Positions 1 through 28,778 of a stretch of DNA of 28,778 nt are shown one piece after another. The notes under the pieces were generated by a model. The model had not been told where the DNA came from. It saw only the letters and a list, made by a program, of their open reading frames with translations, and ran no database searches. This DNA comes from Myxococcales bacterium (lineage in GTDB: Bacteria; Myxococcota_A; UBA9042). Made by a program: the position numbers and the translations under genes. Position 1 is the first letter of the stretch, and each line of letters opens with the position of its first letter. The stretch spans positions 1 through 28,778 of the forward strand of contig JBBISH010000086.1 of assembly GCA_037441385.1 (NCBI GenBank), given 5' to 3'.

Positions 1-140
1 CTGATACGAACCCCGTCTGATTCACGCCTGTACGGTTCCTCTGACCCGGTCTGCAACCGGCGAGAATCAGGCGGGGACCCCGGTTCGGGCCCGAAGAATT
101 GCCGAAGTTTTCGAGCCGATTTGGACGGAAACCGTATGAG
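1..140. repeat. Structured intergenic segment with nested inverted repeats (possible MITE/REP-like remnant)
   Basis: ccccgtctgattc (11-23) pairs with gaatcaggcgggg (64-76) with one G-T pair. Inner ccggt-ctgca-accgg hairpin at 46-60. Imperfect outer pair ctgatacg (1-8)/cgtatgag (133-140). The left border is at the window edge. Confidence 0.35.
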
Positions 141-279
141 CAGCAACGAGTTTTCGCCAGCGAGTGGTCCCGTTGCTCTGAACCGCGGAGATTCGTAATT
201 GGTGTTCTAGCCAGCTGGCGACGGCTTGTTCGGGCTAGCAAATGGGCTGAATTGGCACCAGGTGGCGCCCGCCGCGCCC

Positions 280-3200
280 CTACTTCGCCCAGCCCTGGAA
301 CCAACCCGGCAGCCACTTTTGGCCATCGGGCGCCGGGCTCGAACCGGGCACCGGGGCGCCGTTGGGCGGCGTTCCACACTCGCTGTTGGCCTTGCCGGGC
401 GAGCCTTTGTCCACGCCGTTCCAGGCAGTTGCCGACAGGCACCAGTTGGCGGGGCTGTCGTTCAGCACCGCCTCGGTCTTGCTCGCGCTCAACTGCACCG
501 AGGAGCCGGCCAGCTTGGTCCAGCCGTTGCTGCCCCAGGTGAATGCGACCTTGTCGATGCTCAAGCCCTTCCACTGCAACTCGACCGCGTCGGCGGCGCT
601 GTTCGACAGGGGGAAGCCGCTGCCCGTGTACACGTAGTTGGGCGTGATGCCGCCGTTGGCCTTGGGATCGGCCGAGGCCGCAAAGACCAGGATCGCGCCG
701 GGCGCGCAGGGTACCGACTTGCCCACCGTGAACTTCTCGGTCGCGGTGCCGCCAATCACGGTCAGGCCGTTGAGGTCCAGGTTCTTGGTGCTCACGTTCT
801 TGATCTCGAACCACTCGCCCGCGGGTTCGCTGATGCTGGGGTCGATCATCAGCTCGGTGATGACAAGGTCGCCCGCGATCGGCTCGCCGTTGGCCGATTC
901 GACCTGGCAAGTGGGGCTGCAGCCGTCGCCGGCGGCCGTGTTGCCGTCGTCGCAGGCCTCGGGCGGCTCTACGGTGCCGTTGCCGCAGACTGGGTCGGGC
1001 AGGTCTTGGCAGACGTCGCCCTTGCCATCGCCGTTGGTGTCCAGCTGATCCGGGTTGGCTTGGTACGGGCAGTTGTCGCACACGTCGCCCGCGCCGTCGC
1101 CGTCGCCGTCCTTTTGGTCGGCGTTGGGCTTGGTTGGGCAATTGTCGGCGGCGTCGAGCTTGCCGTCGCCGTCGCTGTCCTTGGGGCAGCTGGAATTGAC
1201 CTTGCCAGGCGTGCCCTTGTTGCCTGTGGTGTACGTCTCGCTGGCTAGGCACCACGAAGCGGCTGCGTCGTTGGCCACCGCGGTGAGCTTGCCCGGATCC
1301 AGCTCGAGCGCCACGCCGGCGGCCACCTTGGGCCAACCCGGCGCGTTGTACACGATGCTATCGATGATCGCGCCGCCGGCCTCGACCCGCACTTCCGTGA
1401 TCGAGGTGTTGGTCAAGTTCAGCTTGGGCGCCCACACCGGGCCCTCCAACTCGCCGTTCAGGCTGGGGGTGACGCTGCGCGCCAGCACCACGTACGCCCC
1501 CGGGAACATCGGCAGCGACGCATTTTGCGGCAGCACGGTGGTCGACGAACCTGTCTTGAGCGAAATGCCAGCCAATTCCACAATGTGCGTGCTCGCGTTG
1601 TACAGCTCGACCCACTCACCGCCCTCGTCGGTCACCGGCGAGGCCGCATCGGGCAGCAATTCGGAAATGACCAGATCGCCCACCAGGATGGCCGGCTCGC
1701 TGAAGCAAAGGGCGTTGCAGCCGTCGCCGTACAGCAAGTTGCCATCGTCGCAATCTTCTTTGGGCTCCAGCACGCCGTTGCCGCAGCCGGGTGGCTCGCA
1801 CGCGTCGCCCAGGCCGTCGCCGTCGCCATCGCTCTGGTCAAAGTTCGGGTCCGCCGGGCAGTTGTCGCACACGTCGCCCACGCCGTCGTTGTCGCCGTCG
1901 AGCTGGTTGGCGTTCTTGTCGTTCAGGCAGTTGTCCGTCTTGTCCGGGATGCCGTCTTTGTCTTCGTCCTGATCGCCGCCGATGCAGCTCGGGTTCGCTT
2001 TGCCCGGCGAGCCAAAATCCCCCAGGCCGTAGATGGCTTGCGCTTTGCACCACGCGCCCTTTTCGTCGTTGACGTCGGCTGTGAGCACCGTCGCGTCCAG
2101 GCTCAACGACTTGCCGGTCACCAGCGGCCAGCCGGTCCCGTAGGTCACCGCGTCCAGCAGCACGCCGGCCGAGCGGATCGACAACGTTGCCGCGGTGGAC
2201 GAGAGTACAATCTTACCATAGACATACAAGGGCTTGGGCAAGCCGCCGTTGGCCGTGGCGTCGGCGCTCACCGCCAGGATGCCGTACGACTTGGGCCCCA
2301 GCACGATCGGGTCCGGTCCCGCCACCGCGTGGGTGATCGGCTTGGCGGTGCCCGTCTGGATCACCAGGCCGTTCAAGGTGATCGGCGCGTTCGTGGTGTT
2401 GTAGATCTCGAACCACTCGCCCAGATCGTCGGCCACCAGCTTGGGATTCGTCATGATTTCGGTGATCACCAGGGTGCCGGGGGCGATGCTGGTCTCGATC
2501 TGGCACCAGGCGCTGCAGCCATCGCCCGACACCTTGTTGCCGTCGTCGCAAGCCTCGCCGTCGCCCACCGTCGCGTCGCCGCAGCCGGCGATGGGGCCTT
2601 CGCAGGCATCGCCCACGCCGTTGTTGTCGGCGTCGAGCTGAGTGGGGTTCGACACTTCCGGGCAGTTGTCCGTGCTGTCGGGCACACCGTCTTTGTCCTT
2701 GTCGGCCACGCAGACGTCGTTGAGTGCGCCGGGGGTGCCCTTGTCGCCGTCGCTCGCGATGGTGCTGACCGCGCCGCACCAGTTGTCGACGAGATCATTG
2801 TCCGTCGCATTCAAGTGATCGGGATGCAACGACAGCGCCACACCGTTCAGGTTCGGCCAGCCCTTGGTCACGTCGTAGGCCATGGCGTCGATGACGATGC
2901 CGTTGCTTTCTAGCGACACGCCGTCGATGGCGTTGGTGAGCGTCAGCGTCTTGGCCCAGGCCGCGGCGATCTTCACGCCACCGTTCAGGGTCGTGTCGGC
3001 GCTGGGGCCAAAGACGGCGTAGCCTTTGGCGGCGATGGAAGTGCCGGCGGGGACAGTGAAATACTCCTTGTCGCCCACGCTCTTGATGACCATGCCGCCC
3101 AGGTCATAGGCCTTGGCCGTGGTGTTGTAGACCTCGACCCACTCGCCGTTGGCGTCGGCGACTTTGCCGTTGCCGTACGGGTTGAACATGACTTCGGTGA

Positions 3201-3651
3201 CGACCAAGTCGCCCGCCGCCAAGTTGGGACCCAGCGGGGTGCTGGTGTCGGCACCCGTGTCGCCCGCGTCCTTGGTGTCGGTTGGCCCCGCGTCGGTGCA
3301 GGTGTTCTTGCCGCCGGTGCACTTGCCGGCCGCGCACACGTCGCCCGTGGTGCAGGCCACGCCGTCGTCGCAAGCTGCCTTGTTGTTCTGGAATGAGCAC
3401 TTGCCGCCCGCGCACAGGTCGTCCGTGCAGACGTTGCCGTCGTTGCAGTCTTTGTCGACTTTGCAGGTCCCGCCGCCGTCCGCACCCGAGTCGAACTTGC
3501 TGCCGCCCAAATCGGTCGAGACGTCGGGAATGGTGGTGGTCGTGCCGGAGTTGGAAGTACCGGTATCGGCGCAGCCAACCGCAAGGAACTGGGCGGCGGC
3601 AACAGCGGCGAGTCCAGCGCTCGCACGGCCAAAGAAGGGGTTCGCGGTCAC
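280..3651 (-). CDS. Large lipoprotein with 4 lamin-tail (LTD) domains, thrombospondin type-3 Ca-binding repeats and Myxococcus Cys-rich (DUF4215-like) repeats
   Basis: GTG at 3651 is preceded by AGGAG; lipobox FLAVG-C. Four LTD starts ([39 protein letters not shown]), each followed by EW[VF]E[VIL][YK]N. TSP3 motifs such as DxDxDGxPDxxDNC and QxDxDxDGxGDxC. Three CG[ND]...CDDGN...GDGC repeats. Confidence 0.9.
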
Positions 3652-3806
3652 GGCAACTCCTGCTGGGCGCATCGTGCAAGGCCCATGCGGCATAAGTGTA
3701 GTGATCGCGGCGCCTCTAGGCAACGAGAGCGCGGCGCGGCCGGGTTTGACACGGCTGCAGCCATGGGCACACTGGGGGCCAGAGCGGCTCGCTCGGAGAA
3801 CAAACG

Positions 3807-4700
3807 ATGTACGCATTCCGTAAAGGGTGGTTGACCACGCCGGCCGCAGCCGTCAGCGTATGGGCGATGGCCAGCGCCGCATTGGCCGCAGACGCCAAAA
3901 GCGCAGAGGACTGGTTTCGCGAGGGCATCGACGCTATGCAGGCGGGTAAACTGCCCGACGCGATTCAAGATTTTCAGTACTGCACCCAGCTCAAGCCCGA
4001 CCTGAAAGAGTGCTGGTTCAACCTGGGCGTCGCCTACGGGCGGCAGCGCGACTTTTCGCGCGAGGCGACCGCCTACCTAGAGGCCGTGCGCCTGGACCCG
4101 GCCTACGGCCGCGCCCATTTCAACCTGGCCGTGGCGTACGAGGATTTGGGACGCCCCGCAGATGCGCTGATTCACTACGATCTTGCGCTGCAAGCAGAGC
4201 CGAATGCCATCGACGCGCACCTAAACCGAGCCATGCTGCTCCTGTCCCTGGATCGCTACGACGAGGCGATCGCCGGCTTTGACAAAGCGGTGCAGTTGCA
4301 GCCCGAGGCGGCCGAGGGCTACTACGATCTGGCCGAGGCCCAGCATATCAAGGCGGGCAAGCTACAAGAGCCCGAGCGCACGCAATGGCTGCGCAAGGCC
4401 ATCTCGACCTACCAGTTGTGCCTGGGCAAGGATCCGAACCACTACCGGTCGTGGTACAACATCGGGGTGATTCACCACAAGCTCAAGGACTTGGACTCCG
4501 AGATCGCCGCCTACCAAAAGACCTTGGCGCTCAAGTCCAAGTACACGCCCGCGCTGTACAACCTGGCGTTTGCCCTGCGTGACAAGGGCGACAAGGCGGC
4601 CGCCAAGCAAGCGTTCGAGGCCTATGTCGCCGCGGCCGGGACGGCCAAGCAAGAGGCGCGCTTCGTCGAGATTGCCAAGCGCGAAATCAGTAAGTTATAG
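3807..4700 (+). CDS. Secreted tetratricopeptide-repeat protein
   Basis: GGAG upstream of the ATG; Ala-rich signal peptide ending ALA-AD. Tandem TPR helices ([48 protein letters not shown]). Confidence 0.9.
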
Positions 4701-4753
4701 GGGGGTCTGTTTGGGGTAGAGCCGGAACCTGACGCGCGGGACGCGCATCCCCA

Positions 4754-4855
4754 CCCGAGCCGGCACCGGAACCAGATCCTGAACCTGGACCGGAACCTGA
4801 TCCTGAACCGGATCCTGAACCTGATCCCGTTCCCGAACCGGAACCCGATCCCCAG
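4754..4855. repeat. Degenerate hexanucleotide tandem repeat, consensus CCNGAW, about 16-17 units
   Basis: Units read directly: cccgag ccggca ccggaa ccagat cctgaa cctgga ccggaa cctgat cctgaa ccggat cctgaa cctgat cccgtt cccgaa ccggaa cccgat ccccag. Lies between convergent genes. Confidence 0.85.
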
Positions 4856-4863
4856 CCAGCCGC

Positions 4864-4928
4864 GGCTAGTACTACAAACCCGAAGTTCGTTCGGGGATGG
4901 GCCTTTCGAATAGTTTGTAGTACTAGCC
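4864..4928. repeat. Palindromic element 1 with perfect 16-bp inverted repeats containing CTAGTAC...GTACTAG (MITE/REP-like)
   Basis: ggctagtactacaaac (4864-4879) is the exact reverse complement of gtttgtagtactagcc (4913-4928); 33-nt spacer. Confidence 0.8.
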
Positions 4929-4943
4929 TTTTCCGCAAGCAAA

Positions 4944-4960
4944 GGGGGCGCGCCGCCCCC
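4944..4960 (-). terminator. GC-rich hairpin, possible weak intrinsic terminator of the minus-strand selenoprotein gene
   Basis: gggggcg-cgc-cgccccc stem-loop; followed by only TTT on the minus strand. Confidence 0.3.
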
Positions 4961-4988
4961 TGCGACCCCCGCGTGCGGCTCGCGCCGC

Positions 4989-5040
4989 CTAGTACGCCAG
5001 CGACGGCAACCCCGAAAGAACTTGAGATTTGGCGTACTAG
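4989..5040. repeat. Palindromic element 2 with perfect 11-bp inverted repeats (CTAGTAC...GTACTAG)
   Basis: ctagtacgcca (4989-4999) pairs with tggcgtactag (5030-5040); 30-nt spacer. The terminal CTAG contains the TAG stop (5037-5039) of the minus-strand gene. Confidence 0.75.
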
Positions 5041-6509
5041 TGCCCGCCGCCCGCCTTGGGGAATTTCTCTTGAAACGCCTTGACCATGCGGTCGACCACG
5101 CTGTCGTCCGGCACGTCCGTGGCCAGCGGAGTCTGCGTGATTTCGACCGTGGACGCGTCTGGCGGCGCTTTGCCATCGCTCGAATCGAGCTGCATGGTCA
5201 GGCGCTGCAGGCGCGCTTTGGCGGCAACTAGCTGTTGTTCCATGGTCTTGCGCGTGTCGGGCGTTAGCTTGATGGTCGAGCCGGGGCGGTCGACGGCCTC
5301 AAGCTCGGAAACCAGACTTTGCACCTGATTGGCGGCCTCGCCGCGTTCAACCGACAGCGCTTCGCGGACGTTGGCCGGCCAGTACCGGTCGCGCTTTTCG
5401 CGCACACTCACCGTGACTTGGGTGATGTACTTGCCCTTGGTGAACGCGTCGACGAACAGCGTCTGGTGGCCCATCGTCACGGGCTGCATGGTCAGCTCCG
5501 AGTCCATCGAGCCCAAGATGAGATCGATCCCCGGGACCTGGTTGGCCACGGCCTCGACGTCGGCGCGGTGCATCTGGCTCAGGACCACTACCAAGTCGCA
5601 GCCTTGCGCGCGCAGCTTGGGCACCACGTCTTTGGCAGCCTGCACGGGCGGCTGCACTTCCAGCCCCGGCTCTAGCACCAGTTTGCCGGTGTTGGGCACG
5701 TTGCCGGTGACCAAGCCCAAGAAACCGACCCGCAGCGGCCCGACCTGGCGAACATAGCTGGCCTGGAACACGGGCTCGTGCGTCTTGGCGTCGCGGATAT
5801 TGGCCGAGAGCAGGGTAGCCTTGGCATTTTTCGCAAATTTCTGCAGGTCGCCCACGCCCACGGCCAATTCGTGCGCACCCACGTTGACCAAGGCATAGCC
5901 CATGTGCGCATAGACCTTGGCGTACAGGTCCACGCGCGCGTCAAGCTCGCCGGGCCGCTCGGGCGCGCCCGGGTTCGCCACCATAAGACCACCCGCATCC
6001 AGCAGCATCGCGTTGCGATACTCGCCGACGTGGGACTTCCAGAACTGGGATCGCCGAGCCAGACCGCCCAGCGGGTTGTGCGCTCAACCACAGGGATCGA
6101 CTTCGCCGATCACCCCGCTCGTCAAGCCGAACATCACCTTTTGCTCGGGCGGCACGGGCGGCAACGCGTCCGCCTGGCCTCGCACCGCGCTGTTCACCAC
6201 CACCTGTGCCTGGGCGGGAGGCGCCGCTGTGTCGCCCACGGCCGGCGGCAGCACGCTCGGCGCTTCCAGCTTGCTCGCCGCGACCAGCAAATCTTTATGG
6301 ACGCCCGTCCATTTTTCGGCGCCCGAGTCCGCCAGCGTCCGCGGTGGCAGCTGCTGGGCCTTGGACTGCGACCGCGCGCCCAGGGCGCCTAGACCGCCAA
6401 TGGTCAGCGCAATCAGGACCACCAAGGTCAACCAGGTGCCCGCCCAGCCGTCGCGTGCCCCAGCAGACTGGGCCGGCGGCGGGCTTGTTGGATGCGATGA
6501 GTGCGTCAT
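5037..6509 (-). CDS. UshA-like (5'-nucleotidase/metallophosphoesterase-fold) selenoprotein, about 490 aa, Sec at codon 142
   Basis: ATG at 6509, then a TM/signal segment LTLVVLIALTIGGLGALGA. The frame reads ...GEVDPCG-[TGA 6086-6084]-AHNPLGGLARR...MLLDAGG...VNVGAHE...LLSANI...RVGFLGL...DLVVVLSQ...GIDLILG with no frameshift. The track ORFs 6084..7433 and 5037..6008 are in the same frame, 75 nt apart. Confidence 0.88.
6052..6073 (-). promoter_or_regulatory. Putative bacterial SECIS element
   Basis: mRNA reads UGA-GCGCACAACC-CGCUGGGC-GGUCUG-GCUCGGCG. This gives an 8-bp stem (two G-U pairs) and a 6-nt G-initiated loop 18 nt after the UGA. GGUCUG also occurs at the apex of the E. coli fdhF SECIS. 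Confidence 0.75.
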
Positions 6510-6665
6510 GCAGTGCCTGTGTCCCGGCTTGCGCGGGACAGGCCGCAGTGTAGCGGGGTGCCGCGGCGAATCCAAATTGCCCGCAAGGTTGACCGCTATG
6601 CGCGGCACCTTTAGGCTTTCGCGCCTTGTGCCGCGACCCTGGCGCCGCGGAAGGGAGTTGGACCG

Positions 6666-8210
6666 ATGGCTTTGGGCTCCCGTTTGGCTGGTACCGCGCG
6701 CGCGCGCATCTTGCTGGCTGTGGCGCTGGCCGCGGTGGTCTACGCCGCCTCGTCTGGCGCAATGCTGCTGCACCCGTCGCCGCATTTTCACTTTGTCGAT
6801 ATGGCGTGGAACCTGATGCACGGCCGGGTCGACACCGACACGCCGCGCCGCGGGCCCAATCAGCCGCAGCAACCCGACGAACCGCGCGGGCTCAGCGCCG
6901 CGGTCAACCGCCACCTGCTTGGCGCCGACGGCAAGAACTTGGGCTGGAACGACTGGGCCTCGTACCGCGTGCTGACCCTGAAGGGCGGCGAGGTGGTCCG
7001 CGGCGTGTTCCCGTGGAAGGACCAGGCCGCGCCGCGCAGCCACGAGTTCCGCACGCTGGACGGGCGCTTGATGATCATCGACGTGGACAAAGAGCTGCGC
7101 ACGGGCTGCAAGCCCGGCCGGCCCTACGAGCGGTGCGACGATGTGGTCTACCAGGTGTCGTTTCCGCCGCTGCCGGCCATCGTCATGATGCCGCTGGTGG
7201 CGATCTGGGGCTACGACGTCAACGACACGCTGGTCACGCTCCTGTTCTCGATTGGTTCGGTTCTGCTCTTTGCTCTTTGGATCGAGCGACTTGCGGCGCG
7301 CGGGCTCATCACCACGTCGCCGGGCGACCGCATCTGGCTGTCGGCGCTCATGGCGTTTGGCACCGTCACTTGGTACTGCTCGATCCGCGGCCAAGTGTGG
7401 TTCACGGCGCTGGTGGTGGGCCTGACCCTGCATTTTGCCTACGTTTGGTTTGGCGAAGGGGCGCGTCGGCCGTTCTGGGCGGGCCTGATGTTCGGTCTGG
7501 GCGTCGCGGCGCGCACGCCGATCCTGTTTGCCGGGCTATTCGTGCCGCTCGAGGCGGCGTTCGACGGCGGCCAACCGTTTTGGCGCGACGGTGCCCAAGG
7601 CTGGAAGCGTTTTGTGGTCAAGCTGTTCTGGTTCGCGCTCCCCGCCGCGGTCATTGGCGCAGCGCTGGCCTGGTTCAACTGGGTTCGTTGGGAAAACCCG
7701 TTGGAATTCGGCCATCTGTACCTGCTGGAGGGCACGCGCGGGCCAACGCGCGAGCACGGCCTGTTCAACACCGTATTCTTGAACAACAACCTGAGCGCCG
7801 CCGTGACGAACATGCCGCGGCTGCTGCTGAACGCCCCCTTTGTCCTCGTTACGCGCCACGGCTTGGGCCTGTTGGCCAGCACGCCGGCGCTGTTTGCGCT
7901 GTTGGGCGCGCCGCGGCGCAACGAGCTCCCCAGCGACGATCCCGCAGCGATCGAGCGCAAGCGCCTGGAACGCAGTCTGTTTTGGACGCTGCTGGCCGTG
8001 GCGGTCCCCGGACTGGTCTATCAGAACGACGGCTGGCAGCAATTCGCCTACCGTTTTTCGATGGATTTTTTGCCCCTGCTCCTGGGTTTGTTCGCGTTGC
8101 GGGTGCAAAAGCTGTCGCCCGCCGTCAAGGTCCTGATCGTGCTGTCGATGGCGGTGCAGCTTTTTGGCGCGATCACCTTTGGCCGCATGGAGCAGTTCTA
8201 CTACGACTAG
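6666..8210 (+). CDS. Polytopic membrane protein, probable GT-C-fold (lipid-linked sugar) glycosyltransferase-like
   Basis: GGGAG upstream of the ATG. N-terminal TM, a large first extracytoplasmic loop ending VSFPPLPAIVMMPL, then many hydrophobic helices. Motifs GQVWF, NWVRWENPLEFG and YQNDGWQQFAYRFSMDFLP. The GT-C assignment is inferred from topology. Confidence 0.6.
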   Translation: MALGSRLAGTARARILLAVALAAVVYAASSGAMLLHPSPHFHFVDMAWNLMHGRVDTDTPRRGPNQPQQPDEPRGLSAAVNRHLLGADGKNLGWNDWASYRVLTLKGGEVVRGVFPWKDQAAPRSHEFRTLDGRLMIIDVDKELRTGCKPGRPYERCDDVVYQVSFPPLPAIVMMPLVAIWGYDVNDTLVTLLFSIGSVLLFALWIERLAARGLITTSPGDRIWLSALMAFGTVTWYCSIRGQVWFTALVVGLTLHFAYVWFGEGARRPFWAGLMFGLGVAARTPILFAGLFVPLEAAFDGGQPFWRDGAQGWKRFVVKLFWFALPAAVIGAALAWFNWVRWENPLEFGHLYLLEGTRGPTREHGLFNTVFLNNNLSAAVTNMPRLLLNAPFVLVTRHGLGLLASTPALFALLGAPRRNELPSDDPAAIERKRLERSLFWTLLAVAVPGLVYQNDGWQQFAYRFSMDFLPLLLGLFALRVQKLSPAVKVLIVLSMAVQLFGAITFGRMEQFYYD

Positions 8211-8324
8211 CGACCGCCGCGGCGACTTGCCCAGCCACCGCGCCGGTTTGCAAAGCGGACCTTGCAAGTCCGAATTGATGCCGGCAGCATGCCGGCGCTG
8301 CAGAAGAGCAGCGGCGAGGCACAC

Positions 8325-9689
8325 ATGGCCGGCAGTACCCGCGGCGAAGAGACGCCGATCCACGACCTGAGCCAGTGCTTGGAGTGGTGCCGTTCGGGCG
8401 CCAGGCCGCGGCAGGCCTTCAAGATCGGGACGGAATTCGAGCGCATCGCCATAGACGCCCAGGGGCGGCCGCTGCCGTACCATGGCGAGGTGAGCATCCG
8501 CACGCTGCTGGACCGCCTGGCGGATCGCCACGGCTGGAACCGCGTCTTGGAGGCGGGGCAGCCGATCGCCTTGGAGCGGAGCGGCGCGTCGGTTTCGCTA
8601 GAGCCTGCCGGGCAGTTCGAGCTGTCCGGTGCCGTGCTGCCCACGATCGACGCCTTTCGCGACGAGCTGGCTCAGCACTTGGTCGAGGTGGACGACGTCG
8701 CGCGCGATCTGGGGATTCAATTTGTGTACGCCGGCCACAACCCCATCACGCCGCTGGACCAAGTGCCGCACATGCCCAAAGGCCGCTACGGCATCATGCG
8801 CGCGTGGATGCCGCGGGTGGGCCGCTGGGGCCTGAACATGATGCACCTGACGTGCACCGTCCAGGCCAACCTGGACTATTCCAGCGAGGCCGAGTGCATG
8901 GAGATGATGCGCGCCGGGCACTTGCTGACGCCGGTCCTGATCGCCCTGTTTGCCAACTCGCCGTACCACGCCGGAAAAGACACCGGCTACGCGAGCTTCC
9001 GCGGGCATCTGTGGTCCGACGTGGACCCGCAGCGCTGCGACGTGCGCGCCTTTGCCTTCGATCCCCACGCGACCCTGCAGCGGTACGTCGATTGGCTGCT
9101 CGATATCCCCATGTATTTTGTGCAAGAGCCGGGGCCGGATGGGGCTCTGCGCTACCGCGGCTTGGACGGCGTCTTTACCTTCCGCTACTTCTTCCAGCGC
9201 GGCTTGGACGGGCGGCGCCCAACCATGGCGGATTGGGAAGTGCACGTGTCGACAGTCTTTCCCGACATCCGCATCAAGAAGTGGATCGAGGTGCGCCAGG
9301 CCGACGTGGTGCCCGAGCTGGCTCTGCCCGCCTTGCCGGCGCTCTGCAAGGGGCTCCTGTACGACGCGGCCGCTCGCCGCGAGGTGATGGAGCTATTGGG
9401 CGATGGCGACGTGCGGATCGACCGCGACGCGCTGCGCGAAGCCGCCTGCAAGGATGCGCTGACCGGCGTCAGTGGCGGCCTGCACGTCGGCGAACTGTGC
9501 AAGGAGGCCCTGGCGATTGCCCATCGCGGGTTGGATCGCCTGCATCGGGCCACCGGCGAAGACGCCCAGGCCGGTAGGAGCTTGGACGTCTTGGACGCCA
9601 TCGTGCACGGCGACCAGCCGGCGTTTTGGCAAGTGCAAAGGCAGCGTCTGCAATCCGGCGAGGGCCTGCGGGCGCTGGTCGGCATGTAG
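8325..9689 (+). CDS. gshA: Glutamate-cysteine ligase (GCS2, plant/alphaproteobacterial type)
   Basis: Motifs IGTEFE, SLEPAGQFELSG, MPKGRYGIM, MMHLTCTVQANLDYSSE, ALFANSP and HVSTVFPDIRIKKWIEVRQAD. GAGG precedes the ATG at 8325 (the ORF track starts at 8262). Confidence 0.93.
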   Translation: MAGSTRGEETPIHDLSQCLEWCRSGARPRQAFKIGTEFERIAIDAQGRPLPYHGEVSIRTLLDRLADRHGWNRVLEAGQPIALERSGASVSLEPAGQFELSGAVLPTIDAFRDELAQHLVEVDDVARDLGIQFVYAGHNPITPLDQVPHMPKGRYGIMRAWMPRVGRWGLNMMHLTCTVQANLDYSSEAECMEMMRAGHLLTPVLIALFANSPYHAGKDTGYASFRGHLWSDVDPQRCDVRAFAFDPHATLQRYVDWLLDIPMYFVQEPGPDGALRYRGLDGVFTFRYFFQRGLDGRRPTMADWEVHVSTVFPDIRIKKWIEVRQADVVPELALPALPALCKGLLYDAAARREVMELLGDGDVRIDRDALREAACKDALTGVSGGLHVGELCKEALAIAHRGLDRLHRATGEDAQAGRSLDVLDAIVHGDQPAFWQVQRQRLQSGEGLRALVGM

Positions 9690-9773
9690 CCGTTGCGCTC
9701 GCCGCGGAACTCTTCGCACAAATTTGCGCGGCGTGCGTTGACAGCGGCCGCGTTTTTGACGACACAGCTTGAT

Positions 9774-11111
9774 GTGAACCTTGCCGCCCCCCTTTCGGTT
9801 CTGGGTTTGCGCGCGCCGTCCCAGTCGACGCGAGCGAGACGCGGATTTTTTCTCGCTTCTCTCGTTGCCGTTCTGCAACTTGGGGCATGCAAGGAGCAAG
9901 CCGCGACGCCGGTCGTCGCCGCGCCACCTGCCGAGGCCCCGGCGGCGATCGCGGGGGCTACTGCGCCTGCCGCCGACGCCAGCGCCGCCCCCGACGACGA
10001 AGAAGCCCTGCCGCGTGGCCCAGCCGTGGAGGTGCGGGTCGCCGACGATCCGGCCGCGCCCCTGGCGTATTTCCGCGGATTCCAAGGCGAACGTGGCGGC
10101 CAATCGGCACTTCTATACACGCGCACGCGCACAGGCCGCACCCCCACGACGATCGAAGATAGTTCCGTGGCCCTGCGCGGCGCCGACAAGGCCAATGGCG
10201 CACGCCGCGGCCCAGCTCAGCCGGCGCTGGGGACGCCCGTCCTGGTTTCGATCGGCGCCCAATGGTGCAAACCCTGCGGCGAAGAGCTGGGCGACGTGCT
10301 GGCACTGGCAGGCGAGATCGAGGCCAGCGCCGATCGCCCGCGGCTCTACATGGTGCTCGAGGGCACGCCGGACGAGTGGCCTCTTGCCGAGGTCCGCGAC
10401 GAGCTCTTGACCAAGCACGCCAAGTTCGCCAAGCGCAGCAAGCCGCTCGTGCCGGCCAACTGGGCAGAATTCCGCGCTGATTTGCAGAGCGCCTGGGGCG
10501 ACGCCATCGGCCGCTTGGGGGTGCTGGGCGGAACGGGCCCGGCCTCGTTGCCGGTCAATCTGCTGCTGGATGGTTGCGGGCATGTGCAAGCTGCCGCCAC
10601 TGGGTCCCTCAATTCGGCCAAGCGAGAGGCGTTTCGCAAACAACTGGCGAGGTTGCAGGGCTTTGCCTGTGCGCCGGCCCCGATGGCCGCGCCCCCCATC
10701 GCTCGTCCTGCCGTTGCGCGACCGCACACCAGCGAACCGGCCAAGGCGGCCGACCCAGGCAAGGGCAGTCTACCGCAGGGCAACGGCGACGGCCCCGCCA
10801 CCGGTCAAGAGGTTCCGGGCAAGGCGACCCACCCGGTGGATGCGCCAGCCAATCAGGGGCTACCCGAGCTCCCGCAAGGCAGCAAAAGGCCTGACCCGGC
10901 TGCTGAGCCCAAGGCGGACTCAAAGGCTGAGCCCAAGCCGGAACCCAAGGCGGAGCCCAAAGCGGAGCCCAAGCCGGAACCCAAGGCGGAGCCCAAGCCG
11001 GAACCGAAGGCGGAACCGAAAGCTGAGCCCAAGGCCAAGCCCGAGGCGAAGCCAGAGGCCAAAGGCGAGCCCAAGGGCAATGACAAACCCCGCGGCGACA
11101 ATCCGCAGTAG
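9774..11111 (+). CDS. TlpA/ResA-like thioredoxin-fold lipoprotein with a Pro/Ala linker and an (A/P)EPK-repeat tail
   Basis: RRGFFL plus hydrophobic stretch plus lipobox LGA-C; PVLVSIGAQWCKPCGEE active-site motif; SLPVNLLLDGCG cis-Pro strand. Start is uncertain (9693, 9774 or 9807). Confidence 0.75.
   Translation: MNLAAPLSVLGLRAPSQSTRARRGFFLASLVAVLQLGACKEQAATPVVAAPPAEAPAAIAGATAPAADASAAPDDEEALPRGPAVEVRVADDPAAPLAYFRGFQGERGGQSALLYTRTRTGRTPTTIEDSSVALRGADKANGARRGPAQPALGTPVLVSIGAQWCKPCGEELGDVLALAGEIEASADRPRLYMVLEGTPDEWPLAEVRDELLTKHAKFAKRSKPLVPANWAEFRADLQSAWGDAIGRLGVLGGTGPASLPVNLLLDGCGHVQAAATGSLNSAKREAFRKQLARLQGFACAPAPMAAPPIARPAVARPHTSEPAKAADPGKGSLPQGNGDGPATGQEVPGKATHPVDAPANQGLPELPQGSKRPDPAAEPKADSKAEPKPEPKAEPKAEPKPEPKAEPKPEPKAEPKAEPKAKPEAKPEAKGEPKGNDKPRGDNPQ
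10902..11075 (+). repeat. 12-nt coding tandem repeat encoding AEPK/PEPK/AKPE
   Basis: About 14 consecutive tetrapeptide units (gctgagcccaag, ccggaacccaag, gcggagcccaag and variants) with synonymous variation. Confidence 0.9.
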
Positions 11112-11129
11112 CGGCCAAGTGAGCAGATC

Positions 11130-11468
11130 GTGACTGGTTTTGGATACCTATGCCCCGAATGTCTGGAGGTGCCCGCCGCGCAGTGCGCCTACCGCGGCTG
11201 CCCCCAACGGGGCATGGCCACCGCGACGGTTGCCAGCTTGACGGCAGGATCCGCAGATGCGACCCGCGCCGTGTCGCCAGGAAGCCCTTTGCCCAATCCG
11301 GGCTTGCCGGAACCCGGCCGGGCCGGCGACGCCTTGGCGACTCGCTTCGTCGACCCAGGCGTGGGCCCCCCGCCCGCCGCCAACCCGCCTGCCCCTGCGC
11401 CGGCATCCGTTCAAGCCGACGACGCGCTGGCCACGCGCTATGTTGGGCCGGACAAGAAGGGAGGCTGA
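11130..11468 (+). CDS. Small Zn-ribbon protein (Cx2Cx7Cx4C) with a disordered tail carrying three T-R-x-V motifs
   Basis: GYLCPECLEVPAAQCAYRGC at the N-terminus; DATRAV, DALATRFV and DALATRYV. Fills the gap between neighbours; its stop is 1 nt before the next ATG. Confidence 0.7.
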   Translation: MTGFGYLCPECLEVPAAQCAYRGCPQRGMATATVASLTAGSADATRAVSPGSPLPNPGLPEPGRAGDALATRFVDPGVGPPPAANPPAPAPASVQADDALATRYVGPDKKGG

Positions 11469-11469
11469 C

Positions 11470-12198
11470 ATGGCGAGTTTTGTGGGCAGCGGCGCCGCCA
11501 TCGGCCGCTCGGCCGCGATTGCCGCGTTGGGGCTGGGCGTTTTGGCCGTGCCAGGTCTGCCGGTCTTGGCCGCCGTCGCCGTTGCGGTGGTGGCCGGCCT
11601 GACGGCTGCGTGGTGGCTGGCCCTCGCTGGGCGCGCCCGCCTGGACAGTGTGGAGCTCCGCTTTGTGCCACCCGAATTGCCCACGATCGCGAGCCCTGCG
11701 CCCGCGGCGGCAGCCGCCGACGGGGGAGCGCCCACGGGCACCGAACGAATTGCCGCGGCTCCGGTCCCGCTGCCTACGGCCGCCCAGACCCATTTCCAGG
11801 CCACGCCGTCGGACGTGGTGACACTGGGGGCCAGCGCTGACCCGGCTTTTCCAAGCTGGCGCCTGCACTGGCAATTGCCCGACGGGCGCGAGGGCCTAGT
11901 GGTGCTGCCGGCGGGCGAGCGCACCGTCTTGGGGCGCCAGTCCGACTGCCAGATCATCGTCCAGCTGGACGAAGTCAGCCGCAATCACCTGATCTTCCAG
12001 GTCGCGCGTCAGAGCGTCCGCGTCACCGAGACGGGGTCTTCCAACGGCACCTGGCGGCGCTCGGCGGGCGACAGCAGCCACACCTTGTGGACCCGCTTGT
12101 CGGCCGGCGCTCCCCAGCCGCTCGCGGCCGGCGACCAGTTGCGCATTGCCGATCCTTGGGCCATCGTACTCACCCTGGAGAGTGTGGTTCGCGGCTGA
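11470..12198 (+). CDS. Membrane-anchored FHA-domain protein
   Basis: AGGGAGG RBS before ATG 11470; long N-terminal hydrophobic segment. FHA signature VLGR...CQI...VSRNH...GSSNGTW...GDQLRI with the pThr-binding G-R, S-x-x-H and N-G-T residues intact. Confidence 0.9.
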   Translation: MASFVGSGAAIGRSAAIAALGLGVLAVPGLPVLAAVAVAVVAGLTAAWWLALAGRARLDSVELRFVPPELPTIASPAPAAAAADGGAPTGTERIAAAPVPLPTAAQTHFQATPSDVVTLGASADPAFPSWRLHWQLPDGREGLVVLPAGERTVLGRQSDCQIIVQLDEVSRNHLIFQVARQSVRVTETGSSNGTWRRSAGDSSHTLWTRLSAGAPQPLAAGDQLRIADPWAIVLTLESVVRG

Positions 12199-12216
12199 CG
12201 AACTGAGGAACTTGTC

Positions 12217-13542
12217 GTGTTGTTTCGAATGCTTGCAATGCTGCGCTGGCTCGCCGTTCTGGGCTTGCTCCTGCTCGCGGGCGCCACCACGGCTGTGGCC
12301 GTGCCCCCTCCGCCTCCCAGTGGGCATCGCGCCTTTGACGCCATCGACGCTTCCGTCATGTTCACGCGGTGTTTGCCCGCCGGTCAGCCCTGGAATCGCC
12401 GGCTGACGGTCACCGACAAGGGCACGGGCCACCGGCTGAGCGAGGCCGAGATTCAGGCCGAAAAGCTGCGGGTTACGTTGGTGGTCAACGGCGTCGACAC
12501 GGATGTCAAGCAAGTGGGCGACGGCTTCGACTTCGACTGGGTCCCGGCGGCCAACGCCAAGAATTACACCGTGTCCGTCAAGCTGAGCACGGCGACGACC
12601 ACGGTGGCCGGCATTCCTCGCGACGTGTTTGCGGCCCCCGATACCCATGTGCAACTCCCCACCGAGCTTGCGATTTCGCCGGTCGAAGGGGGCTGCAAGT
12701 CCGATGCGCACTGTGTGCCGTTGGACCTGGGCAAGTCGGTGGGGTTGTGGCCAGGGCTGCAGCTCAACATTACCCGAAAAAAGCCAGCTAGTTCAGGCGG
12801 TTGGGCTGCAGCGCCCATGCACTTGCAGGTCGGCGGCAAGCTGATCCCCTTCGAGCGCGACAAGCCCGTCGAGCTGTCGTACCAACCCACCCAAACAGTG
12901 CAGGTCTGCTATGCGGCGCCGCGCTGCACCCAGCCGCCGGCCGACACCTCTGAAGTCATCGAGATCAAACCCGTTCACTTCTGCCTCGCCGACGCCGACG
13001 AGGCCTGCAAAAAGGAGCCCAGGGGTATTGGCTGCGATCGGCCGCGCTCCGCCAGCGTGGTCGTCAAGGCCGACGTCAAGCCGAACAGTTGGCTGGACTG
13101 CAACCTGTGGTGGATCCTCATCGTCGCGGGGGTACTCCTGTTCTTGTTCATCGTCGCCGGCCTCGTCACCCCCAACCAGTTCGCCTCGGCGGCGATGGTG
13201 CGGGTCGCCAACAACGATCGTCAGCTGCGGCGCGAACAGGGGCGGCCGCTGCGCCGCGAGCCCGGGGGCAAGCGCGGCTTCTACCGCACCGCCACCGTGT
13301 GCTTTACCGACATCGGCACCACGGTCAAGAAGTCGCAGGGCCACATCCTGATGCTCAAGGCCGGGCCCGACAAAGAAATTCAAATTCACCGCAAGGGCGC
13401 AACCCTAGAGCGGTTCGAGCGCAACGCTTGGCGGCAGGTCGATCCTGTCGCCACCGGCAAAGACGTGCTGACCGAGCGCACCCTGGTCAGCGGCGGGCTG
13501 TACCGCGTGAACAACACGTACTATTTCATCGTCGATTTCTAG
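12217..13542 (+). CDS. Single-pass membrane protein: signal peptide, Cys-rich beta-rich ectodomain, TM helix, basic cytoplasmic domain
   Basis: GAGGA before the GTG; signal LRWLAVLGLLLLAGATTAVA; 9 Cys before the TM LWWILIVAGVLLFLFIVAGLV; about 120-aa Arg/Lys-rich C-terminal domain ending YYFIVDF. Confidence 0.8.
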   Translation: MLFRMLAMLRWLAVLGLLLLAGATTAVAVPPPPPSGHRAFDAIDASVMFTRCLPAGQPWNRRLTVTDKGTGHRLSEAEIQAEKLRVTLVVNGVDTDVKQVGDGFDFDWVPAANAKNYTVSVKLSTATTTVAGIPRDVFAAPDTHVQLPTELAISPVEGGCKSDAHCVPLDLGKSVGLWPGLQLNITRKKPASSGGWAAAPMHLQVGGKLIPFERDKPVELSYQPTQTVQVCYAAPRCTQPPADTSEVIEIKPVHFCLADADEACKKEPRGIGCDRPRSASVVVKADVKPNSWLDCNLWWILIVAGVLLFLFIVAGLVTPNQFASAAMVRVANNDRQLRREQGRPLRREPGGKRGFYRTATVCFTDIGTTVKKSQGHILMLKAGPDKEIQIHRKGATLERFERNAWRQVDPVATGKDVLTERTLVSGGLYRVNNTYYFIVDF

Positions 13543-13579
13543 AACTATCTGAAGGGGATGCGTCCCCCGCGAGGACAAC

Positions 13580-16500
13580 ATGGCCAACGAGTCCACTGCA
13601 CCGCAAAAGCCCGTCGCCCTGGGCTTCGACGACCTCAAGGGCGTGCCGCCTACGTTCTTCATCGGCATGGGCGGCTCGGGCGGCCGCGTCGTCGACGTGC
13701 TGGCGCAGCGCCTGAAAAGCGAGCCGACCTGGCCTAAGTTCCAAAAGCTCATCCACTTCTTGTGCGTGGACACCGACGCCAATGACCTAGCGCGCCTGGC
13801 CAAGCGGGTCGAGACCAGCAACATCTCGATCTCGGACAAGAAGCGCCGCATCGAGCTGCTGCGCGGCCGCATGGACCACGACGCCAACGAGCGCATCACC
13901 TCGTGGGTGCACCCCTGGTACGGCTTCCGCGACGTGGCGGGCAAGGGCGCTGGCCAGATCCGCTTGGAGTCGCGATTTTCGCTGCACTGTCAGATTGCCG
14001 ACGCACTGCCGGGCAACCTGCGCGACATCGTGGTCCGCAAGCTGCGCGAGTCGATGGACGCGCTGAACCCCAACCAGCAGCGCGGCGCCAACGTGCGCTT
14101 CTTCATCTACGGCTCGCTGGCCGGCGGCACCGGCTCGGGCGCTTCGCTGACCGCGGCGTACCTGGTGCGCAAACTGGCCGAAGACGCGGGCGTGCCGGCC
14201 GAAGTGTTCGGCATGTTCTTCTTGCCCAGCGTCTTTCGCGATCGAGTCGAGTCGGCGCTCGTCAGCAAGATCAACTCCAATGGTTACGCGGCCCTCAAAG
14301 AGATCGAGTGGTGCATGGAGATGCGCTACGACGGCGCGGGGCCGGGCGAGCTGGAGTACGTCTTTGACCCGCGTCGCACGGCTTCGACCAAGGTTGACCG
14401 GAAGCAGGACCGCGTGACCCGCGCGCCCTTTGACTGGGTCTATGTGGTCGACAAGCCCGAGAAGCTGGCGATCGAGCAGATCTACCAGGCGGCCGGCGAG
14501 TCGGCGTACCTGCAGCTGTTTTCGCCGATCATGGCCTTCCAGGATCGCGAGGGCGACAACTTTGCCCAGCTGCAGAGCGAGCCCAGCGACGGCTTCTTTG
14601 CCGTGCAGTACGGCTCGATGGGCTCGTCGGTGCTGGAATTCCCGCGCGAACGGCTGGTGCGCTACTTCGCCCGCCGCAAGACCGTGGAATTGGTCGAGCG
14701 GCTGGTGGTGGGCAAGCCGCCGACCGGCTCGGGCGTCGCCGACGACCTGGTGCTCAGCGGCCGCGAGTTCCTGGACCTGGCCGAGAGCGAGCAAAACCGC
14801 CGCATCGACGAGGCCTTCAAGCGCTTTGTCGAGTATGAAGCGCGGCAAGAGAGCGAGGCGGAAAAGCGCGGCATGTTCACGGACATCGCCGAGCTGCGGG
14901 TGGGCCAGACCAACCTGCTGGACGAGTTCCGCGCCCGCCTGAACGCCGAGATCGAGGGCCTGAAGTCCGAGGTGGTGATCGCCACCATCAACGCGCCCGC
15001 GATCACGCCGGAAAATCCGACGTTGAACCACGCGCGCGTCAACCTGGGCCGCGACTACAAGGCCGGCAAGCAGACCGTGGACAAGAAGGCGCAGATGCTG
15101 GCGCGCGACATCGCGTCGGGCCAGTACCTGAGCAAGTTCTTCCGGGATTTCAAGGCGTCGCCGCTGCAGCAGCGCTACTTCCTGGTGCGTTTGAACGAGC
15201 TGGCCCGCAACCAGGACCTGCGCACGGGCGTAGAGGAAGAGGACGCGTCGCTGCTCGAGTGGTGCTTCCTGCCTTCGTCCGATATCGACTCGGTGGCCTA
15301 CCTGGCGCGCAAGCCGCCGGAGCCGATCGAGTACGACGTGGACCTGCCCGAGGTGCGCAAGCGCATCAGCGCCGCCGAGGAGCGGCTGTCGACGGCGGCC
15401 AAGAAGCTGATCGGCAAAGAGAAGGCCTTTGACGAGGCCCGTATCTCGGCCGTGCGTGAGTTCCAGCGCTTGGAGCAGGCGGCGGGCGACGCGCTGGTCA
15501 TCGACTTCTGGCATCAGATCAACCGCGCCCTGCGGCAGCACTCCGAGAAGCGCGCGGATCTGTTCCGGGTCATCGCCAAGAAGGGCCTGAGCCAGGTCGA
15601 CCACCTGCGCGCCCAGGCCGAGAACTGCCGCAACCGCGGCGCGGCGGTGCCGGACATCGGCAAGACCGACGAGGATCTGGCGGAATTCCACCTGGGCAAC
15701 GAAGTGTTCCACGACGCCCGCAACAAGCTGCGCCAGTGGCACCTGGCCTACAAGGTGCTGGTCGAAGAGGACTTTGTGGTCGACACCGGCGAGGTGCTGG
15801 CCAAGGTCAACGAAGTGCTGGATCAGGCTGCGGCAGGCACAGGCAACACCGCGGGCGCGCAGAACAATTCCGACGACGTGTTGGCCGGCATCATCGACCG
15901 CATCGACAAGCAGATGCGCGAGAAAATGCAGCGCTTTGTCGACGTGGACAAGGGCATGAACCTGTTCAACGCCCTAGAGATGGAGATCCGCATGAGCCAG
16001 CTGGGCAATGCGGCGTGGATGACGGCCAAAGACTTGGAGAAGGTGGAGCTGAACGCCATCGAGCCGTACCTGAAGGACAAGCTGGGCTTTGTCGCCTCGA
16101 TGTCGGTGCCGCTGGCCCGGTTCGACGAAGCGGTCTTGGCCGGCGCCGGCAAGAAGCCCTATCGTCCGCGCTTCTACGGCGTGGATCACAAGCTGCTGGA
16201 CAAGTCGCCGGCGGTGGCGCGGGCGCTGCGCGATGCGGCCAGCGGCTTCTCGATGCTGGAAGACTGGAATTCGCACGACATTTTGGCGTTCTACCAGGCG
16301 ACCTTGGGCGTGCCGCTGTACGCGTGGCGCGACGTGCAGGACGATCTGGCCATCGCCTACGAGTTCGAGTCCAATGAGTCGGGCCGCGGCCACCCGATGC
16401 ATGTGGATTCCCGTTGGGAAAATCGCGGCTTCCACGACAATCCCACCTTGGGTATCCCCGGGCTGTCGCTGGGCGCGCGCCGCAAGTGGCAGGCCGAGAA

Positions 16501-16885
16501 GAAGGCCTACGAAGAGGAACTGGCCCGTAAGAAGCGCGCCGAAGAAGAGGCGATGCTGCGGCAAGCCTCGGCTTCGGCTGGGCAATTGGCGCGGGCGCTG
16601 GCGGCGGGCTTTGTCACCGAGCTCTACGGCGCCTGGAAGCTGTCGTACCGCGGCCGCGACTTTGAGCTGGGCACCGGCCTGGCCGAGAGTCTGCAGAAAT
16701 TCGCCGCGTTGCCCGATGCAGTGCGCGGTCCGGTCGATCGCGCGGCGGCCGAGACGCTGCAGAGCGAGCCCGGAAAGGTCGCGGATGTGCGCAACAAGCT
16801 GGACGACTGGCTGTTCGACGCCGGCTCCGAGGGCCGCACCGCGGACGAAAAAGCGATCGGTCTGCTGCAGGCGCAACTCAAGTAG
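13580..16885 (+). CDS. Tubulin/FtsZ-like GTPase of the FtsZl1 (Pfam Tubulin_2) family with a long helical C-terminal extension
   Basis: GAGGA RBS. FIGMGGSGG (T1), CVDTD (T2), GKGAGQIRLESR (T3), GSLAGGTGSG (tubulin signature, 14111-14140), FFLP, NGYAALKEIE, PFDWVYVVD; C-terminal FYQATLGVPL...AY...PMHVDSRW. Confidence 0.93.
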   Translation: MANESTAPQKPVALGFDDLKGVPPTFFIGMGGSGGRVVDVLAQRLKSEPTWPKFQKLIHFLCVDTDANDLARLAKRVETSNISISDKKRRIELLRGRMDHDANERITSWVHPWYGFRDVAGKGAGQIRLESRFSLHCQIADALPGNLRDIVVRKLRESMDALNPNQQRGANVRFFIYGSLAGGTGSGASLTAAYLVRKLAEDAGVPAEVFGMFFLPSVFRDRVESALVSKINSNGYAALKEIEWCMEMRYDGAGPGELEYVFDPRRTASTKVDRKQDRVTRAPFDWVYVVDKPEKLAIEQIYQAAGESAYLQLFSPIMAFQDREGDNFAQLQSEPSDGFFAVQYGSMGSSVLEFPRERLVRYFARRKTVELVERLVVGKPPTGSGVADDLVLSGREFLDLAESEQNRRIDEAFKRFVEYEARQESEAEKRGMFTDIAELRVGQTNLLDEFRARLNAEIEGLKSEVVIATINAPAITPENPTLNHARVNLGRDYKAGKQTVDKKAQMLARDIASGQYLSKFFRDFKASPLQQRYFLVRLNELARNQDLRTGVEEEDASLLEWCFLPSSDIDSVAYLARKPPEPIEYDVDLPEVRKRISAAEERLSTAAKKLIGKEKAFDEARISAVREFQRLEQAAGDALVIDFWHQINRALRQHSEKRADLFRVIAKKGLSQVDHLRAQAENCRNRGAAVPDIGKTDEDLAEFHLGNEVFHDARNKLRQWHLAYKVLVEEDFVVDTGEVLAKVNEVLDQAAAGTGNTAGAQNNSDDVLAGIIDRIDKQMREKMQRFVDVDKGMNLFNALEMEIRMSQLGNAAWMTAKDLEKVELNAIEPYLKDKLGFVASMSVPLARFDEAVLAGAGKKPYRPRFYGVDHKLLDKSPAVARALRDAASGFSMLEDWNSHDILAFYQATLGVPLYAWRDVQDDLAIAYEFESNESGRGHPMHVDSRWENRGFHDNPTLGIPGLSLGARRKWQAEKKAYEEELARKKRAEEEAMLRQASASAGQLARALAAGFVTELYGAWKLSYRGRDFELGTGLAESLQKFAALPDAVRGPVDRAAAETLQSEPGKVADVRNKLDDWLFDAGSEGRTADEKAIGLLQAQLK

Positions 16886-16918
16886 TTCCACTCGTTTCGC
16901 TGTGTCCAGGGAGTCCCC

Positions 16919-18904
16919 GTGAGCATTCCGGTCCAAGTCGCGGTCACTAGCGGGACCTTGCTGCCCGCCGTCGAAGAGGTCCAGGCCCGCCTGGGGACCA
17001 TTGGCGGCGCGCAGATGTTGTGGGTCTTGAGCGACTTGGAGCAGCCCGACGTGCCGCAACGGGCCGCGGCTCAAGTCCGCGCGATGCTGGGCGCGCGCCG
17101 GCACGAGGGCGGCTTTGCCCAGATCGTGCTGGCTCACGACGTGGCCGGGATGAACCACGCCCTGCAGGTGCTGCGCGGCGCCGAACCCGGCCGTACGCCC
17201 TGGGCGCTGGTAGTGATTGGCCTTTTTGAGGAAGGCGACGTGGTCGAGCCGTTGCCTGCCGGGGTTTCGTCGGTGCACGTGGTGCCAGCGGCGCTGGCCT
17301 ACCGCGAGCTGGGCTGGCGCGAACGCGAGCGATCGGCAGCCAACTTGTTGGGACTGCTGACGGATCTGGCGCGTTCGGACCGGGCGCGCGAGTCGTGGCA
17401 GCAGTGGGTGGCGACCTACGCCGGTGTGCGCGTCACCCTGGCGCAGGCGGCGCGCTTCCAAGCGCCCATGGTGCAGCGCGTTTTGGCTCGGCGGCTCGCC
17501 TCGCGAGTCGTCGAGCGCATGATCGACGCCTTGGGGCAGGGCCAGCGCCCACAGACCGCTCCGCGTCTGGCCGATCCACCGGCCGCGCCGGACCACGATG
17601 TGCAAGAAGCGCTGAGCCAGCGCGCCCACGAGCTGGGCGAAAAGGTGGCCGTGCGCATCGTGGGTGCCGACGACGACGTGCAACCGCTTCCTGCCGAAGA
17701 GGTTTTGCACCAGCGCGCGCGCCGCGAGGTCCGCGAACTGCCGCAGAAGCTGGAAGACGTCTTGAAGCGCCACGGCAGCGACCTGCGCGACAAGGCGCTG
17801 GCGTGGCAAGGCGAACTGCGGCAATGGGTCGATGCCGCGCTGGAGCAGGCGAGTTTTGCGGCGCTGCCGGGAGTCATCGCCAGGCTGGAAGCGTGGCTAG
17901 AGCGCCTGGCGCTGCCAATGCACGACGGTAGCCAGCACGGGCCGCGGCAGGCCCTGCGATTGGACCCGCCGGACTCGGCCCAGCTGCGTGCAGCGGTGCA
18001 GGCGCTCGAAGCCGAGCTGGCCGCTCACGACGACTCGCACTTGCTGTTTGGCGGCTGGTCGCTGGCCATCGGCACTACGGTGGGGCTAGCCACCGCGGCA
18101 GGGCTGCAGGCCTTGGGCACCCATGCGCCACTGGCCGCTGGCGGCGTGGGCACTGCGGTAGTGGGCGCGGGCGCTGGGATTTCGGCGGTCCGGTCGCGGC
18201 TCGCCCAAGCTCAACTGCGGCGCCTGCTCGCCCAAGAGCAGCTGGCGCGCCAGGCCTACCGGGCGGCGTGGACCAAACTCATCGAGCGGCAGATCGCCGA
18301 CATCGGTGCGGTCTTGAACGAGCGCATGGTGCGGTTCGCCAGCGAGGTGGTGCAAGGCGAGTTGGTGTGGCTGCGGTCCGTGCGCGACACGCTCAGCGAT
18401 TTGTACCAGCAGTATCAGAAGCCCGAGCGGCTGCGCATGGGCTCGGACTCGGCGTTTGAGTCCGACATCCGCCTGCCCGAAGAGTTCTACGCCAAGGCCG
18501 AGCAAGTGGCCGACGCGTCGCCCTTGTTTGCCGAATACGAAGGGCAGCTGGCCCAGTCCAACTGGCGTCAGCGCCTGGGCTTCATGAACAGCGACGCGCT
18601 GCTGAAGCAATGCGAACTGGCCTACGGCAGCTTCCGCGAGCAAATCCCCTTTGATCAGCGCGCCGAGCTGCGCGACGTGGCTCTGGGACCCACGGGCGTG
18701 GCCATTCGGCAAATGCTCGACCGGCTGGCCGACTACCTGCCGCCCGAGTTTGGCGCCGACACCATGGTGGTGCTGCCTTCGCGGCTGTCGGACGCGGTGC
18801 CCGATGACCGGGTGGGCGCGCTGCAGATGCACCTTGGCGTGAGCGACGTGTTCGTGGCGGTATCGCGGCCGGCGGCGCCGCGCAGCGACTGGGCGGGGCA
18901 GTAG
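16919..18904 (+). CDS. Helical protein with a central Gly/Ala-rich TM hairpin; probable inactive paralog of the adjacent tubulin-like protein
   Basis: AGGGAG RBS before the GTG. Hydrophobic hairpin LLFGGWSLAIGTTVGLATAAGL...AAGGVGTAVVGAGAGISAV flanked by coiled-coil-like helices. By-eye colinear similarity to the 13580 protein but without its Gly-rich GTP loops. The CDS is secure; the paralogy is inferred. Confidence 0.65.
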   Translation: MSIPVQVAVTSGTLLPAVEEVQARLGTIGGAQMLWVLSDLEQPDVPQRAAAQVRAMLGARRHEGGFAQIVLAHDVAGMNHALQVLRGAEPGRTPWALVVIGLFEEGDVVEPLPAGVSSVHVVPAALAYRELGWRERERSAANLLGLLTDLARSDRARESWQQWVATYAGVRVTLAQAARFQAPMVQRVLARRLASRVVERMIDALGQGQRPQTAPRLADPPAAPDHDVQEALSQRAHELGEKVAVRIVGADDDVQPLPAEEVLHQRARREVRELPQKLEDVLKRHGSDLRDKALAWQGELRQWVDAALEQASFAALPGVIARLEAWLERLALPMHDGSQHGPRQALRLDPPDSAQLRAAVQALEAELAAHDDSHLLFGGWSLAIGTTVGLATAAGLQALGTHAPLAAGGVGTAVVGAGAGISAVRSRLAQAQLRRLLAQEQLARQAYRAAWTKLIERQIADIGAVLNERMVRFASEVVQGELVWLRSVRDTLSDLYQQYQKPERLRMGSDSAFESDIRLPEEFYAKAEQVADASPLFAEYEGQLAQSNWRQRLGFMNSDALLKQCELAYGSFREQIPFDQRAELRDVALGPTGVAIRQMLDRLADYLPPEFGADTMVVLPSRLSDAVPDDRVGALQMHLGVSDVFVAVSRPAAPRSDWAGQ

Positions 18905-18905
18905 G

Positions 18906-21728
18906 ATGGCGGCAGCGACCTTGCTCATGATTGTGGCTGGAATTTCCGGCGTGCTCATCGTCGCTTGGCTGCTGGCGGTCCAGGCTGGTCCCGACTGGTT
19001 GCGCCCAGGCCACGGCCCGCTCTGGTACTTCTCGGCGGCCGCGACGCTGCTTGTGGGTGGGGCGCTTGCGGCGCTCCAGCAAGTGGGCGTGCTGCCCGAG
19101 CACCGCATTGGCGGCCTGCCGGGTACCCTTAACGCCATGATCCTGGCCGAGATTTTGGTGATCGTGCTGTTCCCAGTGATGTGGTTGGCGTTTTCGCAAC
19201 TGCACAAGCCCGGGCCGCGTGAAGCCCCAATTCCGCGCCTATTCATCTACTTGGGCATCGCGCCCGACGGATCGCCGCTACTGGAACTGCGTTGGATGTT
19301 GCGCACGCTGGCCGTGGTTGGTCTGCTGGTGGCCACGCTGGCTATCCTGGGCATGGACCTGTCGTCGGTGATCGGCAGGGGGCCGCGGCAGCACACGCTT
19401 TGGGCCTTTGGTTATGCGGCGTTACTTGGCGTGTTGTTCGGCTCAACCCATCCCGTGCGGCCGGTGCCGGCGGCCCGGCGTGCGCCTTCGAACGAGGCAG
19501 TCTTGCCCAAGGCCCCGTTCGACAAGCGCATCGACGCGCTGCATCGCTGGCTGGGCAGTCCGGTCGAGGCGGAGTCGCTGCAGGAAGTGCGCCGCGACCG
19601 CAAGGGCCCGCGCCAAACCGACCAGCGCTTTGGGCTGGATCTCTATCCGTTCCAGGCGCGCCTGCTCGACGAACTGAGCGATGCGCCGGCCGTGGCCCTG
19701 GCGGGACCGGCGGGGACGGGGCGCACCACTGCGGCGTTGCTGCGGGCGATCGACATGGCGCTGGCTACGGGTGCCTCGTGCGCAGTCATCACGCCCACGC
19801 GCGACGCCGTCCGCCAGAATCTGCTCCACGCGCGGGCTCTTTGCGAGCGTATCAGCGCCGGCGCGGCTGTGACCTTGGACGACGGGGTGCCGCCGCGCTC
19901 GGCCGACCTGTGGCTGGTCTCGCTCGACGACTTGGAACGCTTTTTGGACGAGACCATCGATCCGGCTGCGCTGCCGATCATCGGCCGGCTGAAGCTGGTG
20001 GTGGTGGACGACCTGGACCAGCTGTACGGTCCTGAAGTGGCGCGCCTGCGCTTTGTGGTCTACCGCCTGATGGCCCTGCGGGGCGCGGCTCAGCCGCAGT
20101 TGCTGCTCGCCGGCAATCTCTCTCCGCAAGTGCTGCAGCAGGTTGCCGAACGCGTTGCGACGGGCACCGTGCGGGTGGTGGCCACTGCAGGCGAAAATGA
20201 TGCCAGCGGTGCCGCTTCGCGGGCCGTGCGCCGCTTCGTGGTCGACCCGTCGCGCGTCGATCACAAGTCCACCTCGACCTTTGGCCTGCTGGGCATCCGC
20301 GATGGCTACGAACGGCTGGTCACTGAGGTGCCCGACGCGTCCATGCGCTTGAACGCCGCGCTGCTGGGCGATCCGTGGTCGCCGTGGCCGCCGCCCGACC
20401 AGAGCCAGCCCGACCAGCCCGCCGAGGTGCTGTTGGCGCGGGTGGGTCCGCGCTCGGCGTGGCACGTGCTGGGGCATCGGCGCTACTACCCCGAAGCCGC
20501 GGCACCCGCGCACGAGTACCTGCTGTTTGCCGACGATCCCCTGAGTCAGTTGCTGGTGGGCCAGTTCCGCGATCGCCATAGCTGGTGGCCCACGTGGTAC
20601 GACACCTCTCGCTTTCCGCGTATCCTTTCTGCGGTGCCCGGCGGCAGTGCCACGCCGCAAGGCCTGTTGACCCAGGCGCGCGCCCACCTCCGGGCGGCGC
20701 TGGACAAGGGGTTTTGCGACGTCGAGCGGCTGCGACAGGTGTTCTCGCCCGAAGTGGCCGATCAAGTCCTGGCCAGCTTGGACAATTCGCGCAGCTTCGA
20801 GCGCTTTGAAGCGTGGCGACCCAATCCGGCCGATCCCAAGAAGCCGCAAATCGTCCAGCTGTGCCGTGCCCAAGGGGCGGCAACGGGGGACCGCAGCGCC
20901 ACCTACGAGACCGCGGAACTGCGCGACCCGTCGGTGGGTTTGACGTTCAAGGTCCCGGCGCCGCTGCTCGATGTCGACTTCTACGACGGTGCCATTCTGC
21001 AGCGCGCCGGCCGGCGCTACAAAGTCGTCTCTGACCCGCGCCAACCCAAGCAGCGTCAGTTGCAGGTCGAGTCGTCGGCCATGACGGCCACGCCGATCCG
21101 CGCCATGCAATTCAAGCGCCACGGCAGCGGGCCGATGGACGTCCGGTTCCAGCGCTACGGCGGCCAGAAGGGGCTGGAGACTGTCCGCTGCGCGGTGCAG
21201 CTGCAATTGACGCACCACGGCGTGCACTTCTTTGGCCACACCCGCACGCCGGGCGCCACGGGTCGCACGGACTCCCTGCAGCGCCTCCACGAACAGATGC
21301 TGCCGCAACCCCTGACGTCGCAGGGTTTTGTCACCCGCGCGTGGGTGGTCTGCCCGCCCGACGCGGACGAGGTGGTGCTGCATACACTGACCCACGTGCT
21401 GCGCGACTGCCTGGACTACTTCTTCTTGGGCGCCAGCGACTTCATCGGGGTCGGCTACGAGATGGACTTGGGCGGCAAGGCCGGCATCGTGTTCTACGAC
21501 CGCCACCCCGAGGGCCTGGGCTGCCTGGACGACATCGACGACGCCAAGGACTTGCAGGCGATCCTGGCGGCGGCGCGCGAGATCCTGGCCGGCTGCGACT
21601 GCGAGTCGTCGTGTGCCAAGTGCTGCCGCTCGGTGGGCTGCACGCGCCGCCCGCACAACCACGACCTGGACCGCAAGCGCACGGTGGTGGTGCTCGACGC
21701 GCTGCTCAGCCGCGGGAGGGTCGGTTGA
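18906..21728 (+). CDS. Membrane-anchored, motif-degenerate MrfA/Hrq1-type SF2 helicase with a C-terminal DUF1998 Zn-binding domain
   Basis: About 5 N-terminal TM segments. Q-motif LYPFQ, Walker A GPAGTGRT, motif Ia TPTRD, motif II LVVVDDLD, FADDPL. DUF1998 pattern LHTLTHVL...IVFYDRHPEGLG...AREILAGCDCESSCAKC. Confidence 0.85.
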   Translation: MAAATLLMIVAGISGVLIVAWLLAVQAGPDWLRPGHGPLWYFSAAATLLVGGALAALQQVGVLPEHRIGGLPGTLNAMILAEILVIVLFPVMWLAFSQLHKPGPREAPIPRLFIYLGIAPDGSPLLELRWMLRTLAVVGLLVATLAILGMDLSSVIGRGPRQHTLWAFGYAALLGVLFGSTHPVRPVPAARRAPSNEAVLPKAPFDKRIDALHRWLGSPVEAESLQEVRRDRKGPRQTDQRFGLDLYPFQARLLDELSDAPAVALAGPAGTGRTTAALLRAIDMALATGASCAVITPTRDAVRQNLLHARALCERISAGAAVTLDDGVPPRSADLWLVSLDDLERFLDETIDPAALPIIGRLKLVVVDDLDQLYGPEVARLRFVVYRLMALRGAAQPQLLLAGNLSPQVLQQVAERVATGTVRVVATAGENDASGAASRAVRRFVVDPSRVDHKSTSTFGLLGIRDGYERLVTEVPDASMRLNAALLGDPWSPWPPPDQSQPDQPAEVLLARVGPRSAWHVLGHRRYYPEAAAPAHEYLLFADDPLSQLLVGQFRDRHSWWPTWYDTSRFPRILSAVPGGSATPQGLLTQARAHLRAALDKGFCDVERLRQVFSPEVADQVLASLDNSRSFERFEAWRPNPADPKKPQIVQLCRAQGAATGDRSATYETAELRDPSVGLTFKVPAPLLDVDFYDGAILQRAGRRYKVVSDPRQPKQRQLQVESSAMTATPIRAMQFKRHGSGPMDVRFQRYGGQKGLETVRCAVQLQLTHHGVHFFGHTRTPGATGRTDSLQRLHEQMLPQPLTSQGFVTRAWVVCPPDADEVVLHTLTHVLRDCLDYFFLGASDFIGVGYEMDLGGKAGIVFYDRHPEGLGCLDDIDDAKDLQAILAAAREILAGCDCESSCAKCCRSVGCTRRPHNHDLDRKRTVVVLDALLSRGRVG

Positions 21729-22852
21729 TCAGTCTGAACCGCAACGACGTGATCTTGGCCGGGGCGCCCCTGCCGGGTTCTGCCCCCGCCGTGGTGCAGC
21801 CCGCGCGTTGCCAGGGTGCGCAGGCGCTGGCCAAGTCGTACCCGATCCCCGTCGACCCGGCGCAAGCTGGCGCGTGGCTCCAGGCCGAGGCGTTTGCCAC
21901 GCAGAAGGTCCAGCACGTGTGCGTGCCCAAGGTGCTGGGCAGCTGGCAGGGTCAAGATGGCACTGCGCATTTGATCCTGCAGCGGCCGGCCGGTCGCCGC
22001 TGGGACGAAATCGTGCGCATCGGTCAGCAACGCCACAGCTACATGGCTGCGCGCGCCTGGGACGAGGCGACCCGCCACGTGGTGCGATCGCTGGCCCATT
22101 GCATCGAAACGGCGCATTTTTCGGGTGTTGCCCACGGCAACTTGGCGCCGGACAGCGTGTGGGTCGACCTGACCGCCATGGGCGAACTGGACATCAAAGT
22201 GGTCGATTTCTTGGGCAGTACCCCGCTGGTGCCGGGGCCGCGCCTGCGTTTTGCCGCGCCCGAGCAACTGGCTGGCCAGGCGGCCGACGCCCGCACCGAT
22301 GTGTACCGCCTTGCGCTGTTCGTGTATTTCTCGCTGACCGGCACCACGCCGTGGCCCACCGACGATCTGGCTGCCGCTCGCACGGCGCGGCTGGCTCCCG
22401 TGGATCGCGTGCCCGACGAGCGCGCGGCCGCCGCTTGGGCGCTGGTGTCCAAGTGGCCCGAGGTGGCCCGCACCCTGCAAGTGGGACTGCAGGCCGATCC
22501 CAACAAGCGCCCGCAGACCATTGCACAATTCGTCAGTCTGCTGGGCTTGGGGTGGGCGCTGCCCGAGCCGCGGCGCAGCATGGACGTGGGTTACGCTGTG
22601 GCGGGCGCACTCGCGATGCTGGCGGCCGTAGCGGTGTCTTGGCCTGCGGAAGATAGCCGTTTGACGCGGGCCCTGCTCGATCGCCAACCGTTGGCTGCCT
22701 GCTCGGCGCAACTACCGGTACTGGCTCAGCAAGTCTGCGCCAAATACGGTGCCAGCCGTCCGCAGTGCCAGCAGGCCCTGACGTTCGTGCTGGGCCGCGA
22801 AGAATGTCCCAACCGTATCAAGACGCTGCGCGCCTGCTTGGGCGAGCCGTGA
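21725..22852 (+). CDS. Transmembrane Ser/Thr pseudokinase with a small Cys-rich C-terminal domain
   Basis: The TTG start overlaps the helicase TGA (TTGA) and follows GGGAGG. Hanks-type motifs ALAK, QAEA..QKVQH, HGNLAPDS (for HRDLKPxN), VVDFL (for DFG), FAAPEQ, DARTDVY, DPNKRP. TM VGYAVAGALAMLAAVAVSW; 5 Cys in the tail. Confidence 0.85.
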   Translation: MISLNRNDVILAGAPLPGSAPAVVQPARCQGAQALAKSYPIPVDPAQAGAWLQAEAFATQKVQHVCVPKVLGSWQGQDGTAHLILQRPAGRRWDEIVRIGQQRHSYMAARAWDEATRHVVRSLAHCIETAHFSGVAHGNLAPDSVWVDLTAMGELDIKVVDFLGSTPLVPGPRLRFAAPEQLAGQAADARTDVYRLALFVYFSLTGTTPWPTDDLAAARTARLAPVDRVPDERAAAAWALVSKWPEVARTLQVGLQADPNKRPQTIAQFVSLLGLGWALPEPRRSMDVGYAVAGALAMLAAVAVSWPAEDSRLTRALLDRQPLAACSAQLPVLAQQVCAKYGASRPQCQQALTFVLGREECPNRIKTLRACLGEP

Positions 22853-22883
22853 CCCACCTTTTTCGAGGTGCCTGCCCGTTGCC

Positions 22884-24287
22884 ATGACCGTTGCCAAACT
22901 CATTGAGTACATCCTGGTGTTCTCGCTGGTGCTCATCTCGGGCCTGGGCATGGGCTTGGGCATGAGCGCGAGCCAGCGCCACCACGAACTCAGCATCGGC
23001 CTGGACACCGGGGTGCCGTCGTCGTGTGCCGCGCTGTCCAAGGGCCACGGCGACTCGTGCAAAGGCGCGTTGACCAGCGAAGCTGGCAAGGTGCTGGGTG
23101 TGCCCATCGCCAACTGGGGCATGGCCACCATGGGCATCGCCTTTGCGGCTGCGCTCGTCTTTGCCGGGGCGCTGAGCGTGGGAGCGTGGCAGGTGGCCGC
23201 GCACGTCTTCTCGCTGCTGGTGTTGCTCGCGCTCATCGACTTGGGCGGGACGTTGACCTACTTGTACATCGGCCTGATCCAGATGGGCACCAAGTGTGCG
23301 ATGTGCTTGGCGATGCACACGGCCAACGCCGCATTTTGCCTGGTGGTCGGCTTGGCGTGGACCAACATGGGCGACCGGATGCGCGACCTGGCGCGGACCC
23401 AAGGGCCCGCCTGGAAACGGCAGGTGGCGGCGACGGTGGCGCTGGGCGTGGGCTTTTGGTTCATCGTCAGCGTGGGCACGGACTTCTACTTCACCGAGCA
23501 GCAACGGCGCCTGCACAAGAAGCGCACCGACGGCGCCGAGCTGATTCGCGAGCGCGGCGAGGTGATGCTGGCTTGCCCGGCCAAAGACTGCATGGCGTCG
23601 CTGCAGTACGCGACGGCGGACCTGCCGCCCGACGACGCCTCGCTGGTGCTGGCCAAGGCGGCGCCAGGCCGTCAGACCCTGGTCGAGATGCTCGATATGT
23701 CGTGCCCGCACTGCCGCCACGAGTACAAAGAGCGCATGTCGATGCTCTACCACCGGCTGCTGGCCGCGCCGGATGGCACGGGCGCGCGGCTGCTGCTGTG
23801 GCCGGCCTCGAATGAATGCAACCCCGAGTACGGCGGCCAGAAGCTCCCCAACTGCGAAGCCAACGCGGCGCTGGTGTGCGCCTGGCAGGCTGGTCCAGAT
23901 CAAGGGCTGGCCTACGCCGACGAAGAAGCCAGTCACGCCCACGAGCAGGTCACCTTCGACCGGCCGGCCTGGCTCAAATCCAAGGCGGGCGCCGCGGCCG
24001 AGCAGTGCTTCCAGCGCGAAGTCTCGGCTGGCTTCCCCACCCTGAAGCGCCACGTCCAGGCGGCGGTCAAGCTGCGCGAGGTCGCCCGGGGCAAAAGCGC
24101 CGAGTGCCGCACGGGCCTGGACGCCGGCGGCAAGCAAATCGACGCTGGCGTCTTGTACTGGTGCTTCACGGGCACGCCCAGCTACGCGGTGTTCGGCGAC
24201 CGCGGCAGCGCGCCCGGTCCCGATCAACGGCTCCAGGCCGCACAAGCCTTTGATAAATGGCCGTTCTTGGCGGGTTGCCTGAAGTAG
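22884..24287 (+). CDS. Vitamin K epoxide reductase (VKOR)-DsbA/thioredoxin fusion
   Basis: VKOR loop Cys pair SSC...DSCKGALTS, then VLGVPIANWG and a CAMC redox motif within about 5 TMs. C-terminal DsbA-like domain EMLDMSCPHC...ECNP...CEA...GTPS. Confidence 0.9.
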   Translation: MTVAKLIEYILVFSLVLISGLGMGLGMSASQRHHELSIGLDTGVPSSCAALSKGHGDSCKGALTSEAGKVLGVPIANWGMATMGIAFAAALVFAGALSVGAWQVAAHVFSLLVLLALIDLGGTLTYLYIGLIQMGTKCAMCLAMHTANAAFCLVVGLAWTNMGDRMRDLARTQGPAWKRQVAATVALGVGFWFIVSVGTDFYFTEQQRRLHKKRTDGAELIRERGEVMLACPAKDCMASLQYATADLPPDDASLVLAKAAPGRQTLVEMLDMSCPHCRHEYKERMSMLYHRLLAAPDGTGARLLLWPASNECNPEYGGQKLPNCEANAALVCAWQAGPDQGLAYADEEASHAHEQVTFDRPAWLKSKAGAAAEQCFQREVSAGFPTLKRHVQAAVKLREVARGKSAECRTGLDAGGKQIDAGVLYWCFTGTPSYAVFGDRGSAPGPDQRLQAAQAFDKWPFLAGCLK

Positions 24288-24293
24288 TCTGGC

Positions 24294-25973
24294 TCACGGC
24301 CCCGGCGCGCACCCCGAATCATCGCTGTCGTAGAACCGGATCGCTAGGCCGTAGGTGGGCGAGGCGCTGGGGCCGGTGTCGCTTCCGACGATAAGGCCCT
24401 CGTCGCAGCCGCTGCCTGGCCGCCACGCCACGTCGAGCAAGAACGTGTTGAAGTTGCCGACCCAAGGGGCCTTGTCAAAGCCGCCAATGCTCTGGTTGAC
24501 CCAGTCCTGGGCGTTGTAGGCGCTGGCCAGGCCCGAGCGCAGCTCGAACACGGTGGCGGCCATCGGCGAGCCCGTGGCGCGGCCCACCACCAAGGCGCGC
24601 GTACCGGCGCCGTTCCAGCCGATCGCTTGGGGCGACGCGCCGTTGTTCACGCCGGGTAGGTAGGTCGACTGCCAAGTGCCGTCAAAAACGTAGACCAAGT
24701 TGCTGGACCAGCCCGTCACGACGCCGAATTCGCCCGCCGGTCGCCAACCCGCGCCGCCCGCGTTGCCAAAGCCGGGCGACCAGCCATTGGCCAGGACGTC
24801 GCCACTGTCCAAGACCCAGGTGCGGCTGTCGGCGCCGTTGACGCCGTGGGCCGTGACGATCGCCTGGCTGCCCGACAGACCCGGCAAGCCCTTGCCAGCC
24901 CACATCAAATCGCTGATGCCGACCAGGCTGCTGAACGCCTTGGTCTTGGTGATGCCGCTGCCGTCTTGCCACAAATACAGGTAGGTAATGCCAGGATTGG
25001 CTTGGCGGGTCGCCACCACGAAGCGCACGCCCCCTGGTTCCGCAGCCACCGCGGCAGGTTCCCCCGTGAGCGTCGCGGTCTGCGCGGCAAACACCAGCTG
25101 ACCGGCCGCGTCGGCCGCCCCGCGCCAAAGCTGTGCTGCGCCCGCGCTGTTCTTGCCCAGGACCAAGAAGAATGCGCCGGCCGGGTCGGCGGCCAGGTCC
25201 ACCGCGTCCTTGCCCAGTGTCGTCACGGCCGCGATCGACGCCTGCCCAGCATCCCAGCGCAGCACTTGACCCTGGGTGCCCAGGAGCAGCGCAAACTTGC
25301 CGCTCGGGTGCCACACCGCGCGCCGCAGATCGTCTTTGGCCACCAGGTTGCCCAGCCGTTCGTACAGCAGCAGGCCCGGCGCAAACGGCTTGGCCGCGCT
25401 GTCGGCACCCGCGTCGACGGTCTCCGCATCCGTTGCAGCGTCGGTCGCAGCGTCTGCCACCGCGTCGGCATCCGCGGCCCCCGTGTCGGCTGGCTGTACG
25501 TCGGCGACGACGTCGGGTTCGGCATCCACCTCGGTCTGGCCCGCGTCGACAACGTCCGCCTTGGCACTGTCGGGTTGGCTGGTATCGCTGTCGGTCTTGG
25601 CGTCGGGCTCACTGTCGGCTGTGGCGTCCTTGGCGTCGACCAGGACGGCATCGGCCAGGGCATCCTTGGCGACTGCGACATCCGGAACATCGCTCGTCGC
25701 CTTGGTATCGCCGCCCCCGGTGTCTTTGACCGAAGCGTCCAGGCTGCCGCCGTCGCCGCCGAACAGCGGACTTTCGCACTTGCCGTACGTGCAGGTCTGG
25801 CTGGGCCCGCATGTCTCGGCCACGACAAAGGTGCGCGTCTCCAGACAGAGCATCACCTGGTTGCCTTGGCACCAGCGCGTGCTGGGTTGGCAGTTGGTCG
25901 CCGCTGCCGGACCCGTACATGCCGCCAACGCGAGCAGCGGCCATAGCCATCGCGTCCAGCGCCTTGCCCTCAT
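24294..25973 (-). CDS. Lipoprotein with a small Cys-rich module, an Asp/Ala/Thr-rich linker and a WD40-like beta-propeller
   Basis: MRARRWTRWLWPLLALAA-C lipobox; 6-Cys module; long acidic linker; blade motifs AVWHPSG, LAADPAG, VAAEPGG, AGWRPAG, IGWNGAG, VAWRPGS. Confidence 0.85.
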   Translation of the reverse strand: MRARRWTRWLWPLLALAACTGPAAATNCQPSTRWCQGNQVMLCLETRTFVVAETCGPSQTCTYGKCESPLFGGDGGSLDASVKDTGGGDTKATSDVPDVAVAKDALADAVLVDAKDATADSEPDAKTDSDTSQPDSAKADVVDAGQTEVDAEPDVVADVQPADTGAADADAVADAATDAATDAETVDAGADSAAKPFAPGLLLYERLGNLVAKDDLRRAVWHPSGKFALLLGTQGQVLRWDAGQASIAAVTTLGKDAVDLAADPAGAFFLVLGKNSAGAAQLWRGAADAAGQLVFAAQTATLTGEPAAVAAEPGGVRFVVATRQANPGITYLYLWQDGSGITKTKAFSSLVGISDLMWAGKGLPGLSGSQAIVTAHGVNGADSRTWVLDSGDVLANGWSPGFGNAGGAGWRPAGEFGVVTGWSSNLVYVFDGTWQSTYLPGVNNGASPQAIGWNGAGTRALVVGRATGSPMAATVFELRSGLASAYNAQDWVNQSIGGFDKAPWVGNFNTFLLDVAWRPGSGCDEGLIVGSDTGPSASPTYGLAIRFYDSDDSGCAPGP

Positions 25974-26083
25974 CGCACCGTCCCGGCCGCGCATTGTCGT
26001 TGGCGGCGGCGCTGGCAATCTAGCGGCCCGGCATTGGCCTGTCAAAACCGGAGGTAGGGGCAAAGGCTACCCTGCGTCTGGGC

Positions 26084-26452
26084 CTACTTGCCCTGCCAGT
26101 CGCGCAGAGCCTGGACCGCCTGCTCCAGGGCCGCCTCCAGCGTCGCACCCGTCCAGGCTCCGGCCACGCTGCCGCCTGGCTCGGTCACTACGCAGCAGGG
26201 CAGGGTAGCGCGACCGTCCCCCACGCCCAGGGCGCGCGCCACGGCGCCATCGCGGTCTTGGGCCCTGTCCACGCACGTAAGCGCGGCCAGGTTGCCCACC
26301 CGAGTCTGAATGGGATCGCAGTTGCAGGTGCCTGGGCTCAGCGCCAGCAGCCACCACTGCCCGGCCGGCGGGCCGAGCGGCCGACGATCCACCGCAAGTG
26401 GCGGCAGTGGATCGCCAGGCCGCAACAGCCAAGCCCAGTCCGTTGCTAGCAT
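26084..26452 (-). CDS. Small degenerate redoxin/AhpC-TSA-like protein (122 aa)
   Basis: The ATG overlaps the upstream TAA (TAATG at 26454-26450). LRPGDPLPP...GQWWLLALSPGTCNC...DRDGAVARALGV...LPCCVVTEPGGSV matches the redoxin strand/helix pattern. Confidence 0.6.
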   Translation of the reverse strand: MLATDWAWLLRPGDPLPPLAVDRRPLGPPAGQWWLLALSPGTCNCDPIQTRVGNLAALTCVDRAQDRDGAVARALGVGDGRATLPCCVVTEPGGSVAGAWTGATLEAALEQAVQALRDWQGK

Positions 26453-28776
26453 TACTTCGTACGGATGCGCGCGACCAGGTTGGCGGTCATCGTGGCCGCG
26501 TTCTGCACGATCGCGCCGTTGTTGTCGACGCCCTGCGAGCCGACCAGATACAGCCAGCCGGTCTGGGCATCGAACCAAGCGCGGCGCACGGCGGTGCGCG
26601 ACAGGGCCGTCGCGTTGCCGCAGCTGGACAGCGTCTTGCTCATGACCAAGAGCTGGTCCCAGGTCCAGGTGCCGGCGGTGGCGTCAAACGTGCCGTGAAG
26701 CACAAAGGCGCTGCGGCAGATGGTGGTGCCCGTGGTCGGCGTGTACTCGCCCACCACCCAGCCGTCGCTGCCCACGACCGAGATGCCGCGCACGTCGAAC
26801 TCGGCGCTCCACGGGATCACCGCACCCTTCACGTTCGGCACTTGCTGGGTCCAGGTGTCCTTGTCAAAGCTGTACAGCGTGCCCAGCGAGCCGCCGACCA
26901 GAACATGGCTGGCCGAGCTGCCGTGGATGGCGCGGAACTCGCCGACCGGCGTACCCGTGGCCGTCTGGTTGACCGTCAAATCCTGCGCGGCGGTGCTGTT
27001 CGTCGTGATGAGACCGTTGAAGTTGTCCACGTTTCCGCAGGTGTTGGTGGTGTTGCCGTCGTAGAAGCCGACCACCGACTGATTGGGGGTGCCGGCCACC
27101 GTGCCCGCGTAGAAGACTGCCGTGGCGCTGGCGGCGAAGATGTCGGCAACACCCAGAGACACCGGAGTGGCGCAGGCGGTGCCGGTGCCCGCCGCCGCGT
27201 ACATGCGCTGGAAGCCCTGGAACCCGTTGTTGTTGGTCCAGCCGATGCGCGAGATGTTGGACTTCCACATGTTGTTGTTGGCGTTGTCGGCGCCGCCGCC
27301 CAGGTAGTAGGTCTCTTGGTTGGCGTTGGTGGCGATGAGGTCCACGGCGGTCGCGCCCTTGGTGTAGCCGTTGACGGGCGCGTTGTTGTTGAACCAGTTG
27401 CCCTGCAAGAACTGCATCGCCGTGCCCTGGGTGTTGGCCACGTTGCCGCCCACCGACAAGCGCCGCGCTACGTCGGCCAAGTAGGTGTTGTTGTTGCTAT
27501 TGGCGGCGAAGACGATGTTGACCGGCGGGTCGGTGATGGTGTGCATGATGCCAATCGGCGTGCCGGCCCAAATCGTGGTGCCCGAACCGAACACCTGGGT
27601 GTTGCTGACGCGATCGATGCCGGTCATCAGGTTGTTCGGGCCGTTTTGGGCGTTGATGATGTAGGCCTTGCTCGACACGCCGGTGCAGTAGGTGTTGTGG
27701 CAGTAGCCGTAGGCGGCGGTGGTGTCGGCCGGGGTGCAGGCCGTGCCGTAGGCGACGGTGGCGTTGACGCAGCCCTTGGCGGCGTCGCAGCTGTCGGTGG
27801 TGCAGGCGTTGTTGTCGTTGCACGCCGTGGGCGCCGGCAGGACGCACGAGCCGTTGGTGCACGAGCCCGCGCCCGTGTAGTTCAGGCCGTTGCACGTGCC
27901 CGCGCCGCAGGCCGAGCCATTGGCCTTGGTGGCGTAGACGCAACCGATGGTCTTGTCACAGCTATCGGCGGTGCACGAGTTGCTGTCGTCGCACACCGGC
28001 GCCGGGCCGCCCACGCACGCGCCATTGGCGCAGGTGTCCTGAGTGGTGCAGGCGTTGCCGTCGGTGCAGGGGGCCGTGTTCGGCGTGTTGATGCAGCCCT
28101 TGACCTGGTCGCAGCTGTCGTTGGTGCAGGGGTTGTTGTCGTTGCACACCGTGGGGCCGCCCGACTTGCAGGTGCCGCTCGCGCACACGTCGCCGGTCGT
28201 GCAGGCGTTGCCATCGTCGCAGGCGACGGTGTTGTTGGCGTGGGCGCAACCGGTCTTGCTGTCGCACGAATCGGTAGTGCACACGTTCTTGTCGTCACAG
28301 TTGGTCGGGGTCGGGCCCTTGCAGGCGCCGCCGCTGCACACGTCGCCCGCGGTGCAGGCGTTGCCGTCGTCGCAGGGGTCGCTGTTGTTGGTGAACACGC
28401 AGCCCTTGGCCGGGTCGCAGGTGTCGTCGGTGCAGGGGTTCTTGTCGTCGCAGACGACTGCGGTGCCACCGCACTTGGTGCCGCTGCAGATGTCGCTGCT
28501 GGTGCAGGCGCTGTTGTCGTTGCACAGGGCGGTGTTGGCCTTGTGCAGGCAACCGGTGGTCGAGTTGCACAGGTCGTCGGTGCAGGGGTTCAGGTCGTCG
28601 CAGCTCTGCGCCGCCGGGGCCGCACCGCACTTGCCGCTGCCGCACACCGGCGCGGCGTGGAAGCCGTCGTTGCCGCAGCTGGGCGAGCCGCAGGCGGTGC
28701 CGTCGCTGGCGTTGGTGTTCTTGCAGCCCGTGACCGCGTCACAAGTGTCGACCGTGCAGGGGTTGCCGTCGTCGCA
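26452..28776 (-). CDS. 5'-truncated large extracellular protein: tandem CDDxNxCTxDxC Cys-rich repeats plus a C-terminal Asn-rich beta-propeller-like domain
   Basis: The frame stays open to the window edge (CDDGNPCTVDTCDAVTGC...). Alternating CxDxNPCTxDxCDxxxGC and CxDGNACTxxDxCxxGxC units. C-terminal blades FRAIHGSSASHVLVGG and DVRGISVVGSDGWVVG. Confidence 0.88.
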   Translation of the reverse strand, partial: CDDGNPCTVDTCDAVTGCKNTNASDGTACGSPSCGNDGFHAAPVCGSGKCGAAPAAQSCDDLNPCTDDLCNSTTGCLHKANTALCNDNSACTSSDICSGTKCGGTAVVCDDKNPCTDDTCDPAKGCVFTNNSDPCDDGNACTAGDVCSGGACKGPTPTNCDDKNVCTTDSCDSKTGCAHANNTVACDDGNACTTGDVCASGTCKSGGPTVCNDNNPCTNDSCDQVKGCINTPNTAPCTDGNACTTQDTCANGACVGGPAPVCDDSNSCTADSCDKTIGCVYATKANGSACGAGTCNGLNYTGAGSCTNGSCVLPAPTACNDNNACTTDSCDAAKGCVNATVAYGTACTPADTTAAYGYCHNTYCTGVSSKAYIINAQNGPNNLMTGIDRVSNTQVFGSGTTIWAGTPIGIMHTITDPPVNIVFAANSNNNTYLADVARRLSVGGNVANTQGTAMQFLQGNWFNNNAPVNGYTKGATAVDLIATNANQETYYLGGGADNANNNMWKSNISRIGWTNNNGFQGFQRMYAAAGTGTACATPVSLGVADIFAASATAVFYAGTVAGTPNQSVVGFYDGNTTNTCGNVDNFNGLITTNSTAAQDLTVNQTATGTPVGEFRAIHGSSASHVLVGGSLGTLYSFDKDTWTQQVPNVKGAVIPWSAEFDVRGISVVGSDGWVVGEYTPTTGTTICRSAFVLHGTFDATAGTWTWDQLLVMSKTLSSCGNATALSRTAVRRAWFDAQTGWLYLVGSQGVDNNGAIVQNAATMTANLVARIRTK

Positions 28777-28778
28777 GT

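Follow-up and report, generated by a model that had tools for sequence, protein, structure and literature searches.

A probable lineage-specific envelope system built on an FtsZl1-vWA core in a Myxococcota gene cluster

What kind of system would join a tubulin-like GTPase to degenerate enzyme domains and thiol-disulfide enzymes in a single gene cluster? The window (the whole 28,778-nucleotide stretch of DNA analysed here) contains nine plus-strand genes, g1–g9, tightly packed at 9774–24287. ORF coordinates give intergenic gaps from g1 to g9 of 18, 1, 18, 37, 33, 1, −4 and 31 nt, and so reproduce exactly the nine co-oriented genes and the gaps of the first-pass annotation. The host is a lake myxobacterium. 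A glutamate-cysteine ligase gene (GCS2) lies directly upstream of the cluster, and no mobile-element or defence genes were found flanking it in the window. The nine genes, with the evidence for each, are as follows.

9774..11111, + strand: g1, thioredoxin-fold lipoprotein with a PEPKAE-type low-complexity tail (lipobox, WCKPC, orthologue matches)
11130..11468, + strand: g2, small soluble Cys4 and T-R-x-V protein (motifs)
11470..12198, + strand: g3, 2-TM FHA-domain protein, FHA cytoplasmic (Pfam FHA, hydropathy)
12217..13542, + strand: g4, Cys-rich signal/TM protein, vWA-less remnant (Cys pattern, homologue colinearity, profile)
13580..16885, + strand: g5, FtsZl1/Tubulin_2 GTPase, 1101 aa (Pfam Tubulin_2, T1/T4 loops)
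16919..18904, + strand: g6, 661-aa alpha/beta and helical hairpin protein (AF2 models, fold search)
18906..21728, + strand: g7, 4-TM MrfA/YprA-like putative pseudo-helicase with MZB/DUF1998 (Pfam DEAD and MZB, motifs, PDB profile)
21725..22852, + strand: g8, putative receptor-type pseudokinase (Pfam Pkinase, motif comparison)
22884..24287, + strand: g9, VKOR fused to a periplasmic CPHC domain (Pfam VKOR, conserved Cys)

Pfam bears out the FHA, Tubulin_2, DEAD plus MZB/DUF1998, Pkinase and VKOR assignments and places g1, g2, g4 and g6 in no family, even at E ≤ 5. Transmembrane (TM) segments were called by a crude Kyte-Doolittle hydropathy scan with a threshold of 1.6. Seven of the products had been described as membrane-attached, which holds for g1 (a lipoprotein), g3, g4, g7, g8 and g9; the hairpin of g6 appears only below the threshold.

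The protein at the centre of the cluster, g5, matches Tubulin_2 over residues 27–372 (1.1e-48, 166.8 bits, cut-off 27) and the genome has no second Tubulin_2 gene. Its nucleotide loops are intact (T1, GMGGSGGR; T4, AGGTGSG), and G29, G31, G32, G34 and S179–G187 are invariant across 18 sequences. The earlier reading of a membrane-associated FtsZl1 cluster is borne out. The gene directly upstream, g4, encodes a signal/TM segment, a Cys-rich periplasmic domain, one TM segment and a cytoplasmic tail, as laid out by the hydropathy scan; each of its ten Cys positions is kept in 8–10 of 10 sequences, and nine of the cysteines are periplasmic. The g4 homologue in L010 is 868 residues long, carries a MIDAS-like motif (LELDDSGSM) and is colinear with an L076 protein bearing a VWA_2 domain (2.8e-5), and the g4 profile matches genes upstream of FtsZl1 in L075–L080. 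Hence g4 is the C-terminal remnant of a vWA-TM partner of FtsZl1 that has lost its vWA domain. That the cluster has no recognisable vWA, as first noted, is correct for the window's genus and incorrect for its relatives, whose g4 counterpart carries the domain.

The repair helicase MrfA is active and soluble. When the g7 profile is compared with the Protein Data Bank, MrfA/YprA of Bacillus subtilis is the closest match (PDB id: 6ZNP, 8.2e-16, g7 residues 682–898 against chain residues 516–732). The likeness extends over the last third of g7 with its Cys4 MZB domain (Pfam MZB/DUF1998, 6.3e-9, residues 828–907), and towards the N-terminus a DEAD-type RecA1 domain gives a weak match (Pfam DEAD, 1.1e-6, residues 248–375). 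Unlike MrfA/YprA, g7 starts with four TM helices in the hydropathy scan, has no Pfam match to Helicase_C, and has a degenerate helicase core in which Walker A reads GTGRT in place of GxGKT, motif II being DDLD. These features point to a membrane-anchored MrfA/YprA-like pseudo-helicase.

Between g5 and g7 lies g6, a member of a rare family (28 clusters of 1.84 billion) made up of an N-terminal alpha/beta domain (residues 1–170), long helices and a Gly/Ala-rich hairpin (375–424). The TM hairpin annotated earlier is present as a pair of segments of weak hydropathy (375–393 and 406–424 score 1.41 and 1.48, below the 1.6 threshold) and is probably a membrane anchor. AF2 models reach a pLDDT of 71 for the whole protein, and a pLDDT of 80 with a pTM of 0.75 for the N-terminal domain. 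The best fold match in the VIA-wide comparison is FtsZ (2vaw_A, Z 10.2), which ties with the unrelated fold of glycerate kinase (Z 9.9); Foldseek matches FtsZ with E-values no better than 6.6e-3, and no sequence signal for a tubulin/FtsZ relationship was found. The models suggest that g6 possibly has a tubulin/FtsZ-like fold without GTP motifs. Its earlier label of degenerate tubulin paralog thus has modest support from the fold and none from the sequence, and is not established.

A neighbourhood search finds the gene order in four divergent Myxococcota lineages, beyond chance. In close relatives, g4–g9 or g1–g9 are contiguous (L004, L006, L007 and L010), and g6 and Tubulin_2 occur together in six of the genus's seven other genomes; both are missing from the remaining one, which is 81% complete. 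The order in G114 is Redoxin..FHA-PP2C-g4-Tubulin_2-g6-g7-kinase, and matching orders are found in G151/L010 (family f44), with PP2C and VKOR, and in G324/L080 (family f15), with VKOR. Among 20 comparison Tubulin_2 loci, which were hand-picked to spread over families and are not a random sample, 10 reach 230 bits or more with the g5 profile. In eight of these (8 of 9 assessable) the second gene downstream encodes a DEAD/MZB or g7-like protein; of the other two, one has no g7-like protein and one lies on a contig that ends too early. All nine proteins examined in the g7 position have 4–7 N-terminal TM segments, and a central hydrophobic pair is found in seven of eight in the g6 position.

The nine genes are not the indivisible unit first proposed. 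In three species (G001, G002 and G003) g1–g5 and g6–g9 are on different contigs, with both halves kept, so co-transcription of all nine is not required; MurB and RecQ follow g5 in L002 and L003, and three metagenome loci have g6–g9, or g6 at a contig end, with no g5 upstream. The same arrangements would be expected if g1–g5 and g6–g9 were two unrelated operons, adjacent by accident. We regard this as very improbable, because the halves adjoin in matching order in the four divergent lineages, because no part of the arrangement is conserved more widely than the g5-X-g7 junction, and because Tubulin_2 is present in each of the 9 sampled genomes that have g6 (of 401 sampled Myxococcota genomes, g6 is in 9 and Tubulin_2 in 99). 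Moreover, the three split genomes share downstream genes and have similar g5 identities (80–81%), which fits one ancestral rearrangement.

Predicted FtsZl1-vWA operons were tabulated in 2010 by Makarova and Koonin (PMC2875224). The entries in those tables resemble the present cluster in having a central Tubulin_2 GTPase of ~1100 aa, a periplasm-facing vWA-family partner directly upstream (here vWA-bearing in relatives), large membrane-associated partners downstream and a Ser/Thr kinase nearby; two Planctomycetes entries also have an FHA gene upstream of FtsZl1. In contrast to the tabulated operons, g4 of the window is without vWA, the cluster has no P-loop 'GTPase_new' and no OmpA gene, and the partner encoded downstream is an MrfA-like DEAD/MZB membrane protein. 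The words 'helicase' and 'DUF1998' each have 0 occurrences in the searched files of PMC2875224, and the parts of its tables compared here list no Trx-fold, VKOR or PP2C gene. The centre of what had been put forward as a candidate new system, g4-g5-g6-g7, is the Myxococcota form of this known vWA-FtsZl1 core. As predicted from sequence, the core comprises the g4 partner (with vWA in relatives), FtsZl1 (g5), the hairpin-anchored helical g6 and the polytopic MrfA-like g7 with its Cys4 MZB domain. Around it lie three additions, a phospho-threonine module (g3, g8 and, in relatives, PP2C), the Trx lipoprotein g1 and the VKOR-CPHC protein g9, which recur, in part, in four divergent Myxococcota lineages. 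The cluster as a whole is probably a reduced, lineage-specific version of an envelope system of Myxococcota that has the FtsZl1-vWA core as its base.

Modules of FHA, Ser/Thr kinase and PP2C proteins gate membrane machines, such as PpkA-PppA-Fha1 in type VI secretion and PknB-PstP-FhaA/B in actinobacteria. The L010 and G114 clusters likewise combine PP2C with an FHA protein in the membrane and a receptor-type kinase whose tail is periplasmic; what is proposed to be gated here is an FtsZl1 assembly in place of a secretion system or the divisome. The window's genus departs from such modules in having a dead kinase and no PP2C. Its FHA protein g3 (Pfam FHA, 3.5e-9; TM segments 9–27 and 32–50) keeps the GR, SxxH and NG residues in 9 of 9 aligned sequences. 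In g8 (Pfam Pkinase, 1.8e-9), a TM segment at 286–304 splits the cytoplasmic kinase-fold domain from a periplasmic tail with five cysteines (326, 338 and 348 kept in 9 of 9 sequences, 361 and 371 in 8 of 9). HGNLAPDS and DFL replace HRD..N and DFG, and the catalytic Asp is gone; the counterparts of this motif are HNDIKPQN with DFG in L010, HNDVGPRN in G114 and HNDLKPED in G324, and outgroup kinases (8.6e-34, 3.6e-25 and 2.7e-21) retain HxD. By its motifs g8 is a predicted receptor-type pseudokinase, catalytically dead, so that phospho marks would have to come from a kinase encoded elsewhere. A candidate phospho-Thr ligand of g3 is formed by the T-R-x-V repeats of g2, which has three TRx[VI] motifs in 112 aa (one is found across the other 12 window proteins scanned) and an N-terminal Cys4 motif, CxxC-x7-C-x4-C, with all four cysteines kept in 7 of 7 sequences. 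No g2 homologue was found in L010, L034 or L080; g2 is confined to the window's genus, and such a role for it cannot be general.

The several dead enzymes described earlier are in part a lineage-specific reduction, since relatives still have a canonical kinase and a PP2C phosphatase, and two lineages retain the Walker A Lys of g7. The window's genus is without the vWA domain, PP2C and the catalytic Asp of the kinase, and its helicase Walker A reads GxGRT. This leaves g5 as the sole product of the nine with intact NTP-binding motifs, in agreement with the first-pass annotation.

Thiol-disulfide genes stand at both ends of the cluster and are, as annotated, true members of it: a g1-type Trx-fold gene is linked to the cluster in four lineages and VKOR in three (the G114 cluster has no VKOR by profile and a second Trx-like gene instead). 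The putative Trx fold of g1 is a motif-based label, drawn from a lipobox (LQLGAC), a WCKPC CxxC motif invariant in 7 of 7 orthologues, and weak orthologue matches (Redoxin, 1.1e-7, in G114; AhpC/TSA, 6.6e-5, in G324; Thioredoxin_8, 0.018, in L010). In g9, a VKOR domain (Pfam VKOR, 2.7e-9; five TM segments by hydropathy) with a loop Cys pair and CxxC is followed by a periplasmic CPHC domain; C48, C59, C138, C141, C274 and C277 are kept in 8 of 8 sequences, both cysteines of the CPHC motif included (CPHC in seven, CESC in L010). Bacterial VKOR homologues fused to thioredoxin-like domains reportedly replace DsbB/DsbA, as described by Dutton et al. in 2008 and Li et al. in 2010. Unlike such fusions, g9 has a periplasmic domain with no significant match to DsbA or Trx in Pfam or PDB profiles, and of the earlier VKOR-DsbA label the VKOR part is confirmed, the DsbA part being a putative assignment from the CPHC motif. 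A second, stronger VKOR is encoded elsewhere in the genome (C65, 84.9 bits), and g9 appears to be the divergent copy, a disulfide oxidase paralogue dedicated to the cluster.

These enzymes could also be read as setting a signal: the oxidation state of the g4 and g8 periplasmic cysteines, controlled by g9 and g1, would be relayed to FtsZl1, and the system would report oxidative or envelope stress with no ligand recognised. The dedicated VKOR paralogue and Trx-fold lipoprotein, the conserved ectodomain cysteines with their odd periplasmic counts (nine in g4, five in g8) and the GCS2 gene upstream would all suit this idea. Yet plain oxidative folding of Cys-rich ectodomains predicts dedicated oxidoreductases equally, the FtsZl1-vWA-MZB core in other families has neither Trx nor VKOR by profile, and an upstream GCS2 is limited to the window and L006 (41% identity). 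We consider a redox sensor improbable.

A defence role had also been raised. Kaur, Burroughs, Iyer and Aravind (2020, PMC7159879) reinterpret neighbourhoods of tubulin, vWA and GTPase genes as conflict systems, with an enrichment in multicellular bacteria. The systems set out in the part of that work considered here share with the cluster a tubulin that helices extend at the C-terminus, membrane vWA proteins, numerous inactive enzyme domains and multicellular or social hosts. An NTP-dependent vWA/tubulin system of this type would sense an envelope or DNA-entry signal through the ectodomains or g7 and respond with runaway FtsZl1 assembly or g6 membrane damage, leading to abortive infection. The patchy spread of Tubulin_2 and g6, the frequency of pseudoenzymes in such systems and the occurrence of MZB/DUF1998 in DruE agree with it, as do HSP70/GrpE-like genes beside other FtsZl1 subfamilies of the phylum, which recall the DO-GTPase/tubulin/HSP70 type of PMC7159879, and weak, non-significant Foldseek rows that pair the helical region of g6 with alpha-pore-forming toxins and dynamin-like proteins. 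However, the GAP1-N2 or DO GTPase that defines these tubulin classes in PMC7159879, FNIII-repeat proteins and HSP70 were not found in the cluster, nor was a nuclease, protease, TIR or other usual effector among the nine genes. The PADLOC run gave no defence-system model match, its models matching only as generic kinase models and through the tail of DruE (g7 residues 859–931 and 821–925), and the defence role is without direct support. Its flanks are free of mobile-element and defence genes. Retention in six of the seven other genomes of the genus and survival of the two-locus split suggest a cellular system in permanent residence more than a defence island subject to shuffling, and we find the conflict reading unlikely.

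In the reduced envelope system that we favour, g9 would oxidise cysteines of the periplasmic domains of g4 and g8, and g1 would reduce or isomerise them, leading to folding or a change of state. These ectodomains would act as sensors, and the cytoplasmic tails of g4 and g8, with the anchors g6 and g7, would recruit or release GTP-dependent g5 assemblies at the inner membrane. Phospho-threonine marks, written by a kinase encoded elsewhere, would be read by g3, possibly on the T-R-x-V repeats of g2. The output of the system may be membrane remodelling, envelope maintenance or conflict.

The nine co-oriented genes of the cluster belong to a 6.6-Mb genome assembled in 221 contigs (91% complete), whose closest relatives are metagenome-assembled lake Myxococcota. 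The window corresponds to one complete contig (C86) of 28,778 bases. The GC content of the window is 64–71%. The genes and their products are:

9774–11111, + strand: g1, thioredoxin-like lipoprotein
11130–11468, + strand: g2, small Cys- and T-R-x-V-containing protein
11470–12198, + strand: g3, membrane FHA protein
12217–13542, + strand: g4, Cys-rich membrane protein
13580–16885, + strand: g5, FtsZl1 GTPase
16919–18904, + strand: g6, membrane-hairpin protein
18906–21728, + strand: g7, membrane MrfA-like pseudo-helicase
21725–22852, + strand: g8, membrane pseudokinase
22884–24287, + strand: g9, VKOR-family protein

These coordinates reproduce exactly the intergenic gaps reported in the first-pass annotation (18, 1, 18, 37, 33, 1, −4 and 31 nt from g1 to g9). 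In positions 9400–24700 no promoter-like site was predicted; the 12 terminator-like sites compare with 11.0 expected and all lie outside the intergenic gaps. Transmembrane (TM) segments in g3, g4, g7, g8 and g9 and a lipobox in g1 give the cluster a set of membrane-associated partners. NCBIfam added nothing specific for the nine products, and g1, g2, g4 and g6 have no Pfam family even at E ≤ 5.

The flanks of the cluster encode a TPR protein and, on either side, large secreted repeat proteins (280–3816 and 26452–28647, both on the − strand), one of which carries Lamin-tail (LTD), thrombospondin type 3 (TSP3) and DUF4215 repeats and the other Dicty_CTDC (Dictyostelium CTDC). Upstream of g1, co-oriented with it and separated from it by 84 nt, lies a glutamate-cysteine ligase gene of the GCS2 family (8262–9689, +; Pfam 4.4e-63). 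Among the compared loci (L-numbers), L006 has a GCS2 gene of 41% identity upstream of the cluster, L002 has none and L010 has a serine-acetyltransferase-like gene. These neighbours may reflect a theme of thiol metabolism or a coincidence; GCS2 was rejected as a part of the system, its upstream position not being kept in L002. The high GC content also creates long antisense open reading frames, e.g. 13787–15742 (−), 651 residues long, opposite g5 and one of 739 residues opposite g7, which were rejected as spurious and have no family matches.

The central protein, g5, belongs to FtsZl1, which was predicted in 2010 and has diverged further than any other branch of the tubulin/FtsZ superfamily. 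Residues 27–372 match Pfam Tubulin_2 (PF13809; 166.8 bits against a cut-off of 27, E 1.1e-48), and the nucleotide loops T1 (GMGGSGGR) and T4 (AGGTGSG) are present, their Gly, Ser and Thr positions being invariant in 18 aligned sequences. It is the sole Tubulin_2 gene in the host genome. The first-pass annotation had called g5 an intact GTPase accompanied by no further P-loop GTPase, and both statements hold at the level of sequence: the nucleotide loops of g5 are intact, and Pfam and NCBIfam show no match to a GTPase family, including the diverged P-loop kind, among the nine proteins.

Upstream of g5, g4 starts with a signal/TM segment, which is followed by a nine-cysteine periplasmic domain, a TM helix and a 120-residue cytoplasmic tail. 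No VWA domain was found in it by Pfam even at E ≤ 5, in line with the first reading, but the absence does not extend to its homologues. The 868-residue homologue in L010 starts, after the signal peptide, with LELDDSGSM, which includes a MIDAS-like DDSGSM motif, and is colinear with an L076 protein that matches Pfam VWA_2 at 2.8e-5; the vWA-like N-terminus of L010 itself had no usable match in a permissive Pfam scan. Because these homologues carry the domain, the 441-residue g4 is the C-terminal, vWA-less remnant of a periplasmic vWA-TM protein. In another Myxococcota family, an 865-residue protein upstream of FtsZl1 (L076:1185–3782, +) has VWA (5.7e-6) fused to FHA (3.1e-12), joining two functions that are held by separate genes in the system of the window.

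The g7 protein has four N-terminal TM helices and a Cys-rich C-terminus and matches Pfam DEAD and MZB/DUF1998 (PF09369; 36.8 bits against a cut-off of 24.2). In a profile built from 13 members of the family, residues 682–898 match Bacillus subtilis MrfA/YprA (PDB id: 6ZNP) at 8.2e-16. Similar to MrfA/YprA, g7 contains a C-terminal MZB Cys4 domain, whose residues C897, C903 and C906 do not vary across 13 sequences, but unlike MrfA/YprA-like helicases it lacks a catalytic Walker A, motif II and a Helicase_C match. Walker A reads GTGRT and motif II DDLD instead of GxGK[ST] and DExH/D, and Helicase_C, the second RecA-like domain, is not matched at E ≤ 0.01; a diverged RecA2 fold may be present. 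The window protein and its six close orthologues have GTGRT or GSGRT together with DD[LV][DE], the Walker A Lys being kept only in L010 and in genome G324. Further afield, g7-type proteins have GxGR[ST] in four genomes (G114, G245, G006 and G385), SGRRT in G280 and no P-loop at all in three (G077, G400 and G142), i.e. the ATPase motifs are eroded in most lineages. Recent decay within the genus of the window was thus rejected as the origin of the Lys-to-Arg change. Of note, the g7 orthologue of the locus labelled Nannocystaceae is cut into two open frames by an assembly gap of 10 N (L010:16533–16542).

The fold of g6, which the first-pass annotation had described as a degenerate tubulin paralogue, is less clear. 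The family is rare: a word-indexed search gave 13 proteins, a search of 1.84 billion representatives gave 28 clusters (14 at E ≤ 1e-30), and a metagenome scan with the g6 alignment gave three loci, two of them from genomes already in the set. The AlphaFold2 model built from 13 sequences (pLDDT 71) shows an N-terminal α/β domain (residues 1–170), very long helices and a hairpin with a Gly/Ala-rich segment (375–424) at its tip; the N-terminal domain modelled alone reaches pLDDT 80 and pTM 0.75. In a fold search over 48,161 chains made without Foldseek, FtsZ (2vaw_A) ranks first for both the full and the N-domain models with a Z of 10.2 (rmsd 4.8 and 4.2 over 191 and 174 aligned residues, respectively). 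For the N-domain, 11 of the 50 matches listed are of the tubulin family and have the longest aligned lengths among them (FtsZ, PhuZ, CetZ, CetZ2, Asgard and Odin tubulins, TubZ, BtubA and α/β-tubulin). This rank is tied, however, by glycerate kinase (Z 9.9) and other three-layer α/β folds. Foldseek places FtsZ at E 6.6e-3, below a short-chain dehydrogenase. For the full model it returns no match at E ≤ 1e-3; the best ones, to α-pore-forming toxins and dynamin-like proteins, stay under a TM-score of 0.2 when normalised to the model.

A sequence signal for tubulin was not found. The hhalign probability between the g6 N-domain and the g5 domain is 0.2, Pfam Tubulin is matched neither by g6 at E ≤ 5 nor by eight proteins at the equivalent position of other loci at E ≤ 1, and g6 has no conserved G-rich nucleotide loops, its sole conserved Gly pair being that of E63-G64-G65. 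In the Protein Atlas, g6 falls into unnamed clusters only, with recognition below the usual level, and one match at 0.84, no more than a lead, carries Tubulin_2 on 17% of its members. Complex prediction for g5 (1–400) with g6 (1–600), run without controls, scored 0.00 against a mark of 0.32 and speaks neither for nor against a pairing. With the FtsZ rank tied by other folds and no sequence signal, a tubulin-like fold devoid of GTP motifs is therefore possible but unproven for g6, as is the paralogy of the first description.

The remaining five proteins make up the redox and phospho-threonine parts of the cluster. g1 has the lipobox LQLGAC and a WCKPC motif that is invariant in all seven orthologues; orthologues in genomes G114 and G324 match Pfam Redoxin (1.1e-7) and AhpC/TSA (6.6e-5), respectively. 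Its C-terminus (window 10930–11111) is made up of low-complexity PEPKAE/PKAEPK-type repeats and varies in length between orthologues. At the other end of the cluster, g9 consists of a VKOR core (Pfam, 37.7 bits against a cut-off of 27.5) and a periplasmic domain with CPHC. The loop pair C48 and C59 and the CxxC of C138 and C141 are kept in 8/8 sequences, as are both cysteines of the C-terminal CxxC (CPHC in seven, CESC in L010). The C-terminal domain has no Pfam match, including in a permissive scan, and the g9 profile finds VKOR in the PDB at E 0.023, the sole DsbA-like match being a weak one, the 27-kDa protein 3gyk, at E 0.52. A second VKOR of the genome (G000:C65:19068–19478, −; locus L021), in an 851-residue open frame, scores 84.9 bits against 41.4 for g9 and is probably the housekeeping disulfide oxidase; g9 is therefore a dedicated paralogue.

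The FHA protein g3 has two TM helices and scores 37.4 bits against a Pfam cut-off of 20.7. The GR, SxxH and NG residues, which in FHA domains bind phospho-threonine, are kept in 9/9 aligned sequences. The adjoining gene encodes g2, a 112-residue protein that has been seen solely in the genus of the window and contains four conserved N-terminal cysteines and three T-R-x-V motifs, located as follows:

window 11256, + strand: DATRAV
window 11334, + strand: LATRFV
window 11427, + strand: LATRYV

The other 12 window proteins scanned contain one such motif in total. Because FHA domains read phospho-threonine together with the residue at +3, where a hydrophobic side chain is preferred, the g2 motifs, once phosphorylated, would be candidate FHA ligands.

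The kinase fold of g8 is matched by Pfam Pkinase (37.8 bits against a cut-off of 31.7, 1.8e-9) and precedes a TM helix and a five-cysteine periplasmic tail, in which three of the cysteines are kept in 9/9 sequences and two in 8/9. Where the catalytic loop HxD..K..N and DFG are expected, g8 has HGNLAPDS and DFL, and H[GA][NT]L occurs in all seven sequences of the genus. The outgroup kinases (lineages of L010, G114 and G324) keep the HND catalytic loop and mostly DFG, and match Pkinase at 8.6e-34, 3.6e-25 and 2.7e-21. The first-pass assignments of g3, g7 and g8 as membrane FHA, pseudo-helicase–DUF1998 and pseudokinase proteins are thus borne out. For g1, the lipoprotein and thioredoxin labels are supported by motifs and by the matches of orthologues, the window protein itself having no Pfam match; for g9, the VKOR part is matched by Pfam, and the DsbA part is a candidate assignment from a conserved CxxC.

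A search with g5 found nine loci in eight genomes. L004, L006, L007 and the more distantly related L010 (g5 44% identical, labelled Nannocystaceae) carry g4–g9 or g1–g9 without interruption. In L002 and L003 the cluster ends after g5 and is followed by MurB and RecQ on the opposite strand, while g6–g9 are found together and in order on a separate contig of these two genomes and a third; the three metagenome loci are split likewise. The cluster thus consists of two modules, g1–g5 and g6–g9, which are usually adjacent, and it looks as though both were kept after a single rearrangement. Chance adjacency of two operons would account for the split loci and leave the contiguous ones to coincidence; we regard it as highly improbable. 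In a sample of 401 Myxococcota genomes, the g6 profile is found in nine, Tubulin_2 in 99 and the MZB family in 279. The nine g6 holders are the genome of the window, 6/7 other genomes of its genus, 1/6 of a sister genus and one in a distant family. All nine have Tubulin_2, and the genome of the genus that has neither is 81% complete.

Three outgroup lineages have the following gene orders:

G151 (L010): Trx-like, FHA, PP2C, 868-residue g4 homologue, Tubulin_2, g6, g7, kinase, VKOR
G114 (L034): Redoxin, ..., FHA, PP2C, g4, Tubulin_2, g6, g7, kinase, then a g4-like gene and a second Trx-like gene; no VKOR by profile
G324 (L080): AhpC/TSA-like Trx, FHA, g4, Tubulin_2, 615-residue protein, MZB protein, kinase, VKOR

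The order is that of the window with more parts. The fuller form is taken as ancestral, and the genus of the window has lost the vWA domain, PP2C and the catalytic residues of the kinase. The window and its relatives form a graded series from full (vWA, live kinase, PP2C, Walker A Lys) to reduced (all four lost or dead). The GTPase, hairpin protein, MZB domain and disulfide enzymes are retained along the whole series (G114 without VKOR by profile). This pattern of loss and retention suggests which parts the system cannot do without and which ones regulate it. A variant reading in which the cluster is a redox sensor strikes us as improbable.

The same core is found more widely. Twenty Tubulin_2 loci, hand-picked across families, were scanned with the g1–g9 profiles and Pfam, and the g5 profile gives 10 of them 230 bits or more. 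In eight of these ten (L072, L074–L078, L080 and L085) the second gene downstream of FtsZl1 encodes a DEAD/MZB or g7-like protein; L071 has no such gene, and the contig of L079 ends short of that position. The core is also carried by several complete genomes of the sample. The pairing of Tubulin_2 with a membrane DUF1998 protein, raised in the first-pass annotation, therefore recurs in Myxococcota. Genes for g4-like or VWA proteins lie upstream of FtsZl1 in L072 and L075–L080, all nine proteins examined at the g7 position have 4–7 N-terminal TM segments, and a central pair of hydrophobic segments is present in 7/8 proteins at the g6 position. In L078, a monomeric isocitrate dehydrogenase gene (13322–15538, −; Pfam E 0) lies between two g4-like genes and FtsZl1. 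The other ten loci belong to FtsZl1 subfamilies with lower scores; there, MZB is absent at E ≤ 1e-5 from the genes scanned, and the neighbours are vWA, HSP70-like or GrpE genes, with HSP70-like and GrpE-like genes beside other FtsZl1 subfamilies of the phylum at L067:13002–15830 and L069:5482–6765. A membrane MrfA-like protein is thus a regular partner of one FtsZl1 subfamily in Myxococcota.

FtsZl1 was defined by Makarova and Koonin (2010, PMC2875224), who describe operons with vWA proteins, kinases, a diverged GTPase, OmpA and unnamed membrane families and propose membrane remodelling for them. The diverged P-loop 'GTPase_new' is described there as frequent but not universal in FtsZl1–vWA operons, and the supplementary files searched contain neither 'helicase' nor 'DUF1998'. 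Like the operons in that account, the window has membrane-associated partners and a Ser/Thr kinase family gene (g8); unlike them, it has no vWA domain next to g5 and no 'GTPase_new'. A literature search, with most subscription journals outside it, returned no paper tying DUF1998/MZB to FtsZl1 and no experimental study of FtsZl1, and in a 2023 phylogeny the Tubulin_2 group serves as the outgroup only. The cluster is a variant of this known, uncharacterised kind and not a new system. The first-pass observation of a nine-gene FtsZl1 membrane cluster is real, and its interpretation is right in part: the reading as a new system is not supported, the core being of a known kind.

The first reading had also allowed for a role in conflict or defence. 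Tubulin–vWA–GTPase neighbourhoods were recast as conflict systems by Kaur et al. (2020, PMC7159879), and the HSP70/GrpE-flanked FtsZl1 loci L067 and L069 resemble the tubulin–HSP70 class of that paper. In contrast to the tubulin systems described there, the nine products have no TRAFAC GTPase (GAP1-N2/DO), FNIII-repeat or HSP70 partners by Pfam and NCBIfam. PADLOC-DB 2.0 gives generic kinase models for g8 (PD-T4-6, MkoA and PglW), weak models for g7 (the DruE MZB tail and three of helicase type, PDC-S68, DinG and Cas3e) and nothing for the seven other proteins, so that no system-specific anti-phage model was found. A conflict or defence role is, in our judgement, rather unlikely.

We favour, with moderate confidence, a reduced Myxococcota FtsZl1 envelope cluster together with the mechanism set out here, its identity being surer than its mechanism. 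The Cys-rich domains that g4 and g8 expose in the periplasm, which may sense something in the envelope, would be clients of the oxidase g9 and of g1 as a reductase or isomerase. Together with g6 and g7, which would serve as anchors or scaffolds in the membrane, the cytoplasmic tails of g4 and g8 would govern how g5 assembles at the inner membrane in a GTP-dependent way. Through the FHA protein g3, this assembly would be tied to threonine phosphorylation; in the genus of the window, g2 would be the likely ligand and a kinase encoded elsewhere the putative writer. A bolder version, in which live g5 and a motif-less, tubulin-fold g6 form a heterotypic pair, held at the inner membrane by the g6 hairpin and gated from the periplasmic side by disulfide-dependent ectodomains of g4 and g8, with the membrane helicase fossil g7 as a scaffold, is speculative and in our view unlikely. 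If true, bacteria would have in g5–g6 a membrane-bound counterpart to pairs of one live and one dead subunit, and the cluster would be a trans-envelope switch built almost entirely of pseudoenzymes around one GTPase.

The main value of the cluster lies in its natural full-to-reduced series and in the concrete tests that this series suggests: the g4 and g8 ectodomains are predicted to be targets of g9 and g1, phosphorylated T-R-x-V peptides to be bound by the g3 FHA domain, and g5 to be anchored to the membrane by g6 and g7.

What the first reader, a model, noticed from the sequence alone, without database searches (positions are those of the whole stretch)
16919..18904. Cryptic inactive tubulin paralog carrying a membrane hairpin, directly after the active tubulin
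Seen: colinear by-eye matches to the 13580 protein. IPVQVAVTSGTLLPAVEEVQARL vs PPTFFIGMGGSGGRVVDVLAQRL; MLWVLSD vs IHFLCVD; AQIVLAHDVAG vs VRFFIYGSLAGG; VSSVHVV vs FDWVYVV; and most strikingly VLARRLASRVVERMI vs YFARRKTVELVERLV. The Gly-rich GTP loops are lost, and a Gly/Ala hydrophobic hairpin (about 18041-18190) sits in the helical region, where the active copy has none. Inference: an active/inactive tubulin pair in which the dead copy anchors or nucleates polymers at the membrane. The NTPase fold + helical stalk + membrane hairpin layout is analogous to dynamin-like proteins.
Basis: partly seen in the sequence, partly recalled or inferred. Interest (0 to 1): 0.75.

Follow-up and report, generated by a model that had tools for sequence, protein, structure and literature searches.

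The report
Membrane-anchored dead copy of bacterial tubulin
This conserved gene encodes a diverged sister of the tubulin-like protein next to it: it lacks the GTP-binding loops, is predicted to keep the tubulin shape with a membrane-inserting hairpin on a long helical arm, and likely tethers or caps the active copy at the cell membrane in an unstudied myxobacterial machine.

The parts
16919..18904 (+). Dead FtsZl1 paralog (Q), 661 aa; no Pfam, NCBIfam or PADLOC hit
   Evidence: model; fold; dN/dS
16919..17545 (+). Residues 1-209: shrunken tubulin head (strands and helices I label S1 to H9), without the T1/T3/T4 glycine loops
   Evidence: secondary structure; tubulin-family matches; labels assigned by me from element order and recalled nomenclature
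17117..17149 (+). AQIVLAHDVAG: strand S4 and the site where the active copy has SLAGGTGSG
17372..17374 (+). Arg152 at the H7/H8 junction, kept in 27 of 29 close relatives (Arg in 15 of 18 distant ones); the active copy's Asp-Asn pair is absent
17441..17539 (+). S7-H9 motif (residues 175-207), the best-kept sequence trace of the tubulin
17546..18739 (+). Helical stalk (residues 210-607) inserted in the tubulin C-terminal domain
   Evidence: post-hairpin part aligns to the neighbour's stalk at P=0.003, reversed control 0.55
18041..18190 (+). Gly/Ala-rich hydrophobic hairpin (residues 375-424), predicted membrane anchor
18740..18874 (+). Residues 608-652: strand-helix-strand-strand end of the tubulin C-terminal domain (S8-S10)
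   Evidence: E614-620, H621-626, E635-640, E644-651; FtsZ matches end at model residue 651 and FtsZ residue 316
13580..16885 (+). Active-looking FtsZl1 (Tubulin_2 E=1e-48), 1101 aa, with the same split C-terminal domain
14114..14140 (+). SLAGGTGSG signature loop of the active copy; S, A and GGTGSG invariant in 39 of 39
14555..14560 (+). Asp326-Asn327 in helix H8 of the active copy (38 and 39 of 39), candidate catalytic pair
   Evidence: catalytic role inferred from FtsZ/tubulin knowledge (recalled)
16160..16312 (+). Displaced S8-S10 of the active copy (residues 861-911)
   Evidence: FtsZ 2vaw match spans 18..911 to 7..316
18906..21728 (+). Membrane-anchored DEAD/MZB helicase-like gene with altered Walker motifs, the usual next gene
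12217..13542 (+). Membrane protein with two hydrophobic segments, before the tubulin; relatives at this position often carry vWA or PP2C
11257..12198 (+). FHA-domain membrane protein (start uncertain)
21725..22852 (+). Protein-kinase-like gene with HGN in place of HRD (start uncertain)
22884..24287 (+). VKOR-family membrane protein that ends the conserved block

Best explanation
The gene encodes a sister of the adjacent FtsZl1 protein that lacks the GTP-binding loops, is predicted to keep the tubulin fold and a membrane hairpin at the tip of a long helical arm, and likely fixes the soluble GTPase to the membrane by pairing with it. Shown: common descent, loss of the motifs, the hydrophobic hairpin, purifying selection and co-occurrence. 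Predicted: the fold and the split C-terminal domain in both proteins. Inferred: it binds the active copy, most plausibly by placing its H7/H8 face (conserved Arg, no Asp-Asn pair) on the GTP face of FtsZl1. That would make it a non-hydrolysing cap or seed, so assemblies would start or end at the membrane, next to the helicase-like membrane protein and under FHA/kinase/phosphatase control. I put the identity at about 0.93 and the full anchoring mechanism at about 0.6.
Against: Direct comparison with the neighbour is not significant. The C-terminal domain profiles match only weakly (E 0.03), and the first half of the stalk not at all (E 0.43). The fold evidence is one model built from 29 sequences, and the aligner gives ranges, not residue pairs. 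In L017, L018, L020 and L021 the gene is not adjacent to a tubulin but stays with the helicase-like gene. The hairpin of this very protein is below the 1.6 hydrophobicity threshold. The model draws residues 373-500 as unbroken helix in DSSP, so the hairpin turn is not resolved there.
Confidence: 0.6

Rival explanations
1. Q is a dead tubulin paralog whose main partner is the helicase-like membrane protein. It would act as a membrane scaffold or adaptor, and any contact with FtsZl1 would be indirect or through the stalks.
For: The next gene has 3-7 predicted N-terminal membrane segments in 33 of 37 loci, and 29 of those match the window's helicase at E<=0.01 in a 38-sequence set. Where the operon is split (4 loci of one clade), Q stays with the helicase, kinase and VKOR genes.
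Against: The three split genomes I could check (G224, G299, G314) keep a Tubulin_2 gene elsewhere. No partner was found in the 302 genomes without Tubulin_2, apart from three short weak hairpin matches. One rearrangement explains the split loci. This rival is not exclusive of the best explanation.
Confidence: 0.2
2. The operon is a conflict (anti-phage) system. Q would be its membrane effector, with the hairpin inserting to form a pore or lesion once FtsZl1 is triggered.
For: Foldseek's top rows are mostly alpha-pore-forming proteins (E 3e-4 to 1e-3). Plasmid FtsZl1 genes lie beside ZorA/ZorB-like, WYL and BrxL genes. Kaur et al. 2020 (PMC7159879, section 29 read) place tubulin genes in GAP1-N2 conflict systems. 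The helicase has a weak DruE match. Distribution is patchy: Tubulin_2 in 99 of 401 genomes.
Against: Those Foldseek matches have TM<=0.16 and rmsd above 33. PADLOC has no hit for Q, the tubulin or two distant partners. Congruent trees and a stable gene order within families look more like vertical inheritance.
Confidence: 0.13
3. The head is an unrelated Rossmann-like domain and the tubulin likeness is convergence or a modelling bias.
For: No direct sequence significance; identity to tubulin-family chains is 5-15%; Foldseek alone ranked no tubulin among the rows shown.
Confidence: 0.05
4. It is a decaying duplicate with no function.
For: It evolves faster than the tubulin (tree length ratio 1.6). 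Two loci carry the partner in two pieces (L072, L112).
Against: dN/dS 0.097 overall and 0.05-0.23 by region; intact frames in close relatives; kept across the phylum.
Confidence: 0.02

Closest known systems
FtsZl1 (FtsZ-like 1; Pfam Tubulin_2 PF13809) and its vWA operons, Makarova & Koonin 2010, PMC2875224 (read: text parts 1-2 of 5, searched passages, supplement 6 whole, supplement 5 part 2 of 4)
   Same: The neighbour is a member. The operon has the same cast in relatives (vWA, kinase, FHA, membrane proteins). Their tables list a large, often membrane-associated gene right after FtsZl1 (B1, B3, B7; an unnamed one in Plesiocystis).
   Different: In what I read they do not identify that following gene as a tubulin paralog. 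They report no similarity of the FtsZl1 C-terminal region to tubulin C-terminal domains, whereas both models here contain that domain, split by the stalk. Whether B1/B3/B7 are the same family as Q was not tested.
Tubulin-containing GAP1-N2 systems, Kaur et al. 2020, PMC7159879 (read: tubulin passages, section 29; two supplements searched, no hit for 'tubulin')
   Same: Firmicute versions have two genes for tubulin plus coiled-coil proteins beside vWA genes.
   Different: The passages do not call the second copy inactive or membrane-anchored. This window's operon shows no GAP1 or TRAFAC GTPase gene in the Pfam scan and has a helicase-like gene instead.
Paired bacterial dynamin-like proteins, e.g. 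Campylobacter DLP1/DLP2, Liu et al. 2018, PMC6104087 (abstract and outline seen)
   Same: A paralog pair in one operon with an NTPase-fold head, a helical stalk and membrane contact; hetero-oligomers.
   Different: Different GTPase fold; structural matches are weak (TM<0.2). Analogy only.
Tubulin heterodimers and caps: alpha/beta-tubulin, BtubA/B, Asgard AtubA/B, gamma-tubulin (structures listed; their biology recalled)
   Same: Two paralogous tubulin heads with unequal catalytic roles.
   Different: Those subunits keep the signature loop and are soluble (recalled). Q has lost the loop and carries a stalk and hairpin.

Membership tests
FtsZ/tubulin superfamily | N-terminal nucleotide-binding domain fold | tested here: met
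FtsZ/tubulin superfamily | C-terminal alpha/beta domain | tested here: met
   FtsZ matches run to model residue 651 and FtsZ residue 316; strands at 614-651. Read from ranges, not residue pairs.
FtsZ/tubulin superfamily | GGGTG(S/T)G-type signature loop | tested here: not met
   Absent in Q and in 38 of 38 partners
FtsZ/tubulin superfamily | GTP binding, hydrolysis and protofilament formation | not testable with these tools
   Needs biochemistry; motif loss predicts no GTP binding
FtsZl1 (Tubulin_2) | Pfam PF13809 match with intact T1 and T4 loops | tested here: not met
   No hit in Q, its 29-member alignment or 16 distant partner entries. So Q is a derived paralog, not a member as defined. 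The neighbour meets it.
FtsZl1 (Tubulin_2) | Common descent with the FtsZl1 head | tested here: met
   Two-step profile chain, 98.9% and 95.9%; direct motif P=0.002
FtsZl1 (Tubulin_2) | Long helical/coiled-coil region after the head | tested here: met
   Residues 210-607 helical; second half aligns at P=0.003
FtsZl1 (Tubulin_2) | vWA gene in the operon | tested here: inconclusive
   None detected among 13 window proteins; vWA in 5 of the 9 upstream genes scanned from relatives, 4 above E 0.0005 or better and one at E 0.0007
Dynamin-like proteins | P-loop (TRAFAC) GTPase head | tested here: not met
   Head matches tubulin, not dynamin; no Pfam hit
Dynamin-like proteins | Stalk with a membrane-binding tip | tested here: inconclusive
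   Layout similar; Foldseek rows for MxA, Mgm1, BDLP have TM<0.2
GAP1-N2 tubulin systems (Kaur 2020) | GAP1 and TRAFAC GTPase genes in the neighbourhood | tested here: not met
   Pfam scan of 13 window ORFs, covering the operon's main genes, shows neither; the rest of the genome was not searched for them
Alpha-pore-forming proteins (ClyA/Ahl type) | Helical bundle fold with a pore-forming hairpin | tested here: inconclusive

The most novel reading that the evidence does not exclude
FtsZl1 and this dead paralog are an obligate tubulin heterodimer in which each subunit carries a ~400-480-residue helical arm inside its C-terminal domain. One arm ends in an amphipathic tip, the other in a transmembrane hairpin. 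Together they would form a tubulin-powered membrane-remodelling machine that has converged on the dynamin layout, with the dead copy's conserved Arg holding the partner's GTP as a membrane-fixed cap or nucleator.
Probability: 0.3. Interest if true: 0.88.

Novelty: new variant of a known kind. Interest (0 to 1): 0.62.

Why it matters
FtsZl1 systems were predicted in 2010, and I found no experimental study of them in the papers searched. This result gives the unannotated gene after FtsZl1 an identity. It also finds, in both models, the tubulin C-terminal domain that was reported as undetectable, so normal protofilament contacts become plausible. And it names residues to test (Arg152; Asp326/Asn327; the hairpin). 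A membrane-inserted pseudo-tubulin paired with an active one would be a new way to attach a tubulin polymer to a membrane. The pair is present in about 15% of the sampled genomes of this phylum. Interest is tempered because the mechanism is untested and earlier notes of this scan already describe the same kind of pair in other lineages.

Tried and rejected
Pfam, NCBIfam, PADLOC and PDB-sequence searches of Q or its alignments found nothing useful. BLASTP and narrow profile comparisons were not significant. A third homolog search with the alignment added no new protein. Foldseek alone returned helical proteins and no tubulin among the rows shown. Atlas feature searches gave unnamed clusters plus one with Tubulin_2 on 17% of members, a lead only (0.84 and 0.92). 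Four short weak matches (G391, G325, G156, G290; 19-23 bits, hairpin region) were dropped before the co-occurrence count; three of them are in genomes without Tubulin_2. In 16 loci with more distant tubulins, no downstream gene was recruited. Five of those (L086, L087, L089-L091) have a hairpin protein that did not match by profile. The genes after FtsZl1 on Azospirillum and Allomeiothermus plasmids did not score significantly. A complex prediction and a look-up of sequencing runs were not available, so binding and expression remain open. Paper searches for a prior description. None returned a paper that, by listing or passage, describes an inactive membrane-anchored FtsZl1 paralog. The library lacks most subscription papers. 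I did not read supplements 1-4 or three quarters of supplement 5 of PMC2875224, nor any figure.

Full report
1. The observation. The window is contig C86 of G000; relatives' record titles point to Myxococcota. The ORF 16919-18904 (Q, 661 aa) follows a 1101-aa Tubulin_2 gene by 33 nt and precedes the next gene by 1 nt. It has 12 relatives in the 90% collection and 19 among 50% representatives at E<=0.001. Against its 88%-identical ortholog it has dN/dS 0.097 over 656 codons; the tubulin has 0.050 and the helicase-like gene 0.052. It has no Pfam, NCBIfam or PADLOC match. The genome has a canonical FtsZ elsewhere.

2. Direct comparison fails. Profiles of 29 vs 53 sequences give 0.7%, and the N- and C-terminal parts alone 0.2% and 1.3%. 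On these alone the claim would be unproven.

4. Sequence link through intermediates. I examined 65 loci. Sixty were picked by hand from the Tubulin_2 listing, favouring long contigs, and 5 were relatives carrying Q. In 49 the tubulin is of the neighbour's subfamily. The next gene was recruited by an iterated Q profile in 38 of 49 by round 4 and in 42 by round 6; in 0 of the other 16. Of the 7 misses, two are split operons, one is at a contig end, one has the partner in two pieces, and three belong to a group that matches at 99.4% as a profile. Among 1,145 sequences from all reading frames, only partner genes, two partner fragments and, in rounds 5-6, five tubulins were recruited. An alignment of 26 distant partners (A4, no tubulins, none of Q's close family) matches Q's family at 98.9%, E 2e-17, over 526 columns from residue 111. 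It matches the tubulin family at 95.9%, E 5.6e-9, over 194 columns. Reversed controls in the script version were under 1%. Distant partners keep a T1 remnant that aligns to the tubulin's first strand and loop (86%).

5. Dead and membrane-bound. The T4 loop is in 0 of 38 partners and 38 of 38 adjacent tubulins; the GxGGxG pattern in 0 and 37. The tubulins keep DT, GAGQIRxE, SxAGGTGSG and an Asp-Asn pair in H8 (38 and 39 of 39). The partners have an Arg at the H7/H8 junction (27 of 29 close, 15 of 18 distant). A 19-residue hydrophobicity of 1.6 or more occurs past residue 250 in 35 of 38 partners and past residue 400 in 2 of 38 tubulins; Q itself reaches only 1.41 and 1.48. The stalk after the hairpin aligns with the tubulin's stalk after residue 614 (P=0.003, reversed 0.55); the first half does not align (E 0.43). 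At that turn many tubulins have a short basic/hydrophobic tip.

6. Context. FHA, membrane protein, tubulin, Q, helicase-like gene, kinase and VKOR keep their order in close relatives as far as the contigs reach, and in G146; G109 shows no VKOR match. Across the phylum the gene after the partner has 3-7 N-terminal membrane segments in 33 of 37 loci, and 29 of these match the window's helicase. Upstream genes carry vWA or PP2C in several loci. Of 401 genomes, 99 match Tubulin_2, 9 have a full-length Q-family match and 53 an A4 match. By comparing the listings, all 62 are among the 99. Part of this holds by construction, since A4 came from the same sample, and kin are not independent; the informative part is the absence from the other 302, after dropping three short hairpin-only matches. 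Against a simple pair model: in L017, L018, L020 and L021, Q is followed by its usual downstream genes but has no tubulin upstream (L018 is too short to show the downstream genes). The three such genomes with handles keep the tubulin on another contig.

7. Mechanism. Shown: paralogy, motif loss, hairpin, selection, co-occurrence. Predicted: fold and split domain. Inferred: Q cannot bind GTP and lacks the candidate catalytic pair, so it is unlikely to be a GTPase or an activator. It keeps the fold and an Arg on the face that, in FtsZ and tubulin, covers the next subunit's nucleotide (recalled). The simplest role is a membrane-fixed cap or seed for FtsZl1 (0.6). Rivals are a scaffold for the helicase-like protein (0.2), a membrane effector of a conflict system (0.13), convergence (0.05) and decay (0.02). 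No complex model or expression data could be obtained.

8. Known systems and novelty. Q is not a member of FtsZl1 as defined (no signature loop, no Pfam match) but descends from it. It resembles paired dynamin-like proteins (PMC6104087, abstract seen) in layout only. Makarova & Koonin list the gene after FtsZl1 as an uncharacterised, often membrane-associated protein. Kaur et al. (PMC7159879) note two tubulin genes in firmicute GAP1-N2 systems without calling one inactive or anchored. PMC9871819 (passages) says Tubulin_2 proteins lack the FtsZ_C and Tubulin_C Pfam domains. Nine searches found no description of this pair. Earlier AI notes of this scan, seen after my analysis, report similar dead partners in other bacteria and archaea. 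They are not independent evidence, but the kind is not new to the scan. Verdict: real; a new variant of a known, unstudied kind of system; interest 0.62.

Noticed in passing
window 13580-16885: The active FtsZl1 model contains the tubulin C-terminal domain split by a ~480-residue stalk, plus a further C-terminal extension (about 915-1101) that Q lacks.
   Followed up: partly
window 18906-21728: Helicase-like gene has GTGRT at Walker A and DDLD at Walker B; relatives vary (K or R; DDVE, DELH). The Cys cluster is kept in many.
   Followed up: partly
window 21725-22852: Kinase has HGNLAP in place of HRDLKP in this genus, and HND in more distant relatives; likely a pseudokinase here.
   Followed up: partly
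window 9693-11111: Protein with a WCKPC motif and a KAEP-type repeat tail at the head of the block, kept in some relatives; thioredoxin-like by motif only, no Pfam hit.
   Followed up: no
L073, L079, L080, L111-L123: One family's partners are 1330-1470 aa, with about 500 extra residues in the N-terminal half.
   Followed up: no
L086, L087, L089-L091: More distant tubulins followed by ~670-1100 aa proteins with two hydrophobic segments that did not match the partner profile.
   Followed up: partly
L128 7565-12680: Deinococcus plasmid FtsZl1 is followed by ZorA-like and ZorB-like genes rather than a dead paralog.
   Followed up: partly
L127 8974-13767; L126 9977-18892: The gene after FtsZl1 in Allomeiothermus begins like a tubulin first strand but has no hairpin; in Azospirillum it has a hairpin and is followed by a multi-pass membrane protein. 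Neither scored significantly.
   Followed up: partly
L075, L081: Distant tubulin genes with Hsp70-like genes just downstream.
   Followed up: no
MT836542.1 (hit H7): A 9.8-kb record filed as phage holds an FtsZl1-like head at 25% identity.
   Followed up: no
window 280-3816 and 26452-28647 (minus strand): Large Cys-rich repeat proteins of the kind common in myxobacteria (label recalled, not scanned).
   Followed up: no

Follow-up and report, generated by a model that had tools for sequence, protein, structure and literature searches.

The gene at positions 18906..21728 of the window (the whole 28,778-nt stretch of DNA analysed here) encodes what is, according to its structural model, a membrane-anchored YprA/MrfA-type protein with five N-terminal helices and a complete YprA body. 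It belongs to a conserved Myxococcota cluster that comprises, in order, the gene of a 441-aa protein, an FtsZl1/Tubulin_2 gene, the gene of a 661-aa protein, the gene studied here, a kinase-like gene and a VKOR fusion. We consider it probable that the protein is a hydrolysis-disabled descendant of YprA/MrfA that works as a fixed subunit of the Myxococcota FtsZl1 membrane system. No published description of a membrane pseudo-helicase of this type was found in the literature searched.

Fold and domain layout

The gene and the parts of its product are as follows.

18906..21728, + strand: gene under study (P0001), 940 aa, ATG start (open reading frame and translation)
18906..19460, + strand: N-terminal membrane domain, residues 1-185 (hydropathy, AF2)
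19008..19025, + strand: conserved membrane-domain loop GHGPLW (invariant alignment columns)
19254..19280, + strand: conserved membrane-domain loop GIAPDGSPL (invariant alignment columns)
19509..19625, + strand: N-terminal region (NTR) of the YprA body, residues ~202-240 (AF2: helix 205-215, strand 221-225)
19626..20165, + strand: RecA1-like domain, residues 241-420 (Pfam DEAD, hhalign)
20166..20585, + strand: shortened RecA2-like domain, residues ~421-560 (AF2, VIA, hhalign)
20586..20795, + strand: helical domain at the winged-helix position, residues 561-630 (AF2, MrfA domain scheme, hhalign)
20796..21365, + strand: OB-like part (residues ~631-722) and long antiparallel beta connector (~723-820) (AF2 strands 631-816, hhalign)
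21366..21725, + strand: MZB/DUF1998 zinc-binding domain, residues 821-940 (Pfam MZB)
21591..21641, + strand: Cys cluster GCDCESSCAKCCRSVGC, residues 896-912

The AF2 model of the protein (pLDDT 86, pTM 0.76) had MrfA (6znp_A) as its best Foldseek match (E 4.9e-23, 832 columns), and VIA-align superposed residues 202-934 of the model on residues 2-749 of the MrfA chain (Z 20.7, rmsd 7.1, 627 aligned); both alignments reach the C-terminus. When the protein was compared with seven canonical MrfA-like helicases by hhalign, the probability was 99.8% (E 1.9e-29, 612 columns) and the alignment extended to residue 935. Pfam gave a DEAD match at residues 248-375 (E 1.1e-6), which spans no more than positions 2-131 of the 167-position profile, and an MZB/DUF1998 match above cut-off at residues 828-907 (E 6.3e-9); Helicase_C was absent from this search of the 940-aa protein. 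The second RecA domain is nevertheless present, as DEAD-box chains with two RecA domains align over model residues 236-561 in VIA, and its length of about 137-140 residues compares with 173 in MrfA, a shortening of about 35 residues. The fold and the domain order, beginning with the N-terminal strand and ending in the Cys4 zinc domain, are those that the protein has in common with MrfA of B. subtilis (PDB 6ZNP; Roske et al. 2021, PMC7797055) and also with SftH and Hrq1, and the putative cytoplasmic body of about 740 aa is matched by the 749 aa of MrfA. All 30 sequences compared have C897, C903, C906 and C912, and at least 90% of them have C899. As judged from these residues, the four-cysteine signature typical of YprA/MrfA is retained, as in MrfA itself, and a zinc site is predicted. 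These results bear out the initial annotation in its description of an MrfA/DUF1998-type protein that is fused to about five transmembrane helices, has a shortened second RecA region and keeps the DUF1998 cysteine cluster.

What the protein adds to the MrfA layout is the five membrane helices, which AF2 places at residues 3-27, 37-60, 74-99, 126-149 and 164-180; the Kyte-Doolittle profile shows four strong hydrophobic segments against these five. The loops of the membrane domain carry few charges, and the domain folded alone gave a pLDDT of 79.7. Comparison of this domain with 48,161 solved chains gave no match at Z 8, below which helical-bundle matches lack meaning, so that no fold was assigned; the top chain was TTYH1 (Z 7.5, rmsd 4.3, 123 aligned). 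We infer that the helicase-like body lies in the cytoplasm, where P-loop and Cys4-zinc domains are found, and with five helices the N-terminus would therefore lie outside.

Replacement of the catalytic motifs

The elements of the RecA domains that correspond to helicase motifs are listed below.

19641..19655, + strand: LYPFQ, Q-motif-like element (Q250 invariant in the 14-sequence alignment)
19704..19730, + strand: Walker A GPAGTGRTT, residues 267-275 (Arg273 for Lys, codon CGC)
19998..20024, + strand: motif II VVVDDLDQL, residues 365-373
20007..20018, + strand: DDLD at the DExH position, residues 368-371
20106..20120, + strand: LAGNL at the motif III (SAT) position, residues 401-405 (N404 invariant in the 14-sequence alignment)
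20463..20489, + strand: HVLGHRRYY, motif VI remnant at the QRxGRAGR position (profile alignment)

In the hhalign alignment with the seven helicases, and also against the canonical paralogue of the host genome itself, which retains GKS, DELH, SAT and QQMGRAGR, these motifs stand opposite GSGKT, DExH, SAT and QRxGRAGR. The profile-profile alignment thereby confirmed the DDLD for DExH and the AGN for SAT that the initial annotation had proposed. Its Walker A reading, GTGRT with Lys changed to Arg, was also correct, although the coordinates given for it (19701-19727) had to be moved to 19704-19730; the CGC codon of Arg273 is two steps away from Lys. As for motif VI, the canonical QxxGRAGR is indeed gone, but it is not wholly lost as had been supposed, since a conserved remnant, W-x-V-L-G-H-R-R-Y, occupies residues 519-527. 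Set against MrfA, the protein has non-canonical forms of motifs I, II, III and VI, and neither Pfam nor profile alignment revealed a recognisable motif IV or V in RecA2. Across the family, motif Ia lacks conservation.

We found 14 homologs of the protein (identity 40-99%), and full-length relatives extend to identities as low as 29%. Neither DExH nor SAT was present in any of 30 relatives. Therefore, as far as the sequences tell, the replacement of motifs is old and family-wide and is not a lineage-specific decay. The Walker A position is more variable, with Arg in 17 of the 20 closer relatives and Lys in the other three and in all 10 distant ones, nine of which lack the Ser/Thr that follows the Lys. 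On the family tree, rooted with the seven canonical helicases, this K/R state has changed at least three times. Orthologs with canonical GKT and DExH motifs had been named beforehand as evidence against a degraded family: the P-loop was found in canonical GK[ST] form in a minority of six relatives (P0015, P0016, P0023, P0027 and the G006 and G146 proteins), and DExH was found in none. The six GK[ST] relatives suggest that nucleotide chemistry may matter in some lineages.

Next, we considered the selection that acts on the gene. The dN/dS value against the closest ortholog (G058) was 0.052 overall, 0.024 in RecA1 and 0.056 in RecA2, as read from this one informative pair, for which dS is about 0.96 and near saturation; the other four pairs were saturated, with ratios of 0.22-0.33. 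Strong purifying selection maintains the P-loop glycines, a positively charged residue where Lys would stand, the Gln of the Q motif and the zinc cysteines, and the earlier description of a systematic motif degradation holds in the sense of a family-wide replacement maintained by such selection. It could be argued from the lost catalytic motifs that the gene is a decaying helicase relic without present function, which we regard as extremely improbable. The frame is uninterrupted and free of internal stops in seven of seven full-length genome matches, and this, together with the low dN/dS, led us to reject a decaying gene; the full-length relatives at 29% identity, the conserved synteny and the confident AF2 model speak against it as well. 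An apparent split of the gene in G146 was rejected as a natural one, as it reflects an assembly gap with a run of X in the translation. The GC3 of the gene is 0.85, which is similar to that of the adjoining genes.

In P-loop ATPases, hydrolysis is generally crippled when Lys is exchanged for Arg or Glu for Asp. We infer from the motifs that the protein has lost ATP hydrolysis, although slow turnover might still be possible with Arg in the place of Lys and an acidic pair (DD or ED). The opposite view, that of an active NTPase or translocase which uses atypical catalytic residues (the P-loop Arg, and Asp for Glu) to pull nucleic acid or a polymer at the membrane, appears distinctly improbable to us. 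Conservation does extend to the P-loop glycines, the basic residue and the Thr/Ser, the Gln of the Q motif and a pair of acidic residues past the Walker B strand, but none of the 30 relatives has the catalytic Glu of DExH or the SAT motif, and the Mg-binding Ser/Thr is replaced in nine of the 10 members of the distant clade. Similarly, GK[ST] in some relatives would suit a motor, whereas the alternation of K and R on the tree is difficult to reconcile with a strict catalytic requirement. Constraint is strongest in RecA1 and two conserved arginines stand at the motif VI place, but RecA2 is short and gives no Helicase_C match.

The FtsZl1 gene cluster

The genes around the one studied here include the following.

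11257..12198, + strand: FHA-domain protein (Pfam FHA, E 5.9e-9; synteny)
12217..13542, + strand: conserved 441-aa protein that matches no known family; lies upstream of the tubulin-like gene
13580..16885, + strand: FtsZl1-type tubulin-like GTPase (Tubulin_2), 1101 aa (PF13809, E 1.1e-48; synteny)
16919..18904, + strand: conserved 661-aa hairpin protein that matches no known family; hydrophobic, Gly-rich segment around residues 375-425
21725..22852, + strand: Ser/Thr-kinase-like gene, TTG start (Pkinase match)
22884..24287, + strand: membrane protein of the VKOR family, Cys-rich in its C-terminal part (Pfam VKOR, E 2.7e-9; synteny)

The tubulin-like gene lies two genes upstream of the pseudo-helicase gene. 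Between the stop of the 661-aa gene and the start of the pseudo-helicase gene there is a gap of one base, and the start of the kinase-like gene overlaps the pseudo-helicase stop by four bases. The kinase-like protein has HGN in its catalytic loop and DFL in place of DFG. Hydropathy indicates membrane helices in the pseudo-helicase and in the VKOR protein. Further neighbours include metabolic genes, genes of secreted repeat proteins and one for a TPR protein. For the family-less neighbours, Pfam searches with E values up to 5 were uninformative, and an Atlas search with the 441-aa protein returned unnamed clusters only. The possibility that the 661-aa protein is a dead tubulin paralogue was not adopted, as hhalign against the tubulin-like protein showed no similarity (probability 0.1%). 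Complex prediction for the 661-aa protein with residues 1-240 of the pseudo-helicase scored 0.27 and 0.31 against a mark of 0.32, which counts neither for nor against a contact between them.

We also analyzed the gene order in eight related loci. The order from the 441-aa gene through Tubulin_2, the 661-aa gene and the pseudo-helicase gene to the kinase-like gene was found in five of them (G058, G159, G189, G109 and G146), with VKOR next in four of these five and absent after the kinase-like gene in G109. A sixth locus (G319) has the same order without a match to the 661-aa protein. Hence the pseudo-helicase and Tubulin_2 genes occur together in six of the eight loci, which supports a genetic tie of the pseudo-helicase to the tubulin-like gene. 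However, in the remaining two (G224 and G299) the ortholog of the tubulin gene (80-81% identity) is carried by a different contig, and this broken adjacency counts against the reading of the protein as a fixed subunit.

FtsZl1 (Pfam Tubulin_2) operons were predicted by Makarova and Koonin in 2010 (PMC2875224), with membrane-associated proteins and Ser/Thr-kinase and FHA genes as partners (text, Additional files 5 and 6). The cluster described here likewise has an FtsZl1-type GTPase of about 1100 aa, membrane partners, and Ser/Thr-kinase-like and FHA genes, whereas vWA was not detected in the window, including the 441-aa upstream protein searched at E up to 5. In G013, the gene upstream of Tubulin_2 gave a weak vWA match (E 3.2e-4) whose 21.4 bits are under the Pfam cut-off of 23.8. 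The words ‘helicase’ and ‘DUF1998’ have no occurrence in PMC2875224 and its supplements, and no experimental studies of FtsZl1/Tubulin_2 operons were found in the literature searched.

Possible roles at the membrane

According to the available text of PMC7797055, MrfA is a ssDNA-dependent ATPase and 3'-to-5' helicase. The protein studied here differs from MrfA in that it is without an MrfB-like exonuclease partner and is linked to the gene of a tubulin-like GTPase, not to repair genes. We propose that it may no longer be a translocating motor and may act as a nucleotide-holding clamp or adaptor. The ligand under its canopy, which is formed by the OB part, the connector and the zinc domain, could be single-stranded nucleic acid or could be a protein partner. 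Such a clamp would link the FtsZl1 GTPase and the kinase and FHA signalling parts of the cluster to the membrane.

Could the protein be a membrane-tethered sensor of nucleic acid, as the initial annotation suggested, and have a role in defence or conflict? The canopy would then bind single strands, for example of phage or transforming DNA, at the inner membrane, and the protein would trigger the tubulin-like GTPase. We think this rather unlikely. It is true that the entire DNA-binding architecture of MrfA is preserved in the protein, and that ssDNA is entrapped by the canopy in MrfA, as stated in the accessible portion of PMC7797055. But motifs IV and V, through which SF2 enzymes grip nucleic acid, are among those that were not recognisable, and the lack of conservation of motif Ia also disfavours it. 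In favour, the clade of the protein has an Arg, of R491 type by a tenuous mapping, that aligns with an Arg invariant in canonical relatives (R487 of P0058, matched to the ISLRSA stretch of MrfA).

In the text available for a recent preprint (10.1101/2025.09.15.676423), YprA-family proteins are central to several defence systems, and the YprA core with its OB-connector-DUF1998 canopy is common to our protein and to DISARM DrmA/DrmB, Druantia DruE, Dpd and ARMADA. The same portion of that source calls these homologs helicases, whereas our protein is without the catalytic motifs; it also has neither a BrxA-like insert nor a partner nuclease or methylase, and it is anchored in the membrane. ‘Transmembrane’ and ‘tubulin’ do not occur in the main text of the preprint. 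PADLOC matched DruE only weakly and over part of the protein, at the C-terminus (E 7.7e-7); these matches could be taken in favour of a sensing role but are confined to the zinc domain (residues 821-931), and the neighbours tested gave none. Searches of the window with PADLOC, Pfam and NCBIfam gave no nuclease, methylase or other defence domains, and surroundings of secreted repeat, TPR and metabolic genes do not make a defence island.

GTPase-centric systems that contain tubulin together with vWA, FHA and kinase elements were proposed as conflict systems by Kaur et al. (2020, PMC7159879, in the part of the text available), which again would favour sensing. With the tubulin theme of these GAP1-N2 systems, as that part describes it, our cluster has in common the tubulin-family protein, the membrane proteins and the kinase/FHA elements. 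The theme as described there also includes vWA elements and, like our cluster, enzymatic domains whose activity is predicted to be lost. No DO-GTPase or GAP1 component was recognised in the window, where Pfam and NCBIfam models, among which there is no dedicated GAP1 model, show no GTPase besides the tubulin-like protein. The available text of PMC7159879 has no occurrence of ‘DUF1998’, and none of 12 of its 22 helicase passages concerns the tubulin theme.

The partners of FtsZl1/Tubulin_2 were previously listed just as ‘membrane-associated’ unknowns, so that this protein, recognised as a complete but probably hydrolysis-disabled YprA body on a membrane anchor, would be the first structurally interpretable subunit of the FtsZl1 system. 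The helicase field would gain a membrane-tethered and apparently non-catalytic branch of a family hitherto known from DNA repair and anti-phage defence, and the recurrent K/R switching in the P-loop may offer a natural case of how a motor becomes a switch or a scaffold. A more speculative idea, which we hold to be unlikely, is that FtsZl1 systems are membrane machines acting on single-stranded nucleic acid. In such machines the dead YprA clamp, anchored in the inner membrane, would grip a foreign or self strand under its canopy, its nucleotide-bound state would nucleate or release the tubulin polymer, and the kinase and FHA proteins would set the threshold. A pseudo-helicase would then serve as the receptor of a prokaryotic tubulin, and no description of such a coupling was found in the literature searched.

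Finally, more divergent membrane proteins that are YprA-like or DEAD-like are encoded downstream of Tubulin_2 in G072, G232, G006, G013 and G256; the genomes behind the G006/G013-type relatives are near-complete. In the G072-type relative the P-loop is absent and the alignment to the present family is limited to the C-terminal 300 residues; therefore, the common function may need the canopy part alone.

Architecture and fold of the target protein

The target gene (18906-21728, +) is an ATG-initiated open frame of 940 codons, with a GC3 of 0.85 that is similar to that of neighbouring genes in a window of 66-70% G+C. In a collection of 5.8 billion proteins, a word-indexed search recovered 14 relatives with identities of 40-99%, of which 13 are full length, and an exhaustive HMMER search of 1.84 billion cluster representatives identified 76 proteins at E <= 0.001, including 22 at E <= 1e-30. 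Where relatives bear a name, it is 'DUF1998 domain-containing protein', and the source is a metagenome bin of Myxococcales or Deltaproteobacteria; related loci with a recorded source come from Myxococcota bins of lake and groundwater. Pfam analysis detected DEAD at residues 248-375 (E 1.1e-6; profile positions 2-131 of 167, the first three quarters) and the MrfA zinc-binding domain (MZB) at 828-907 (E 6.3e-9), with no match to Helicase_C. The same scan found DEAD, Helicase_C and MZB in all seven canonical relatives, which are MrfA-like helicases.

The full AlphaFold2 model showed a mean pLDDT of 86.1 and a pTM of 0.76. When it was compared with the PDB by Foldseek, the top four matches were all MrfA structures (6znp_A, E 4.9e-23, 832 columns), and Hel308 was the next family (E 2e-7). 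VIA-align superposed model residues 202-934 on MrfA 2-749 (Z 20.7, rmsd 7.1, 627 residues aligned), and two-RecA DEAD-box proteins aligned over residues 236-561 (Dbp5 3pey_A, Z 17.5, 278 aligned). With the MrfA domain limits as a guide (NTR 1-39, RecA1 40-250, RecA2 251-423, then WH, OB, CON and MZB; PMC7797055), each MrfA domain element was matched by a counterpart in the target, RecA2 comprising about 137-140 residues vs 173 in MrfA.

In the membrane part, models of the whole protein and of residues 1-200 alone agree on five long helices (3-27, 37-60, 74-99, 126-149 and 164-180), and Kyte-Doolittle hydropathy shows four strong segments. Conservation in this part peaks in two loop stretches, GHGPLW and GIAPDGSPL. 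Because the loops are poor in charges, the positive-inside rule decides little; the helicase-like body would face the cytoplasm, since it belongs to a P-loop and Cys4-zinc protein. A search with the membrane domain alone against 48,161 solved chains returned nothing over Z 7.5.

Replaced catalytic motifs under purifying selection

The positions that the initial annotation had assigned to Walker A, motifs II and III and the Cys cluster were right within a few bases.

Motif locations in the target
Residues 267-275 (nt 19704-19730), +: Walker A region, GPAGTGRTT
Residues 365-373, +: motif II region, VVVDDLDQL
Residues 401-405, +: motif III position, LAGNL
Residues 896-912, +: Cys cluster, GCDCESSCAKCCRSVGC

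We then established motif correspondences by profile-profile alignment of 30 family members, comprising 20 closer and 10 distant relatives, with the seven canonical helicases (probability 99.8%, E 1.9e-29, 612 aligned columns).

Motif correspondences (target, then canonical relatives)
LYPFQ: LYxFQ
GTGRT: GSGKT
PTRDAV: PTKALA
DDLD: DExH
GNL: SAT
HVLGHRRY: QRxGRAGR

These correspondences were reproduced when the target was aligned to a canonical YprA paralogue on contig C70 of the same genome (L061:2919-5744 (-), 941 aa), which has GKS, DELH, SAT, QQMGRAGR and a Cys cluster, and adjoins a UvrD-like 765-aa gene. The initial annotation had seen no recognisable QxxGRAGR. The canonical form of motif VI is indeed replaced, but the motif is not wholly missing, as its conserved Gly and two Arg are kept with a one-position shift.

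Across the closer relatives, the Walker A residue is Arg in 17/20 and Lys in 3/20, and motif II has [DE]-D in all 20 and D-E in none. The distant relatives (770-890 aa), which likewise have N-terminal hydrophobic segments, all have the Walker A Lys; the following Ser/Thr is missing in nine of the 10, and their motif II is degraded further than in the closer ones. Neither DExH nor SAT occurs in any of the 30 family sequences. The Arg codon of the target is CGC, from which every Lys codon is two substitutions away. In a maximum-likelihood tree (quick method, LG+G4) with the seven canonical helicases as the root, the family formed a single starred clade, with the long rows G072 and G006 uncertainly placed. 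The K/R state of Walker A changed at least three times on this tree, and the Lys-bearing proteins P0015 and P0016 nest deep within Arg-bearing sequences.

Next, we calculated dN/dS by the Nei-Gojobori method. Between the target and its closest ortholog, in G058 (92% identical, dS ~0.96), the value was 0.052 overall; by region it was 0.024 (RecA1), 0.056 (RecA2) and 0.109 (membrane part). Four more distant pairs gave 0.22-0.33 with saturated dS. Internal stops were absent from all seven full-length matches in related genomes. Given the low dN/dS, lowest in RecA1, the intact frames and the family-wide motif state, the gene is under purifying selection, with the tightest constraint on its 'degraded' ATPase domain. 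At the ATPase site, an acidic pair and a positive charge are retained along with the glycines and the Gln of the Q motif, but neither the catalytic Glu nor a strictly conserved Lys. In P-loop enzymes generally, such retention is expected of a site that still holds nucleotide without the need for efficient hydrolysis. This suggests that the target site may hold nucleotide, with efficient hydrolysis dispensable.

Conserved linkage to an FtsZl1 cluster

The target is the fifth gene of a co-directional run that starts with an FHA gene.

Genes of the co-directional run around the target
11257-12198, +: FHA protein
12217-13542, +: 441-aa protein, no known family
13580-16885, +: Tubulin_2/FtsZl1 GTPase, 1101 aa (PF13809, E 1.1e-48)
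16919-18904, +: 661-aa protein, Gly-rich hydrophobic stretch near residues 375-425
21725-22852, +: kinase-like gene, TTG start overlapping the target stop
22884-24287, +: VKOR fusion, after the kinase-like gene

The 661-aa protein matched no family, and its sequence does not resemble that of the tubulin-like protein. We analyzed the DNA around eight relatives by tblastn with the window proteins. The run of the 441-aa gene, Tubulin_2, the 661-aa gene, the target and the kinase-like gene was present in three genomes of the same genus (G058, G159 and G189) and in G109 and G146, where target identity is only 27-37%. VKOR comes next in four of these five loci and is missing after the run in G109. 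G319 has the same gene order, but the 661-aa protein gave no match. In G224 and G299, of the same genus, the cluster starts at the 661-aa gene; the target, kinase-like gene and VKOR stay together, and a separate contig carries the tubulin ortholog (80-81% identity). The 661-aa gene adjoins a divergent zinc-ribbon gene in both, and G224 also has an ABC ATPase gene upstream. The G146 ortholog (L036 9866-12669) combines a GKS P-loop with EDLE at motif II; we rejected it as a natural split gene, as its two frames meet at ambiguous bases (an X run), i.e. an assembly gap.

Of 401 genomes sampled from the phylum, 91 carried Tubulin_2. The family profile matched 33 at E <= 1e-5, with a stricter initial filter by which weak matches may be missed; most of the 33 cover just the zinc domain or the RecA1 part. 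By coordinate comparison, five further genomes (G072, G232, G006, G013 and G256) have a same-strand family match at a distance of 7-9 kb downstream of Tubulin_2. There, Tubulin_2 is followed by a large protein that bears a hydrophobic pair in mid-chain, and then by a protein with 5-6 N-terminal hydrophobic segments. The hydrophobic-pair proteins fill the position of the 661-aa gene in the first four of these genomes, and a gene with a weak, sub-threshold vWA match precedes Tubulin_2 in G013. Two versions of the downstream membrane protein occur. One is a frame of 924 aa that contains an MZB domain and aligns to the family over its last 300 residues (probability 98.6%); the other, of 1208-1624 aa, shows a DEAD match and has a canonical GKS P-loop, with the same DDLE at motif II. 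A membrane-anchored YprA-derived protein at this position is thus a broader trait of FtsZl1 clusters in Myxococcota. The parts of the ATPase site that were lost differ between lineages.

The kinase-like gene of the window has HGN in place of HRD and DFL in place of DFG, and its orthologs in the same genus have HGN, HAN or HAT at the HRD place. HND is kept in the distant clusters L035-L037, and DFG in one of them; therefore, it looks like a pseudokinase only in this genus. The encoded protein carries a C-terminal membrane helix plus a Cys-rich tail, and the next gene is of the VKOR family.

A possible role at the inner membrane

FtsZl1 was defined by Makarova and Koonin (2010, PMC2875224), with vWA, OmpA-like, kinase, FHA and 'membrane-associated' B1-B9 families as neighbours, and membrane remodelling was proposed for these systems; 'helicase' and 'DUF1998' do not occur in the accessible text and six supplements. 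Kaur et al. (2020, PMC7159879) assigned neighbourhoods that contain tubulin, in firmicutes and actinobacteria, to the GTPase-centric conflict systems; in the accessible parts, 'DUF1998' occurs 0 times, and none of the helicase passages covered concerns the tubulin theme. A 2025 preprint survey of the YprA family (10.1101/2025.09.15.676423) describes repair and defence branches, with 'transmembrane' and 'tubulin' absent from the accessible main text, although a membrane-anchored branch might appear in its supplements. Nothing about the target protein came up in full-text searches on DUF1998 combined with transmembrane or pseudohelicase, or on PF13809/Tubulin_2/FtsZl1.

The initial annotation had proposed a membrane-tethered pseudo-helicase tied to the tubulin gene, and this holds on the architecture, the replaced motifs and the conserved linkage to the tubulin-like gene and its neighbours, which are established, as is purifying selection. 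The target is a structural YprA-family member that lacks the family's canonical catalytic motifs, inside a predicted FtsZl1 system. It has probably lost the role of translocating motor and would act at the inner membrane as a clamp or adaptor that holds nucleotide, as part of the FtsZl1 machine. The initial annotation had also suggested that the protein may bind or sense nucleic acid and relay to the tubulin. On this reading the canopy may still hold a single strand; the canopy is kept, and an Arg in this clade maps, tenuously, to the place of the rope-anchoring arginine of MrfA. The RecA2 nucleic-acid motifs are not kept, and the canopy may instead have turned to a protein partner. Nothing resembling a defence island lies within the window.

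Elsewhere in the window, the frame of a UshA-like gene (5037-6530, -) extends upstream through an in-frame TGA at 6084-6086. Read-through yields ...DPCGU... and a hydrophobic N-terminus, and the match to 'UshA-like (seleno)protein' of NCBIfam improves from 157.5 to 202.3 bits, below the cut-off of 275, making the gene a candidate selenoprotein. Large repeat proteins flank the region (280-3816, -, and 26452-28647, -), one with Lamin-tail, thrombospondin type 3 and DUF4215 repeats and the other with Dictyostelium-type Cys-rich repeats.
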